From contig CALWJY010000001.1 of NCBI GenBank assembly GCA_944381135.1, positions 90,595 through 154,594 of the forward strand: a stretch of 64,000 nucleotides of DNA, in the 5' to 3' direction. The notes under the pieces were generated by a model. It was not told the origin of the DNA. It made no database searches and saw nothing but the letters and a program-made list of their open reading frames with translations. This DNA is from an uncultured Clostridia bacterium (GTDB lineage: Bacteria > Bacillota > Clostridia > Christensenellales > UBA1242). Both the position numbers and the translations under genes were made by a program. Below are positions 1 to 64,000 of this stretch, piece after piece; position 1 is the first letter of the stretch, and each line of letters begins with the position of its first letter.

Positions 1-1
1 G

Positions 2-700
2 GAATTCACGCAGGTTGAGTGGTATGCGTCCTATTGGAATTTTGAGGACAACATCAAATTTTTCCATGAAATGCTTGTCAGACTTATGAAAGAATGTTTG
101 GGCACAACAAAAATTTCTTATCAAGGTCAGGAAATTGATTTTGATGGGCAGTGGCCTATGATTGACTATGTGGCAAAGATGAGAGAACTTCTTGGTTGCG
201 ATTTTCTTTCAATTGACGATGTTGACGCATTGAAAAAGATTGTTGTTGAGCGCGGACTTTTTGGCTATGCCGAACTTGAAGAGTGCAAAACCGTGCGCAC
301 ACTGATTGATTATGTTTATAAAAGAAAGATACGCGCCGAAATTGTCAACCCTACAATTTTATATAACTACCCAGCTTCTCTCATCCCTCTTGCACGCAGA
401 AATGACAAGGATGACAGAATTATTGATGTTTTCCAAGTTGTTGCGGGTGGCGCAGAACTTGTGAAAGCATATTCAGAACTTGTTGACCCAATTGTGCAAA
501 GGCACACACTTGAACTTCAACTTGAAGAAAAGAAAGCAGGCGATGACGAGACAATGGATGTGGACGAAGATTTCTTGCTTGCAATGGAACATGGAATGCC
601 ACCAATTTCTGGACTTGGCTTTGGAATTGACCGCTTCTTGCAATTCATTTTCGATTGTCCAAACATCCGTGATGTTGTGCTTTTCCCATTGATGAAGTAA
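2..700 (+). CDS. lysS: lysyl-tRNA synthetase, C-terminal part (5' end lies outside the window)
   Basis: Frame is open from base 2 (EFTQVEWY...). Class II aaRS motif-3 region GMPPISGLGFGIDRF...VLFPLMK at the C-terminus. Confidence 0.9.
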   Translation, partial: EFTQVEWYASYWNFEDNIKFFHEMLVRLMKECLGTTKISYQGQEIDFDGQWPMIDYVAKMRELLGCDFLSIDDVDALKKIVVERGLFGYAELEECKTVRTLIDYVYKRKIRAEIVNPTILYNYPASLIPLARRNDKDDRIIDVFQVVAGGAELVKAYSELVDPIVQRHTLELQLEEKKAGDDETMDVDEDFLLAMEHGMPPISGLGFGIDRFLQFIFDCPNIRDVVLFPLMK

Positions 701-892
701 CGAATGATGCAATTTTAAGATTTGCATTGGAGAATTTCGCTTTAAAAAACCGCACATTTTGTCATTCTTCATTTTGCAACAAGAGGTTGAGTGCTGTTGC
801 ATTGAGTGTTGTTGTGTGTGGTTGCGTGAAGTTTTAAGATTTTTCAAGACAAAAGCAATGTTGTGTTTATAAATTCAAAAAGGATAAAGAAA

Positions 893-1516
893 ATGTCAGT
901 TGAACCAGAATTTGTGATGCAAGGGCTGGACATCATGGTGACAGACCCAAAATGTGAGTTGGAGCATAGGACGCCATTTGAACTTTTGGTGGCTGTCATT
1001 CTTTCCGCACAATGCACGGATAAGCGCGTCAATCAGGTGACGGATGAACTTTTCAAAACTCATAACAAGCCTGAAGATTTTGTCAACATCACACAAGAAG
1101 AATTGGAGCAAAAAATTCATTCTTGTGGGTTCTATCACAACAAAGCAAAATCCATCAAATCGGCAAGTCGAGACATCATTGAAAGGTTTGGAGGTGAAGT
1201 GCCAAGCAATTTCGAAGATTTATTGTCGCTGGCAGGTGTTGGAAGAAAAACGGCAAATGTGGTTATGGCTGTGGCTTTCGGTGGAGATAATTTTGCTGTG
1301 GACACTCATGTTTTGCGAGTATCAAACAGGCTGGGGCTTGTCAAAACTGATGTTCCGGACAAATGCGAGGAAAGCCTTTGCAAAATTTTTCCGAAAAACA
1401 AATGGTCGCGCTTGCACTATCAAATGGTGCTTTTTGGAAGATACACTTGCAAAGCAATGAAACCAGAGTGCGAAAAGTGCGTGTTCAACAGACAGTGCCC
1501 AAGCAGTCGAATTTGA
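893..1516 (+). CDS. nth: endonuclease III (DNA glycosylase/AP lyase)
   Basis: HhH-GPD region LLSLAGVGRKTANVV and C-terminal 4Fe-4S motif CKAMKPECEKCVFNRQC. ATG at 893 follows AAGGA; the ORF-track start at 863 is a non-ATG extension. Confidence 0.9.
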   Translation: MSVEPEFVMQGLDIMVTDPKCELEHRTPFELLVAVILSAQCTDKRVNQVTDELFKTHNKPEDFVNITQEELEQKIHSCGFYHNKAKSIKSASRDIIERFGGEVPSNFEDLLSLAGVGRKTANVVMAVAFGGDNFAVDTHVLRVSNRLGLVKTDVPDKCEESLCKIFPKNKWSRLHYQMVLFGRYTCKAMKPECEKCVFNRQCPSSRI

Positions 1517-1673
1517 TTGAGGTTAAATTTGCTTTAAACTGCAAAAAAGTTGATATTGAAAAATTTTATGACAAATTTGAATGCTTAGCGAAAGTGTTAA
1601 ATAAGTGACATAAATAACATGTAATTAAGAATGAAGAAATGTGGCAATGTCACCAAAGAAAAAGGAGGTTTAG

Positions 1674-2945
1674 ATGTTTCTTGACAGAGTGAAAATTTCA
1701 ATCAAAGCAGGAAATGGTGGAAAGGGTTCGACCTCTTTTTTGCGTAATGCTCAAACGGCGAATGGCGGGCCAGACGGTGGAGATGGCGGAAAAGGCGGAA
1801 ATGTTGTTTTCCGTGCAACAAACGACATGAACACACTTTTGCCTTTTAGATATAAGAAAAAGTATGTTGCTGAAAATGGCGAGGATGGACATCAGAAGAA
1901 TATGACCGGAAAAAGCGGAAAGGATGTTGTCATCCTTGTGCCAACAGGAACGGTGCTCATCAATCCAAAAACTGACAAAATTATTGCCGATTTAAGCGAG
2001 GACGGTGCAACTTTTGTGGCGCTTAAAGGTGGCGCTGGCGGGCATGGAAATGCATATTATAAATCTTCCGTCAAACAAGCACCGAGTTATTCTCAGACCG
2101 GTGAGGTGACAGAACTTAAAGAAGTGATTTTGGAACTTAAAACAATTGCAGATGTTGGACTTGTTGGCTTTCCAAATGTCGGCAAATCGACTTTGCTTTC
2201 CGTGATTTCAAACGCCAATCCAAAAATTGCAAACTATCCTTTCACAACCATATATCCAAATTTGGGTGTGTGTGAAGTTTTGGGTGAAACCTTTGTTGTG
2301 GCAGATATTCCGGGTCTGATTGAGGGCGCAAGTGATGGACTTGGGCTTGGACACTATTTTCTCAAGCATGTTGAACGCGTCAGATTGATTGTACATTTGA
2401 TTGACATTTCGGAAATCGAAGGAAGAAGCGCGGTTGAAGATTTCAAAATCATCAACGAAGAGTTGAAAAAATATAATGCCGAACTTGAAAAGACAAAACA
2501 AATTGTTGTGTTTTCAAAGTGTGACTTGCTTGAAAAGGATGAACTTAAAGCCAAAATTGACAATTTTGTGAAAGAGACGAAAATTAAGGAATGGATGACA
2601 ATTTCTTCATACACTCGTGAGGGAATTGAAGATTTGAAGAAAAAGATTTTGGAAAATTTGAAGAAAATTCCAAAGAAACCACCTCTCAAAGTTGAAGAAT
2701 TTGATTTTGACAAAAAGGATGTTTCTTCCATTGAAATCACAAGACATGATGATGGCAGTTTTGAGGTGAGTGGTGGAAGAATTGAAAGTCTTGTGCGTGG
2801 TGTTGTGCTTTCTGACCAACTTTCGTTTGCATATTTTCAAAACAGACTTAAAGAGATGGGCGTGATTGACATGCTGAAAGCGCGGGGAATGAAACAAGGC
2901 GACACGGTGAGAATTAAGGACATTGAATTTGAGTTTGTTGAATAA
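1674..2945 (+). CDS. obg: GTPase Obg/CgtA
   Basis: N-terminal Obg fold MFLDRVKISIKAGNGGKGSTSF, G1 motif GFPNVGKST, C-terminal OCT-like domain. GGAGG RBS. Confidence 0.95.
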   Translation: MFLDRVKISIKAGNGGKGSTSFLRNAQTANGGPDGGDGGKGGNVVFRATNDMNTLLPFRYKKKYVAENGEDGHQKNMTGKSGKDVVILVPTGTVLINPKTDKIIADLSEDGATFVALKGGAGGHGNAYYKSSVKQAPSYSQTGEVTELKEVILELKTIADVGLVGFPNVGKSTLLSVISNANPKIANYPFTTIYPNLGVCEVLGETFVVADIPGLIEGASDGLGLGHYFLKHVERVRLIVHLIDISEIEGRSAVEDFKIINEELKKYNAELEKTKQIVVFSKCDLLEKDELKAKIDNFVKETKIKEWMTISSYTREGIEDLKKKILENLKKIPKKPPLKVEEFDFDKKDVSSIEITRHDDGSFEVSGGRIESLVRGVVLSDQLSFAYFQNRLKEMGVIDMLKARGMKQGDTVRIKDIEFEFVE

Positions 2946-3018
2946 AATTTCAGATTTGATTGTTTAAATTGCTTAGTAAATTTATGGAATTTGTATTAAG
3001 ATAACAAAAATTTAAAAT

Positions 3019-3072
3019 CAACATCTTGTGTGGTATGCAAGGAACAAAAATTACATAATACACAATATGTTG
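3019..3072. repeat. intergenic palindromic element, copy a (GTGGTATGCA / CATAATACAC arms, CAACAT...ATGTTG ends)
   Basis: caacatcttgtgtggtatgcaaggaacaaaaattacataatacacaatatgttg. About 20-nt imperfect inverted arms, related to copies at 28875, 33331, 36683, 52926 and 56306. Confidence 0.6.
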
Positions 3073-3105
3073 ATTAAACTAAACATCTCAAGAAAAGGAG
3101 AAATT

Positions 3106-3402
3106 ATGATTACAACAAAGCAAAGAGCGTTTTTGCGCGGACTTGGAAATGCACTTGAACCGGTGATGCAAATTGGAAAAGAGGGTTTGTCAGAAAATGT
3201 TGTCACATCTGTCAATTTGCTTTTGGAAGCACGCGAACTTGTGAAAATCAGAGTGCTTAAAAACAATGATGATGGTGTGCGAGAGACGGCAGATGAACTT
3301 TCATCCAAACTTGGCGCAGACATTGTGCAAGTGATTGGCAACAATTTCATTCTCTACAAAAAGTCCACACGCAAAGACTTCAAACACATTCAGCTTCCAT
3401 AA
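3106..3402 (+). CDS. yhbY: YhbY-like CRM-domain RNA-binding protein
   Basis: TTKQRAFLRGLGNALEPVMQIGKEGLSENV...ELVKIRVL matches the YhbY/CRS1 pattern. ATG at 3106 lies 6 nt after AAAGGAG. Confidence 0.85.
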   Translation: MITTKQRAFLRGLGNALEPVMQIGKEGLSENVVTSVNLLLEARELVKIRVLKNNDDGVRETADELSSKLGADIVQVIGNNFILYKKSTRKDFKHIQLP

Positions 3403-3470
3403 ATTTGCTCATTTGAAAGAATGACGAAAAGAGAGGTTGAAGAGTTGGAAGAGAACAGAATTAGATTTCT

Positions 3471-4280
3471 TCACAAAATTTCGGGTTCGCCTTTCACATT
3501 GAAATATGGATTGAACTGAGAAATGAGGGCAAAAACCACAAGAAGCGAGGCAATCACGCAATAATAGATTGTGGTGCGCACAAAAAGTCCGCAAAGAATG
3601 AGAATTAATGACGAGAAAAGATAGCCTTTTGTCCTTTGTTTATTGAAAGAATACGCCAAAAACTCCTTGAATGCAAGGCGTTTTTCTTTTTTATATTGGT
3701 GCGTGATTTTTGGAAAACAATCATAGAATTTATACAGTTTTTCATAGGTTTGATATTCATCCAAAATCAAAAATTTTTCCTCAAAATTTTGACAGAATGA
3801 AACAAGTTGTTTGTCCGAAACTTCTCTGCAACAAATCACAATTTTGCCACATTTTTCTTTTTTGATTTTGTTGTAGATTGTCATAAAACGCGGGATGTTT
3901 AAGCCCTCAAAGGAAAAATCGGCATAGAGCAAGGTTTTGGTGCCGGTTTCGTGCTTGATGACAAGATGGTTTTTGTGCTTTGTAATGTTGTCATGTTTTT
4001 TGGATGCCAACTGAACAAAAAAATCAATGGGTTTATCCTCACAAGCAAGAGACAAAAACATGTTTTCCGCATCCATTTTCTCTTTGAGTTTAAGCCCAAT
4101 TTTTGCTTGTTTTCGCCTTTGAAAGAAAAGCAAAATTCCATAAATTGCAGCGGACACAAGCACAGAAACAAGAACGGCAATCCAAAGTTTTCGGATGAAA
4201 TATCTCAGCCATATGAATGACAGCAAAAAAATGAGGACAAATTTCAAAATTTCTTGAAAAATTAAACTTATTCTTCTCAT
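3471..4280 (-). CDS. hypothetical membrane protein (2 N-terminal and 2 C-terminal TM helices around a soluble core)
   Basis: 269-aa ORF with hydrophobic N- and C-terminal segments. It is the only minus-strand CDS in the first 33 kb. No family recognised. Confidence 0.5.
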   Translation of the reverse strand: MRRISLIFQEILKFVLIFLLSFIWLRYFIRKLWIAVLVSVLVSAAIYGILLFFQRRKQAKIGLKLKEKMDAENMFLSLACEDKPIDFFVQLASKKHDNITKHKNHLVIKHETGTKTLLYADFSFEGLNIPRFMTIYNKIKKEKCGKIVICCREVSDKQLVSFCQNFEEKFLILDEYQTYEKLYKFYDCFPKITHQYKKEKRLAFKEFLAYSFNKQRTKGYLFSSLILILCGLFVRTTIYYCVIASLLVVFALISQFNPYFNVKGEPEIL

Positions 4281-4477
4281 GCCACAATTTTTGACATTTT
4301 TTAATTTTTATATTCATTGATGTTATAGATTTAAGATTTAATTCATTTTTAAAAATTATTTTAAAAATTTCCGATTATCTGTTTTTTTCTCTCGTGTATT
4401 TTCTTCTTTTTTGTTTTTTTTGTCTTTGCTTTTAGTTTTTTGCAATGCTCTTCAAATTGTATTAAAAAATATAGGAA

Positions 4478-4550
4478 GCATCAAGGATGCGACGCAAAAG
4501 CAACAATGTCGCAAAAAGCATCAATGACGTAAAAAGCGTCAATGACGCCA
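4478..4550 (+). repeat. four tandem ~18-nt repeats (GCATCAATGACGnAAAAA), the last forming the palindrome GCGTCAATGACGC
   Basis: gcatcaaggatgcgacgcaaaa / gcaacaatgtcgcaaaaa / gcatcaatgacgtaaaaa / gcgtcaatgacgcc, read directly from the sequence. Confidence 0.8.
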
Positions 4551-4575
4551 ATTTTAAAAACATTCATTCAAACAT

Positions 4576-4604
4576 TTGACAATTTGCGTTTTTGCTGATA
4601 GAAT
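4576..4604 (+). promoter_or_regulatory. sigmaA-type promoter directly abutting the rsfS start codon
   Basis: TTGACA (4576-4581), 17-nt spacer, TGaTAGAAT extended -10 (4596-4604). ATG at 4611 is 6 nt after the -10 and there is no Shine-Dalgarno. Confidence 0.55.
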
Positions 4605-4610
4605 TAAAAC

Positions 4611-4925
4611 ATGATTGACATCAAAGAACTTGTGACACTTTTGCAAAATAACAAAATGAAAAACATCTCAGTTTATGATGTTTCAAACGAAACTGAGAAA
4701 AAATTTATCATTTTGTCCACTTCAAACAAACCGCTTGACAGCAAAAAAGTGGCGGACATAATTGCTGAAAAATATGCCTATGACGAAAAAATTGAGGGCT
4801 ATTTCAAGGCAGAGTGGATTATTTTTGACTTTCCAAATGTCACACTTCACATCTTTTTGCCAAAGGTGAGAGAAAAATATAACCTCGACAAACTTTATAA
4901 ACCAAGAAAAATCATTTTAAATTGA
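4611..4925 (+). CDS. rsfS: ribosomal silencing factor RsfS (iojap-like)
   Basis: KMKNISVYDVSNETEKKFIILSTSN...AEWIIFDFPNVTLHIFLPKVREKYNLDKLY is the typical RsfS/DUF143 pattern. Confidence 0.85.
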   Translation: MIDIKELVTLLQNNKMKNISVYDVSNETEKKFIILSTSNKPLDSKKVADIIAEKYAYDEKIEGYFKAEWIIFDFPNVTLHIFLPKVREKYNLDKLYKPRKIILN

Positions 4926-4990
4926 TTTTAGTGTCGGATTGGTGAAAGATGTCGACTTGACGTATTTCGCAAACAATCAAAAAATTTTTT

Positions 4991-5019
4991 AAACAAAGCA
5001 AAATTGCTTTGTTTTTTTT
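4991..5019 (+). terminator. intrinsic terminator after rsfS
   Basis: AAACAAAGCA-aaat-TGCTTTGTTT perfect 10-bp stem followed by a T-run. Confidence 0.8.
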
Positions 5020-5171
5020 ATATTTTGGTTTAAAATAAAATTAGCAACAATGGATGGCTGTTGTATGGGCATAATTTGACATCATTTCATTTTCCTTGGG
5101 TTTGCACAATTTTTGCGTTTTTCTTGATGTTTTTATGGAAGAATTAAACGCACAGGGAAAGCGATGTCAAA

Positions 5172-5621
5172 ATGCCAAAAAAGGTTGAACATATGATTGA
5201 AATTTGTTTTGTTTGCACAGGCAACACATGCCGTTCCGTCATGGCAGAGAGAATTGCCAAAAAGATGGCAAAAACGCGGAAATTGAAAGACATCAAGTTT
5301 TCTTCTGCAGGAATTTATGCAAAAAAGGAAAACATAACCGAAAACGCGTCAAAGGCGTTGAAGATGTTGGGCTATGATGGGCGAGACCGCAAAAGTGTTT
5401 CGCTTAAAAAAATCAAAAAGGAAACAATTTATGTTGCGGTGACGGATGACCACAAAAAGTTCATCAACTCTTCAAAATGCATAAGTTTTGAAGAACTTGC
5501 CGGCAAAGTTTCCGACCCGTATGGGCAAGGGTTTCAGGTCTATTTGCAAACAGCCCACCAAATTGAAGAAAACGTGAAAATGCTTTTAGACAAAATTGAA
5601 AAATTGAGAGGTGTTGTATGA
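5172..5621 (+). CDS. low-molecular-weight protein tyrosine phosphatase / arsenate reductase family
   Basis: P-loop CFVCTGNTCRSVMAE (CX5R). An alternative start at M8 (5193) is possible. Confidence 0.8.
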   Translation: MPKKVEHMIEICFVCTGNTCRSVMAERIAKKMAKTRKLKDIKFSSAGIYAKKENITENASKALKMLGYDGRDRKSVSLKKIKKETIYVAVTDDHKKFINSSKCISFEELAGKVSDPYGQGFQVYLQTAHQIEENVKMLLDKIEKLRGVV

Positions 5622-6058
5622 TTATTATGGCAAGTGACCACAGAGGATATCAGTTGAAAGAAGAACTTAAAACTTTTTTCAATCACGAAAACATCATCAC
5701 AATTGATGTTGGAACCTACAGCAAGGAGCCTGTGGACTATCCTGATTTTGCCAAACTTGGCATGGACAAGGTTTTGGAAAACAAAAACAATGTTGGAATT
5801 TTCATTTGCGGAAGTGGAATTGGCATGAGCATTGCCGCCAACCGCAATCCAAAAATTCGTGCGGCGCTTTGCCTCAACACAAGAATGGCTATGCTTGCAA
5901 GAAAAGACAATGATGCAAATGTGCTCTGCTTGTCGGGCATGCTCAGAAAAAAGAAAGCAATCAACATTGTCAAAGTCTTTTTGACCACAAGTTTTGAGGG
6001 TGGCAGACATGCTCGTAGACTGAAAAAGATTTCGGGAGAAATAAAGGAGAACAAATGA
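5618..6058 (+). CDS. rpiB: ribose-5-phosphate isomerase B
   Basis: MASDHRGYQLKEELK...ICGSGIGMSIAANR is the RpiB/LacAB family pattern. The start overlaps the upstream stop. Confidence 0.9.
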   Translation: MIIMASDHRGYQLKEELKTFFNHENIITIDVGTYSKEPVDYPDFAKLGMDKVLENKNNVGIFICGSGIGMSIAANRNPKIRAALCLNTRMAMLARKDNDANVLCLSGMLRKKKAINIVKVFLTTSFEGGRHARRLKKISGEIKENK

Positions 6059-7227
6059 TTAATGTGATTGTTCCAATTGTGGAAAATGTGGACAATTTTT
6101 TGGAATTTTTGCAGAGCGTCAACAGAAAAGATGTCAAATTTTTTGTTGGAATTAAAGAAAGTTTGTTTGAAAAATTTAGAAACAAAAACAAATTGAAAAA
6201 TGTTGAAGTGCATGTGTTTTCAAACAAGTCCAACATTGAGGAAATCGTCAACGCGCTCCATTCGTGCAAGATGAAAAGCGGAAAAATTCTCTTGGCAAGA
6301 AGACCTCTTTCAGAGCAGGAGTTTGAATCTTTGACAAATTCAAATTCAGACATTGTCACACTGAGGGCAAAACACAATAAGTTTGTCAATTTCATCAAAA
6401 ATTTGGGAATGAAGATTGTCAGAAAGTTTTTTGCGTTCAGTTATTTTGAAGACATTTCCGCAATTTGCTATGGCGAAAATATGTTTGATTTGCTTTCAGT
6501 TTGTAAAAACTTTTCAATGGCAAGCCGAGTGAACAAATATGTGGGCGTTTCCATTGAAGAAATTGAAACAGAAAAAAAACAAGTCCGAAAGGAATTTAAT
6601 CGACCTTTGGCAATTTTCAAATTTTTGTTTTGGTCACTGATTCTTGCGGGGTCAATTGCAGGTGCAATTTTGATTTGCATTTTTGTCAATCAGTGGGCAA
6701 TCACAATCATTGCTGTTATGTGCTGGATTTTGCTTGCTTTGATGATTTGGCTGGCTGCACTTGTCAATTTCACAAGGACACTTTCAGTTGGCAATTTGCG
6801 ATATGGAAAAGCTGAAGAAATTGCACTTTCAAAACCGCGCACTGAAAAAACTGAAAACTTAGAAAAGAAAATTGAAGAAAGCGCGGAAAAAACAGAAGAA
6901 TCAGAAAAGGCAGAAAAGTCAGAAAAAGCAGAACGAATTGAGACCTCAGAAAATTCAGAAAAAAGAAAGACCACAAAAAAGCAAACCAAACCTAAGACAA
7001 GCGAAGCGAATGAAAATGACTCGCCAAACACAAATGAAAGTGCGTCAGTAAAGGACGATGGCATTGAAGAAAATGAAAGTGTTGAAGAAAATTTAAAGAC
7101 AAAAAAGACAACCGAAAAGAAAAATCAAACAAGAAAAACACAGCCAAAAGTGCAAAAATCTGGGATAAGCACAAAAACATCAACAAAAGCAAAGACCTCA
7201 AAGACGGTCAAAAAATTGGCAAAATAG
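6055..7227 (+). CDS. hypothetical membrane protein: degenerate GT2-like N-terminus, 2 TM helices, K/E/T-rich low-complexity tail
   Basis: MINVIVPIVENVDNFLEFLQSV resembles a glycosyltransferase-2 start, but no DxD is seen. Central hydrophobic helices. The tail carries EKAEKSEKAERIETSENSEK-type repeats. ATGA overlap with rpiB. Confidence 0.5.
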   Translation: MINVIVPIVENVDNFLEFLQSVNRKDVKFFVGIKESLFEKFRNKNKLKNVEVHVFSNKSNIEEIVNALHSCKMKSGKILLARRPLSEQEFESLTNSNSDIVTLRAKHNKFVNFIKNLGMKIVRKFFAFSYFEDISAICYGENMFDLLSVCKNFSMASRVNKYVGVSIEEIETEKKQVRKEFNRPLAIFKFLFWSLILAGSIAGAILICIFVNQWAITIIAVMCWILLALMIWLAALVNFTRTLSVGNLRYGKAEEIALSKPRTEKTENLEKKIEESAEKTEESEKAEKSEKAERIETSENSEKRKTTKKQTKPKTSEANENDSPNTNESASVKDDGIEENESVEENLKTKKTTEKKNQTRKTQPKVQKSGISTKTSTKAKTSKTVKKLAK

Positions 7228-7256
7228 GTTGGCAAAAGCAAAATTGGGTTTATTGA

Positions 7257-8360
<1,104 letters not shown>

Positions 8361-8563
8361 AATTAAAAAAAACAAAATCAAAACGAAAAAAATAAAATTT
8401 GGAAATAAAACACTTGATATTTTTCGATAAACAATTGATATAAATTTGTTAAAGTTGCTAAATAAATTGGCAGAAATCGACAAAATTGGCTTGAAAAACA
8501 AGTCATCAAGCAACTGAAAAACACAAGAAAGACCGCACACAATTTCTGAAAAGCGAGGAAAGG

Positions 8564-9511
8564 ATGAAAAATCAATTAAACAGAGAATTGATTGAAAGTT
8601 TGAGCGAAAGCAACAACCAACAATTTTTGAAACAAATCAACAACACCATTTTCAACTTGATGTCCATGGTGGTGGAAGGCGTTTCCATGCGTTCTCCATT
8701 CATAAGGGCAGAAAAATGTGTGCTTTTGCCTGTCAATGAAATCTATCTCGGCGCCGTTTCTCAACTTTCAGAATATGACTATTTTCTTGGTGTTGAAAAT
8801 CCTCAAATTGAATTTAACTCAAAAAACAAGAAGAACTTTTGGAAAATTGCACTGAGGGAGTTTAAGGCATCTTGGCGACTTGGCAGAAAAAAATATAAAA
8901 AAGAAAAAGAAGCCCGCGTTGTCGACACAACAATTGACAAATATAAAATTGCTGATTTTCGTCATGATGTTGTCAAACAACTGGCAGAACTTCTGACTCC
9001 CACATCACTCATCAGTGAGCATAGACAATATGTTTCAATTAAGGGCAGAGACGACTTTGGAGCAAATGTGAAAATTAACATATATGTTTGTGTCTATGAC
9101 TCTCACAACAACACATTCAAACTGCTTAATGAGGTCAAAAACAAATACACAATTGTGGATTTTGGTGACAGATTTAAAAATTTGGACTATAAGAAAGAAC
9201 CTTGTGGCGAAAATTTTGTCAAAATGGTGACGATTCTCAACGCTCTCTACTCAAAAAATTATAACAAAATTCCAAATCAAATTTTGGTGGAAAGTTTGGT
9301 TTACAATTGTCCAAATCTGCTTTTTGACAAAAAGGATGTGTATCAAACTTTCATAAATGTCATCAATTATGTTCGTCTTGCAAACCCACGAGACATTGTT
9401 TCAATTTGCAATGCAAACAAAAACATTTTTGAAGAGCCTCTCATCTTGGGGCGAGGTTCGCAAATGGAATTCAGCAAAATCATTTCCATGCTTGATGCAT
9501 TTAAATATTGA
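8564..9511 (+). CDS. hypothetical protein, weakly Pol-beta-type nucleotidyltransferase-like
   Basis: 315-aa ORF with GAGGAAAGG RBS. Possible hG[GS]-like LGAVSQLSEYDYFLGV and a later strand KINIYVCVYD. No confident family call. Confidence 0.5.
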   Translation: MKNQLNRELIESLSESNNQQFLKQINNTIFNLMSMVVEGVSMRSPFIRAEKCVLLPVNEIYLGAVSQLSEYDYFLGVENPQIEFNSKNKKNFWKIALREFKASWRLGRKKYKKEKEARVVDTTIDKYKIADFRHDVVKQLAELLTPTSLISEHRQYVSIKGRDDFGANVKINIYVCVYDSHNNTFKLLNEVKNKYTIVDFGDRFKNLDYKKEPCGENFVKMVTILNALYSKNYNKIPNQILVESLVYNCPNLLFDKKDVYQTFINVINYVRLANPRDIVSICNANKNIFEEPLILGRGSQMEFSKIISMLDAFKY

Positions 9512-9602
9512 TTTTTTAAGGCTTCAAACTTCCTTTGTGAAATTTCTTCGTTTTGAGGATATTTTTCGACATTTTGCGCAACCTAAGGATAGGGAGGGCA
9601 AA

Positions 9603-9797
9603 ATGAAAGAAGTTTGGATGGTGATTGGCTTTGGTGCTGGACTTGTGACAGGTGCGCTTCTTTATAAGCATTGCGATGACGCAAAAAAACTTGTAAACAA
9701 GGGCGAAAAAGCAGTCAAACAAGAGGTTGAATCTCTCAAGAAAACGGTGAAGGCAGAGAAAAAGCCTCAATCTCAGAAGAAAGCCGAAGCGAATTAA
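9603..9797 (+). CDS. small YtxH-like membrane protein (one N-terminal TM helix, charged coiled tail)
   Basis: MKEVWMVIGFGAGLVTGALLYK then a K/E-rich tail. ATG at 9603 follows AGGGAGGG. The ORF-track start at 9357 overlaps the upstream gene. Confidence 0.5.
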   Translation: MKEVWMVIGFGAGLVTGALLYKHCDDAKKLVNKGEKAVKQEVESLKKTVKAEKKPQSQKKAEAN

Positions 9798-9854
9798 AAA
9801 AATTTAAAAACTGAATAAGGAAAATTAAATTAAAACAGATTTTGATTTTCGAAA

Positions 9855-9888
9855 ACAAAAAAGCAAGGAGGATTTCCTTGCTTTTTTC
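9855..9888. terminator. bidirectional intrinsic terminator (small gene on plus strand, SRP RNA on minus strand)
   Basis: AAGCAAGGA-ggatt-TCCTTGCTT 9-bp stem flanked by an A-run and a T-run. Confidence 0.75.
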
Positions 9889-9891
9889 ACG

Positions 9892-10158
9892 GCTGGGAGG
9901 TTGTTTTGTTGTGACTTGACCGACTGCCTCACAGACTTCAAACTCCACCAAAGCTTCCTCATGGCACATCAACAAATCTTCTTAGTGATGCTTCCGTCAG
10001 GATCTGACACGGTTCGAAGGAGCCAATTGCATGAGACCTTGATTTCAACATCCGAAATCCATGCACATATTCGACCAAACCACACCGAGACAACTGATCA
10101 ACCCTGCTGTAGCGGATTGCAGGTTACAGGGCACCGCTAACTCCCCATCTATCCCAGC
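9892..10158 (-). ncRNA. ffs: signal recognition particle RNA, large Bacillus-type (scRNA) with Alu domain
   Basis: The minus strand reads GCUGGGAUAGAUGGGGAGUUAGCGGUGCCCUGUAACCUGCAAUCCGCUACAGCAGGG (Alu-domain motif) and GUGUCAGAUCCUGACGGAAGCAUCACUAAG (helix-8 GGAAGCA motif). The 5' GCUGGGA pairs with the 3' UCCCAGC. About 267 nt, locally GC-richer than its flanks. Confidence 0.9.
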
Positions 10159-10164
10159 AAAGCA

Positions 10165-10194
10165 ATTATATCAAAAGCGCCATATGTTTGTCAA
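10165..10194 (-). promoter_or_regulatory. sigmaA promoter of the SRP RNA
   Basis: Minus strand: TTGACA, 18-nt spacer, TGaTATAAT. The predicted +1 falls on G of GCUGGGA at 10158. Confidence 0.75.
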
Positions 10195-10265
10195 GAAATT
10201 TTAAAGCAAAACAATTTGGCGCTTTTTTGCGTTTTTTCGCTTTGATTTTTGTGTTTATTTATGTA

Positions 10266-10303
10266 TTGCTTTTCATTGATTTTTTTCAATGAAAAGCAAT
10301 TTT
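10266..10303 (+). terminator. strong orphan hairpin with T-tract upstream of spoIIIAA
   Basis: TTGCTTTTCATTGA-tttttt-TCAATGAAAAGCAA perfect 14-bp stem followed by TTTT. No plus-strand gene lies upstream of it. Confidence 0.6.
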
Positions 10304-10418
10304 GTTGCGCATACTTTCGCAAAACTCCTTGAAAAAAATTTGACTTGACAAAAAGTGATGTTTTAAGACAATATTTCACATTTTCACCTAATGACTTGCA
10401 TCATACATTTTTTTTGAG

Positions 10419-11324
10419 GTGGCATTTATGCTTGAAAAAATCCTTCCTGAAAAATTCCATAAAATTTTGACTGAAAAAGTCAACATGAGGGCGGTCAACG
10501 AAATTCGATTGCGCGCCGACAGGCCTGTTGTTGTGAATGTCAGTGGAAAGACATTTTTTCTTTCTGAAAATGGGGTGACAAGCAATGTCAAAAACAGCCT
10601 ATATGCCAGCAAAATTATGATTGAAGATGTCATTTTTCGGGCAAGCGAGTGCTCAATCTATTCCGTGAACGAACAAATCAAGAAAGGGTTCATCATCACT
10701 GACGAGGCAGTGAGAATTGGCATTGGTGGAAATTTGATTGAAGAAAATGGACACATCAAAACAATGACCAATTTCACAAGTTGCAACATCCGTGTGCCTC
10801 ATGTTGTCAAAAATTGTTCTTTGACTGCATTTCCATTTATGATGACAGATGGACATGTTGAAAACACGCTTGTCATCAGTCCGCCGGGGTGCGGAAAGAC
10901 AACATTTTTGCGAGATTTTGTCTATCAACTTTCAGAAAGGAACTTGCCTCTCAATGTTTTGCTTCTTGACGAGCGCGGAGAGTTGGACACAGGGATAAAC
11001 TCCAAATTCACTGACCGAATTGCTTTTTCGACAAAGAAAGTCGGCTTTGAAAATGGCATACGCTCGCTTTCGCCAGACATCATTGTCACGGACGAAATTG
11101 GACAAGAAGAGGATGTTGAGGCAATTCAATATGCCGGACTTTGCGGGGTGAGTGTGCTTGCTTCAACTCATGCGGACAGCATGGAAACATTCATGGCAAA
11201 ACCACTTTTTCAAGACATCATCAAGGCAAGAATTTTCAAAAGATATGTCCTCTTGTCAAAGCGAAATGGACCAGGAACCTTTGAAGGAATCTATAACGAA
11301 AAGTTTGGAAGAATTTATGGATGA
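10419..11324 (+). CDS. spoIIIAA: stage III sporulation protein AA (ATPase)
   Basis: Walker A SPPGCGKTTFLRD, Walker B IIVTDEIG. First gene of an AA-AH series. Confidence 0.9.
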   Translation: MAFMLEKILPEKFHKILTEKVNMRAVNEIRLRADRPVVVNVSGKTFFLSENGVTSNVKNSLYASKIMIEDVIFRASECSIYSVNEQIKKGFIITDEAVRIGIGGNLIEENGHIKTMTNFTSCNIRVPHVVKNCSLTAFPFMMTDGHVENTLVISPPGCGKTTFLRDFVYQLSERNLPLNVLLLDERGELDTGINSKFTDRIAFSTKKVGFENGIRSLSPDIIVTDEIGQEEDVEAIQYAGLCGVSVLASTHADSMETFMAKPLFQDIIKARIFKRYVLLSKRNGPGTFEGIYNEKFGRIYG

Positions 11325-11480
11325 TTTATGGAAGATTTTTATATGATTTTAGTAGAATTTTTATATTATTTACGGAAGAACTTTTATATGATTCACAGAT
11401 GAATTTATGGATGCATTTTTCAAAATGACAAAAACTGAGTTGACGAGTCAACCAAATTTTGAGAGATTGGAGGAGAATTT

Positions 11481-11975
11481 ATGAGATATGTTTTGATTGT
11501 TTTTGTTTTCTTTTTGTGTTGCTTTTTGGGATATTTTTTCTCAATAAAATATCTCAAGCGAAAAAAGTTTTTCACATCAATCATTCTTTTGGCGGACAAA
11601 CTTTCGCTTGAAATCAATTTTTCGCGCGAAAGGTTGAAAGTGCTTTTGGAAAATTTTGACAGCACAAACAGAAAAAATTTGCTTGGAATTGACGAAAGAT
11701 TCATTGCATATTTGGACAGAAAGTGCGAACTGACAAGCGAAGAAATTTTCAAGAAAGCGGACTGTCTTAAACAAGAAGAAAAAGATTTCATTCTTCTTTT
11801 CTTGAAAACTCTTGGGCGAAGCGATGTTGAAAATCAAACCAAAGAAATTCAAAGTTTCATATCTCGTTTTGACGAACTTAAAATGCAATGTGACGCCGAG
11901 CAAAAGAAGTATGGTGCGCTGTCTGTGAAACTTGGAATCATTGCAGGGCTTTTTTGTGTCATTTTGATGATTTGA
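11481..11975 (+). CDS. spoIIIAB: stage III sporulation protein AB
   Basis: 164 aa with N- and C-terminal TM helices. Position and size match SpoIIIAB. Confidence 0.8.
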   Translation: MRYVLIVFVFFLCCFLGYFFSIKYLKRKKFFTSIILLADKLSLEINFSRERLKVLLENFDSTNRKNLLGIDERFIAYLDRKCELTSEEIFKKADCLKQEEKDFILLFLKTLGRSDVENQTKEIQSFISRFDELKMQCDAEQKKYGALSVKLGIIAGLFCVILMI

Positions 11976-12172
11976 TTTTGCAGTTTGTCATTTTGACAAT
12001 TTGATTTTTTAGTCAGAAACTTGAAAGATTTGAAACTTGTTTAAGCCAATCAGAAATCAAATTAATCAATCCGGGATCAATTTTTAATCAGAACAAAAAC
12101 AACTTTAAACAATTTTAACATGCAACTTTAAAGCAAAAAATGAAAGGTTTAAAACGAAAGCAAGGAGGGTCT

Positions 12173-12385
12173 ATGGATGTTGACATCATCTTCAAAATTG
12201 CCGCAATTGGAATTTTGACGGCGGTTGTCAGTCAAATTTTGAAAAACAGCGGAAAAGAGGACATCTCAACTTTGGCAACTCTTGCTGGAGTTGTGATTGT
12301 TCTTTTTATGGTTTTAAGCATGATTGGTGACCTTTTCTCAAACATACGCACAATGTTCAACTTCACTCTTCTGCCCATGCTTTAG
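12173..12385 (+). CDS. spoIIIAC: stage III sporulation protein AC
   Basis: MDVDIIFKIAAIGILTAVVSQILKNSGKEDISTLATLAGVVIVL is a typical small 2-TM SpoIIIAC. ATG at 12173 follows AAGGAGGG. Confidence 0.85.
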   Translation: MDVDIIFKIAAIGILTAVVSQILKNSGKEDISTLATLAGVVIVLFMVLSMIGDLFSNIRTMFNFTLLPML

Positions 12386-12559
12386 GAAAATCAAATTCAC
12401 CGCTCTTGAAGGTGAGGGAGATAATCAAAATTCATAGTCAAGAAGATGAGAATGAAACAATCAAAATAGTCATTATGATAAATCCCGCAATCAAAGATAT
12501 CGCCTAATGCAACTTTTTTTGAGCATTCATTGCAATTTCAAACTTAAAAGGAGGAGGGA

Positions 12560-12952
12560 ATGGACGTTTTCTATAAAATCATTGGCGTTGCCATTGTCAC
12601 TTGCATTGCCTTTCTTGTTGTCAAACCAATTCGCTCTGACTTTGCAATCATAATTTCAATTGTGGGCGGTGTGGTGATTGTTTTCTTTCTGCTTTCTTAT
12701 CTATCGGACATTTTCGATGTTTTCAACACCATTTTCACGACATCTGGAGTCAATTCTTCGCTGTATGGTGTCATCTTCAAAATCATCGGAATTGGCTATC
12801 TCACCGATTTCACCGCAAGCATATGTAGCGACACGGGAAATTCTGGGTTAGGTGACAAAGTGCTTCTTGGAGGAAAAATCATAATTCTGGTCATGGCTCT
12901 TCCAATTGTGACCAGCATTCTTGACATTGTCATGGAACTTCTGCCCTCATGA
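12560..12952 (+). CDS. spoIIIAD: stage III sporulation protein AD
   Basis: 130-aa polytopic membrane protein following AC. AAGGAGGAGGG RBS. Confidence 0.85.
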   Translation: MDVFYKIIGVAIVTCIAFLVVKPIRSDFAIIISIVGGVVIVFFLLSYLSDIFDVFNTIFTTSGVNSSLYGVIFKIIGIGYLTDFTASICSDTGNSGLGDKVLLGGKIIILVMALPIVTSILDIVMELLPS

Positions 12953-14337
12953 TACGCCAACTTTTTCGACCTCCGAAAAGGAAGAGCGGGAGGAAGAGCA
13001 AAGCGCCATTTGTTGTCATTTTGTTGATTTTTGTTTCATGTTTCTATGGGCGTTTTGACATCACACAGGGTTTTGTGCCGAATGTTGCCTATGCCGAAAC
13101 AAGCGCTGTTGAAGCATATGGGCGCACAAATTCACAATCAACAACTCAAAATGGCGAAAATGCCAATCAGAATGATGGAAATGCCAAAATCTCAACTCAA
13201 GCAGACGAAAATGGACAAGAACAAGATGAAGAAATTTCAGACATTGAACAAGCGCTTGAGGAAGAAGTTGGAAATCAAATTGACGACTTAGATTTCAGTG
13301 CTGTTGAACAAATCATTGCAAACCTAAGCACAAGTGCGAAACAACTTTTTGCCTCCAATTCGTTTGTGAACAAGGTGGAACTTATCATTTCGGGCGACTA
13401 TATTGAAAACTCTCAAAGTTTCTTTGCTTCAATCATGTCACTTTTTTGGGAGGGTTTGAAAGGTTTTCTTCCGCTGATTGCTGGCATAATTTCGGTTGCA
13501 ATTTTGGGCGGAATGGTGGCAAACTTGAAGCCTGTGACAAATGGAAAGTCCATTGGAAACATTGTCCACTTTGTCACATATGGCGTTGTCATCATCTTTC
13601 TTGGAACATCTCTTGTGCAAATCATTGGTACAACATCCACAACACTGAACACGATTAAGGGGCTTTTTGACGGAATTTTTCCAATTTTGTTGACACTTCT
13701 CACTGCTGTTGGTGGGACAGTTTCGGTGGGAATCTATCAGCCAGCAATTGCACTGATAAGCGAAATCATCGTCATACTGATAACCTACATTCTTCTTCCA
13801 CTTTTCATCTTTTCCATTGTGTTTTCGGTGGTTGGCAACCTTTCAAACAATGTGAAATTGGACAAATTTGTCTCTTTTCTTCAAGGTGCTTTCAAGTGGG
13901 CAATTGGACTTTGTTTCACAATTTTTCTCGGATTTGTCAGCATTCAAGGCATAATGGCAGGGTCGGTTGACGGGCTTTCAATCAGAACAGCAAAATATGC
14001 CATCAAAAGTTATGTGCCAATTGTGGGCGGATATGTTTCAGACGGGCTTTCCATCATCATGGCAAGCAGTGTGCTGATTAAAAATGCGATTGGTGGGGTT
14101 GGACTTTTCTTGCTTCTTGCCACAGTGGTTTCGCCGGTGATTAACCTTGTGCTTTTCATTTTGGCGCTCAAGTTTATGGCGGGCATAATTGAACCGATTG
14201 GCGACAAAAAAATTGCCAACTTTATGAGTGACATATCCAAAAGCCTTTCACTTCTTGTGGCACTCCTTGTGGCGGTTTCGTTTATGTATTTGGTGTTGAC
14301 AGGGCTGATTATGTGCAGTGCCAATTTGGTGTTTTAG
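12949..14337 (+). CDS. spoIIIAE: stage III sporulation protein AE
   Basis: 462-aa protein with signal/TM segment, Q/N/E-rich linker and a multi-TM C-terminal domain. Overlaps the AD stop. Confidence 0.85.
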   Translation: MIRQLFRPPKRKSGRKSKAPFVVILLIFVSCFYGRFDITQGFVPNVAYAETSAVEAYGRTNSQSTTQNGENANQNDGNAKISTQADENGQEQDEEISDIEQALEEEVGNQIDDLDFSAVEQIIANLSTSAKQLFASNSFVNKVELIISGDYIENSQSFFASIMSLFWEGLKGFLPLIAGIISVAILGGMVANLKPVTNGKSIGNIVHFVTYGVVIIFLGTSLVQIIGTTSTTLNTIKGLFDGIFPILLTLLTAVGGTVSVGIYQPAIALISEIIVILITYILLPLFIFSIVFSVVGNLSNNVKLDKFVSFLQGAFKWAIGLCFTIFLGFVSIQGIMAGSVDGLSIRTAKYAIKSYVPIVGGYVSDGLSIIMASSVLIKNAIGGVGLFLLLATVVSPVINLVLFILALKFMAGIIEPIGDKKIANFMSDISKSLSLLVALLVAVSFMYLVLTGLIMCSANLVF

Positions 14338-14384
14338 GCGAGGCGGAACGGGAAAGGTCTAACTGAGGAAAACGGAAATTAAAA

Positions 14385-14523
14385 AACTTTGAAGAATGGT
14401 TGAAAATTTATAAGAACACATGAAAATATTGAAGAACAAACTTAAAACCTTTAAAAACAAATGGAAAGCCTTTGAGACAAATGAAAACATTGAAGAACAT
14501 TTGAAAAATCCTTTAAGAAGAAG
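14385..14523 (+). repeat. about seven degenerate tandem copies of a ~20-nt unit (AAAAnnTTGAAGAACAnnnn)
   Basis: For example atgaaaatattgaagaaca (about 14420) and atgaaaacattgaagaaca (about 14480). The array fills the spoIIIAE-AF spacer. Confidence 0.7.
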
Positions 14524-14598
14524 TAAAAAAGCAAATGAAATTTGTTTTAAGTTGCAAGTTTGAAAAACTTAGAGTTTTCAAAACAAAAGGAGTTTTGT

Positions 14599-15096
14599 AT
14601 GTCAGGTGTTTCATCATGGCTTCTTGGCATTGCGGGTGTGGTGATTCTTTCTGTGCTTGCCGAACTTGTGTTGCCAGACGGGCAAATCAACAAATACATC
14701 AAAGTGATTTTCTCGTTTATGATTTTGCTTGTCATCATTGCACCGCTTCCCGGGCTTTTTGGAAAGGAATATGATTTCAACAAGTTTTTCGGCGGAGAAA
14801 GCACCGAACTTCAAGAGGACTTTGTCTATCAAAATAACTTAGACAAATTGACCGCGCTCACGGAGGACATAACTTCAAACATTGAAAGTGCAGGTTTGAA
14901 AAATGTGGAGATTTCCATAAATGCCAACATACTTTCAGAGGTTTTTGAAGTCAAAAGCATCTATGTCGATTTAAGCAAAATGCAATATGATGCAAATTTT
15001 GAAAACAAAACCATTGACAATGCAAAACAAACCATTGAAAAAATCATTCATAATTTTTCCATTTTGGAAGATGTGGAGGTCACTTTCAGCCAATAG
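14599..15096 (+). CDS. spoIIIAF: stage III sporulation protein AF
   Basis: MSGVSSWLLGIAGVVILSVLAELVLPDG matches the SpoIIIAF N-terminus. ATG at 14599 follows AAAAGGAG. Confidence 0.8.
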   Translation: MSGVSSWLLGIAGVVILSVLAELVLPDGQINKYIKVIFSFMILLVIIAPLPGLFGKEYDFNKFFGGESTELQEDFVYQNNLDKLTALTEDITSNIESAGLKNVEISINANILSEVFEVKSIYVDLSKMQYDANFENKTIDNAKQTIEKIIHNFSILEDVEVTFSQ

Positions 15097-15216
15097 GTAA
15101 ACGAGTTTTTTTTGAATTGAAATTCCGCTTGAAAATATGGTGCCATTAAATTTTGAACAGAAATTTGAAAAAGAGAAATTGATTAAATCTAAATTAAAAT
15201 AAGGGAGGAAAAAATT

Positions 15217-15735
15217 ATGAGCAAAATGAAAGATGTTTGGGAAAAGTTTAAAAACATCAAACACATTCAAATCGTTTGTGCGGTGGTGGTGGCGCTTGTG
15301 TTGTGCGTGGCATATTTCGCGCTTTGGGGTGGCTCAAAGGATGACAGCAAAGCCGAAAATTCGACAGAAGAATTCTCTTCGGCAGAGGAATATGTGAGCA
15401 GTCTTGAGAATAAGTTATGTAATGTATTGTCCAAGATTTCAGGCGTTGGCGAGGTGAGCGTGGTCATCACACTTGAAAGTGGTTTCACCTTTGAATATGC
15501 CACAGACAAAGAAACAAACACAGTTGTTTCCGGCGGGACTGAGACAAGCATAACAACCGAAACAGTCATTTTGGTTTCTGGCGAACCCGTTGTGATTAAA
15601 CAAAATTATCCTGTGATAAAGGGGGTGGTGATTGTTGCCAAAGGTGCGGAAAATTTCAGTGTGAAAATGGACATCCTCTCTGCCACTCAAACTGCTTTGC
15701 AAGTTGACCAACAAAACATCACAATCTTGGCATGA
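15217..15735 (+). CDS. spoIIIAG: stage III sporulation protein AG
   Basis: N-terminal TM, then GVGEVSVVITLESG...VIKGVVIVAKGA, the characteristic AG C-terminal domain. Confidence 0.8.
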   Translation: MSKMKDVWEKFKNIKHIQIVCAVVVALVLCVAYFALWGGSKDDSKAENSTEEFSSAEEYVSSLENKLCNVLSKISGVGEVSVVITLESGFTFEYATDKETNTVVSGGTETSITTETVILVSGEPVVIKQNYPVIKGVVIVAKGAENFSVKMDILSATQTALQVDQQNITILA

Positions 15736-15826
15736 CAACGGATGACTTCAAACTGTCTCATCGAAAATGCATAACCAAAGAAGACACAAATTTCGGGAAA
15801 TCTCAGAGAATTAAAAGGAGAATTAT

Positions 15827-16291
15827 ATGAAAAAGAGAACAAAAATCATCATCTTAACCCTCATGATTGTGCTTTTGGGAGTGACGGGATATTTAAACAT
15901 TGTGCTCAACAACTCGGTTCAAGAAACAAACACCAATGTTTCGACAAGTTATTTCACTTCCTATCGCAACGACCGTGAAAGCACTCGCGACCAAGAAATT
16001 TTGTATTATGACGCCATCATCGAAAGCGAAAGCTCAACAGAAGCTGCCATTGCTGCTGCAGAACAAGCAAAACTTGACCTCATTGAAATGATGGACAAAG
16101 AACTTGCCGTTGAAGGACTGATTAAAGCACAAGGCTTCACAGATTGCGTCATTGCAATTTCAGACACAAGTGTGAATGTGGTTGTGCAAGCAAGCACATT
16201 GACAGAAAACGAAGTTGCGCAAATTTCAACAATCGTCACAGAACAACTTGGAACAAGTTTGAGAAATATTTATGTAATGTTTGCTGAATGA
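15827..16291 (+). CDS. spoIIIAH: stage III sporulation protein AH-like
   Basis: N-terminal TM helix plus a small soluble domain. It is the last gene of the series, so the call rests mainly on position. Confidence 0.7.
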   Translation: MKKRTKIIILTLMIVLLGVTGYLNIVLNNSVQETNTNVSTSYFTSYRNDRESTRDQEILYYDAIIESESSTEAAIAAAEQAKLDLIEMMDKELAVEGLIKAQGFTDCVIAISDTSVNVVVQASTLTENEVAQISTIVTEQLGTSLRNIYVMFAE

Positions 16292-16349
16292 TTTGCAAAA
16301 AAAAATACAATGTGATAAAATGGCTTTAGAAAACATAAGGAGACAGTTT

Positions 16350-16715
16350 ATGGCAGAAAAAAACCAGCAAGGAAGTGGAAAAATCACTCTTGACCGCAAA
16401 ATTTTGGTGTCAATCATCAATCTTGCGGCAAAGGAAATCAGCGGTGTGGAAAGTGTGACAAACTCTGCAAGACCATGGATTAAAAAAGTTTTCAACCGCT
16501 ATGACGACGGCGTGGAAATCAAATTCGAGAAAAATGGTGCTTTGACTGTGGATGTATATCTCAATGTCTATATTGGCTACAGTGTGCCAGATGTGGCATA
16601 TCGCGTTCAAGAAAACATCAGAAATTCACTTGCAACAATGGTGGCACTCAAACCACTTAAAATCAACATCCATGTCATCAATGTGGATTGCGACACCGAG
16701 GTTCAAAATGCGTAA
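16350..16715 (+). CDS. Asp23/Gls24 family alkaline-shock protein
   Basis: GKITLDRKILVSIINLAAKEISGVESV...VDVYLNVYIGYSVPDVAYRVQENI. ATG at 16350 follows AAGGAG. Confidence 0.8.
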   Translation: MAEKNQQGSGKITLDRKILVSIINLAAKEISGVESVTNSARPWIKKVFNRYDDGVEIKFEKNGALTVDVYLNVYIGYSVPDVAYRVQENIRNSLATMVALKPLKINIHVINVDCDTEVQNA

Positions 16716-17094
16716 TGATGCCCGTGTGAATGCTTTTGCACTCATCTTTGAGGGGCTTTTCCACGAATGCGATGAAAAACTGACAGAAGAAAACCTCAAA
16801 CCTCTCAAAAAAGAAGAGGACAAGCAGTTTTTTGATGAAATCATGACCGCTTTTCATGCACACAAAGACGAAATGAAAAGTCAAATTGAGGCACACCTGA
16901 AAAACTTTTCTTTTGACAGGCTTTTCAAAATTGATTTGGCACTTGTGTTTTTGGCGCTGACTGAAATTGAATTTTGCGGAACGCCAAAAGCGGTGGCAAT
17001 CAATGAAACATTGGACCTTGCAAAAAAATACAGCACAGAAAAGTCGCACAAATTCATAAATGGTCTGATTTCTGCCATAATTAATGAAAAATGA
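16708..17094 (+). CDS. nusB: transcription antitermination factor NusB
   Basis: MRNDARVNAFALIFEG...AINETLDLAKKYSTEKSHKFINGLI. Overlaps the asp23 stop. Confidence 0.85.
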   Translation: MRNDARVNAFALIFEGLFHECDEKLTEENLKPLKKEEDKQFFDEIMTAFHAHKDEMKSQIEAHLKNFSFDRLFKIDLALVFLALTEIEFCGTPKAVAINETLDLAKKYSTEKSHKFINGLISAIINEK

Positions 17095-18275
17095 CAAACT
17101 ACACACTTTCAGTCACAAAATTCAACACAATTGTAAGAGACATTTTTAATGCAGAGGAACTTCTCCACAACATCAAAATTGTTGGAGAAGTTTTTGGCGT
17201 TTCAAATGCAAGAGGAGCAGTCTATTTTTCTCTTAAAGACGAGGAAAGCACACTTCCTTGCATTTCTTTTTCTGCAAGCATTTTAAGTGATGTGAAAGAG
17301 GGAGATCAAGTTGTTGTGACGGGTTCGCCAAACTTCTATGTGAAAGGCGGGCGCTTCAATTTCATTGTGTCAAAGGTTGAGCCCTATGGACAAGGAGTTT
17401 TGTTCCAAAGATTTCTCGAACTTAAAGAAAAACTTGAAAAAGAAGGGCTTTTTGATGTGGCTCACAAAAAACCAATTCCAAAAACCATCAAACGAATCGG
17501 TGTTGTCACATCGCGTGATGGCGCAGTCATCCAAGACATCAAAAACGTGACTTGGAGGCGAAATCCTGCCATCGACATTGTGCTCTATCACACCAAAGTG
17601 CAAGGAAAGGACGCGGAAATTGAAATTGCACAGGGCATCAACTTTTTTTCGGAATATGACGGAGTGGATGTGGTGATTGTGGCGCGCGGAGGTGGAAGTT
17701 TGGAAGATTTGTCGGCATACAACACCGAAGTTGTGGCGCGTGCAACCTATGCTTGCCAAAAACCAATCATTTCAGCGGTGGGGCATGAGACAGATTTCAC
17801 AATCATAGATTTTGTCAGTGATATGCGCGCACCAACACCAAGTGCGGCAGCAGAACTCATCTCGCGCGACACAAGTGGACTTACAGTCTCACTCAAGCGC
17901 GATGTTGTCAGACTTTCACGCCTTTTGGAAAACTTTATTGCAGACAAAAATTTGCAGTTTCAGGGGACAAAAAACATCCTCATGGACTTGATGGAAACAT
18001 ATGTCACAGACAGAAAACAACATTTGCAGAAATTGACACAAAACATATCTTCCAAACTCAACACATTCTTGATTGAGAAAGATTATGACTTAAAACTTAA
18101 AATTTCTGCGCTTTCCAAACACAATCCGCTTGACATTTTGCGTCTTGGATATGCTAAAATAGAGCAACAGGGCAAAACAATTGGAAAACTTAAAAATCTC
18201 AATCTTTCGCTTCCGATTGAAATCAATTTTGTTGACGGACAAATTGACATTGTTGCAGACAAAAAGAAACCATAA
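17091..18275 (+). CDS. xseA: exodeoxyribonuclease VII large subunit
   Basis: OB-fold N-terminus, RIGVVTSRDGAVIQDI and ARGGGSLEDL motifs. Confidence 0.9.
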   Translation: MTNYTLSVTKFNTIVRDIFNAEELLHNIKIVGEVFGVSNARGAVYFSLKDEESTLPCISFSASILSDVKEGDQVVVTGSPNFYVKGGRFNFIVSKVEPYGQGVLFQRFLELKEKLEKEGLFDVAHKKPIPKTIKRIGVVTSRDGAVIQDIKNVTWRRNPAIDIVLYHTKVQGKDAEIEIAQGINFFSEYDGVDVVIVARGGGSLEDLSAYNTEVVARATYACQKPIISAVGHETDFTIIDFVSDMRAPTPSAAAELISRDTSGLTVSLKRDVVRLSRLLENFIADKNLQFQGTKNILMDLMETYVTDRKQHLQKLTQNISSKLNTFLIEKDYDLKLKISALSKHNPLDILRLGYAKIEQQGKTIGKLKNLNLSLPIEINFVDGQIDIVADKKKP

Positions 18276-18440
18276 AAAATTCGAAAATTGCTGCAAAAAT
18301 TTTTTAGAAGTCGGAGAAACGAGAAAAAACAAGAAAAATAATTATGAAAAAAACAATAAGAAAGCATAATTAAATAATTAAGAAAAATTACAAAAAGCAA
18401 AATTTAAAAATTTCTGAAAAATTGAAATTAAGGAGAAAAC

Positions 18441-18644
18441 ATGAACTACGAAGACAGCATAAAGGAAATGGAAGAAATCATTGACAAACTTGAAAAAGGA
18501 AATTTGCCCTTGAAGGAGGCTCAGGCTCTTTTTGAGCGTGCAAGTGTGCTTGCCAAATTTTCTCAAGAAGAACTTTCCAAAACAACCGGAAAACTTTATG
18601 AAATCAAGAAAGAACTTGACAAAATTGGAGAGGAGGAAGTATGA
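18441..18644 (+). CDS. xseB: exodeoxyribonuclease VII small subunit
   Basis: YEDSIKEMEEIIDKLEKGNLPLKEAQALFERA is the typical XseB pattern. Confidence 0.85.
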   Translation: MNYEDSIKEMEEIIDKLEKGNLPLKEAQALFERASVLAKFSQEELSKTTGKLYEIKKELDKIGEEEV

Positions 18645-20401
18645 AACTTTCAAAACTTGTCGGAGAGAGAATTAAAGAAAACCCAAGTGGCGCAAGCCTG
18701 AAAAGTCACATTTTGCTTTTGCGTGCAGGCTACATAAAACAAGTCAGCGCTGGCATTTTTTCTTTGCTTCCACCAGCGCAAAGGGTGAATTTGAAAATTC
18801 AAAACATCATTCGCGAAGAAATGAATGCAATTGGCGGACAAGAGGTGCTTTTCCCTGTGGTTATGCCACGCGAACTTTGGGAAATGTCGGGAAGATATAC
18901 TTCCATCAAAGACGAAATGGTGCGTTTTAAAGACCGCACAGGGCACGACATGGTGCTTGGCATGACGCATGAAGAAGCCTCAGTGCATATGGCGCTGAAC
19001 ACCATCAAAAGTCATGACCAATTGCCTTTTATGATCTATCAAATTCAAACCAAATTCCGTGATGAAGCGCGTCCACGCGGTGGGCTTATTCGTGTGCGCG
19101 AATTCACGATGAAAGACGCATATTCTTTCCACACCAGCCAGGAAGATTTGGAAAACTATTATAAAAAGGTTTTTGACGCCTATGTCCGAATCTACAAGCG
19201 CATTGGTTTCAAAAAATTTATTGCTGTCAAAAGTGACACGGGCATGATGGGAGGAAAAGTTGCTGACGAGTTTATGGCTGTGACGGATGTTGGAGAGGAT
19301 AGACTTGTCATTTGCCCACATTGTTCCTATTCCAGCAACATGGAAGTGGCGGTTTCGGTGAAAGCACAAAATGACGGACAAATTGCGGGCGAGCTGGAAG
19401 AAGTTTTCACAGGAAATGCTCACACCATTGAAGATGTTTGCGTGCTTCTTGAAACCGACCCAGCACACACAGCAAAAGCAGTTTGCTTTAAGACAGAAAC
19501 TGACGGAAAACTTGTTGTTGTGTTCTTGCGTGGAGATTATGAAGTCAACGAAATCAAACTGCAAAAACTTGTGAGGTCAGAACTTTTGCCTGTGGATGTT
19601 GAAGAGTTTGGGCTCAGCGGGGGCAACATTGGATGTTTGAATCTTCATCTTCCAGAGGGCTCATATGTTTTCTTTGACGAAACACTTAAAGGTTTGGAAA
19701 ACTTTGTGACCGGTGCAAACAAAAAAGACTTCCACTTGAAAAATGTCAGTGCGTCGCGTGATTTGAAAGATGTCGAATTTGTTGATGTCTCGTTTGTCAA
19801 AGAGGGCGACCATTGTGCATTTTGCGGACACGAACTGAAACTGACGCGCGGAATTGAAATTGGAAACATTTTCCAACTTGGCACGAAATATACACAAAGC
19901 ATGGGCATGAAAGTGACAATGCCAGATGGCACAACAAAAGAGCCAATCATGGGTTGCTATGGCATTGGTGTTGGGCGAAGTTTGGCAAGCATTGTCGAAG
20001 AGAAAGCGGATGAAAAAGGTCTTGTTTGGCCAATGACAATTGCGCCATGGCATGTTCATTTTTGCCCACTTCGCATGGATAACGAAAATGTCAGTGCGGT
20101 TGCGGATGAAATTTATAAGAAAATGCTTGATGCGTGCATTGAGGTGTTGTTTGATGACAGAAATGTCTCAGTTGGCATCAAACTTACAGACAGCGAACTT
20201 ATGGGCTTGCCAATTCGCGTCATAATCAGTCCAAAAACGCTTGCAAATGGGCAGGCAGAGGTAACTTTGCGTGAAAGCGGAGAACAACTTTTCATAAATC
20301 TAAGCGACCTCATCAGCGAACTTAAAGTGTTGATTCAAGATGAGATTGATGAAATTGAAGAATATGCCAAATCTCCAAAAATCACATATTCTGAAAATTA
20401 A
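18641..20401 (+). CDS. proS: prolyl-tRNA synthetase (bacterial type with editing insertion)
   Basis: LLRAGYIKQVSAGIFSLLP, FRDEARPRGGLIRVREFTMKDAYSF, and a C-terminal anticodon-binding domain. Confidence 0.95.
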   Translation: MKLSKLVGERIKENPSGASLKSHILLLRAGYIKQVSAGIFSLLPPAQRVNLKIQNIIREEMNAIGGQEVLFPVVMPRELWEMSGRYTSIKDEMVRFKDRTGHDMVLGMTHEEASVHMALNTIKSHDQLPFMIYQIQTKFRDEARPRGGLIRVREFTMKDAYSFHTSQEDLENYYKKVFDAYVRIYKRIGFKKFIAVKSDTGMMGGKVADEFMAVTDVGEDRLVICPHCSYSSNMEVAVSVKAQNDGQIAGELEEVFTGNAHTIEDVCVLLETDPAHTAKAVCFKTETDGKLVVVFLRGDYEVNEIKLQKLVRSELLPVDVEEFGLSGGNIGCLNLHLPEGSYVFFDETLKGLENFVTGANKKDFHLKNVSASRDLKDVEFVDVSFVKEGDHCAFCGHELKLTRGIEIGNIFQLGTKYTQSMGMKVTMPDGTTKEPIMGCYGIGVGRSLASIVEEKADEKGLVWPMTIAPWHVHFCPLRMDNENVSAVADEIYKKMLDACIEVLFDDRNVSVGIKLTDSELMGLPIRVIISPKTLANGQAEVTLRESGEQLFINLSDLISELKVLIQDEIDEIEEYAKSPKITYSEN

Positions 20402-20447
20402 AACAAAATTGAACATGAGTAAAAATTAAATATATAAAATAAAAATT

Positions 20448-20474
20448 GGACAAACAATGTTTTGTCCTTTTTTA
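20448..20474 (+). terminator. intrinsic terminator after proS
   Basis: GGACAAA-caatgt-TTTGTCC followed by TTTTTT. Confidence 0.8.
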
Positions 20475-20686
20475 TTTTTTTAAATTTAAACATCATCGAT
20501 TTTAATCTTCGTTTTTATCTGTATTTTAATAATTTTTAATTAATTTTTAATTTTATTTTATATCTGCACTTTTCGCTTTTTATTGTTTTTAATTTTTATT
20601 AATTTAATTTTTTATTGTTTTTTTAATTTAAATTTAATTGATTTTTATTTCCGTTATATTAATTATATTATATCTAAAAAAAACTC

Positions 20687-20714
20687 TTGACTTTTTGAAA
20701 ATCTATGATAAAAT
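20687..20714 (+). promoter_or_regulatory. sigmaA-type promoter of the 863-aa gene
   Basis: TTGACT, 16-nt spacer, TGaTAAAAT extended -10. Confidence 0.6.
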
Positions 20715-20787
20715 ATTATGGTTTAAAGGATAATATATCAAACAAAACAAACCACACAAATAAAAAAATAAGCAAAAAAGGAAAAAG

Positions 20788-23379
20788 ATGAAAAAAGTTT
20801 TAACAAGTGAAGAAATCAAAAAATTGTTGGAAGAGAACGAAGAAGCGCAGAAATTGGCTTTGAGTTATGAGGAATATTTCAGAGAACATTTTTTCCTTAC
20901 GCCGTCCGAAATCAGAAAGAAAATTGAAGATATTTTCTCACGCAACAATTTGGAAGTTGCCGAAAAGATTTCAGAGGTTGTTCAGCAGTTTGCATTTATG
21001 GAAATTTCTGACGAAACTTCTGGAAAAAAGAAAATGACTCCAGAAGAGGAATATAACCGCAAACGCTATGCCAACACCACTTTAAACAAAATCTTGGAAC
21101 TCTATCTCAAAAACGATGAAGAAATCAAGCAAGATGTTTTTGATGTCTTGGGGCTTGTGAAAGAAGAGTTTAGTGTCAATGTGATGTCGCTGGCATACAA
21201 GGGGACTTTCCGAAGTTTGTCAAAAGAAAAATATATGAAAATGCTGAGTTCTCTTAGGGTCATTGAAGAAGAGGGCTTTGCTCTTGAAAAAGAAGAAGTG
21301 AAGAAAATGATTGAAAATTGCTCTTCAATTCTCTACAGAACGGACGAAAAGAAAACAAAGGAAGTGGTGGAATATCTCTCAGCATTCGCCAAGGACGAAA
21401 ATGGCAACTTTGTGCTTAATGTCAAAGAAATCTTGAAAGGTGCCCCAACAATTTTGACAGAAACAGCAGAAAGTCTAAACGATACAGTTTGCTTCTTGGA
21501 AGAGCGTTTTTCAAGGCAAGAAATTGTGGAATATGTCAGAAAATATCCGTCCATTTTGACGATTGACAGGAAAAAGGTTGAGGGGCTTGAAAATGTGCTT
21601 GCAGAGGCAATCAAACAGGTCTGCACAGCCAATGGAATTGAAACAAACGGCACCGAACATGAAAGAGCGCGCAAGTTTTGCACAAAAATGGAAAGACTCA
21701 GCACAATTTCTCACATAACGGCCGACCAACTTTCCATCATTTCTTGTGTTCCTTCAGTGTTAATCAAATATGGCATAGACTCAGAAAGCGCCGTTGACAA
21801 ACTTTTGGATTTGTCGTTCATCACCAAATTCGACAAAGACAAGTTCACGGCAGACGATTTTGACGGACTTCTTGCAAAACTGACAATTGAAGAACAAAAA
21901 ACAGGCGTCAATTGGACACAAATTTTCTTTGACAATCCAAACGCAATCTTCAAAAACAAGGTTGCAGGAATTGTGAGACCTTCAAAAAGCAACACAGAAG
22001 AAGATGTAACCATCGCAGAAGAAACCGAGATAAAAGAAAAGAAACTTCGGAAACCTGTGCAAAAGAAAGTCAAAATGACAGAGGACGAAGCGGAAAAGGT
22101 TTTGATTGGTAAGGCTGATTCCACAAAGAAGAAAGTTGATGAGATGTTCAATCAGTTGAAAGGCAAAAATCAAGAGGCGCAGGCAGAAGAAGAAAACTAT
22201 ATCCAAAAACTTAAACTCTCCTCAGCGCTCAAGAAATTGGATGAAAAAACATATGAGCATCCATTCCTCGAAATTGTTGAAAGAATTGAAACGGCTTTTG
22301 ACACCAAATTTGAAAGCGGATATGCGGAAAAAGAATTCAACCTTTCTGAAATGAAGAAAATTTTCAACACTCACATTAAGAATATGAGAAAAATTGATTC
22401 TCAAGAAATTGTGGACGCGGTTGAGGCGATTAAAGCGGCTTTTGAATATGGTCGAAAGTGCATTTTCAAAAGTGAAAATCATCCAAAAAACAAACAAATT
22501 GAAAGAAAAGGAATGAAAAAGTTTTTGACTGTTGCCCAAATTCTTGCAGACAAAATCAAAAACATTAGATCAGACGAACTTCGCAACTCAAGTGATAAAT
22601 CGCCAAAATTCAAAAGTCTCAAAATGGCGGAAAACATCTCGTCCTTTTGGGCATGCACATATTATGTCAGTGACTGTATGGCAACCGAATTTGTCATCTA
22701 TCCAATCATAAAAATGAGAGAGAGTTTCAGCGAAGAAGAACAAGAACTGATTTTACCAAAATCACTTTTGAGAGATTTCAGACATCAAAAATTCACAACC
22801 GAAAAACTTATGGTTGCCACCGAATCTCTCTATCAACTTGTTGATAAAGAAAAAAACGGAGTCATGATGTCAATCATAAAAGATCTTCAAAGAAGCCTCA
22901 ACATCGGCAAAAGTCTTGATACAAAAATCTTTGAAATTATGGCTCAAAAATTTCAAGCAGAAGATAAACAACAAGAATTTGACAATTCTCCAAGAAACAA
23001 CTCGGATGACATCGACTCTGATGTTTTGAGAGACCTTGAAATTCTAAACAACATTTGTGATGAAATTTGTGAGAAAATTTCACCAAAGGCAATTAAATAT
23101 CGTGAAAGATTCAACGCGACAATCTGCTATGACAAAGATGGAATCTATTATGTCCGTCCAAGCGCAAAGGAAGGGCTTTTCATGCCAAAAGACATTGTGG
23201 ATGAAGACCTTATGAAAAAACTTGGAATCAAAAAAGTTGACGAGGTTGTTGCTGACAAAACCGCATTAAACCTTCACACCATGACCATTTTTGAGTGTGC
23301 CAAAGACACGCACGAGGGTGAAGGTCGTGACATTGCATGTGCAGTTTTAAACCCAGACACAAAAAACATGGCAGATTAA
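20788..23379 (+). CDS. large hypothetical helical protein; N-terminal half has mTERF-like repeats, C-terminal half is K/E-rich
   Basis: 863-aa ORF with its own promoter and terminator. Repeated motif x-P-x-IL-x(6-8)-L-x3-V-x-F/YL: MIENCSSILYRTDEKKTKEVVEYL, ILKGAPTILTETAESLNDTVCFL, YVRKYPSILTIDRKKVEGLENVL, IISCVPSVLIKYGIDSESAVDKLLDL. Confidence 0.6.
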   Translation: MKKVLTSEEIKKLLEENEEAQKLALSYEEYFREHFFLTPSEIRKKIEDIFSRNNLEVAEKISEVVQQFAFMEISDETSGKKKMTPEEEYNRKRYANTTLNKILELYLKNDEEIKQDVFDVLGLVKEEFSVNVMSLAYKGTFRSLSKEKYMKMLSSLRVIEEEGFALEKEEVKKMIENCSSILYRTDEKKTKEVVEYLSAFAKDENGNFVLNVKEILKGAPTILTETAESLNDTVCFLEERFSRQEIVEYVRKYPSILTIDRKKVEGLENVLAEAIKQVCTANGIETNGTEHERARKFCTKMERLSTISHITADQLSIISCVPSVLIKYGIDSESAVDKLLDLSFITKFDKDKFTADDFDGLLAKLTIEEQKTGVNWTQIFFDNPNAIFKNKVAGIVRPSKSNTEEDVTIAEETEIKEKKLRKPVQKKVKMTEDEAEKVLIGKADSTKKKVDEMFNQLKGKNQEAQAEEENYIQKLKLSSALKKLDEKTYEHPFLEIVERIETAFDTKFESGYAEKEFNLSEMKKIFNTHIKNMRKIDSQEIVDAVEAIKAAFEYGRKCIFKSENHPKNKQIERKGMKKFLTVAQILADKIKNIRSDELRNSSDKSPKFKSLKMAENISSFWACTYYVSDCMATEFVIYPIIKMRESFSEEEQELILPKSLLRDFRHQKFTTEKLMVATESLYQLVDKEKNGVMMSIIKDLQRSLNIGKSLDTKIFEIMAQKFQAEDKQQEFDNSPRNNSDDIDSDVLRDLEILNNICDEICEKISPKAIKYRERFNATICYDKDGIYYVRPSAKEGLFMPKDIVDEDLMKKLGIKKVDEVVADKTALNLHTMTIFECAKDTHEGEGRDIACAVLNPDTKNMAD

Positions 23380-23389
23380 AGTTTTTTGT

Positions 23390-23470
23390 TTGATACTTAG
23401 ACAAAAACTTGATTTCTTAGAGACAGAAACTTGATTTTATAAAGACAAGAATTTGATTTCAATCTTTAAA
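23390..23470 (+). repeat. 3.5 tandem copies of a ~22-nt unit (TTGATTTcTTAGAGACAgAAAC)
   Basis: ttgatacttagacaaaaac / ttgatttcttagagacagaaac / ttgattttataaagacaagaat / ttgatttcaatc. Confidence 0.75.
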
Positions 23471-23493
23471 TAAGATTGAACAATCACATAAAA

Positions 23494-23517
23494 ATAGGGC
23501 AGATTGTCCTATTTTTT
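23494..23517 (+). terminator. intrinsic terminator after the 863-aa gene
   Basis: ATAGGGC-agatt-GTCCTAT followed by TTTTTT. Confidence 0.7.
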
Positions 23518-23541
23518 GTTGCGAGAAAATATAAATATATC

Positions 23542-24213
23542 ATGAAGAAAAACAATCTCAGATGGGCGACAAAAACTTTCATTCTGTCCATTTTTCTTTC
23601 CATATCTTTCAGCGTGTTTTCGCAAAGTATGTTTCCAAATCTTCCTGCGTTCATTTCAATTTTTGTCATAGTTTTTTTCATTGTGGTGAGCGTGATTTTT
23701 GATATGATTGCAGTGTCCGTCACCTCAATGGACACAAAGAAATTGGAAAAATTCAGCGGACAAAAAGGATATCAAACTGCAATAAAACTCTGTCAAAACA
23801 CAGAAAAGGTTTCATCCTTTTGTGGCGATGTGGTGGGCGACATATGCGGAATTTTGAGCGGTGCAGGCGGAGTCAGTTTGGTGGTGAACTTAAATATTGT
23901 TGACAGCAATGTCTATTTCATCGTCACATGCCTTGTCAGTTCGCTGATTGCAGGCTTGACAATTTTCGGAAAAGCAATCATGAAAAGTTTTTCTGTGGAC
24001 CACTGCGAGATTGTCGTCATGAAAACAGGGCAAATTTTGGAAACGTCTCCGCTTGCCATGCTTAAAATTTTTTGCAAAATCTTTCATCCAAAACATAAAA
24101 AGGATGCAAAAAAGATGAAAAAAGAAGTTCAATCCCATGATGAATCAATTAAAGAGAATAAAAACAAAAACGTAAACAAATTGGATGAAAAAAAGAAAAT
24201 TAAAAAAAATTAA
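23542..24213 (+). CDS. hypothetical polytopic membrane protein with lysine-rich C-terminal tail
   Basis: MKKNNLRWATKTFILS..., several TM helices, G-rich helix GDVVGDICGILSGAGG. The ORF-track start at 23476 lies upstream of the terminator, so the start is moved to 23542. Confidence 0.6.
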   Translation: MKKNNLRWATKTFILSIFLSISFSVFSQSMFPNLPAFISIFVIVFFIVVSVIFDMIAVSVTSMDTKKLEKFSGQKGYQTAIKLCQNTEKVSSFCGDVVGDICGILSGAGGVSLVVNLNIVDSNVYFIVTCLVSSLIAGLTIFGKAIMKSFSVDHCEIVVMKTGQILETSPLAMLKIFCKIFHPKHKKDAKKMKKEVQSHDESIKENKNKNVNKLDEKKKIKKN

Positions 24214-24375
24214 AATAATTAAAGCAAATTGGAATGAATTGCAACTGATTGAAACGGAATGAAACCAAATGAACAGATTGGTGTAAACAAAATCAATTAA
24301 AAACAATTAAGAAGAACTAAAACAAATTGAAAACAAATAAAAAAATAAAAATAATGAAAAATTTGTGAAAAACAA

Positions 24376-24404
24376 TTGACATTGGGCAAAATTTGTGATA
24401 TTAT
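24376..24404 (+). promoter_or_regulatory. sigmaA promoter of the infC-rpmI-rplT operon
   Basis: TTGACA, 17-nt spacer, TGaTATTAT extended -10. Confidence 0.7.
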
Positions 24405-24410
24405 TGTTCG

Positions 24411-24541
24411 CGTAAGAAAGCAGAAGACACCCTTCTCACCCAGCGAATTTTGTTTTGCTGTGGTCACAAAATTTCAAATTTTCTTTAAGACAAATTGATT
24501 TTTTGTTGGTGGGATGTTTTGTGCGTCCTACCAATTTTTTT
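24411..24541 (+). promoter_or_regulatory. ribosomal protein L20 leader (transcription attenuator) upstream of infC
   Basis: About 150-nt structured leader ending in the terminator TTGGTGGGA-N11-TCCTACCAA plus a T7 run (24506-24541), immediately before the infC RBS. The position matches the Firmicute L20 autoregulatory leader. Confidence 0.6.
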
Positions 24542-24559
24542 AAAAAGGAGATTACGACA

Positions 24560-25072
24560 ATTTTTAAGGAACTTTTAATCAACGACCAAATCACAGCAAA
24601 AGAAGTGCGTCTTATTGGTGAAAATGGCGAGCAACTTGGGCTTATGCCAAAATCTCAGGCACAGGAGACAGCCGATCGTGAGGGGCTTGACTTGGTGCTT
24701 ATGTCACCAAACGCAAATCCACCTGTTTGCAAACTTATGGACTATGGAAAATATAAGTTTGACACGGTGAAGAAAGAAAAAGAACTTCGCAAAAATCAAA
24801 AAACAAGCGAAATCAAGGAAATTCAACTTTCCATGCGTATTGATGAATATCACATCAGTTTCAAACTGAAAAACGCACAGAGAATTCTTCAAGACGGCGA
24901 CAAAGTGAAAGTTTCGCTTCGTATGCGCGGAAGAGAACAAGCATATTCCAAAAACGCTGTTGAAATTGTCAAAAAATTCGTTGCTGATTTAAGCGAATAT
25001 GGCACAGTTGACAAAGAACCTGCCGTCATGGGAAGAAATGTTTTTGTTGTAATCAATCCAAAAAAATCATAA
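24560..25072 (+). CDS. infC: translation initiation factor IF-3, probable AUU start
   Basis: LINDQITAKEVRLIGENGEQLG...PPVCKLMDYGKYKF. No in-frame ATG/GTG sits after the RBS AAAGGAG (24544-24550). In-frame ATT at 24560 is 9 nt downstream. Confidence 0.85.
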   Translation: MFKELLINDQITAKEVRLIGENGEQLGLMPKSQAQETADREGLDLVLMSPNANPPVCKLMDYGKYKFDTVKKEKELRKNQKTSEIKEIQLSMRIDEYHISFKLKNAQRILQDGDKVKVSLRMRGREQAYSKNAVEIVKKFVADLSEYGTVDKEPAVMGRNVFVVINPKKS

Positions 25073-25087
25073 AAGGAGAAGAAGAAA

Positions 25088-25282
25088 ATGCCTAAGCAAA
25101 AAACACACAGCGGTGTGAAGAAAAGATTTTCACTCACCGCAACAGGAAAAGTTAAGTTTGCAAGACCAAACAAAGGTCATTTCCTGACAACAAAAAGCAA
25201 AAGTCGAAAGAGAAAACTCAGAAAAGGGTCCTACATTGCCGGAAAGAATGCCGACAACATCAAGACACTGCTTGCAAAGTGA
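25088..25282 (+). CDS. rpmI: 50S ribosomal protein L35
   Basis: MPKQKTHSGVKKRF... Confidence 0.95.
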   Translation: MPKQKTHSGVKKRFSLTATGKVKFARPNKGHFLTTKSKSRKRKLRKGSYIAGKNADNIKTLLAK

Positions 25283-25296
25283 GATAGGAGGGAAAA

Positions 25297-25644
25297 ATGA
25301 GAATTAAAAGAAGCGTAACCGCACTTAAAAAGCGTAGAAAAATTTTGAAACAAGCAAAAGGATATTTTGGCGCAAAAAGCAAACTCTATCGCACTGCTCG
25401 TGAGCAAGTGATGAAGAGTGGTCAATATGCATATGTTGGAAGAAAACTCAAGAAAAGAAACTTCCGCGCACTTTGGATCACAAGAATTAATGCTGGATGT
25501 CACCAAAATGACATTTCATATTCAAGATTTATTGATGGCTTGAAGAAAGCAAATGTCACATTAAACCGCAAAGTGCTTGCAGATATGGCTGTTCGTGAGC
25601 CAGAAGCATTTGCAAAACTTGTTGAAGTTGCAAAGAAAGCATAA
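25297..25644 (+). CDS. rplT: 50S ribosomal protein L20
   Basis: [25 protein letters not shown]... Confidence 0.95.
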
Positions 25645-25672
25645 CATAGAAAAAAAAGTTGCTGGCATAATT

Positions 25673-26626
25673 ATGGAACATTCTGAAAAATTATGCAAGC
25701 ATAAAGATGATGTTATGCACCACCTCAAACTTGATTCAACCAAAAGAAAAGAGGGGACGAATTTGGAAAAAGCAACAAAAAACTTCATATCAGACCTTAA
25801 AAAGCAAAAACGAGAAAACAAGTCTTTGCTTTTTTTGGATAATGTCAAAATCATAAGAGATGCTCTGAAAAACAAAGCAATTGTTCCAGAGTGTCTTTTG
25901 TCGTCTCTGACAGATTTGGAGGATGTCAAAACCCTTTTGCACTTAGAATATGATTTGCTTGACGCGAAAATCTTCCATGTTGATGAAAAAACTCTTGAAC
26001 AACTTTCGGACGCAAAAACACCACAGAAAGTGTTATGCATTGCATACCACACACAACATGTTGTGAAAACACCAACAACAAACTTTCTTGTTTTGGATGG
26101 GCTTCAAGACCCGGGAAATGTTGGCACACTGATTCGAACTGCAAAAGCGTGCGGTTTTGAAAGTGTCTTTTTGGTTGATTGTGTGAGAGTTGGCAATCCA
26201 AAACTCATCAGAAGTTCGGTTGGTGCAGTGCTTGACAGCCAAGTTTATGAAATGTCAAAAGGTGAGTTTGTTGAATTTGCAAAGCAAAACAATTTGCAAC
26301 TCATCTGCGCAGACATGAATGGCGAAAACATCTTTGATTTTGCTGACACTTTTAAACCATCTGAAAATGACATTTTGGCGTCATCAAGTCATCATTCAAA
26401 AATGGCAGACAATCAAATTAAGAAAAATCATGGCGAGAGTGTGCAAAAATCACAAACCACAATTCTTGGCGTCGTTGTTGGAAATGAGGGCAATGGCGTC
26501 AGTGACGAAATTGCAAACTTATGCTTCAAGACTGTGAAAATTCCAATGAAACCGGGCATTGAAAGTCTAAATGCAGGCGTCAGCGGGTCAATCATCATGT
26601 ATGCCTTAAGCAGGTGGAATTTCTGA
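25673..26626 (+). CDS. TrmH/SpoU-family RNA 2'-O-methyltransferase (RlmB-like) with an internal insertion
   Basis: LDGLQDPGNVGTLIRTAKACG, VVGNEGNGVS, IPMKPGIESLNAGVSGSIIMY are SpoU motifs. About 30 aa of polar insertion (SSSHHSKMADNQIKKNHGESVQKSQ). Start uncertain. Confidence 0.75.
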   Translation: MEHSEKLCKHKDDVMHHLKLDSTKRKEGTNLEKATKNFISDLKKQKRENKSLLFLDNVKIIRDALKNKAIVPECLLSSLTDLEDVKTLLHLEYDLLDAKIFHVDEKTLEQLSDAKTPQKVLCIAYHTQHVVKTPTTNFLVLDGLQDPGNVGTLIRTAKACGFESVFLVDCVRVGNPKLIRSSVGAVLDSQVYEMSKGEFVEFAKQNNLQLICADMNGENIFDFADTFKPSENDILASSSHHSKMADNQIKKNHGESVQKSQTTILGVVVGNEGNGVSDEIANLCFKTVKIPMKPGIESLNAGVSGSIIMYALSRWNF

Positions 26627-26806
26627 AGTTGAACTGAATCAACAACTTGTTATTGATGCCGAAAACGTTTGACATCAAGAGTACTTTTGATTTATTATAT
26701 AAGAGAATTGATTTATTTTCATGATTGAATTAATTATATTTTATAATTCAATTAAAACTCATCAACTGAAAACTAAAATATTAAATTTTAATTAAGGAGA
26801 AAAGAA

Positions 26807-27535
26807 ATGTCGGGACATTCAAAATGGCATAACATACAAGCCAAAAAGGGCAAAACAGATGCTGCAAGAGGCAAAATTTTTACGAAAATCGGAAGAGAAA
26901 TTGCTGTATGCGTGAAAGCAGGCGGGCCAGACCCTAATGTCAACAGCAAGTTGAAAGACATCATTGCAAAGGCAAAACAAAACAATATGCCAAGCGACAA
27001 TATTGAACGCTCCATCAAAAAAGCGTCTGGAGAACTTTCTGGCGTCAACTATGAATCTTGCACATATGAGGGCTATGGAGTTGGAGGCTCTGCAGTGATT
27101 GTGGAATGCTTGACTGACAACAAAAACCGCACTGCTGGAGATGTTCGTCACGCGTTTGATAAGCACGGCGGAAGTTTAGGTTCCAATGGTTGCGTGTCAT
27201 ACCTTTTCAAGCGTAAAGGCGTTGTGATTGTTGTAGATGTCAAAGACGCAGAAACACTTATGCTTGATGCCATTGAAGAGGGCGCTGTGGATATTGTTGA
27301 AGACGAAGACAGTGTTGAAATCATCACAGAAGCAAACCAAGATGGCAAAATGCGCGAAGCATTGGAAAAGAAAGGCTATAATGTTGTTTCATCCGAGACC
27401 GCGCTTGTGCCAGACCTTTATGTTGAGCTCAATTCAGAGCAACAAGCCAAATTCCAACGCATGATTGACGCACTTGAAGATTTGGACGATGTTCAAGAAG
27501 TTTATCACAATGTCAATTTGACAGAAGAAGGGTGA
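26807..27535 (+). CDS. yebC: YebC/PmpR family DNA-binding regulator
   Basis: MSGHSKWHNIQAKKGKTDAARGKIFTK... Confidence 0.9.
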   Translation: MSGHSKWHNIQAKKGKTDAARGKIFTKIGREIAVCVKAGGPDPNVNSKLKDIIAKAKQNNMPSDNIERSIKKASGELSGVNYESCTYEGYGVGGSAVIVECLTDNKNRTAGDVRHAFDKHGGSLGSNGCVSYLFKRKGVVIVVDVKDAETLMLDAIEEGAVDIVEDEDSVEIITEANQDGKMREALEKKGYNVVSSETALVPDLYVELNSEQQAKFQRMIDALEDLDDVQEVYHNVNLTEEG

Positions 27536-27593
27536 AACCACTTTCATATGATAATCACAACATTTTATTTGAAGTAGGCAAACATTTTTTAAT

Positions 27594-27630
27594 ACACTCC
27601 ATTTTATTTGACAAAATGGGGTGTTTTTTA
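27594..27630 (+). terminator. intrinsic terminator after yebC
   Basis: ACACTCCATTTT-N7-AAAATGGGGTGT followed by TTTTTT. Confidence 0.85.
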
Positions 27631-27643
27631 TTAAAATTGTTTT

Positions 27644-28132
27644 ATGAGAATTTTAGGTATTGACCCGGGATATGGAATTGTTGGTTTTGGAATCATTGAC
27701 ACACATCGAAACAATGCGGTTGTTGATTTTGGGGTGATTGAGACGCCAAAAGAAGACTCGCTTCCTGTGAGGCTTATGCGAATCGAAGAGGCACTTCGGG
27801 TGTTGTTTGAAAGATATAGACCAGATGAAGTTGCAGTTGAGGAATTATTCTATTTTCATAACCAAACAACCGTCATTCCTGTTGCTGAAGCGCGCGGTGT
27901 GATTGTCTTGACCGCTCAAAAATATTGTGACAAACTTTATGAATACACACCAATGCAAATCAAACAGGCACTCACAGGAAATGGCAGAGCAGACAAAAAA
28001 CAAATGCAGTTTATGGTGAAAGCGGTGCTTGGGCTTGAAAAAGTGCCAAAACCGGATGACGCCGCTGATGCGCTTGCGGTTGCTTTATGTCACAGTCAAA
28101 TCAATCCAAACTTAAACAACAACATGATTTAA
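27644..28132 (+). CDS. ruvC: Holliday junction resolvase RuvC
   Basis: MRILGIDPGYGIVGFGII... is an RNase H-like fold with catalytic D/E pattern. Confidence 0.9.
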   Translation: MRILGIDPGYGIVGFGIIDTHRNNAVVDFGVIETPKEDSLPVRLMRIEEALRVLFERYRPDEVAVEELFYFHNQTTVIPVAEARGVIVLTAQKYCDKLYEYTPMQIKQALTGNGRADKKQMQFMVKAVLGLEKVPKPDDAADALAVALCHSQINPNLNNNMI

Positions 28133-28266
28133 AATTCTACATAAATTTTTGTTTTGTTTATTTATGTTGACGTTAAAAGGACAAGACAAGGATAAGACAA
28201 AGAATTGCTTGAAAGAAGTTTTATAATTTCAACATAAAAAATCTCAAAAATCATTAAGGAGAAAAT

Positions 28267-28866
28267 ATGATTGCATTTTTGGTTGGAACAATTGAAGAAA
28301 AACGCGAAAACTCTCTCATTATGGATGTGAATGGGGTGGGATATGAACTCATCATCTCAAACAACACACTTGCTTCACTTCCAATGGAGGGCGAAACTGC
28401 CAAAGTTTTAACATATCTTCAAGTTGGCGAAAATGTCGGTGTTTGCCTCTATGGCTTTGCAACAGAGGAAGAAAAAGAACTTTTTATGAAACTCATCACT
28501 GTTTCAGGTGTGGGGCCAAAAAGCGCCATCACTGTGCTTTCTGGTATGAAAATTTCAGATCTGTTGGTTTCGATTGTCAGCGGAGACAGCAATGCTCTTT
28601 CAAAAATCAAAGGGCTTGGAAAGAAAAGTGCCGAGCGTATATGTTTGGAATTGAAAGACAAAGTGACATCTCACGGACTGCCTCTGCTTGATGCAATCAA
28701 CATGCCAGAAGACTACAACGAAAACGCTTTGAACGATGCTGTTGCCACTCTCATCAGTTTGGGAATCAACAAAAATGAGGCATACAGGCTGGCTCGTTCG
28801 AAAGCCACAGCAGAAACAACAGCAGAGGAAATCATCTTGAAAGTTCTGCGAGAACTTGGGAAGTGA
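28267..28866 (+). CDS. ruvA: Holliday junction branch migration protein RuvA
   Basis: MIAFLVGTI...VNGVGYEL..., HhH motif ITVSGVGPKSA. Confidence 0.9.
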   Translation: MIAFLVGTIEEKRENSLIMDVNGVGYELIISNNTLASLPMEGETAKVLTYLQVGENVGVCLYGFATEEEKELFMKLITVSGVGPKSAITVLSGMKISDLLVSIVSGDSNALSKIKGLGKKSAERICLELKDKVTSHGLPLLDAINMPEDYNENALNDAVATLISLGINKNEAYRLARSKATAETTAEEIILKVLRELGK

Positions 28867-28874
28867 GGGTTTGA

Positions 28875-28936
28875 CATAACAACAAGATGTTGTGGTGTTA
28901 TGCAGTCATTCATCTTGCATACCACACCAAATGTTG
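28875..28936. repeat. intergenic palindromic element, copy b
   Basis: acataacaacaagatgttgtggtgttatgcagtcattcatcttgcataccacaccaaatgttg. It contains two alternative pairings: CAAGATG/CATCTTG and GTGGTGTTATGCA/TGCATACCACAC. Confidence 0.6.
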
Positions 28937-29037
28937 AATAAAATCTAAACCAAATATGCAACCAATTCAATTTAAAAATTTTTGACAAAAAATAACGAAA
29001 CGTTTTTGTAGTTTATAAAAAATAAAAGGAAAAACTT

Positions 29038-30039
29038 ATGGAAGACAGATTCATCACAAGCAGTAAAAATTGGACTGATGCCGAAATTGAAAATTCCTTA
29101 AGACCAACTTCGCTTAAGGAATATGTGGGGCAGGACAAAGTTAAGGAAAGTTTGGAAATCTACATCAAGGCGGCGAAATCGCGCAAAGACGCTTTGGACC
29201 ATGTTTTGCTTTATGGACCTCCGGGCTTGGGAAAGACCACTCTTTCACACATCATTGCAAACGAACTTGGCTCTCAGTTTAAGGTGACATCCGGCCCTGC
29301 AATCGAGCACGCGGCTGACCTTGCTGCCATTTTGACAAATCTTGGCAAAAATGATGTGCTTTTCATTGATGAAATTCATCGTCTCAACAAAAGCGTGGAA
29401 GAAATTTTATATCCCGCCATGGAGGACTTTGCGCTTGATTTCATTGTAGGGAAAGGACCGTCTGCAAAAAATATGAGGCTCAAAATTCAGCCATTTACTT
29501 TGATTGGTGCAACAACAAAGCCGGGAATGCTGACAAGTCCACTTCGCGACCGCTTTGGCGTGATTTGTCGTTTGGAACTCTATCAAGACCACGAGTTGCA
29601 AGAAATCATAAATCGCTCGGCAAAGATTTTGAACATCAACATCAACGCGCAAGCCAGCCTCGACATTGCAAAACGCTCTCGTGGAACTCCTCGAATTGCC
29701 AACCGCTTGCTTAAGCGTGTGCGTGACTATGCCGAAGTTTTGGGCACAGGCGAAATCACAAAAGAAATCACCGACCAGGCACTTGCGAAAATGGAAATTG
29801 ACGAACTTGGACTTGACTTCATCGACCGCAAGATTTTGGAAAGCATAATTTATAAGTTCGGCGGAGGTCCTGTTGGTTTGGACACACTTTCTGCAACAAT
29901 CAGCGAAGACCCGGGCACAATTGAGGATGTGTATGAGCCATATCTTCTTCAACTTGGTTTCATTGCAAGGACTCCACGCGGGCGTATCGTGCTTGAGAAT
30001 GCCTATCGACACTTGGGAATTTCAATCCCTCAAAAATAA
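29038..30039 (+). CDS. ruvB: Holliday junction DNA helicase RuvB
   Basis: [12 protein letters not shown], Walker [16 protein letters not shown]. Confidence 0.95.
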
Positions 30040-30212
30040 ATCAGAAATTTAAAAAAGATAATTGAAAAATTAAAAATTAAAAAGTTTTATTTTTGAGAAT
30101 TCAACTACAAAAACGAAAACCATTCTTAAAATAAAGAATTTTAAAAAAATAAAAAATTTAAAATGAAGCGATTTATTTTTAATAGAAATACAAAAGGGAA
30201 CAATCTAATCAA

Positions 30213-31298
30213 ATGGAAAATGAAGAAACAAAAATCATAAACCAAAAACAACCTGCAAATCGAGAACTTCTTAGAAGCACATATTTCTATGATTTGCCTC
30301 AAGAGCAAATTGCGCAAACGCCAATTGAACCGCGAGACCATTCAAGGCTTTTATGCTTCAATCGCGCGTCAGGAGCAATTCAACATAAACATTTTTATGA
30401 CATCATTGATTTTCTTCGTGCGGGCGATGTTTTGGTTGTCAACAACACCAAAGTTTTGCCAGCAAGATTGTTTGGTTTTAAAGCAAAAACCGGCGCAAAA
30501 ATTGAAATCTTGTTGCAAAAACGCATTGATTTGCATAATTGGGAGGTCATTGCAAAGCCAGCAAAAAGATTGGACGATGGCACTGAAATTGTTTTCAATC
30601 AAAACATACATTGTCGTGTGACAGAAAAAGGCGACTATGGTGCTTGCAAAGTTGAATTTGTCTATGACGACTCCAAAACTTTTGAAGAACATCTCATGGA
30701 AATTGGCACTGTGCCACTGCCACCATACATCAAAGAAAAACTGAAAAATGCCGACCGCTATCAAACCGTGTATGCCAAAGTGGAAGGGTCGAGTGCCGCA
30801 CCAACTGCCGGCTTGCATTTCACGCCAGAACTTCTTGAAAAAATAAGAAATAAGGGCGTTGAAATTTTGGAAGTTTTGTTGCATGTTGGGCTTGGAACTT
30901 TCCGTCCTGTCAAAGAGGAAAACATCCTAAATCACGAAATGCACAGCGAATATTTCGAAATCACGCAAGATGTTGCAGACAAAATCAACAAGGCAAAACG
31001 CGAACATAGGCGGGTGATTGCTGTTGGCACAACTTCAGTGCGCGTGCTGGAAAGTGGAGTGGATGAGAATGTACTTCTTGTTCCACAAAAACGCGAAACC
31101 AAAATTTTCATCTATCCGCCATATAATTTCAAAATGGTGGACGCACTCATCACCAATTTTCATCTTCCAGAAAGCACACTCATCATGCTTGTTTCGGCAT
31201 TCATAGGCGACATAGACAAAACTTTGGACTTATATAAAACTGCCGTAAAAGAAAAATACCGCTTTTTCAGTTTTGGCGATGCAATGTTTATTGAATGA
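30213..31298 (+). CDS. queA: S-adenosylmethionine:tRNA ribosyltransferase-isomerase
   Basis: YDLPQEQIAQTPIEPRDHSRLL...GTTSVRVLES...FFSFGDAMFI. Confidence 0.95.
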   Translation: MENEETKIINQKQPANRELLRSTYFYDLPQEQIAQTPIEPRDHSRLLCFNRASGAIQHKHFYDIIDFLRAGDVLVVNNTKVLPARLFGFKAKTGAKIEILLQKRIDLHNWEVIAKPAKRLDDGTEIVFNQNIHCRVTEKGDYGACKVEFVYDDSKTFEEHLMEIGTVPLPPYIKEKLKNADRYQTVYAKVEGSSAAPTAGLHFTPELLEKIRNKGVEILEVLLHVGLGTFRPVKEENILNHEMHSEYFEITQDVADKINKAKREHRRVIAVGTTSVRVLESGVDENVLLVPQKRETKIFIYPPYNFKMVDALITNFHLPESTLIMLVSAFIGDIDKTLDLYKTAVKEKYRFFSFGDAMFIE

Positions 31299-31410
31299 AA
31301 TCAGTGCATTAAATGAATTTTTTAAATTATTTTATATCATCGGAAGCTGAACTTACTTGCAAGAGTGAGGCTGATGGTCATACATACTATAATGAAAAAG
31401 GAAAAATTTT

Positions 31411-32529
31411 ATGCAAGAAGTGAATTTTAGTTTTGAAATTGAAAAGGTCTGTCCAAAAACAGGAGCAAGAGCGGGCATATTTCACACGCCACACGGGGAC
31501 ATCAAAACGCCGGTTTTTATGCCGGTTGGAACGCAAGCAACTGTCAAAGGGCTCCGTCCAGAAGATTTGAACGAAATGGGTGCACAAATCATTTTGTCAA
31601 ACACCTATCATCTTTTTTTGCGTCCTGGCGAGGACATTGTTGAAAAAGCGGGCGGGCTTCACAAATTTATGAATTGGGAAAAACCAATCTTGACGGACAG
31701 CGGTGGATTTCAAGTGTTTTCTCTGTCAGATTTGAGGAAAGTTTCAGAGGCGGGCGTGGAATTTCGTTCACATTTGAGTGGTGAAAAGTTTATGATGACG
31801 CCAAAACTTTGCATGGACATTCAACGCGCGTTGGACAGCGACATAAACATGGCTCTTGACCAATGCACAGAGGCGGGTGCAACATATGCTGAAGCCGAAA
31901 GCGCAATGAAACTGACAAAGATTTGGCTTGAAAAGTGCTTCGAGGCCCACCAAGGTGGCGACCATGTGCTTTTTCCAATTGTGCAGGGGAATATGTTTAA
32001 AGATTTGCGCGCAAAGTGTGTGGAATATTGCACTCCATATGCCAAATGTGGAATTGCGATTGGTGGACTTTCTGTTGGCGAAGAAAAGAGCGTGATGTAT
32101 GATATGCTTGACTTTCTCAATCCAATTTTGCCAGCAAATATGCCTCGCTATCTCATGGGCGTGGGCAGTCCAGATTGTTTGATTGAGGGGTCTGCACGCG
32201 GAATTGACATGATGGATTGCGTGCTTCCAACACGAATTGCACGAAATGGAACAGCATTTTCCAGCTCGGGCAAAATGGTCATCAAAAATTCAACTTTCAA
32301 AGAAGATTTCCGACCAATTGAAGAGGGGTGTGATTGCTATGCATGCCGTCATTTTTCACGCGCATACATCAGACATCTCATCAATGCAGATGAAATGCTT
32401 GGTGCGGAACTTCTGTCAATCCACAATCTGCGCTTCTTGATTCGCCTTGCCGAAAACACAAGAAAAGCAATCATGGGGGACTATTTCCCAGAATTCAAAG
32501 AAGAATTTCTGAGTAAATATAAAATTTGA
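31411..32529 (+). CDS. tgt: queuine tRNA-ribosyltransferase
   Basis: ARAGIFHTPHGDIKTPVFMPVGT, LTDSGGFQV, Zn site CDCYACRHFSRAYIRHL. Confidence 0.95.
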   Translation: MQEVNFSFEIEKVCPKTGARAGIFHTPHGDIKTPVFMPVGTQATVKGLRPEDLNEMGAQIILSNTYHLFLRPGEDIVEKAGGLHKFMNWEKPILTDSGGFQVFSLSDLRKVSEAGVEFRSHLSGEKFMMTPKLCMDIQRALDSDINMALDQCTEAGATYAEAESAMKLTKIWLEKCFEAHQGGDHVLFPIVQGNMFKDLRAKCVEYCTPYAKCGIAIGGLSVGEEKSVMYDMLDFLNPILPANMPRYLMGVGSPDCLIEGSARGIDMMDCVLPTRIARNGTAFSSSGKMVIKNSTFKEDFRPIEEGCDCYACRHFSRAYIRHLINADEMLGAELLSIHNLRFLIRLAENTRKAIMGDYFPEFKEEFLSKYKI

Positions 32530-32614
32530 TTAGTTCCAATATAATAAACCTCATGCGAAATCATGGCAAAGTTTAAGAAAAATAAATTAAAAAAACAAGA
32601 CAATTGGAGAAAAA

Positions 32615-33208
32615 ATGAAAATAAATTATGAAGTCTTATTTCAAGTCGCAACCAATCGAAACTTCAAGGTAGGGGACAAAATACACTTTGGAAATGAATT
32701 TAATGGTCAAATGAAAATTTTTAATTTCACTTTCAATAAAGACGGAAAACCACTTCACGAACTTGGGCTGAAATCATCAAAACAGGGAATTATTAAGGAT
32801 AAAAAACTGCTTTTTGAAATGTCAGTTGCGTTACAAAATTATGATTTGTTTATGCGTGAAATTGCATTGGAAGAAGTCAGAAAAGAAAAATTCCCCAATT
32901 TTCCATCAAGATTTAAATGCATGTATCTTTCCGACAACAAGGATATAGTCATAAAAAATTTAAACATAATGCACTATAAATTTCCAGAAAATCAATATCA
33001 AGCAATTTCTGTGAAATTAAATGGAGAAATTTTTTATGCAAAAGATTTTGGCATTGGCAGATATGGATTATCATTCAACGAATATAAAATCCTTGCTGAA
33101 AAATATTGGTCACAGAATCAAAATTCAAATTCTCCAACAAAAGAAATTCTTTTTGTGGGGGATGCAGAGATTGTTGAAGTCTTCAAAGATACAAAAATCA
33201 AAACATAG
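32615..33208 (+). CDS. hypothetical protein (orphan, last plus-strand gene before the orientation switch)
   Basis: 197-aa ORF with GGAG RBS. No family recognised with confidence. Confidence 0.55.
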   Translation: MKINYEVLFQVATNRNFKVGDKIHFGNEFNGQMKIFNFTFNKDGKPLHELGLKSSKQGIIKDKKLLFEMSVALQNYDLFMREIALEEVRKEKFPNFPSRFKCMYLSDNKDIVIKNLNIMHYKFPENQYQAISVKLNGEIFYAKDFGIGRYGLSFNEYKILAEKYWSQNQNSNSPTKEILFVGDAEIVEVFKDTKIKT

Positions 33209-33282
33209 GATAAGCATGTCAAACAAAATTGCACTAAAATTTGTTGGGCGAGCGCAAATTTTTGCGATATATTATAATCCAA

Positions 33283-33316
33283 ATCTATTCGCAAAAGACA
33301 GGTTTTGCGAATAGAT
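33283..33316. other. perfect 14-bp hairpin / inverted repeat
   Basis: ATCTATTCGCAAAA-gacagg-TTTTGCGAATAGAT. TTTTGCG(A/T)/TCGCAAAA recurs four times in 33252-33332. Confidence 0.7.
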
Positions 33317-33330
33317 AGTGGATATTTTGC

Positions 33331-33407
33331 GTATTATGCAACAATTTCACACAAGATGTGGTATTATGCAAACTTTATCTTGATTTTGCCTTTTTAAGTA
33401 TTATGCA
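33331..33407 (+). repeat. three direct half-copies (GTATTATGCA) of the palindromic-element core
   Basis: gtattatgca at 33331-33340, 33361-33370 and 33398-33407. The middle copy is embedded in CAAGAT...ATCTTG, as in copy b. Confidence 0.65.
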
Positions 33408-33633
33408 TGCTTAATCTTATTCAACTTTTATAAAAATTCTTTTTCTTATCCAATGGTTTCTATAAAATTGTTTTATAATTTTTCTTATCTTTTTATATCC
33501 TTCTTTTTACATGATGATATAATATGTTTTTTAATTTTTTATTTTTAACAATTTTATAAAGTTCAACAATTTATAAGAAAACAACTTTACTCATACATAT
33601 AGAAAACAATAATTGTGTTATAAAAACAAATAT

Positions 33634-33666
33634 ATAAAAAAAGAAGTGGTTTTGATTGTCACTTCT
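33634..33666 (-). terminator. intrinsic terminator after nifU
   Basis: Minus strand: AGAAGTG-N11-CACTTCT followed by TTTTTT. Confidence 0.75.
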
Positions 33667-33688
33667 TCTTTTAATGTTTTTTTAATTT

Positions 33689-34117
33689 TTACATGTTTGA
33701 GTCATCAACTTCAACTTTTTTGTTTGCTTTTTTGATGCTCTTCTCTTTTCGTTTATAATAGTCCTCAATTGCCGCTCTGATTGATTCTTCAGCCAAAATT
33801 GAACAATGAATTTTGTGTGGTGGAAGTTCACCCAAAAGGTCAAGAATGTTTTTGTTTGTCACTTTCAACGCTTCATCTATTGTTTTGCCTTTAATCAAAT
33901 CGCAAGCCATATCTGTTGAAGCGATTGCTGCGCAACATCCGAAAGTCTTAAATTTTGCGTTTTCAATGACCCCATTATCAGAAATTTTCAAATACATCTT
34001 CATAATGTCGCCACATGCAACATTTCCAACTTGTCCAATCGCATTTGCACCATGCATTCCGCCAGCATTGCGAGGATTTTGAAATCTGTCAATCACTGTT
34101 TTGCTATACATAATCAC
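33689..34117 (-). CDS. nifU: Fe-S cluster scaffold protein NifU/IscU
   Basis: YSKTVIDRFQNPRN..GNVACGDIMKMY...FKTFGCCAAIAS...HCS gives the three conserved Cys. Confidence 0.9.
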   Translation of the reverse strand: MIMYSKTVIDRFQNPRNAGGMHGANAIGQVGNVACGDIMKMYLKISDNGVIENAKFKTFGCCAAIASTDMACDLIKGKTIDEALKVTNKNILDLLGELPPHKIHCSILAEESIRAAIEDYYKRKEKSIKKANKKVEVDDSNM

Positions 34118-35289
34118 AACCTCCCTGCTTGAATTGGTGAAATTGCTCTGAGTTTTGCAACAACTTTCGCAATTTCGTCAACAACATAGTCAACATCAGA
34201 TTTTGATATGTTTGTTCCAAATGAAAATCTGACAGACCCCTGTGCAATTTCATCTGAAATTCCCATAGCCTTCAAAACATGAGATGGAAGCAATGATTTT
34301 GATGTGCATGCTGATGAAGTTGAAACTGCAATTCCTGCCAAATCCAGCAACATCATGATGGATTCACCTTCAATTCCGTAGAATGAAATGTTGAGAATTG
34401 CATTCGATTTTTGGTGTGGATGTCCATTCACTTGGAAATATTCCACTTTTTCTTTAAGTTTTTCAAGGAAATATTCGCGTATGGTTTTGATTTTTCTGTT
34501 GTTTATAATGTGGTTTCGGCATGCAATTTCAATTGCTTTTCCAAACCCTGCAATGCCTGGAACATTTTCTGTCCCTGAACGCTTTCCACGTTCTTGATTT
34601 TCGCCACCGAATGTGATTGGGTCAATTCTGACGCCATTTTTTACATAAAGCGCACCAACGCCCTTAGGCCCATGAATTTTGTGTGCAGACATGGAAAGCA
34701 AATCAATTTCCATGTCTTGAACATCAATGTTTATGCTTCCAATTGCTTGAACAGCGTCTGTGTGGAAAAGGATTCCATAGTCGTGTGCAATTTTTGCAAT
34801 TGCTTTAATGTTTTGAATTGTGCCAACTTCATTGTTGACAGCCATAATTGAAATGAGAGTTGTATCTTTTCTGATTTCATGTAAAAGGTCTGGCAATTTC
34901 ACAAGTCCATATTCGTCCACAGACAAATATGTCACTTCAAACCCCTCTTTTTCAAGTTGAGCACAAGCGTTTAAAACTGCATGATGTTCAATTTGGCTTG
35001 TGATGATGTGTTTTCCTCTGTTCGCATTTGCATGAGCCACACCCAAAATTGCCCAATTGTCCGCTTCTGTTCCGCCACTTGTAAAATAGATTTCATTGGC
35101 TTTTTGTGCATTGATTGCTTCTTTAACTCTGTCGCGTGCACGGTCCACAATTGCCATTGCATCGCGTCCAAAACTATGTATTGAACCAGCATTTCCATAG
35201 ATTGTGTTGAAACATGGAAGCATTTCTGTCAAAACATCGTTTGAGACATAAGTTGTTGAAGCATTGTCCAAATAGATTCTTCTTTCCAT
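34114..35289 (-). CDS. nifS: cysteine desulfurase NifS
   Basis: IYLDNASTT, PLP-lysine region LSMSAHKIHGPKG, active-site loop SSACTS. Confidence 0.9.
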   Translation of the reverse strand: MERRIYLDNASTTYVSNDVLTEMLPCFNTIYGNAGSIHSFGRDAMAIVDRARDRVKEAINAQKANEIYFTSGGTEADNWAILGVAHANANRGKHIITSQIEHHAVLNACAQLEKEGFEVTYLSVDEYGLVKLPDLLHEIRKDTTLISIMAVNNEVGTIQNIKAIAKIAHDYGILFHTDAVQAIGSINIDVQDMEIDLLSMSAHKIHGPKGVGALYVKNGVRIDPITFGGENQERGKRSGTENVPGIAGFGKAIEIACRNHIINNRKIKTIREYFLEKLKEKVEYFQVNGHPHQKSNAILNISFYGIEGESIMMLLDLAGIAVSTSSACTSKSLLPSHVLKAMGISDEIAQGSVRFSFGTNISKSDVDYVVDEIAKVVAKLRAISPIQAGRL

Positions 35290-35353
35290 ACTTATTTCTT
35301 CAACTTCCTTTTAACAATTTGCATTGAAACTTGCAAAATTGAATCTTACCTTA

Positions 35354-35382
35354 ATTTTAACACCAAAATCAAGATATGTCAA
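35354..35382 (-). promoter_or_regulatory. sigmaA promoter of nifS-nifU
   Basis: Minus strand: TTGACA, 17-nt spacer, TGtTAAAAT. Confidence 0.6.
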
Positions 35383-35582
35383 TACTAATTTGCTTATTTT
35401 TCACCAAAAAATTAATCAAAATTGATTATTTTGAATGCCTTGAATTAATGGAATATAACATAAAAGCATTTATTTGCCCACAAACCATCATAAATATAAA
35501 TCTTAATGAGTGCAAACGAGATAAATTTAAATCAAACAATTCAAACAGATTGAATTTATTGAAATTATTAAATTTATTGAAA

Positions 35583-35891
35583 TTAAAGATATTTCTTCAC
35601 AGTTTCAACCAAATCGTCTTGCATCCAAAGCCCAATGTGCTTTTCTTTCTGCTGCCCATTCACAAACAAAATGAGTGTTGGGATGCTCATGATGCCAAAG
35701 CTACGCGCAAGTTTTTCTTCTTGGTCAACATCAACTTTATAAATTTTGACATCTTCTCCAAATTCCTCTTGTGCGTTTTCCAAAATTGGACTCATCATTC
35801 TGCAAGGCCCACACCATGTGGCAAAAAAGTCAATCAGAACAACCCCTTTCTTGATTTTTTCGTTAAATTCTTTCTCGTTGATTATCTCCAT
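35583..35891 (-). CDS. trxA: thioredoxin
   Basis: Active site FFATWCGPCRM, 102 aa. Confidence 0.9.
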   Translation of the reverse strand: MEIINEKEFNEKIKKGVVLIDFFATWCGPCRMMSPILENAQEEFGEDVKIYKVDVDQEEKLARSFGIMSIPTLILFVNGQQKEKHIGLWMQDDLVETVKKYL

Positions 35892-35925
35892 TTTTCTCTC
35901 CTTTTTAAAGACATAACTTATTTTT

Positions 35926-36624
35926 TTAGGTTTTCATTTCAGAATGTTTTAAAAGCCTTTGTATGACAAACCCCGCAAGCACACACCCACACATTGCAGG
36001 AAAATATGAAATGCTTCCAACTGTGTTTGAATCGGTTTGCATTGGAGTTTGTGTTGTTGTCACCACATCCAGATTTTTAATGCTTCGATTCCTAAGATTT
36101 TTTCGCATAACCTTTGCCAAACCGTCATTTGAAGTTTTGTATATGTCCACAACTTTAAATTCTGGAATTTCAATGCGGTTTCCAGAACCCATGGCTGAAA
36201 CAATTGGAATGATGTTTTCTTTGCAATGACAAATCAGTTCCACCTTGTCTTTCACACTGTCAATTGCGTCAACAACATAATCACAATTTTTCAGATTGAT
36301 TTTTCCATTTTGCAAATTCTCCGCAGTCAACCTCAAATTCAAAACCTCAACCTTGCAATTTGGATTGATTTTTGAAATCATTTCTGCCATAACTTCAGTT
36401 TTGAATTTGCCCACTGTTTGCGTGTCAGCCACGATTTGTCGGTTTGTGTTGGTTTCGTCCACAACATCAAAATCGACAATTGTGAAATGTCCAATGCCAG
36501 CGCGCGCAAGCAAACTGCAAGCATATCCTCCAACACCACCCAAACCAATCACAGCCACATGACTATTTTGCAGTTTCTTAAGTCCATCTTCACCAATCAA
36601 AAGTTGTGTTCTGTCTGTCCACAT
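35926..36624 (-). CDS. tcdA: ThiF/HesA-family tRNA threonylcarbamoyladenosine dehydratase (TcdA-like)
   Basis: VAVIGLGGVGGYA, ETNTNRQI. ATG (MWTDRTQLL) at 36624 follows AGAGGAGAA. The ORF-track TTG start at 36681 is unlikely. Confidence 0.75.
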   Translation of the reverse strand: MWTDRTQLLIGEDGLKKLQNSHVAVIGLGGVGGYACSLLARAGIGHFTIVDFDVVDETNTNRQIVADTQTVGKFKTEVMAEMISKINPNCKVEVLNLRLTAENLQNGKINLKNCDYVVDAIDSVKDKVELICHCKENIIPIVSAMGSGNRIEIPEFKVVDIYKTSNDGLAKVMRKNLRNRSIKNLDVVTTTQTPMQTDSNTVGSISYFPAMCGCVLAGFVIQRLLKHSEMKT

Positions 36625-36682
36625 TTTCCAATTCTCCTCTTTTTGTTCGCCCTGTGCAAGATGATTAACTATTATATACAAT

Positions 36683-36736
36683 CAACATATTGTGGTGTTA
36701 TGCAAATTTTTTCTTGCATAACACATCAATATATTG
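36683..36736. repeat. intergenic palindromic element, copy d (best-formed)
   Basis: caacatattgtggtgttatgcaa-attttttc-ttgcataacacatcaatatattg. Perfect 11-bp inner stem GTGTTATGCAA/TTGCATAACAC. Confidence 0.7.
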
Positions 36737-36753
36737 AATTTATGACACTTTGA

Positions 36754-38049
36754 TTAAAGGACATATTTTTTGAGGTCAAATTGTTGTTGTTTGTCCTTGA
36801 AGACATTTTTCACATAGTTTCTGTCAATCATAACATCAAGCATTGGATGTTCTCCCGTTGCATTGAAAGACACATCTTCCAAAACTGTCTCCATGATTGT
36901 GTGAAGTCGTCTTGCACCCAAGTCTTCACTTGTTTCATTTTCTCGCTCAGCCATCTCGGCAATTTCATCAAGCGCATCATCCTTGAAAACAAGATTGATG
37001 TTGTCCACCTTAAGCATGTTGGAATATTGCACCGTGACTGCATTCTTTGGTGTTGACAAAATTTTCTTGAAATCTTCTTTTGTCAAGCTTTCAAGTTCCA
37101 CTCTGATTGGAAAACGTCCTTGAAGTTCTGGAATCATGTCCTCAATTTTTGAAACATGAAAAGCCCCCGCTGCAATGAAAAGAATAAAATCTGTCTTGAC
37201 ATTGCCATACTTTGTTGGAACTGTGCTTCCTTCAACGATTGGTAAAATGTCGCGTTGAACACCCTCTCTTGAAACATCTGCAGTTGTGCTTGCCTGACTT
37301 TTTCCAATGATTTTGTCAATTTCGTCAATGAAAATGATGCCCTGCTCTTCTGCAAGCGCAATTGCTTCTTCATTAACATTGTCCATGTCGATGATTTTGT
37401 CTGATTCTTCTTGCAACAGCACTTCACGCGCATGTCGAACGCTCATTTTCTTTTTCTTGTGTCTTTGTGGAGCAAGTCCATCAAACATAGAACCCAGAGA
37501 AATTTCGTTTCCGCCAATGGCCATCATTGGTTTTGGACTTTCAAGCACAGAAACTTCAATGATTTCATCCTCGCATTTTCCCGAGTGCAATTCCTCAAAA
37601 AGTGTTTCTCTGTTGACTTCGGTTTGCGTGACGCGTCTGTTTTGGAACAATGCATCCACGATTTTGTTTTCAACAATTGGCATAACCTTGTCTTCAACTT
37701 CTTTCTTTTTGTTGTCCTTGACCATTCTGACAGCAACTTCCACAAGGTCACGAACCATGCTTTCAACATCACGCCCAACATAGCCAACTTCGGTGTATTT
37801 TGTTGCTTCAACTTTCACAAATGGCGAACCAACAAGTTTTGCAAGACGCCTTGCAATTTCTGTCTTACCAACACCCGTTGGACCACTCATGACAATGTTT
37901 TTTGGTGTGATTTCATCACGAACTTCAGCAGGAAGTCTGCTTCGGCGATAGCGATTTCGAAGCGCAACAGCCACCGCTCTTTTCGCTTTGGCTTGTCCGA
38001 CAATGTATTTGTCAAGTTCGCTTACAATTTGTTTTGGTGTATAGTTCAT
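36754..38049 (-). CDS. hslU: ATP-dependent protease ATPase subunit HslU
   Basis: MNYTPKQIVSELDKYIVGQ, Walker A GPTGVGKTE, IIFIDEIDK. Confidence 0.9.
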   Translation of the reverse strand: MNYTPKQIVSELDKYIVGQAKAKRAVAVALRNRYRRSRLPAEVRDEITPKNIVMSGPTGVGKTEIARRLAKLVGSPFVKVEATKYTEVGYVGRDVESMVRDLVEVAVRMVKDNKKKEVEDKVMPIVENKIVDALFQNRRVTQTEVNRETLFEELHSGKCEDEIIEVSVLESPKPMMAIGGNEISLGSMFDGLAPQRHKKKKMSVRHAREVLLQEESDKIIDMDNVNEEAIALAEEQGIIFIDEIDKIIGKSQASTTADVSREGVQRDILPIVEGSTVPTKYGNVKTDFILFIAAGAFHVSKIEDMIPELQGRFPIRVELESLTKEDFKKILSTPKNAVTVQYSNMLKVDNINLVFKDDALDEIAEMAERENETSEDLGARRLHTIMETVLEDVSFNATGEHPMLDVMIDRNYVKNVFKDKQQQFDLKKYVL

Positions 38050-38068
38050 TTCAACCTCCATTTTTCAA

Positions 38069-38608
38069 TTAAAGTTTTTCAACAATGATGTTGTCGTTTG
38101 TGAACACGCAAATTTCGCTTGCAATCTTAAGTGCTTTATATGCAATTTCAGAAGCGGAATATTCCGTGTTTTGAATCAACGCTCTTGCAGCAGCCAAAGC
38201 ATAGTTTCCACCCGAGCCAATTGCACAAATTCCGTCTTGTGGTTCGATGACATTTCCTGCACCATCAAGAATGAGAATTTGTTTTTTGTCAGCAACAATC
38301 ATCATTGCCTCAAGTTGTCTGTGAGCCTTGTCTTCTCTCCAAGTTTGAGCCAACTCTACAGCACTTCTCATGAGGTTTCCTGCAAATTTGTTAAGCATAC
38401 CTTCAAACCTTTCGCTGAGCGAAAAAGCATCCGCAACAGAACCGGCAAAACCAATCACTACGCTGTTGTTGTAGATTCTGCGCACTTTTCTTGCATTGCT
38501 TTTGAAGATGATGCTGTTTTGCATTGTCACCTGTCCATCACCAGCAACGGCAATTTCATCACCACGCTTGACAGCACAAATTGTTGTTCCTTTAAAAATA
38601 TTTTCCAT
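38069..38608 (-). CDS. hslV: ATP-dependent protease subunit HslV
   Basis: [18 protein letters not shown] has the N-terminal Thr nucleophile pattern. The ORF-track N-terminal extension overlaps the upstream gene. Confidence 0.9.
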
Positions 38609-39851
38609 AAAGTTTCTCCTTAAATTTTTCGACTTGAGACTTTGAAAGAATTTTTTGGATTTGTTCTTCTCTTCTAAATTTTTCCAAGTCCTCATCATTC
38701 ATTATATCATATTTCAAATTAAATAACCTAAATTTTACAACACTTTTTTCCAACAAACTTTTGACAATTTTTCCTATGCAAGTGTTATCAAGCAAAAGGT
38801 CGCACGCACTGCTTCCCAAGCGGTCACAAACCAGACAATATGCACAATAGTTTGCCACAAGCAGACTTTCAAAACTGCCCGCGGTCCCCGCAAGCCCGCC
38901 ACAGACATAAATTTTTTCATCAATTTGCATGTGATTGTTGATACAAGTTGGACTTAAGAGAAATGTTTTTCTCATCACTTTGCTGAACTTCAAAATCTTG
39001 CAATTTTCAAGCGCCGGAATTGTTCGGACAATTTCACTTTGCTCTTCTTCGTCCAATCCAGAACAGAAATCTTCCACAACCAAAATTTTGAAATGCGGAA
39101 CATATTTCATCTTCAAACTTGCATAGCATTTGTTGTTTTCATCAAAATGAGGTCTCAAAATAGAGTTTCTCAGCGCTTCGCCCGACCTTCTTGCCACACT
39201 TTCAATTGTGATTTGTCGTTCTTTTTCCAAATTTTCAAGTTTATCATATTTTTCGTCAAATTCAATTGTTTTGTTGTGAAAAGCGCGATATTCTGCCTCA
39301 CTCAAATTTGCATAGCATTCAAAATCGGAAACAAAATTGAGGTTATCCAAATTCACACTTCTTGCGTCAATCACCATTTTTTCAGGCTGATAGAAACACA
39401 GGTGCATTTTTCCAATATAGTTTTCCAAATCGGACAAAAGAGTTGCATCTGTGTTGTGCCCGGTTGCCACAATTGTGGTTTCGGTGTTGTTGATATTTTC
39501 AATCGACGCATTAAAAATTTTGATTTTGACATTCGATTCCAACTCTTTTCTGACAGCCATCATAAAATTTTCGTCATATTCAAAACCAAAATTTTGAAAA
39601 TCATATTTTTTTGCGATGAAAAAGAGTGGACTGCTTAGGCAGTCTAACTCAAATCTCATGTTTTCAATCATAAAATTTTGGAAACGGTCATAATAGCCAA
39701 AAGGTGTTTTAGGACGGTTTTTGCCATTGTCGAAAATGTGAACATCAAAACCATTGTTGGCAAGAATAAGCGCAACTTCCGCTCCTGCCAACCCACAACC
39801 AATCACCTTGATTGGCTTTTTTGAAAATTTTGGTGCCACACTTTCAATCAC
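38592..39851 (-). CDS. trmFO: TrmFO-like FAD-dependent tRNA (m5U54) methyltransferase homolog, divergent
   Basis: [16 protein letters not shown] motif, ELDCLSS (compare ELVCSNS), [46 protein letters not shown]. Conserved synteny topA-trmFO-hslVU. Confidence 0.65.
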
Positions 39852-40004
39852 TCTTTCGCTTCGTCACCCTCCACCATATTTTTTATTGTCAAGCATTTTT
39901 GATTTGTGCTTTTCACGCATTCTTCAGCATTCTTCAAACAAACCGATTTGTTTTTTCCTTTGGTTTTTCATTTTTCAAAAAATCTGGTCCAAACTTCAAA
40001 AATT

Positions 40005-42107
40005 TTAATCTGGACTTGTTTGAGTCGCGTCATCTTGACTTGGCTGTTCAACCTTATAGTCACAAGCGGAGCATTTCACAAGTTTGCCTTTTCGGATGAG
40101 ATATTTTCCGCACTTTGGACATTTTTCTCCGGTTGGAATGTCCCAACTCATAAAATTGCATCCGGTTCTGTCCTCGCAAGCATAGAATGTCTTTCCGCGT
40201 TTGCTTCGCACTGCATAAACATTTTTTCCGCATTCTGGACAAACACCAACAGGTTTTCTGGCATTTTGATTTTCTTCAGTTTCAAGAGGTTTGACATTTT
40301 TGCATTTTGGAAAGTTTGAGCAACCCAAAAATTTGCCATATCTCCCCTCACGAATCACCATTTTGTGCCCGCATTTTTCGCAAACAATGTCTGTCTCGAC
40401 AGGTTGGGCTTTCATGGTCACACTGCTTGAGTCAGCATTCTTCAAAAGTCCCTTAAACCCATTCCAAAAACTGTCAACCACGCTGTGCCACTCGTCTTTG
40501 TTTTCTGCAATGTCATCCAAGCGGTTTTCCATGTGAGCGGTGAACTTCACGTTGATGACGCTGTTGAAGAACTTTTCAAGGTATTCAATGATTTTTCTGC
40601 CAAGTTCGGTTGGAACAAGATAGCGCCCATCCTTTGTGCAATAGTTTCTTGCAGTCAAAATGGTGATGGTTGCAGCGTATGTTGCAGGACGCCCAATTCC
40701 CTTTTCTTCCATGGCTTTCACCAAGCTGGCCTCGGTGTATCTTGCTGGTGGTTTAGTGAATTTTTGTTCTTCCTTGATTTCCAAAACTTTCAAAATTTCG
40801 TTCTCAGAAAGTTGAGGAAGTTTTGAAATGTCTTGCTTTTCTTCGTCAGTATATTCCTTATAAACCGCCGTGAAACCAGCAAATTCAAGTGTTTTTCCGC
40901 TGGCTTTGAAAGTGTAGGACCCCGCATTGATGGAAACATTGACATTGGAATATTGCGCCTCACTCATTTGGCTGGCAAGGAAACGCTCATAAATGAGTTT
41001 ATAGAGCCTATAATTGTCTTTGCTGAGCGAATCTTTCACCATTTCCGGCGTCATTTGCATGAAAATTGGACGAATTGCCTCGTGCGCGTCTTGAGCATTT
41101 TTCTTTGTGGCATAAATGTTTGGTTTTGCAGGAACATAATCTTTGCCAAATTTTTCAGCAATAAAATCTCTGCACGCGTTTTGTGCGTCAACTGAAACAC
41201 GCGTGGAATCAGTTCTGATGTAGGTGATGAGCGCAATTTTACCCTCGCCTTTCACCTCCACACCTTCATAGAGTTCTTGTGCTGAAGATGTTGTGCGCTT
41301 AAGACTCATGCCAAGTTTGTTGAGTGCGTCTTGTTGCATCGTGCTGGTGGTGAATGGTGCTGGCGCGTGTGATTTTGTGTTGCTCTTCTTGATGTTGTCA
41401 ACAACAAAATCTGAGGCTTTAATTTCTGTAAGCGCCTTTTCAACCTCTTCTTTGTTTGAAAGTTTAATTTTCTTGTTTTTGAAGTTTGTCAGTGTCGATT
41501 TAAACTTGATTTTGTCCTTTTCGTGAAAAGCAGTCACAGTCCAATATTCTTCTGGTTTGAAGTTTTCAATTTCTTTTTCGCGCTCCACCACAAGTTTAAG
41601 TGCAACAGACTGCACCCTGCCCGCAGAAAGTTTTGGTGCAATTTTTTTGGAAAGAATTGGTGAAAGTTTATATCCCACAATTCTGTCCATAACACGCCTT
41701 GCCTGTTGTGCGTTGACAAGATTGAGGTCAATTGCGCGCGGTTCGTTCAACGCTTTCAAAACTGCTTTTTTGGAAATTTCATTAAATTGGATTCGGCACT
41801 TTTTGTTTGGGTCAAGCCCAAGCACGTTTGCCACATGCCAAGAAATTGCCTCACCTTCGCGGTCCGGGTCGGTTGCAATCAGAACTTCATCCGCTCTTTC
41901 GGCTTTTTTCTTAAGTTCGGAAATCAACTCTTTCTTGTCTGGGTTGATTTCATAGTGAGGTTCATAGTTGTTGTTTAAGTCTATGGCAAAAGATTTTGCC
42001 GGCAAATCACGAATGTGACCTTTTGTGGCAAAAACCTCATATCCATTTCCTAAATATTTTTTCAAAGTCTCCCTTTTTGCAGGAGCCTCAATCACAACAA
42101 GTTTCAA
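40005..42107 (-). CDS. topA: DNA topoisomerase I
   Basis: Toprim start MKLVVIEAPAKRETL, active-site region YIRTDSTR, three C-terminal CxxC...CxxC zinc ribbons. Confidence 0.95.
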   Translation of the reverse strand: MKLVVIEAPAKRETLKKYLGNGYEVFATKGHIRDLPAKSFAIDLNNNYEPHYEINPDKKELISELKKKAERADEVLIATDPDREGEAISWHVANVLGLDPNKKCRIQFNEISKKAVLKALNEPRAIDLNLVNAQQARRVMDRIVGYKLSPILSKKIAPKLSAGRVQSVALKLVVEREKEIENFKPEEYWTVTAFHEKDKIKFKSTLTNFKNKKIKLSNKEEVEKALTEIKASDFVVDNIKKSNTKSHAPAPFTTSTMQQDALNKLGMSLKRTTSSAQELYEGVEVKGEGKIALITYIRTDSTRVSVDAQNACRDFIAEKFGKDYVPAKPNIYATKKNAQDAHEAIRPIFMQMTPEMVKDSLSKDNYRLYKLIYERFLASQMSEAQYSNVNVSINAGSYTFKASGKTLEFAGFTAVYKEYTDEEKQDISKLPQLSENEILKVLEIKEEQKFTKPPARYTEASLVKAMEEKGIGRPATYAATITILTARNYCTKDGRYLVPTELGRKIIEYLEKFFNSVINVKFTAHMENRLDDIAENKDEWHSVVDSFWNGFKGLLKNADSSSVTMKAQPVETDIVCEKCGHKMVIREGRYGKFLGCSNFPKCKNVKPLETEENQNARKPVGVCPECGKNVYAVRSKRGKTFYACEDRTGCNFMSWDIPTGEKCPKCGKYLIRKGKLVKCSACDYKVEQPSQDDATQTSPD

Positions 42108-42166
42108 AATTAAACTCCTTAAATAATTGTTTGTGTCATCAGCAAATCTTCTGCCTCAAATTAAAC

Positions 42167-43243
42167 TTATGACGAAACGAGAGCATATGTTTGCGCTGGC
42201 AACTTTCTTATTAAACCACGAATTTCCAAAGTTGTCAAACAACTGTTCAAAATATTCACAGGAATTTTGGTTTTTTCTGCCAAAAAGTCAAAATTTTGTT
42301 CTCCATTCTCCAACAATTTGACAATCATTTGCTCGTCAAAGTTCAGCGAAAGCGCTTTTTTCTCTTGCACTTTCTTGGTTAAATCATAAAATTCAACGAT
42401 GTCATCCGGCGAAAGCGCACATTCTGCCTGCGCCGTTTTGATGAGATGATTTGTCAGTTCACTTTTGCTGTTTGTGATGTTTCCCGGCACAGCAAAAATG
42501 TCTTTGCCATACAAAAGAGCAAACTCTTTGGTGTGCACCGTTCCACTTTTCATCCCCGCTTCAGTGATAAGCACGCCGTCAGAAACGCCCGCAACAATGC
42601 GGTTTCTGCGCGGAAAAGTGTATCTCTTCGCCTCAAAAGATGGTGGATATTCCGAAAGCAACAGCCCTTTTTCTGCAATTTCTCTTGCAAGTGAGACATT
42701 TGTTGCAGGATAGATGTGGTTGAAACCACTTCCAATTATGGCAATTGTTTTTCCGCCAACTTCCAAAGTGCTTTTGTGTGCAATGGAATCCACTCCATAG
42801 CAAAGACCACTGACAATCACAAGTCCACTTTCAGCAAGACATTTTGCAAATTTTTCGGTGATGATTTTTCCATAGTTTGATGGCATACGCGTGCCAACAA
42901 TGGCAAAACATTTCTCATCCAAAAGTGACATGTCGCCTTTTGCATAAAGAATGAGTGGTCGGTCTGGCAAATCAATCAAACTTTTTGGATATTTTTCCGA
43001 AAAGACTGTCACAATTTCAATTCCGCAGTTTTTCATGTTTTGAATGCTTGCATCAAGCACTTGTGGGTCATATTCCCTTTCCACCTTCAAAAATTCATCC
43101 ACTGACAAAATTTTTTTTGTCATTGGATGTGCAAAAACTGCATCCATGGAAAAATTTTCCAAGCACTCCAAAAACTTTTCCTGTTTTTTGTTTGGAATTT
43201 CACACATGGACATAAAAATTAAAAATCTGTCTCTTAAATCCAA
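42167..43243 (-). CDS. dprA: DNA processing protein DprA (Smf)
   Basis: FAIVGTRMPSNYG, SGLCYGVDSIAH, AGMKSGTVHT. Confidence 0.9.
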   Translation of the reverse strand: MDLRDRFLIFMSMCEIPNKKQEKFLECLENFSMDAVFAHPMTKKILSVDEFLKVEREYDPQVLDASIQNMKNCGIEIVTVFSEKYPKSLIDLPDRPLILYAKGDMSLLDEKCFAIVGTRMPSNYGKIITEKFAKCLAESGLVIVSGLCYGVDSIAHKSTLEVGGKTIAIIGSGFNHIYPATNVSLAREIAEKGLLLSEYPPSFEAKRYTFPRRNRIVAGVSDGVLITEAGMKSGTVHTKEFALLYGKDIFAVPGNITNSKSELTNHLIKTAQAECALSPDDIVEFYDLTKKVQEKKALSLNFDEQMIVKLLENGEQNFDFLAEKTKIPVNILNSCLTTLEIRGLIRKLPAQTYALVSS

Positions 43244-43385
43244 AATTTTTCTCCGATTAACTTTGTTTGAATTAATTTTGTCATCGCTTTTGTTTGTTAA
43301 ATTAAATTTCTCAATTTGAAAGTTCTTAATTTAAAAATTGTTCATTTAAAATTTTTTAGTTAAAACATCAATTTAAAATTAAAAA

Positions 43386-44927
43386 TCAAATGCTCCAATA
43401 TTTTCTGTCCAAGCCACGATATGAAATTGCTTCTGCAATATGCTGAGGTTGAATTTCCTCACAACCTTCAAGGTCTGCAATGGTTCGTGCAACTTTCAAA
43501 ATTCTGTCATGTGCCCGCGCGCTCAGTTTCAAATTTGTGAAAGCGGTTTCCATCAAATCTTGACAATCTTTGGAAAGCACACAAAACTTTTTCATCTGAG
43601 GCACCGACATTTTTGCATTGGAATAGGTTTTCGAATTTTTAAAGCGCTCAAGTTGCACTGCACGCGCCTTGTCCACGCGCTTTTTTATGTCTGCCGAGCA
43701 CTCTTCCTTTTGCGTGCTGTTAAGTTCGCCATAAGTGATGTTGTCAACTTCCACTTGAATGTCAATTCTGTCCATGATTGGACCCGAAATTTTGGAAAGA
43801 TATTTATGTATCTGCACCGGCGAACATTTGCACTCACGGTCTTTCGAGCCATAGTTTCCACAAGGACAAGGATTCATGCTGGCAATAAGCGTGAAATTTG
43901 CTGGATATGTGATGGTTTGCATAGCTCTTGCCACCGTGATTGAGCCATCCTCAAGCGGTTGTCGGAGCGTTTCAATCAGTTGACGCGAATATTCAGGAAA
44001 TTCGTCCAAATAAAGCACACCATTGTGTGCAAGGCTGATTTCACCCGGCTTGCTGTGGTTTCCACCGCCCGTCAAACTGACTGTTGTGGCTGTGTGATGA
44101 GGTGTCCTGAAAGGTCTTTCAGTGATGATGCCTTTCTTCAAATCAAGTTCACCCGCAATAGAATGAATTTTTGTAACCTCAAGCGCCTCTTCAAAAGTCA
44201 AGTCTGGCAAAATGCCCGAAAAACACTTGGCAAGCATGCTTTTTCCACTTCCAGGAGGACCAATCATCAGCACATTATGCCCACCCGCAGCGGCAATCTC
44301 CAACGCGCGTTTTGCCTGAGCCTGCCCTTTAACATTCTCAAAATCCAACTTGTTGTTACTTTCTCTTACAACTTCATCAAAAGTTCGCGTTTGAATTTTC
44401 TCAATTGGATGTTCCGTCTCGTCGTTCAAAAATTCGACAACTTCTTTAAGCGTGTGCAGCGCATAGATGTTCATGCCATCAATAAAGCGCGCCTCTTCCT
44501 CGTTTTCCTTTGGAATTATGACATTCTTAAACCCCAACGAGCGCGCACTTATCAAAATTGGAAGCACTCCGCGCACTTTTTTAATCGTGCCATCCAAGGA
44601 AAGTTCTCCAATGAAGACAAAGTTTTGATATTTTTTCGTTTTAATTTGCTCTGAGGCGGACAAAATTCCCACCGCAATGCCAAGGTCATAGAGCGGACCC
44701 TCTTTCTTTATGTCTGCCGGCGCAAGATTGACTGTGTAGTGCTTGACAGGATATTCAAAGCCCGAATTTCGAATGGCAGATTTCACCCTTTCTTTTGCTT
44801 CTTTCACAGCCGTGTCGCCAAGCCCCACAATGTCAAAATGAGGAACACCACCAATTATGTCTGTTTCAATCTGAACAGCATATCCATCAATTCCAATCAA
44901 TCCAAAACTTAAAACTTTCGATAACAT
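43386..44927 (-). CDS. comM: Mg-chelatase-like AAA protein YifB/ComM
   Basis: FGLIGIDGYAVQIETD, Walker A GPPGSGKSM, GVLYLDEFPE, C-terminal LSARAHDRILKVARTIADL. ATG at 44927 follows AAAGGAAAG. Confidence 0.9.
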   Translation of the reverse strand: MLSKVLSFGLIGIDGYAVQIETDIIGGVPHFDIVGLGDTAVKEAKERVKSAIRNSGFEYPVKHYTVNLAPADIKKEGPLYDLGIAVGILSASEQIKTKKYQNFVFIGELSLDGTIKKVRGVLPILISARSLGFKNVIIPKENEEEARFIDGMNIYALHTLKEVVEFLNDETEHPIEKIQTRTFDEVVRESNNKLDFENVKGQAQAKRALEIAAAGGHNVLMIGPPGSGKSMLAKCFSGILPDLTFEEALEVTKIHSIAGELDLKKGIITERPFRTPHHTATTVSLTGGGNHSKPGEISLAHNGVLYLDEFPEYSRQLIETLRQPLEDGSITVARAMQTITYPANFTLIASMNPCPCGNYGSKDRECKCSPVQIHKYLSKISGPIMDRIDIQVEVDNITYGELNSTQKEECSADIKKRVDKARAVQLERFKNSKTYSNAKMSVPQMKKFCVLSKDCQDLMETAFTNLKLSARAHDRILKVARTIADLEGCEEIQPQHIAEAISYRGLDRKYWSI

Positions 44928-45170
44928 TCTGCTTTCCTTTAAACAATTCAAATCAAGTATAGCAAAATTTCGTTTGAAAACAAAACGATTTCAAAAGAAA
45001 GCAAAAATCGCCGAAAATTTTGCAAAAAACATTAAAAAAACAAGCCGAAACAAATTTACAATTCGTTTTGACCTGTTTTTAGTTTTTCATTTTATATTTG
45101 CCATTTTGATTGGCATCTTAAATTTCTCGTTGCATCGCAAAACCGCTAAAAACCAAAACAGTTCAAGAAA

Positions 45171-45548
45171 TCAATACAAAATCATGCCGGCAACAAATGC
45201 TGCAGCAACAGCAAAACAAAATGCAATCACAAACCACTTGACAAATTTTTCTCTTCGCAATTTTTTGTGGAAGTCTTTTCGATATGACTTTTCGCTTGCG
45301 TCAAAAACCTCAACGGAAATGTTTGCCGAAATCAGTTTTTGTGCTTTATAGATTTTAAATCTTTCTTCAAGTTCTTTTTGATAGGATGTGAAATATTTAT
45401 AAATTTGCCATCCACCCCAAAACAAAGTAAGAAACAAAAAGCATGTCATCACAAAATATGCAAAGCCTGTCCAATAGGTGTTTAAAATTGCAAAAATTCC
45501 TGCCAAAACAACCAATATTGATGTGACAATGTATGGAACTTTGTTCAT
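45171..45548 (-). CDS. hypothetical small membrane protein
   Basis: 125 aa: 2 N-terminal TM helices, a charged middle, one C-terminal TM helix. No family recognised. Confidence 0.5.
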   Translation of the reverse strand: MNKVPYIVTSILVVLAGIFAILNTYWTGFAYFVMTCFLFLTLFWGGWQIYKYFTSYQKELEERFKIYKAQKLISANISVEVFDASEKSYRKDFHKKLRREKFVKWFVIAFCFAVAAAFVAGMILY

Positions 45549-45710
45549 TTTCTCTTTTAATCTTTCCTCTTATCCTAAAGTTTTGATTTTTTCAATCTTT
45601 TGCAAGTTGGCTATTTACCCGCCTCTGCCCGCCTAAGTTGCTTACCCCGCTTAAATTAAATTGATTTCAACCTTTGTCGAATCTCTTTTTCATGCAAAAA
45701 TTTTTCATTG

Positions 45711-46082
45711 TCAAATGATTGCAAAAATCCAGATGACAACAATTGCCACAGTGGCAACAATCCAGCAAATCAGCCACCAAATGTTGTGCTTGTTCCATCC
45801 CGAACCGCGTTTGCGCAGTGTCCAATAGAGCCCAAGCCAAATGCAGATAATGTATGCCAAACACTCGCCGACAGCCTGAAAAGCGTCCGCAACTGTTGGA
45901 CTATGTTCCTGAAAAATTAATCTCAAAATCAACGCAATTGCAATGAACATAATGGCAAAATATGCCACACAATCCAAAATTTTTGTTGAAGACCATGTCC
46001 TTTTGGGTTTTGTGCTTTTTTCATTTGCAGTGGTTGTTGTTTGTTCAGATTGTGAAGAAATTTTTTCTTTCTTTTCAGACAT
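45711..46082 (-). CDS. hypothetical small membrane protein (W-rich TM helices)
   Basis: ATG at 46082 lies 5 nt after AAAGGAGAAG. Polar N-terminus then three hydrophobic helices. Confidence 0.55.
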   Translation of the reverse strand: MSEKKEKISSQSEQTTTTANEKSTKPKRTWSSTKILDCVAYFAIMFIAIALILRLIFQEHSPTVADAFQAVGECLAYIICIWLGLYWTLRKRGSGWNKHNIWWLICWIVATVAIVVIWIFAII

Positions 46083-46172
46083 ATTCACTTCTCCTTTTTC
46101 GTCTTAAACATTTAAATGTTCTTCATCTGCAGACTTCAAGTCAGAAACATTGACAACACATCCCACAAGATT

Positions 46173-47756
46173 TTATTTTGCAGTTTCCGTGAATCTGCTT
46201 TCGCGGATGACATTAACCTTGATTTGTCCAGGATATTGCATTTCATTTTCAATTTTTTGTGCAATTTCCTTTGCCATAAACATTGCTTCGCTGTCAGAAA
46301 TTTGGTCTGGTTTCACAATGATTCTCACTTCGCGACCCGCCTGAACGGCATAAGATTTTTCAACGCCCTTGAAGCCATTTGCAATTTCTTCAAGTTGTTG
46401 CAGACGCTTGATGTAGTTCTCAAAAGAATCTCTTCTTGCGCCCGGTCTTGAACTTGAAATTGCGTCAGCAACTTGAACAATCACCGCTTCAATTGTTTTA
46501 AATTCAACATTGAAATGGTGTGCTTCAATGCAGTGAACAACTGCTTCGCTTTCGCCACATCTTCTTGCAAGTTCGACACCAATTTGAACATGAGTGCCTT
46601 CAAGTTCGTGGTCAAGCGCTTTTCCGATGTCGTGAAGAAGCCCACCACGCTTTGCAATCTTGACATTTGCACCCATTTCGCTTGCAAGAAGCCCTGCAAT
46701 GATGGATGTTTCAATGGAGTGTTTCAACACATTTTGCCCATAACTTGTGCGGTATTTCAAACGCCCAAGCGTCTTGACAAGTTCTGGGTTCAGATTGAAA
46801 ATTCCGGTTTCGTTGCAAGCCTCTTCGCCTGCCTGTTTGATTGTTTTGTCAACTTCTCTTTGCATTTTTTCGACAATTTCTTCAACGCGCGTTGGATGAA
46901 TGCGCCCATCAGAAATCAGTTTTTCAAGAGAAAGCCTTGCAACCTCACGCCTGATTGGGTCAAACCCCGAAATTGTGATGGATTCTGGCGTGTCATCCAC
47001 AATCAGTTCAACGCCCGTTGCAGCCTCAATTGCGCGAATGTTTCGTCCTTCTCGACCAATGATTCTTCCTTTCATTTCGTCATTTGGAAGAGCCACTGTT
47101 GAAACCGTCATTTCGCTTGTGGTTTCGGTTGCACAGCGTTGCAACGCCTGACCGATGATCCAGCGTGCTTTGTTTTCGCCTTCTTCTTTTGCTTCGTCCT
47201 CAATTTTCTTGACGATGCCTGCCGCCTCTTTCTGCGCGTCATTTCTCATGCTTGCAATCAGCATGTCTTTTGCCTCTTGCTTTGAAAGTTTGGCAGTTTT
47301 TTCAAGTTCTTCCAAAATTTGTGCACGAGTTTGTTCTTGTTCTTCTTTGATTTTTTCAACCTGTTCACGAATTTCCTGAACTTGTTTCTTTTCTTCGTCC
47401 AATTGGTCGCTTTTTTTGTCGACCGCTTGTTCTTTTTTCTCGATGTATTCTTCTCTTTGATTGAGGCGTTCTTCAAGTTTGACAACCTCGTTGCGACGCT
47501 CTTTGACTTCTTGTTCAACTTCGTCTTTCAACTTTTGAGATTGCTCTTTGCTTTCGATGATTGCCTCTTTTTTGATTGTCTTCGCCTCTGCATACGCATC
47601 TTCAATGATTTTTATGGCGTTAGATTTATTTTTTTGCAGTTTTTTGTTGCTGTAGATTTTGTAAGCCACAAAACCAGCAACGCAACCCACAATAAACAGA
47701 ACTATTGCAATCACAGACACGATTGCAGGGGTGACATCAAGCAACATTAATTTCAT
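46173..47756 (-). CDS. rny: ribonuclease Y
   Basis: N-terminal TM, long E/K coiled coil, KH domain GRIIGREGRNIRA, HD domain HSIETS...LHDIGK. Confidence 0.9.
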   Translation of the reverse strand: MKLMLLDVTPAIVSVIAIVLFIVGCVAGFVAYKIYSNKKLQKNKSNAIKIIEDAYAEAKTIKKEAIIESKEQSQKLKDEVEQEVKERRNEVVKLEERLNQREEYIEKKEQAVDKKSDQLDEEKKQVQEIREQVEKIKEEQEQTRAQILEELEKTAKLSKQEAKDMLIASMRNDAQKEAAGIVKKIEDEAKEEGENKARWIIGQALQRCATETTSEMTVSTVALPNDEMKGRIIGREGRNIRAIEAATGVELIVDDTPESITISGFDPIRREVARLSLEKLISDGRIHPTRVEEIVEKMQREVDKTIKQAGEEACNETGIFNLNPELVKTLGRLKYRTSYGQNVLKHSIETSIIAGLLASEMGANVKIAKRGGLLHDIGKALDHELEGTHVQIGVELARRCGESEAVVHCIEAHHFNVEFKTIEAVIVQVADAISSSRPGARRDSFENYIKRLQQLEEIANGFKGVEKSYAVQAGREVRIIVKPDQISDSEAMFMAKEIAQKIENEMQYPGQIKVNVIRESRFTETAK

Positions 47757-47893
47757 ATGCAAAATCCCCCTTAAAAAGTGTGCGCCCCCATGACGAAAAA
47801 TAGGGGCAACCCCACTTCACAAACAAGTTTACCCCTTTTTGCCCACCTTTGTCAAACAAAAGAATGCAAAAATGATAAATAATTCAAATATAT

Positions 47894-48382
47894 TTAATTT
47901 ATTAAAAAGACTTTAACAGGTTTTTCGTGTTTGAAACTTTCAATAAATACAGCCAAATTGTCGTGAATTGTTCTGCGATATCCTACGATGACAACTTGAG
48001 TATTTCTACACAATTCCAATTCAATTGCTTCTTTGCAGTTAATTATGTTAGGGACATAAATTTCAGTCACTCTGTCACATTTCAAAACAACCTCATAATA
48101 TCTTTTAACATCCTCAGCACTCCAACCTGCAATTTGTCTCCTGTTTTTATCCATAACTGCTTCCAAAAACAAGTTATATTTTTGTTTTAAATTTAACACA
48201 ATTTCAGCCCCAATCAACTCAACACCAGAACCCATACCAAGCGAAAAATAGTCACATCCCTCCTCAATGCGACAAATGATGAATTTTTCAAACTCTTCTT
48301 TTAACTTTCGGCATTTCTCATCATTCTCATCAAATTTCCATGGCAAAAGCCTCGCCTCATTCCCAATGATACAACATTTCAT
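47894..48382 (-). CDS. YpsA/DUF1273-like SLOG-family protein
   Basis: MKCCIIGNEARLLPWKF...EEGCDYFSLGMGSGVELIGAEIVLNLKQKYN..W...YYEVVLKCDRV parallels the B. subtilis YpsA pattern (as I recall it). GGAGG RBS. Confidence 0.65.
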   Translation of the reverse strand: MKCCIIGNEARLLPWKFDENDEKCRKLKEEFEKFIICRIEEGCDYFSLGMGSGVELIGAEIVLNLKQKYNLFLEAVMDKNRRQIAGWSAEDVKRYYEVVLKCDRVTEIYVPNIINCKEAIELELCRNTQVVIVGYRRTIHDNLAVFIESFKHEKPVKVFLIN

Positions 48383-48489
48383 AAATAACCTCCTAATTAA
48401 GTCATGTATGCATTATATAATTTTCAAGTCTATATGTCAAATAATTTTATTTAATATAATCTACACATAATATAATGTGGAGGTTAGAT

Positions 48490-48693
48490 ATGATTAAGTT
48501 GCGAGTGATTGACATTTTGAATGAAAAGGGAAAAACAAAATATTGGCTTTTTAAAAACATGGACATGAGTTATCAGAACTTTGATAACATGATTAAAAAC
48601 AGAACATCCGCAATCAAGTTTAAAAACATTGAACTTCTGTGCGAATTGCTTGAATGCACTCCAAACGATTTGTTTGAATTTGAAGATGAATAA
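48490..48693 (+). CDS. XRE-family helix-turn-helix regulator (67 aa)
   Basis: MIKLRVIDILNEKGKTKYWLFKNMDMSYQNFDNMIKN...LCELLECTPNDLFEF. ATG follows GGAGG. Confidence 0.75.
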   Translation: MIKLRVIDILNEKGKTKYWLFKNMDMSYQNFDNMIKNRTSAIKFKNIELLCELLECTPNDLFEFEDE

Positions 48694-48728
48694 AAATTAT
48701 AATAATAAAAATCAGAGGAATTAAAAAT

Positions 48729-48932
48729 TTGAAAATTGTTGCAGAAAGACTTAAAGAATTGCGTTTAGAAAATAATCTGACTCAACAAGATGTTGCCAAC
48801 ATCCTAAAAGTCAGCCGTGTTGTGTATAACAGATACGAAAACAATCAAAGAGAACTTCCGTTGGAGTTATTAAAAGAACTTGCCGAATATTATGGCGTTT
48901 CATCCGACTATATCATTGGCATAGAAAATTAA
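48729..48932 (+). CDS. XRE-family helix-turn-helix regulator (67 aa, TTG start)
   Basis: KIVAERLKELRLENNLTQQDVANILKVSRVVYNRYENNQRELPLELLKELAEYYGVSSDYIIG is a classic HTH_3 pattern. Confidence 0.75.
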   Translation: MKIVAERLKELRLENNLTQQDVANILKVSRVVYNRYENNQRELPLELLKELAEYYGVSSDYIIGIEN

Positions 48933-48954
48933 TTTCAAATGTGAAACAAACAAT

Positions 48955-48984
48955 AAAAAATAGGCAAATTTTGCCTATTTTTTT
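48955..48984. terminator. bidirectional terminator between the second XRE gene and clpX
   Basis: AAAAAA-TAGGCA-aattt-TGCCTA-TTTTTTT. Confidence 0.75.
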
Positions 48985-50284
48985 ACACCGCTTTTTTTTC
49001 TTGGTTTTCTTCAGTTTCACGCTTAATCAAAATTGGTGCGGAGCCTTTCTCAATGAAATCTCGCGTGATGATGATTTTTCCATAGACTTTTGGGTCCGGA
49101 AGGTCAAACATAAGTTCCAACATCTTGGTTTCCATGATGGTGCGAATCCCTCTTGCCCCGGTTTTGAGGTCGATTGCCTTTTGAGAGATGTATGCAATTG
49201 CCTCATCATCAAAATCAATGTCAAAGCCATCAAGTCTGAAAAGTTGTTTATATTGCTTGATGAGCGAATTTTTTGGTTCAACCAAAATGCGTTGAAGCAC
49301 CTTATCATCCAAATTGTCAAGTCCTGTGATGATTGGAAGTCTTCCCACAAACTCTGGAATAAGCCCAAATTTGATGAGGTCGTCTGGCTGAACATCTTTC
49401 GAATAGTCAATTTTTGCCTTTTCTTCGGAGTTTTTGATGTTGGCATTAAACCCAATTGAAGAAGCCGACATACGCTTGTGGATAATGTCGTCAAGTCCAA
49501 CAAAAGCCCCTCCGCAAATGAACAAAATGTTTGTTGTGTCAATTTGCAACATCTCTTGATGAGGATGTTTCCTTCCGCCTTGTGGTGGCACGCTTGCAAT
49601 GGTGCTTTCAATGATTTTCAAAAGCGCTTGCTGAACGCCCTCACCGCCAACATCACGCGTGAGCGAGCGGTTTTCGCTTTTCCTTGCAAGTTTGTCGATT
49701 TCGTCAATGTAGATGATTCCGCGTTCTGCTTTTTCAATGTCATAGTCCGCATTTTGAATGAGTTTCAAAAGCACATTTTCAACATCTTCGCCCACATAGC
49801 CTGCCTCAGTCAGCGTTGTTGCATCAGCGCAAGCAAAAGGCACATCCAAAATTTTTGCCAAAGTTTTGACAAGCAAAGTTTTCCCCGAGCCGGTTGGACC
49901 AATCATAAGCACATTGCTTTTTTCAAGTTCCAAAATGTTTTTGTCTTGGGTGTTTTCTTTGCTTTTCTTGCTCGCATTAATTTTGTTGTGATAGTTATAG
50001 TTGATTCTTTTATAGTGGTTGAAAACTGCCACAGAAAGAACTTTTTTTGCCTGTTCCTGACCAATCACATAGCCGTCAAGCGCCTTTTTGATGTCTTTTG
50101 GAGAAGGAATGACAAGGTCTTTGAAAACCTTAACTTTCATGCTTTCCTCTTTGATGATGTCCGAGCAAATTCGGATGCAATCATCACAAATGAAAGCATC
50201 TCCATTTGGACTTGCAATCAGTTTTCTTGCCGCTTTTTGAGGCTTCCCACAGAAAGTGCAAGAACACATTTCAATATCTTTCAT
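48983..50284 (-). CDS. clpX: ATP-dependent Clp protease ATP-binding subunit ClpX
   Basis: Zn finger CTFCGKPQ...CDDC, Walker [19 protein letters not shown]. Confidence 0.95.
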
Positions 50285-50405
50285 CAGCCACTCCTTTTAT
50301 GAATTTAATTAAAATTCAAATTAATCAAACTAATTCAAACTAAATTAAATAAGTTTAAAATTCAATATGGTTTTGAATTTGGTTTTAAATTAAGTCTAAC
50401 CTTGA

Positions 50406-50479
50406 CCTTTCACACAAAGCCAAACTCAATCTTGCACACAAAGGCAAAATTAAACCTGCACACAAACAACAAAATTCTT
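50406..50479. repeat. three tandem ~24-nt repeats (CcTGCACACAAAgGCAAAAttnaa) between clpP and clpX
   Basis: cctttcacacaaagccaaactcaat / cttgcacacaaaggcaaaattaaa / cctgcacacaaacaacaaaattctt. Confidence 0.75.
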
Positions 50480-50527
50480 GGCATGCAATATGCAAAATTT
50501 CATATGTTGCTTGCGTGTGCTTTGTGC

Positions 50528-51148
50528 TTATTTTTTTCTTTCTTCCTGCTTTTTATTTGCAGAACTTGTTTTTCTTGTGACAAAAATGTTGTCAATAAGA
50601 CCATATTTTTTTGCTTCTTCTGCAGACATATAGTTGTCTCTGTCGGTGTCTTTTTCAATTTCTGCAAGGCTTTTGCCTGTGTTTTCGCTCAAAATTTTGT
50701 TGAGTTTGTCCTTAATTTTCTTCATATGTCTTGCTTGGATTTCAATGTCGCTTGCTTGTCCTTGCGTTCCGCCAAGTGGTTGATGAATCATGATTTCACT
50801 GTTTGGAAGCGCAAAGCGTTTGCCTTTCGTTCCGCTTGAAAGAAGGAAAGCGCCCATTGATGCGGCCATACCTATGCAGATTGTGGAAACATCGCATTTG
50901 ATGTAGTTCATTGTGTCATAGATGGCAATTCCAGCGCTCACAGACCCGCCTGGGCTGTTGATGTAAAGAAAAATGTCTTTGTCTGGATTTTTCCCTTCCA
51001 AATAGATGAGTTGTGCAATCACAACATTTGCAGACGCGTCATTAATTTCGCCTGTCAAGAACACAATTCTGTCCTCAAGCAAACGAGAATAGATGTCATA
51101 AGACCTTTCGCTTCCGCCTGTTTGGTCAATAACCATAGGAATTAGCAT
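50528..51148 (-). CDS. clpP: ATP-dependent Clp protease proteolytic subunit
   Basis: [11 protein letters not shown], active-site [22 protein letters not shown] at 51148 follows GGAGGA. Confidence 0.95.
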
Positions 51149-51320
51149 AATCAAATCCTCCTCTTATTTAATCAAAAAGTTCTTGTCAACTTTTTTATAT
51201 GTTGGCTCTTTCGAAATTTCCTTGTTTTTCTTAATTTCTTTTTTCTTTTCTTCTCGCTTTTCAAATCTTGGTCCTTGCACGGAAATCACGCAATTTCATT
51301 TCTTAAAAGCAGGTTCTTTT

Positions 51321-52574
51321 TCAGTCCTTAACAACAACTTTTTTGTTGTTTTCTTCCAAAAATTTGTAGAGTTTTTGAAGAGTGAGTTCATTGTCTGTTC
51401 TGACAATGTCTTCATGTTTTGTCATGCCTTTTGTTGCCTCAGCAAGTTCTTCGTCCGAAACTTTGATGTTGTTTTCAGCAATGATTTTGCGATAGATATA
51501 TCTCACTTTAATTGACCTTCTTGTGCTCTCTTTGAGACGGTCAACATAGTCTTCAATTGTTCCGCCGCCTGTCTGACGCAAATAGTCCTCAAGTGTAAGA
51601 TGATACATCTCAAGTGCCTGTTTCATATGGTCCATTTCATGAAAAACATTGTTGTCAACCATAATTTCAGGAATTTCAATTTGAGTGTTGTTTGTGAGAT
51701 ATTCACGCATATTGAATTGGAATTCAGCCTCTTGGTCGTTTTCCTTCATAGTTTGAATATGAGCAAGAACATCTTTTCTATACTCCTCAACAGTCTCAAA
51801 TTCTGTCGTATCTGAAATAAATTTGTCATCAAGTGTTGGAAGACGTTTTTCACGAACAGCATTAATTTCCACCCTAAACTCAACAGGCTTGCCTTGGAAC
51901 TCTTCTGCGTGATAGTCGGCAGGGAATGTCACCTTCACATCCACAATGTCGCCTTTCTTGTGTCCAACAAGTTGGTCTTCAAAATTGTCGATGAATGTGT
52001 GAGAACCAAGTTCAAGAGGATAGTTTGTTGCAGAACCTCCGTCAAACTCTTCACCATTCATAAAACCGGTGAAATCAATCAACAAACTGTCACCATTTTT
52101 TGCTTCTCTTTCAACTTCTTCAAATTTGGCATTGTCTTCCAAAAGGCGTTGAACAGCATTGTCAACATCCTTTTCTGTTGCCTCAGCAGAATGCACCTCA
52201 ATTGGCACATCCACATATTTGCAAAGTTTGAAATCTGGGACAATTTCAAACAAAATTTTCATTTTAAGCCCACCATCAGCAGTGAAACTTTCAAATTGAG
52301 TTGTTGGCATTGCCACAGGTTCAAGGTCTGGCTCTTTGTCCAAAACTTCGTTCATTGTTTTGTTGACAAGATGATTGATTGTGTCCTCAAAAAAGACGCT
52401 GTCACCATAGGTTTTTTCAATAACTTTTCTTGGTGCATGCCCCTTTCTGAAACCCTCAACATTAAATTTGCTTTTGTTTTCTTCGTAAGTTTTCTGAACG
52501 GCATCTTCCCATTCTTTTGCGTCAACTTCCAAATTGACTTCAACTTTTGTGTTTTCTTTTTTAATTGAATACAT
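51321..52574 (-). CDS. tig: trigger factor
   Basis: N-terminal ribosome-binding FRKGHAPRKVIEK, central PPIase-like domain, 417 aa. Confidence 0.9.
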   Translation of the reverse strand: MYSIKKENTKVEVNLEVDAKEWEDAVQKTYEENKSKFNVEGFRKGHAPRKVIEKTYGDSVFFEDTINHLVNKTMNEVLDKEPDLEPVAMPTTQFESFTADGGLKMKILFEIVPDFKLCKYVDVPIEVHSAEATEKDVDNAVQRLLEDNAKFEEVEREAKNGDSLLIDFTGFMNGEEFDGGSATNYPLELGSHTFIDNFEDQLVGHKKGDIVDVKVTFPADYHAEEFQGKPVEFRVEINAVREKRLPTLDDKFISDTTEFETVEEYRKDVLAHIQTMKENDQEAEFQFNMREYLTNNTQIEIPEIMVDNNVFHEMDHMKQALEMYHLTLEDYLRQTGGGTIEDYVDRLKESTRRSIKVRYIYRKIIAENNIKVSDEELAEATKGMTKHEDIVRTDNELTLQKLYKFLEENNKKVVVKD

Positions 52575-52677
52575 CGTTTCCCTCCATGCGTTTTTTGCAT
52601 TATTTTTTCTTTAGTCATCAAACATATAAAAGCAATTTATGCAAATTTTGTATATTTAACAATCATAAAGCGATTAA

Positions 52678-52706
52678 ATTTTACCATAATATTTTTCAAA
52701 AAGCAA
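52678..52706 (-). promoter_or_regulatory. candidate sigmaA promoter for tig
   Basis: Minus strand: TTGCTT, 17-nt spacer, TGgTAAAAT. Confidence 0.5.
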
Positions 52707-52915
52707 CAAATATTGACATGAATTTGTGTTTTATTTTGTCGATTTCAAATGTTTGAATGTCGAAACCACTCAAATCGTTTAAAATTTTTAAAATTTTGCA
52801 TAAGTTAAGTGAACTTTGGTGCAAAAATTTTAGAACGTGTTAAAAACACGAGTAAAAATTTGCACAATTGAAGTTTTTGATGATCTTCCCAAAAATCATT
52901 GAAAAATCATTTTGT

Positions 52916-52982
52916 AACATAACAACACAAAATATGGTGTGTTATGCATTACATAATACACCATATCTTTAAAACATAACAA
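52916..52982. repeat. intergenic palindromic element, copy e, bracketed by a 10-bp direct repeat AACATAACAA
   Basis: AACATAACAA-cacaaaATATGGTGTGTTATGcattaCATAATACACCATATctttaa-AACATAACAA. Confidence 0.7.
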
Positions 52983-53077
52983 TTTAAAAAAAACAAAAAC
53001 TAAAAGATGCCCAAAATCAGAAAATTATGCAAATAATTTAAACATTCAAGAATTGAAAAGTGCTTTTAAACCACTTC

Positions 53078-54118
53078 TCAATCTACTCTGTGAATTTTAA
53101 CTTTTCCCGCAACCGCCTTTCGCATGTCTTCACTGATTGCAGCATAGTGCTTTTTGGTTGTGTTGACATCCCTATGTCCAAGCACATCTGCAACAATGTA
53201 GATGTCTTTCGTTTCACGATATAGATTTGTGCCAAAAGTCGAACGCAATTTGTGTGGAGAAATTTTCTTAAGCGGACTGCCCTCTTTGGCATATTTCTTA
53301 ACCAAATTTTCAACAGCACGCACACAAATTCGTTTGTTTTGAAGAGAAACAAACATGGCATTTTCATTTGGATCAAGTTTCAAAGTTTTTCGCTTTTCAA
53401 GCCATGCCAAAAGCGCCTCTTTGACTTCCAAAGAAAAATACAAAATTGATTGATTTCCACCTTTTCGCGTCACTTTGAAAGCCTCTTGATTGAAATCGAA
53501 GTCTTCAACATTAAGCCCAACAAGTTCTGAAATACGAATGCCGGTGCCAAGAAACAATGTGACAATTGCGTTGTCGCGCTCCATAGTGTTTTTGTTGTAG
53601 TGCTTTTGTCTTTCCGAAAAAGATGTTGGTGCTTGCACAGCATCCAACATTCTTTCCACCTCATCACTCTCAAGACGGATGATTTCTTTGTTGTGCAGTT
53701 TTGGAGTTTTGATTTTGCTTGCAACATTGCTTCTAAGCAAGTCGTGGTCAAAAAGATATTTGAAAAAACTTCTCACGCTTGCCAACTTTCTTGCTTTTCC
53801 GCGCTCAGTGTTTTTAAACATGTTGCCATTATATTCATAATAGGAAAGATAGGAAAGATAGTTTTCAATGTTTCGCGCCTGCAAACCATCAAGGTCCTCG
53901 AGTGCGATTTCCATTTTCGGCTTTTTGAAAACATATTTTTCCATATAGTCAAAGAAAACGCACAAATCCATGGCATAATTCACACGCGTCAAACTTGAGG
54001 TGTTGTTTTCAATGCCCGTGAAATAATCATAGCAAAATTCAGGAAGATTTGAAAGATAATTCCCAATTTTCTGCATATTCTTCAAATCGCGCTTTTCAAA
54101 ATATGATAAGTTTTTCAT
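53078..54118 (-). CDS. tyrosine site-specific recombinase, Xer family (XerS-like architecture)
   Basis: R in GTGIRISEL, HKLRSTFGT, LGHRDVNTTKKHY (catalytic Y). VTRKGGNQS and the long N-terminal LPEFCYDYF...FFDYM domain resemble XerS as I recall it. Start is taken at MKNLSYF (54118). Confidence 0.8.
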   Translation of the reverse strand: MKNLSYFEKRDLKNMQKIGNYLSNLPEFCYDYFTGIENNTSSLTRVNYAMDLCVFFDYMEKYVFKKPKMEIALEDLDGLQARNIENYLSYLSYYEYNGNMFKNTERGKARKLASVRSFFKYLFDHDLLRSNVASKIKTPKLHNKEIIRLESDEVERMLDAVQAPTSFSERQKHYNKNTMERDNAIVTLFLGTGIRISELVGLNVEDFDFNQEAFKVTRKGGNQSILYFSLEVKEALLAWLEKRKTLKLDPNENAMFVSLQNKRICVRAVENLVKKYAKEGSPLKKISPHKLRSTFGTNLYRETKDIYIVADVLGHRDVNTTKKHYAAISEDMRKAVAGKVKIHRVD

Positions 54119-54126
54119 ATGCATAT

Positions 54127-54154
54127 ATTTTATCAAATTATGCGCAAAATGCAA
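54127..54154 (-). promoter_or_regulatory. sigmaA-type promoter abutting the recombinase start codon
   Basis: Minus strand: TTGCAT, 16-nt spacer, TAAAAT. ATG at 54118 lies 8 nt after the -10, with no Shine-Dalgarno. Confidence 0.5.
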
Positions 54155-54249
54155 AATGTTTTGAGGAGTTTTTAAAAAAATAAATGCCATAAATATAAAG
54201 TGTCTTGCTTTACATTATAGAAAGTGGCACTGCCACCAACGCCATCCAC

Positions 54250-55419
54250 TTACAACATCCAATCAACATAGACGCCATAACCTTTTGTTGGGTCGTTCAG
54301 GAAAACGTGCGTCACTGCACCGATAATCTTTCCGTCCTGCATAATTGGCGAACCGCTCATGCCTTGCACAATTCCGCCAGAAAGTTCCAAAAGACGCGGG
54401 TCTTTCACACGAAACACAATGCTTTTGTCGTTTGCTGATTTCTGGTGGTTTGCTTTGATGATTTCAATGTCATATTCTTCTGTGATTCCGCTGATTGAAG
54501 AAACAATTTTGGCATCTCCCATTTTCACTCCCAGCCTGCCACCAAGTTTTGCTGTCAAGTTCTTGTCCACCAAACCTGTGGTGTCACTCAAAACGCCCTT
54601 AATTCCAAATTTCGAATTGGACGAAATTTCGCCCTTGCCTTTCGTACTTGAAACAAAAACACACTTAAGTTCGCCGGGATTGTTTTTCTTGCCTTTGTTT
54701 ATGCCAATCAGGTTGCAACCATAAATTTTTCCACTTGAAACCGGAACAATATTTCCGCTGTTTGCTTCCACAATCGGATGTCCAAGCGCTCCAAAATCAA
54801 GCGTTTTGGTGTTTACAAAAGTCAATGTTCCAACGCCCGTCACATCGTCCTTAACCCAAAGCCCAAGTTTAAGATTTCCGCTTTCATCTCGCGTGGTTTT
54901 CACCAAAGTTTTAAGCGTTTTGTTCTTTCTTAAAAACTCCACTTCTGCCTCTTCAGGTTGCCCATATTCAAGAAGAGATTGAATGTTGTCCAAATCGGTC
55001 ACTTCCATTCCATTAATTTTTGTGATGATGTCGCCTTCCTTAAGCGAAGAATTCCCCTCATCTCCAACCACAATTGCTCCGTCCGAACAAAGTGCAAGCC
55101 CAATTGGCGTGCCACCCACATAATATTTCTCATCGCCTGCCAAAACAACGCTCACCCTCTTGATTGGAATGAAACCAAAAAGTTTGAAAACAATTTCAGT
55201 CTGCTTGGTTTTTTCGCCACCGACAATCTTTTCGTTTTCTTCCATATTGGTGCTGATGAAACTTCCAAAGCGGTGCGATTCATTGACGGTCTCAACGTCC
55301 TCATAATCTGCCAAAAAGCCATTTTCAATCTGCATAATTTCTTGAATTGGCATGATGAGTGAAAAACTCAACAAAAAGACAAAAACAAAAGAAAACAAAC
55401 AAAAATAAGCCTTTTTCAT
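54250..55419 (-). CDS. spoIVB: stage IV sporulation protein B (S55 signalling peptidase)
   Basis: N-terminal TM, PDZ-like region, peptidase S55 region GTLTFV...GHPI...GMSGSPI. Confidence 0.85.
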   Translation of the reverse strand: MKKAYFCLFSFVFVFLLSFSLIMPIQEIMQIENGFLADYEDVETVNESHRFGSFISTNMEENEKIVGGEKTKQTEIVFKLFGFIPIKRVSVVLAGDEKYYVGGTPIGLALCSDGAIVVGDEGNSSLKEGDIITKINGMEVTDLDNIQSLLEYGQPEEAEVEFLRKNKTLKTLVKTTRDESGNLKLGLWVKDDVTGVGTLTFVNTKTLDFGALGHPIVEANSGNIVPVSSGKIYGCNLIGINKGKKNNPGELKCVFVSSTKGKGEISSNSKFGIKGVLSDTTGLVDKNLTAKLGGRLGVKMGDAKIVSSISGITEEYDIEIIKANHQKSANDKSIVFRVKDPRLLELSGGIVQGMSGSPIMQDGKIIGAVTHVFLNDPTKGYGVYVDWML

Positions 55420-55594
55420 AATTCTTAGTTTTTGCCGTTTTGTTTATATTATTCTCTTTCAAAACAACAATTTAATTGGTGGTGTTGTAAATTAACAAAC
55501 AACTAATTCATTAAAACTTTTGAACAAAATTGGTTATGTTTAAATAATCAAACATCATATTTTTATGAATAAATGCACAATTTTAAAATAAGGT

Positions 55595-56284
55595 TTAAAT
55601 CATGTTCAACCAATTTTTAAGCACAAAGCCATAGTGAGACAGTTCTTTCTTCAGCGTCTTGAAATTTGGACAAATTTTTCCCAAATCTGCCCAAAATTGA
55701 GGCTTATGGTTCATATGCAAACTGTGGCAAAGTTCGTGACAAATCACATAAACTGCCAATCTTTCTGGCAAAATCAAAAGTTTCCAATTCAGTTTCATGA
55801 TGCCTTTTGAATTAAAACTCCCCCAAACTCTGACAGATTCCACAGGTTTGATTTCTTTGAACTTAAGCCCAGTTTTAAGGGCAATTTGCCCTGTCAACTC
55901 CTCCAATTTTGAAAAATATGACAAATAACATTTTTTGATGGTTCTAAGTTGTTTTTCTTTTGATTGCCCGTCAAAATCTAAACAAAAATCATGGACATCT
56001 GCAAACTTTTCGCCATTAAGATAGATAAAACGCCAAAAATCAAAACCTTGTGCAAAGTTGTCATCCGAACTTAGCCTCTTTTGAACTTTATCAAGCCAAT
56101 TTTTCTTGCTTTCCAAAAATTCTGAAATTTTCCTGTCACTTATGTTTGTTGGCACTTTAAGCACAGCATGCTTGCTGTCCTCCACCTTCAAAACCATGGT
56201 TTTTCTTCTCATTCTGACAATTTCAACTTTCATGACAACAATCATAGCACAAAACAAAAATTTTTCAAAACTTTTGCGCAACAT
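55595..56284 (-). CDS. YgjP-like (DUF45/WLM) zinc metallopeptidase-fold protein
   Basis: HELCHSLHMNHKPQFW is an HExxH-type motif. RRKTMVLKV N-terminal pattern. Start uncertain (56284, 56245 or 56233). Confidence 0.7.
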   Translation of the reverse strand: MLRKSFEKFLFCAMIVVMKVEIVRMRRKTMVLKVEDSKHAVLKVPTNISDRKISEFLESKKNWLDKVQKRLSSDDNFAQGFDFWRFIYLNGEKFADVHDFCLDFDGQSKEKQLRTIKKCYLSYFSKLEELTGQIALKTGLKFKEIKPVESVRVWGSFNSKGIMKLNWKLLILPERLAVYVICHELCHSLHMNHKPQFWADLGKICPNFKTLKKELSHYGFVLKNWLNMI

Positions 56285-56305
56285 AAAAAGGATTTTGCAA
56301 ATTTA

Positions 56306-56397
56306 TTGCATAATTCCACAATATGTTGTGTGTGGTATGCGCATATCACCACAAATTGTGATATGTTATGCAATTTAAAAAAACTTTGCATAATACC
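56306..56397. repeat. compound cluster of 2-3 palindromic-element units, copy f
   Basis: ttgcataattccacaatatgttg + tgtgtggtatgcgcatatcaccaca + gatatgttatgcaatttaaaaaaactttgcataatacctc. Confidence 0.65.
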
Positions 56398-56532
56398 TCA
56401 AAAACATTTGACAAAATTGATTTTAATTATTTAAAATATAATATAAGTTGAGCATGTTTAAAACTTTTGCCAATTGCGCCCAACAAAAATTAAAGAAGAA
56501 AATCGAAATTTTCTCAAAACAGGAGTGTGACC

Positions 56533-58503
56533 ATGTCATTCAATTCGTCTGGGGAAACTCAATATTTGATTTTGGACAGTCTTGCCCATGGCTCAAAATA
56601 TGGCTTGGAAATCATAGAATTCATTTCCACAAAGTCAGGTGGAAACTACATTCTCAAGAAGCCAACGCTTTATTCATGCCTCACCCGCATGGAAAAGAAA
56701 GGTTTGGTTTCTTCTTCATATTGGGGAGAAAGTGAATTGGGTGGAAAGCGCCACTACTATTCCATAACTGATGAGGGCAAGAAAGCATTGGAAGAACTTT
56801 CTCAAGATTTTGCCGATTTTTCTTTTGAAGATAAAGGTGTTGAAGCCTTCAAAGATGAAGAAACAACCACAAGTGAAACCTCGCCTCAAAATGATGAAAA
56901 TTCCTCTGTTTACTTGCAACAAGACAACATTTTCAACATGCTGACAGAAAACAAAAATCAAGAGCCAAAACAAACAGAAAAGCAAGAAGAAAACAACACA
57001 CAAACAAGCACCATTTCACCGAATCAAATGGACTTTTTCTCGTTTCAAGCCGAAGAAGTTGCAAACACTCAAAACAATGTGGATGAAACCTATGATGACA
57101 CCTCATCCGAAAACGAATCTATGAGCAATTCATATGAAACAACAATCTTCGAAACAAATCAAATAAACCAAACAAATCAAACGAATCAAATAAATCAATC
57201 TGAACAAACCACTCAATCAAAAGAGGAATATTATCAGTCCGTTTTGGAACAAAACATACAACCTCCACAAACCTTTAAAAATGAGGACGAAACATCTTCA
57301 ACAACAAGCAAAGATGATGGCAAATTTTTGGATGCAAATGAGAGACTCACCCCTGCACAAGAGGAACAAAACCGCCGTCTTTACGACACTTCCAGCGAAT
57401 TGAAGAGATATCGCAAAAAGAAAAGTTTTTCTGAAAATCAGATTGAACTTTCTGTGGTTTATGAAAAAGCAGAAGATAAGGAAATTCAAAAACAGCGCAT
57501 TGAAGAGCTTAAAGCTTCAATGCTTCAAGCGCGTCAAAATGGATTTGACAGCACCATTGTTTTGCCAACAAACACAGAAACAAACAAGAGCGAAAACAAC
57601 ACAAATTCATTTGACGCACCTTTACAATCTTCCTCAAACACCACAACATTTCGTTATTTCGACAACCAGAACGATGGACTTGTTTACAGCAAAGAAATGG
57701 TCAATGAAAATGTTTCAAGCGTGGAAGATTCGGCATCCGAGCGCTTGGATGATGCAGTTCTCATAACTTCACCACGCATACACGAAAATGAAATTCCAAT
57801 TCAGAGGAAAATCACTCCGCCAAACATTGACATTGACGTTTCAGACGAAAATTTACCTGCTCCAAAGCGCAACACAAGTCTTGAGCCAACCTACAAAGAC
57901 ATGATGGCAAAATTGTTTGAACGCAAAAAAGAAAAACCAAAAGCACAAACTTTGCAAATTCCGGCAGTTCAAGAAAGCACAAATTTTGACGATGTTGGCA
58001 GTTTTGCAGACTATGACACCTTGAAAAAATATTATGCAGGCCACAGCATCGAATTTAAGGAATACAACCGAACAAATGTTGAGCGCCGCCACAATACAAA
58101 TTTTCTGAACTTCATAAGTTCTGTTGCCCTCCTGCTCCTAAGTGGAATTGGTTGTGCTGTGATTTTTGGAATCATAAGCGGTGTCAAACTTCTGAGTGCA
58201 AGCACAAACTTTTTGTTCTACACCGTGCCAATCTTGTTTTTGATTTACACAATTTTCACCTTCATCCGACACAAAGTCTACCCAAGCAAAAAAGCAACAT
58301 TGGTCTATAACTCGCTTATAAATTGGATGGTGTTCATTTTAGGTGCAATTATTGTTGTGATTGCAAATGTGATTGCTGGAATGCAATATGAAATCATGGC
58401 TCAATTTGTCACATCTCTTGTTGTGCCAATATATGCCCTCTTGCTTGCTTTCCCTGTGAATTACTACATCAAGAAGTTTCTATATAAAAAATACGCAAAA
58501 TAA
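56533..58503 (+). CDS. PadR-family winged-helix protein fused to a long Q/N/T/E-rich linker and a C-terminal multi-TM domain
   Basis: YLILDSLAHGSKYGLEIIEFI...KPTLYSCLTRMEKKGLVSS (PadR), NQINQTNQTNQINQ low complexity, about four hydrophobic helices in the last ~150 aa. ATG at 56533 follows AGGAG. Confidence 0.75.
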   Translation: MSFNSSGETQYLILDSLAHGSKYGLEIIEFISTKSGGNYILKKPTLYSCLTRMEKKGLVSSSYWGESELGGKRHYYSITDEGKKALEELSQDFADFSFEDKGVEAFKDEETTTSETSPQNDENSSVYLQQDNIFNMLTENKNQEPKQTEKQEENNTQTSTISPNQMDFFSFQAEEVANTQNNVDETYDDTSSENESMSNSYETTIFETNQINQTNQTNQINQSEQTTQSKEEYYQSVLEQNIQPPQTFKNEDETSSTTSKDDGKFLDANERLTPAQEEQNRRLYDTSSELKRYRKKKSFSENQIELSVVYEKAEDKEIQKQRIEELKASMLQARQNGFDSTIVLPTNTETNKSENNTNSFDAPLQSSSNTTTFRYFDNQNDGLVYSKEMVNENVSSVEDSASERLDDAVLITSPRIHENEIPIQRKITPPNIDIDVSDENLPAPKRNTSLEPTYKDMMAKLFERKKEKPKAQTLQIPAVQESTNFDDVGSFADYDTLKKYYAGHSIEFKEYNRTNVERRHNTNFLNFISSVALLLLSGIGCAVIFGIISGVKLLSASTNFLFYTVPILFLIYTIFTFIRHKVYPSKKATLVYNSLINWMVFILGAIIVVIANVIAGMQYEIMAQFVTSLVVPIYALLLAFPVNYYIKKFLYKKYAK

Positions 58504-58762
58504 TTCACCTTGAAAAACAAAGTCTGAGAAAATGAAACCAAAACAAAATCAAAAAATATAAAAATAAATTTTTTGCCATGGCGAATTTGTTATATAAAAA
58601 TAACTTTTTTAAAGGATTTTTATGCGTTTTCGCTTTCAAAACAAAAGAAATCCTAAAAAATAAAATTTTTTGAAATTGGATGAATATAATTCAAAAATCG
58701 GTGCAACATAGAAGTAAGTTAAGTGTCTGTTTGCACAGAGGTGCGGAACTTAACTTAAAAAC

Positions 58763-58814
58763 GAAAAGAGATAATTAGTTCGTGAGGAACAAATTTACAT
58801 CTCTTTTCTTTTTT
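58763..58814. terminator. bidirectional terminator between the convergent padR-like and membrane-protein genes
   Basis: GAAAAGAGAT-N26 (with inner GTTC/GAAC pair)-ATCTCTTTTC, with T-runs on both strands. Confidence 0.65.
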
Positions 58815-58938
58815 ATTAATTCAGACCCGATTCCATTTTAATTAAACTTCATTTCGATTTAATTTTAAAACAACTTCATTTTGACTTCATTTTTACTTTG
58901 TGTGACTTCATTTGAATTTCTTTCAGTTTGATTTCTTT

Positions 58939-59583
58939 TTAATTTGGTTTAATTTCAATTTCTCTATGATCCTTTCGTTGTTTGATTTTTTTGAAAATGA
59001 AAATGGAAAGATTGACAACCACAAAAATCACAATCAGTGCAAGCGAAAACAAGAAAAGATAGAACGCCGAATTGTCAAAAGCAACACTGATTAAAAGCAC
59101 AACTGCACACGAAACAGCCTCTCCAACAATGACAGAAACAAACCCCTGCCAAATTTTCAAATTTGAAATTCCTGCAATCAAAGCCCCTGAATACACTCCC
59201 GTCAAAGGCAACGGAACAGCAACAAATGTTGCAAGCGAAAAACACTTTCGAAATGTCGATGGATGAATGCGCATTTTTTCAATTTTGGCATGATATTTTC
59301 CTTGAACCATAGACAAAAACCTGTCATGAACAAATCCACTTGTCTTGTTTTTGATTTTTTTGACCAAAAAAATGACAACAATCACAGGCAACGAACTTCC
59401 AACAAAACCAATCAAAAACGCAAGCGCTGGCGAAAGAGTGTTTTCGCCCCATATTGCCGTGGAAAGCGCCAACGGAATTGCAATTCTGCTTTCCACCATT
59501 GGAAACATCGCAAGAAGCACAACCGCCAAAACCACGCACCCAGCAAAGTTGTCCGCAAAAAAATTTACAATTGAATCAACCAT
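58939..59583 (-). CDS. polytopic membrane protein, possibly small multidrug export (COG2426-like)
   Basis: 214 aa, 5-6 TM helices, MFPMVESRIAIPLAL motif. The family call comes from memory only. Confidence 0.45.
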   Translation of the reverse strand: MVDSIVNFFADNFAGCVVLAVVLLAMFPMVESRIAIPLALSTAIWGENTLSPALAFLIGFVGSSLPVIVVIFLVKKIKNKTSGFVHDRFLSMVQGKYHAKIEKMRIHPSTFRKCFSLATFVAVPLPLTGVYSGALIAGISNLKIWQGFVSVIVGEAVSCAVVLLISVAFDNSAFYLFLFSLALIVIFVVVNLSIFIFKKIKQRKDHREIEIKPN

Positions 59584-59749
59584 AAAAAAGACCTCAAATC
59601 ATTATATGAGGTCGTTTTACTAAATATTAAAATTAAAATATGCTTTTTAAGATAAACATACTTCAATATTTCAAGCAAGCAAAAAGAAATCAAAGCCAAG
59701 TCACAGTCAAGAAATTCAACAAAAACAACAAATCGTCGAACAAGAAATT

Positions 59750-61411
59750 TCATTTTTCTTCAACAAGTTTTCTTGCATGTTCAAGAGCGGTTTGAGAAAC
59801 ATTTTCCCCGCCATCAATCAACCTTGCAACCTCTTTTATGATGTCCTCATCCTCCAATTGTCGCACTGTTGAGATTGTTGTTTTTTCATTCGTTCGTTTT
59901 TCAACAAGCAAGAAATTGTCCGCCTTTCCAGCCACAACCGGCGTGTGAGTTATGCAAATGATTTGCGTGTATTTGGAAATGTTGACCAATTTTTCAGCAA
60001 GTTTTCCCGCTGTGTGCCCGCTTATTCCTGCATCAATTTCGTCAAAAACCACAGTTTGCACCATCTCTTTGTCAAGCATAACATTTTTAAAAGCAAGCAA
60101 AAGTCTTGAAAGTTCTCCGCCAGAAGCTGTTTTATGTAAGTCTCTGATTTCTTGACCGAGATTTGCCGAAAACATGAATTTCACATCGTCAAAACCATTT
60201 TTTGAAAATGTACCTTTTTGAAAATCAACCTTAAAATTGGTGTTTTTCATTTCAAGGTCAGCAAGTTCTCTGCAAATTGCTTTTTCGAAAGTTGACGCAT
60301 ATTTTTTTCGAATTTCACTGAGTTTATCGCTTGCTTCAGCCAATCGAGTTTGAACCTCCGCTTTGTCACGCTCAAGATTGGCAAGCGTTTGTTGACTGTT
60401 CTCAAGCTCTTCAAGTTTGTTTTGACATTTCTCTTGAAAATCTAAAACATCTTCAGTGTTCTTTCCATATTTTCGAAACAGGTTTTTAAGCAAATCTAAA
60501 CGAGAGTCAATTCTCTCCAATTCCAATGGGTCAAAATCTGTGCTCTGTCTGACGCTTTCCAAAACATCAACAACATCTTTGATTTCATAATAGCAATTTT
60601 CAATTCTTTCTCTGCTTGATTCAATCTCCTTGAAGTTGGACAAACTTGAAAGTTCGTTTTTTGCATCATACAAAAGTGCTGTCACATTCTGATTTTGAGC
60701 GTCAAGTTTGTCAAGCACATCTCCAACCCTTTCAAAAATTTTCTCAGAGGAAGAGATGAAATCAAACCGTTCTTTAAGCGCCTCTTCTTCGCCAAGTTGA
60801 AGATGAGCGTTCTCAATTTCGTCAATTTGAAATTCCAAAATCTCTTTCTCTCTTGTTCTTTCAGCCTCATTTCCGCCAAGTGAAGCAATTTTCTTCTCAA
60901 TTTCTTTAAGTTGGTCAAAAAGTTTGGTGACATCCAGTTTCGCGTCTTCAACCTCTTTTCCAGCAAACTTGTCCAAAAACATCAAGTGATTTCCAGCGTT
61001 TAAAAGTCCAACACTGTCATGTTGCCCACAAAAATCAGCCAATTTTTCAGCAAGATTTTGCAACATTTTTGCCGTGGCGGGATAGCCACAAATTTTGACT
61101 GAAGATTTTCCATCAATAGACAGAGTGCGCGTGATGATAAGTTCGTCATCAAAATCAATTTCCCAACCTTGCAGAATTTCTTTCACTTCATCATTCAAAT
61201 CAGTGAAAACTCCGTCAACGCGCAAACAAGTTTCGCCAGAACGAATCAACCCTTTGTCCGCCTTTGCACCCAACAAAAAACTAAGAGCAGAAATAAGCAC
61301 ACTTTTTCCAGCGCCGGACTGCCCTAAAATGCAATTAAACCCACTTTTAAAATTTACTGTTTGTTTTTGAATTAAAGCAACATTGGAAAGTGTTAAAGAT
61401 GAAAGCATCAC
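59750..61411 (-). CDS. recN: DNA repair protein RecN
   Basis: Walker A GQSGAGKSVL, long coiled coil, signature ASGGELSRLLLA, VFDEIDAGISG. Confidence 0.9.
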   Translation of the reverse strand: MMLSSLTLSNVALIQKQTVNFKSGFNCILGQSGAGKSVLISALSFLLGAKADKGLIRSGETCLRVDGVFTDLNDEVKEILQGWEIDFDDELIITRTLSIDGKSSVKICGYPATAKMLQNLAEKLADFCGQHDSVGLLNAGNHLMFLDKFAGKEVEDAKLDVTKLFDQLKEIEKKIASLGGNEAERTREKEILEFQIDEIENAHLQLGEEEALKERFDFISSSEKIFERVGDVLDKLDAQNQNVTALLYDAKNELSSLSNFKEIESSRERIENCYYEIKDVVDVLESVRQSTDFDPLELERIDSRLDLLKNLFRKYGKNTEDVLDFQEKCQNKLEELENSQQTLANLERDKAEVQTRLAEASDKLSEIRKKYASTFEKAICRELADLEMKNTNFKVDFQKGTFSKNGFDDVKFMFSANLGQEIRDLHKTASGGELSRLLLAFKNVMLDKEMVQTVVFDEIDAGISGHTAGKLAEKLVNISKYTQIICITHTPVVAGKADNFLLVEKRTNEKTTISTVRQLEDEDIIKEVARLIDGGENVSQTALEHARKLVEEK

Positions 61412-61577
61412 AAAACCTCATAAGATTGAAAAGTTTGCTTAAGATTGGAAGATTAAAAGATTTAATAATTAAGAAGATTAAACAATTAAAATTTCTAAAA
61501 TCTTCCAAAAACTCGCAAAATCCAATCACAGTTCAATTTTACAACATAAACAAAAATTTTGCAAACAATCTGCCACA

Positions 61578-62030
61578 CTATGCCAAAAGTTGTTGCAAAG
61601 TTGCAACCGCCTCGCTTGCATACACAACAGTTGGAAAAATAAGCATGATTGTGTCATCACCATAAGTTGCACCCATAAGTTCTGTCAGATTCAATTTGTC
61701 AATGAATGAGCAAACGCCCGAGCCCATCCCTTTGATTGTTTTGATAACTGCCAAATTAAGTGCAGGCTTCACAGAGATGACACATTCTTTGAAGATGCTT
61801 ATGTATTTGTTTGAAACAACTTGTTGCTCGTTTCCAAGAATGGCATATTTATATTTCCCGGAACTGCTTAAAATTTTGGTCAAACCAAGTTCTTTGATGT
61901 CACGAGAAATTGTTGCTTGCGTGATGTCAAAGTTGGCATTTTTGAGTTCTCTTGCAAGCTCATCTTGAGTTTCAATCTCTTTGGTTGAGATAAGTTCCAG
62001 AATTTTTGATTGCCTTGCACTTCTTGCCAT
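61578..62030 (-). CDS. argR: arginine repressor ArgR/AhrC
   Basis: RQSKILELISTKEIETQDEL...QATISRDIKEL...GDDTIMLI. Confidence 0.9.
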   Translation of the reverse strand: MARSARQSKILELISTKEIETQDELARELKNANFDITQATISRDIKELGLTKILSSSGKYKYAILGNEQQVVSNKYISIFKECVISVKPALNLAVIKTIKGMGSGVCSFIDKLNLTELMGATYGDDTIMLIFPTVVYASEAVATLQQLLA

Positions 62031-62094
62031 TGTTTTCTCCTTAAAGCCTACATGCGCCTATTTTAGCGGGATGTAGCGATTTTGCATAAATATA

Positions 62095-62112
62095 AATTTA
62101 TGTTTATTCATG
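62095..62112. promoter_or_regulatory. candidate ARG box (weaker) overlapping the argR transcript start region
   Basis: Minus strand CATGAATAAACATAAATT: a perfect TGAAT half-site and a degenerate second half. Confidence 0.4.
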
Positions 62113-62123
62113 CATTTTTGATT

Positions 62124-62152
62124 ATTATACAATAAAATTTATAAATATGCAA
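62124..62152 (-). promoter_or_regulatory. sigmaA promoter of argR
   Basis: Minus strand: TTGCAT, 17-nt spacer, TATAAT. Confidence 0.65.
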
Positions 62153-62157
62153 GTGAT

Positions 62158-62175
62158 TTTTGCATATTTATTCAC
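62158..62175. promoter_or_regulatory. candidate ARG box upstream of the argR -35
   Basis: Minus strand AGTGAATAAATATGCAAA matches wnTGAATwwwwATTCAnw with one mismatch. It is part of the IR AAATATGCAA-N7-TTGCATATTT. Confidence 0.5.
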
Positions 62176-62687
62176 TTATTTTTTATAAAAATTTCAAATT
62201 TTGAAAATTTATAAAATTGGAATTTATAATTATAAATGAATATACATTTTCTAAAAAAAACATAAAACAATAGGGCAACCACTTATTGCATTTCAATAAC
62301 AGTCACCCAAACACCACAAACATACAACAAACATCGCTTGAAAAACATTTAAAACCCTCACCCCAGCCAATTATGAGAAACATCCCAAATTTCAGTCGAC
62401 GAATTTAATTGATTCATAAATCAAACTGCAAATCAATCAGAAGTCAATCACACAAAAAACAGAGCAACCATATCTTTGTTTTCGCTCACCTTTCATTATG
62501 TAAACTGTAAAAATAAAAATTTAGATATATAAATTCAAACTTAAAAATATAAACATATAAATTTAACCATACAAATTTAAACATCTAAATTAAATCATAT
62601 AAAAAAAACATATCAACAAGATATGCCAATTTTTTCTCATAACAATTTCACCACCCAAGAACCAAGCATCAAACGACTTAGTCAAAA

Positions 62688-63851
62688 TTAATAACAATTA
62701 ATTGTCAAAACCTCCTCATTTGCAACCGCCTCATCAACAAGGCTTTCAATATCCAAATTTTTCTCCAAAAATTCAGCGCGTTTGATGGTTGGTCTAATCA
62801 CAGGATTCTTTGGAAGAAAAACAGTGCAACAATCTTCATAAGGCAAAATTGAAGTTTCATATGTTTTGATTTTCTTTGCAATCGCCATGATATCCTCTTT
62901 GTCAAAAGCAATCACAGGCCTGAAAACAGGAAGTGAAACAACAGAATTCGTCACATTCATGCTTTGCATTGTTTGGCTTGCCACCTGACCCAAACTTTCA
63001 CCCGTCACAATTGCCCCGAGGTCATTTTGCTCACAAATCTTTTGCGCAATTCTCATCATAATTCTGCGCATAATTGTAATCATATATTCACTGTCACAAT
63101 TGCGATGGATTTGCTCTTGAATTTCAGTGAACGAAACAATGTGCAATTTAATTTCGCCACAATAAGCAGAAATTTCTTTAGCAAGTTCAATCACCTTTTC
63201 TTTCGCCTGCACACTTGTGTATGGATAGGAATGAAAATGCACCGCCTCAAGTTTCAACCCTCTTTTCGCAATCAGATATCCAGCCACAGGACTGTCAATT
63301 CCTCCCGACAAAAGCAGAAGCCCCTTTCCAGCACTTCCAAGTGGCAACCCGCCAGCACACGAAGTCAACTTGTCATAAACATAAGTCTTTCCATTCGTTC
63401 GAATTTCTACATAAACCATCTTTTCAGGGTTATACAAATCAACTTTAAGATTTGAATTTTTGTCTAAAACAACACCTCCCAAATGGGCAGCAAGTTCCAT
63501 TGAGTTCATAGGAAATTTTTTGTCGGCCCTTTTCGCTTCAATTTTGAATGATGAAACCAAGCCAAAATCAACATCACCAACAACTTTTTCAATTTCAGAC
63601 AAAGATGTTTCAAATTCAACCGCGTCAGCAACCGCAATCAAGCCAAAAACCTCTTGAAGTTTGGAAATCATTTCGTCTTCACTCTCCAAATCGTAGTTTT
63701 CAACCACAATTCTGCCCTGAGTTTCCGTCACAAGACAATCAAAATCATTCAATTTCTTACGAATGTTTGACATCAAAAGTTTGATGAAATCGTGTCTATT
63801 TTTACCCTTAAGAAACAATTCTCCAAATTTCAACAACAAAACTTTCTTCAT
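62688..63851 (-). CDS. thiI: tRNA 4-thiouridine synthase ThiI (no rhodanese domain)
   Basis: THUMP-type N-terminus and PP-loop LLSGGIDSPVAGY. Confidence 0.9.
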   Translation of the reverse strand: MKKVLLLKFGELFLKGKNRHDFIKLLMSNIRKKLNDFDCLVTETQGRIVVENYDLESEDEMISKLQEVFGLIAVADAVEFETSLSEIEKVVGDVDFGLVSSFKIEAKRADKKFPMNSMELAAHLGGVVLDKNSNLKVDLYNPEKMVYVEIRTNGKTYVYDKLTSCAGGLPLGSAGKGLLLLSGGIDSPVAGYLIAKRGLKLEAVHFHSYPYTSVQAKEKVIELAKEISAYCGEIKLHIVSFTEIQEQIHRNCDSEYMITIMRRIMMRIAQKICEQNDLGAIVTGESLGQVASQTMQSMNVTNSVVSLPVFRPVIAFDKEDIMAIAKKIKTYETSILPYEDCCTVFLPKNPVIRPTIKRAEFLEKNLDIESLVDEAVANEEVLTINCY

Positions 63852-64000
63852 TTATTCTCTCCCAATGTAAAAATGCTAAGTATTTTTTGATTTATGTTAT
63901 GTTAAAATAACCAATTTAAAATCATAACCAATTTAAAACAACACATCAATCAGTCAACCACACAAAACAACCAAAAAGACAACCAAAAAGACACCAAACA

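Follow-up and report, generated by a model that had tools for sequence, protein, structure and literature searches.

The stretch of DNA analysed here, a window of 64,000 nucleotides from an uncultured Clostridia bacterium, carries a family of imperfect palindromes scattered between its genes, and it raises the question of what is being repeated and what the repeats do. An earlier note had described six such loci as variants of one palindrome of about 50-60 nt. All six are present where it had placed them, and the flanking genes that it named are correct (obg|yhbY, ruvA|ruvB, hslU|tcdA, tig|xer-like and YgjP/DUF45|PadR). A 50-60-nt hairpin, however, is not the repeated entity. The building block is a unit of 21-22 nt, CAAYATRTTGTGGTRKTATGCA, which has the motif CAAYATRTTG-TGGTRK-TATGCA and is combined in several ways, namely head-to-head with a variable gap, tail-to-tail, or as direct copies (33323-33407). 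Two counts against shuffled controls confirmed that the family is real. When 82 kb, the window plus its flanks, was scanned with an HMM of the unit, 18 units scored at least 8 bits and ten shuffles gave none, the shuffle maximum being 7.3 bits. The 13-mer GTGGTRTTATGCA, allowing up to two mismatches, had 10 matches where 2.2 were expected, and 0 of 100 shuffles attained 10.

Head-to-head pairs lie between obg and yhbY (3019-3072; units 3019-3039 on the plus strand and 3052-3072 on the minus strand, 20.0 and 17.3 bits), between ruvA and ruvB (28883-28936; 28883-28904 plus and 28916-28936 minus, 21.2 and 17.7 bits), between the stop codon of hslU and the ribosome-binding site of tcdA (36683-36736; 36683-36704 plus and 36715-36736 minus, 25.4 and 14.6 bits) and, with a 1-nt gap, between the xer-like gene and tig (52928-52969; 52928-52948 plus and 52950-52969 minus, 18.9 and 8.8 bits). 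The obg|yhbY pair has orthologous copies in L017, L076 and L121, and the ruvA|ruvB locus has orthologous units in L125, L131, L154 and L049. Three direct partial units, all on the plus strand, are found between the terminators of convergent genes (33323-33340, 33352-33370 and 33398-33407). The densest cluster (56307-56409) is in the divergent promoter region between the YgjP/DUF45 gene and the PadR-like gene and has five alternating units (56307-56328 minus, 56319-56340 plus, 56341-56355 minus, 56356-56372 plus and 56387-56409 minus). The list of six had missed one cluster inside the coding sequence of a TrmH/SpoU-like protein (25577-26626), where a head-to-head pair (26030-26063) and a degenerate upstream unit occupy 26005-26063. 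Further copies occur just beyond the window, at -3215 to -3161, 65340-65393 and 67953-68009 in window coordinates. Within operons, the copies at obg|yhbY, ruvA|ruvB, hslU|tcdA and pheS|pheT are just 5' of the next ribosome-binding site. No regulatory theme unites the neighbouring genes yhbY, ruvB, tcdA, tig and pheT, which counts against the protein-binding reading proposed below.

Unit spacings are quantised. Head-to-head pairs have the form TATGCA-N-TGCATA. In 18 of them the gap measures 0-2 nt and in 28 it measures 7-14 nt, with a peak at 10, and none of these 46 pairs has a gap of 3-6 nt. Tail-to-tail pairs make a 35-bp palindrome with a sharp peak at N21 (23 cases; 31 at N20-22). Units lie almost exclusively outside coding sequence, 136 of the 154 classified units being so placed in DNA that is itself 85% coding, and they occur in all kinds of spacer. 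Of these 136 units, 79 are in tandem, 29 in divergent and 28 in convergent spacers, in step with the 52, 13 and 16 kb of spacer available.

As judged from loci selected by HslU homology alone, the motif is limited to a single clade of uncultured gut Clostridia in which HslU is at least 81% identical: units were present in all 10 loci of at least 10 kb at or above this identity, whereas no locus at 74% or below had any. Units are found at orthologous junctions across genera, in relatives whose TcdA is just 54-65% identical. Of the 10 unbiased relatives, 8 have the pair at hslU|tcdA, and the site is empty in L128 and L155, so modules of about 60-110 bp have been gained or lost; no target-site duplication is visible there. 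Such gain and loss resembles the behaviour of mobile repeats too. Among 20 hslU|tcdA spacers compared, conservation is higher in the arm nearer to tcdA. In the TrmH/SpoU-like gene, the DNA of the cluster is near-identical, synonymous sites included, in the window, L037, L125 and L131 (L126 has a unit at the same position but was outside the codon comparison), and the protein has an equal length in L122 and L128, both of which lack the motif. The cluster arose without insertion, and its synonymous sites are frozen in four species. Retention of units at the same junctions together with these frozen sites points to selection.

Cumulative GC skew has its maximum at about 33.3 kb, where the gene strand switches, and because the two coincide the 82-kb region spans the replication terminus. 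Among the matches listed, 45 of the 63 loci that passed the score and GC filter share at least two genes with this region, and after manual removal of chance and coding-sequence matches about 43 of 57 (~75%) of the loci among those matches are syntenic. On contigs of 373 kb and 449 kb, exact-pattern matches, among the matches listed, do not stray beyond the syntenic part and its vicinity. The synteny of the retrieved loci, among the matches listed, therefore suggests that the motif is concentrated around the terminus. The terminus in the window and the concentration of the motif around it had both been overlooked in the earlier note. At the switch itself, flanked by units, is a unique 14-6-14 palindrome, ATCTATTCGCAAAA-GACAGG-TTTTGCGAATAGAT (33283-33316). 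It occurs once per locus in the window region and in 15 relatives, 16 loci in all; its arms are conserved, and two variants are compensatory. Relatives likewise carry two or three direct units beside it, and L125, L127 and L154 have an extra inverted partial unit on its other side. Canonical dif was not found in the 82 kb, and this palindrome is a candidate single-recombinase dif site.

We tentatively propose that the units form arrays of a 21-22-bp DNA motif that is read by a sequence-specific protein, that the PadR-like protein is the candidate binder, and that the arrays are possibly a landmark of the terminus; this reading may well be correct, although we would not put it at even odds. If so, the PadR-like protein (56527-58503) would bind the units and, from the one next to the -35 box, would regulate its own promoter, and occupancy of some tens of sites in the terminus region would mark the region or tether it to the membrane. 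New sites would probably arise by the copying of small modules and then be retained by selection, and it is this copying that would leave hslU|tcdA sites both filled and empty.

Filled and empty sites are also what would be seen if the units were REP/BIME- or MITE-like selfish palindromic repeats, propagated through intergenic DNA by an enzyme acting in trans or by recombination and for the most part neutral, and some copies, for example at the PadR-like promoter, may then have been co-opted secondarily. We regard this as unlikely, although it accounts for several observations. Clusters are mosaics of alternating units with common ends, as in BIMEs, the intergenic bias is strong and favours neither promoters nor terminators, and the family is lineage-specific and matches no Rfam family. 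Like enterobacterial REP/BIME, these are short imperfect intergenic palindromes in alternating clusters that are not intrinsic terminators: as the earlier note had stated, no copy is followed by a U-tract, and a terminator scan called none of them. Like RUP, BOX and Correia MITEs of Firmicutes and Neisseria, they are dispersed intergenic repeats with inverted ends that differ in presence between strains or species. What the selfish reading leaves unexplained is the coding-sequence cluster, with its unchanged protein length and frozen synonymous sites, the map position of about 75% of the clade loci, among the matches listed, in one 82-kb region, and the orthologous junctions retained at 54-65% TcdA identity. 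This retention argues against neutrality because neutral spacers should be scrambled. REPs are generally known to avoid divergent promoter regions, whereas 21% of the units here lie in them. No transposase is nearby, again in agreement with the earlier note, the only recombinase being Xer-like (53078-54190), and a search for an IS200/RAYT-like gene, which that note had suggested, found none in about 1.3 Mb of loci, a weak negative because the query sequences were approximate. Nor was there a target-site duplication at hslU|tcdA or any match in phage or plasmid collections. Unlike REP/BIME, the unit has no GTAG-type conserved head and is not itself palindromic, and the family is regional rather than genome-wide as far as can be judged. 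Unlike RUP, BOX and Correia elements, which are 100-150 nt or more, the elements are about 50 nt, show no terminal repeat with target duplication and no parent insertion sequence, and persist at orthologous sites across genera.

Hairpins acting in the transcript, where they would stabilise or process the RNA between cistrons and so fix how strongly neighbouring cistrons are expressed relative to each other, are a highly improbable explanation. It is true that several in-operon copies directly precede a ribosome-binding site and that the copies at 3019-3072 (z-score -5.1), hslU|tcdA and tig|xer are much more stably folded than their shuffles, the z-scores running from -5 to -7. The ruvA|ruvB copy (z about -1.4) and the direct-repeat locus (z about -0.9), however, do not stand out in this way. 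Over the 22-bp stem of 24 hairpin-type copies, pairing was 73.5% as observed and 74.6% when 3' arms were swapped among copies, the covariation score was 0.090 as against 0.104 swapped, and RNAalifold retained just 6 invariant pairs. The variable RK dinucleotide was identical between arms in 11 of 46 pairs, with 12.6 expected; mismatches at the K position are common and untolerated. Absent arm covariation would fit a repeat family whose arms copy one consensus as well. Units show no orientation bias, 44 running with transcription and 35 against it, copies are found in divergent promoter regions and between convergent terminators, direct-repeat and 1-nt-gap arrangements cannot form a hairpin, and there is no Rfam match even at E up to 1. 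Lack of copy-specific covariation and of orientation bias, with placement proportional to spacer length, argues against a hairpin role in RNA or DNA. The best reading is that each palindrome arm is a separate copy of one motif and not half of a hairpin, and the capacity to fold into a hairpin follows incidentally when two copies are placed in inverted orientation.

It is likewise highly improbable that the units are dif-like analogues of the XDS sites of Bacillus subtilis, bound without recombination by the Xer-type recombinase (53078-54190), for example for unloading SMC near the terminus. They are concentrated near the terminus, they directly flank the best dif candidate, and a short unit variant, CATAT-TGTGTA-TTATG, resembles the dif core, CATAA-TGTATA-TTATG. 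There is also a precedent in the dif-like XDS sequences of the terminus region, at which XerD unloads Smc-ScpAB (PMC11840125). The units' score on a degenerate dif consensus, 20-21 of 27, however, does not exceed that of shuffled sequence, nothing past TTATGCAA is conserved at the expected place of the outer XerD arm, the candidate dif half-site ATCTATTCGCAAAA is unlike the unit, and the common long unit variant would give a 7-nt centre.

Thus, among the three roles offered in the earlier note (REP/MITE-like elements, RNA hairpins, or operators of one regulator), operators fit best: arms behave as independent motif copies, spacing is quantised, and the best-conserved cluster abuts a PadR-family promoter in 16 species. 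The gene concerned (56527-58503, plus strand) encodes a PadR winged-helix domain (Pfam PadR, E = 5.5e-16), a mostly disordered linker of ~430 aa and four C-terminal transmembrane helices. In the AF2 model of the protein only the winged helix and the bundle of transmembrane helices are predicted with confidence, and its closest solved structures are LmrR-type PadR proteins. Across 25 homologues the winged helix is almost invariant, whereas they otherwise have 52-62% identity to the window protein. A sigma-70-type promoter (56408-56437, plus strand; TTGACA, 18 nt, TAAAAT; 11 of 12 matches) has its -35 box overlapping the outer end of the last unit, and most relatives have TTGACA, 17-18 nt and TATAAT. 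The layout TATGCA-N12-14(A/T)-TGCATAATAC....TTTG-TTGACA is kept in most of the 16 species compared. Adjacency, this conserved layout and family precedent suggest that the membrane-anchored PadR-like protein is possibly the motif binder. No PadR-like gene was present in the 8-kb blocks of the motif-bearing L035 and L099.

AphA of Vibrio is a PadR family member. It recognises ATATGCA-N6-TGCATAT, and the half-site core TATGCA/TGCATA is identical here (PMC3440409). The best-conserved cluster sits at a PadR-family promoter, the common arrangement for autoregulation. Unlike the AphA box, none of the 46 head-to-head pairs has the canonical 6-nt gap, about 15 further bases per unit are conserved, and sites are numerous and mostly away from promoters; unlike typical PadR proteins of 110-180 aa, the protein has a membrane anchor and a length of about 650 aa. 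XDS/XerD and matS/MatP are terminus systems (PMC11894783, PMC11840125). If our proposal is correct, the arrays would have a role of the same kind as matS/MatP of E. coli or XDS/XerD, RBM/RefZ and NBS/Noc of B. subtilis. As in those systems, the copies of one specific motif are modest in number and appear restricted to a single part of the chromosome, which here surrounds the terminus, related species keep sites at the same positions, genes can harbour sites, and the motif is predicted to be read as double-stranded DNA regardless of the direction of transcription. The sites differ in being unrelated in sequence, longer (22 bp) and mostly in inverted pairs or clusters, and, unlike MatP, XerD, TetR or ParB-type binders, the candidate here combines a PadR winged helix with a four-helix membrane anchor.

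All six intergenic loci at which the earlier note had placed variants of one imperfect palindrome, namely, obg/yhbY, ruvA/ruvB, the orientation switch at ~33.3 kb, hslU/tcdA, tig/xer, and DUF45/padR-like, are present at their sites and the flanking genes had been named correctly, but the hairpin that was taken there for the repeated entity is not what is repeated. The repeat is a unit of 21-22 nt with the consensus CAAYATRTTG-TGGTRK-TATGCA, the short form being without one G. The 22-nt unit itself lacks a GTAG head and any significant internal dyad, and a palindrome needs two units. Over 146 units the TATGCA end is nearly invariant and there is no conservation 3' of it. The units are combined in three ways: head-to-head (TATGCA-N-TGCATA), which gives the hairpins of the earlier note; tail-to-tail, which gives the 35-bp palindrome TTGCATAAYACCACAAYATRTTGTGGTRTTATGCAA and is the commonest form among relatives; and direct, as at 33323-33407. 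The spacings between units are quantised, with head-to-head gaps of 0-2 nt (18 cases) or 7-14 nt (28 cases, with a peak at 10) and never of 3-6 nt, and with a tail-to-tail spacing that peaks at N21. Units were counted in 82 kb made up of the window plus ~8.3 kb on its left and ~9.9 kb on its right, taken from a 282-kb metagenome scaffold (ENA ERZ28614620). A unit profile found 18 units of at least 8 bits in these 82 kb and none in 10 shuffles, where the maximum was 7.3 bits, so that the comparison with shuffled controls proposed in the earlier note gives a clear excess within this region; the 13-mer core has 10 matches where 2.2 are expected. One copy overlooked earlier lies at 26030-26063 within the coding sequence of a TrmH/SpoU-like gene, and three further unit clusters lie just beyond the window edges. 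The regular expression for the unit also caught a true ARG-box-like pair upstream of argR, which was taken out. This palindrome pair (TGAATAAATATGCA / TGCATATTTATAAA, ~62083-62140; argR at 61578-62030 on the minus strand) is conserved in L035 and L080, two loci of relatives, and has the TATGCA/TGCATA core in common with the units.

The DNA comes from a spore-forming bacterium of the Bacillota whose G+C content is 37% and which has a spoIIIA operon. Cumulative GC skew climbs to ~33 kb and then declines, and the genes change from the plus to the minus strand at ~33.3 kb, coinciding with the skew maximum (within 30000-36000); thus the window spans the replication terminus. This call is supported by a unique 14-6-14 palindrome at 33283-33316, ATCTATTCGCAAAA-GACAGG-TTTTGCGAATAGAT, a candidate unconventional dif, which occurs once in each of 16 loci spanning the convergence point (the window region and 15 relatives). 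Conservation is seen in the 14-bp arms, where two variants are compensatory, and the 6-bp centre varies; one flank of the palindrome has two to three direct units and, in some species, the other flank has an inverted partial copy. A search of the 82 kb for a canonical XerCD dif was negative, the window has no B. subtilis-type dif within 3 mismatches, and a degenerate dif consensus had no match better than background. The only tyrosine recombinase nearby (53078-54190, minus strand, 370 aa) is closest to XerS (NCBIfam, 182 bits, under the cut-off) and is 74-88% identical to its relatives in the clade. The topA-trmFO-hslV-hslU operon (36754-42107, minus strand) is without the usual xerC/codV gene, which in Bacillus is present at this place. 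Judged from sequence, it is plausible that the palindrome is the dif of a single-recombinase system.

A scan of species-representative genomes with an exact degenerate 18-mer gave at least 117 loci. Most of those listed belong to gut metagenome-assembled genomes labelled 'uncultured Clostridia', Christensenella/Catabacter, or Candidatus Caccovivens, and the rest are scattered chance matches. Among the matches listed, 63 loci pass a score and G+C filter and 45 of them share at least two genes with the 82-kb terminus region. After chance matches and coding-sequence matches in more distant species were removed by hand, ~43 of 57 listed loci (~75%) are syntenic with the 82 kb, which far exceeds the few percent expected under an even spread and therefore argues against such a spread. 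The syntenic matches comprise more than orthologues of the three window units that fit the exact pattern: many fall at the site between the YgjP and PadR genes, where the window's own units miss the 18-mer pattern. On contigs of 449 kb and 373 kb the listed matches lie only in or near the syntenic part. In an unbiased sample of 40 metagenome loci picked by HslU homology alone, units were present in every locus of at least 10 kb with an HslU identity of at least 81% and in none at 74% or less. Positions conserved in the clade are hslU/tcdA (units in 8 of 10 unbiased loci), ruvA/ruvB, the convergent terminus spacer, and the TrmH-like coding sequence; in two relatives, L128 and L155, the hslU/tcdA junction is 'empty' and measures 6-10 nt. 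The 18-mer matches in loci L018, L032, L073, L082, and L105, and in L061, L080, and L100, were rejected as elements, being conserved coding motifs. In these more distant Clostridia the 18-mer falls in sequence coding for a ComM-like C-terminus or for a dacB-like signal peptide, which is a caution for any census that relies on a pattern. True 35-bp palindromes of the family were observed in two more distant lineages whose SpoIVB is ~47-48% identical (L035:4330-4400 and L099:1880-1945); in L035, argR, recN, and spoIVB follow one another without an intervening PadR-like gene. A literature search found no paper containing the motif.

Selection on the DNA is seen at two of these positions. In 20 hslU/tcdA spacers the tcdA-proximal arm (TTGCATAAYACCACAATATRTTG) is kept and the loops and flanks drift, and TcdA is merely 54-65% identical among these relatives. 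In the TrmH/SpoU-like gene (coding sequence 25577-26626) the unit cluster at 26005-26063 has frozen synonymous sites: ~38 nt are near-identical, including all synonymous positions, in the window and the relatives' loci L037, L125, and L131, and the flanking codons vary freely. A fourth relative, L126, has a unit at this position but falls in an alignment gap and was therefore left outside the codon comparison. Since the motif-free loci L122 and L128 have a TrmH-like protein of unchanged length, nothing was inserted. Taken as a whole, the analysis shows that the motif is a clade-specific double-stranded DNA element that is selected and conserved in position, has no preferred orientation and, among the loci listed, is concentrated around the terminus.

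A REP/BIME- or MITE-like selfish repeat would account for the mosaic clusters, for the occurrence of filled and empty hslU/tcdA sites, and for the lineage specificity. It fits poorly with a unit cluster that lies inside the TrmH-like coding sequence without insertion, with the long persistence of units at orthologous sites, and with their regional concentration. The phage and plasmid collections gave no blastn match for the densest cluster, which also counts against a selfish repeat, and a phage or plasmid origin was rejected, the sole 18-mer match on a viral contig being an isolated chance match. No IS200/IS605 or RAYT transposase was found by tblastn with two TnpA sequences in ~1.3 Mb of loci, including the 82 kb, which is a weak point against a selfish repeat. 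On this evidence we regard a selfish repeat as possible but doubtful.

Hairpins acting as RNA in the transcript, which the earlier note had suggested as processing or stability elements between cistrons, are very unlikely, because covariation is absent and orientation is unbiased. The arms do pair, but over the full 22-bp stem of 24 hairpin-type copies 73.5% of positions are paired compared to 74.6% when the 3' arms are swapped among copies, and 425 of 500 shuffles reached at least the observed value. The arm covariation score is 0.090 compared to 0.104 in shuffles, the two variable positions beside TATGCA are the same in both arms in 11 of 46 pairs where 12.6 are expected, and the RNAalifold consensus kept only six invariant pairs with no compensated pair, so that a conserved hairpin was rejected. 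Thus, the arms pair because both copy one consensus and not because selection maintains a helix. With respect to flanking genes, 44 units are co-oriented and 35 anti-oriented; tandem, divergent, and convergent spacers hold 79, 29, and 28 units, in proportion to spacer length; and the terminus copies sit between the terminators of two convergent genes. Together, the arm and placement data speak against a role as RNA and against a general function as terminator or promoter, and alone they do not separate a protein-binding motif from a selfish repeat. Intrinsic terminators, with a G+C-rich stem-loop and a U-tract, were ruled out: as the earlier note had said, U-tracts are absent, with no T-run after any copy, and a terminator scan calls none. 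A sigma-70 promoter inside the unit was rejected because 21-22 nt separate TTGCAT from TATGCA and neither orientation is preferred; only at the PadR-like gene does a promoter coincide with a unit. By eye, similarities were noted between the middle of the 35-bp palindrome and an NrdR box, between the TGCATA cores and ARG boxes, and between TGCATA and a sigma-F/G -35 box; none was accepted, as the sites are too numerous, show no link to the genes concerned, and are unbiased in orientation. Rfam 15, which might have assigned the copies to a known RNA family, gave no match at any element either at the gathering score or at E up to 1. In that scan only the large bacterial SRP RNA was above its gathering score (9893-10157, minus strand, 151.7 bits); it lies amid plus-strand genes and adjoins the spoIIIA operon (10419 onward). 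E up to 1 added two chance matches and a sub-threshold ribosomal protein L20 leader (24412-24545, plus strand, 42.8 bits against a gathering score of 58.7, E = 4e-5) upstream of infC-rpmI-rplT. That the units are Xer/XDS-like sites is scarcely credible, since they score 20-21 of 27 on a degenerate dif consensus as shuffled DNA does and conservation stops beyond TTATGCAA, and as dif copies they were rejected because their dif likeness is at background level.

We infer that a sequence-specific protein binds each unit. The densest cluster, at 56307-56409, lies between the gene for a YgjP/DUF45 metallopeptidase and a PadR-family gene of 656-658 aa. In most of 16 species the layout upstream of the latter is TATGCA, 12-14 A/T-rich nt, and TGCATAATAC....TTTG, followed directly by a TTGACA -35 box and then a -10 box. 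The PadR-like protein (56527-58503, plus strand) has an N-terminal winged helix whose nearest structures are LmrR-type PadR proteins, a linker of ~430 residues that is mostly disordered with three conserved blocks, and four C-terminal transmembrane helices; structure prediction yielded a fold for the winged helix and the transmembrane bundle and for no other part. Among 217 PadR-like homologues, the best 120 have 514-656 aa and PadR as their sole Pfam domain. The winged helix is near-invariant in 25 homologues that are overall 52-62% identical to the window protein, which fits a motif that is conserved across the clade. Given its conserved promoter position and invariant winged helix, this apparently membrane-anchored protein is the best candidate for the binder.

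If the PadR-like protein binds the units, the one at its -35 box would give autoregulation, and occupied sites over at least 80 kb around the terminus could mark this region or tether it to the membrane. A membrane-bound regulator would search poorly, so its targets may merely be grouped around its own gene, which is 23 kb away from the terminus. The gain and loss of modules of ~60-110 bp suggests that the sites spread by copying and were then retained. Terminus-region recognition proteins vary by lineage, being MatP in enterobacteria and XerD with XDS in Bacillus, and ZapT is a terminus-region protein of Caulobacter; we know of no terminus-recognising protein in Clostridia. With low confidence, and as a rather unlikely proposal, we suggest that the clade may have a terminus-domain system of its own, unrelated to MatP/matS and XerD/XDS, in which a membrane-anchored PadR-type protein on some tens of 22-bp sites over ~100-200 kb around the terminus, including those flanking the dif-like palindrome, would tether or mark the terminus at the membrane in division or sporulation. 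A conserved array around the terminus together with a plausible membrane-tethered binder is a testable candidate in gut bacteria that have never been cultured. Even if the landmark idea fails, these elements can be annotated as a lineage-specific DNA motif and not as RNA hairpins or terminators, and, along with a probable unconventional dif site, the motif is a marker of the replication terminus.

As far as sequence can tell, the units would be a position-specific array of protein-binding sites, which is a known kind, with a candidate binder and a putative function. AphA is a member of the PadR family. This Vibrio regulator recognises ATATGCA-N6-TGCATAT (PMC3440409), and the TATGCA/TGCATA core of the unit matches its half-site. 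PadR/AphA-type operators have inverted half-sites ATG(C/T)...(G/A)CAT and a fixed N6 gap that puts these ~12-13 bp apart, whereas the head-to-head gaps of the units are never 6. In REP/BIME systems each repeat forms an imperfect palindrome of 20-40 nt by itself and has a conserved GTAG-type tetranucleotide head, both of which the unit is without. There, a gene for a RAYT, an IS200/IS605-like Y1 transposase, is typically flanked by repeats, and hundreds of copies are found chromosome-wide, whereas here about three quarters of the listed clade loci are syntenic with one 82-kb region. MITEs have terminal inverted repeats, a target-site duplication, and filled as well as empty sites; here the hslU/tcdA site does exist in filled and empty form, the filled ones have no flanking duplication, and the cluster in the TrmH-like gene shows no insertion. 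The dif and XDS sites have an 11-6-11 layout with XerC/XerD arm consensus sequences, which the units do not match. In matS-like landmark arrays the sites are confined to the terminus region; here ~43 of 57 listed clade loci are syntenic with the 82 kb around the terminus.
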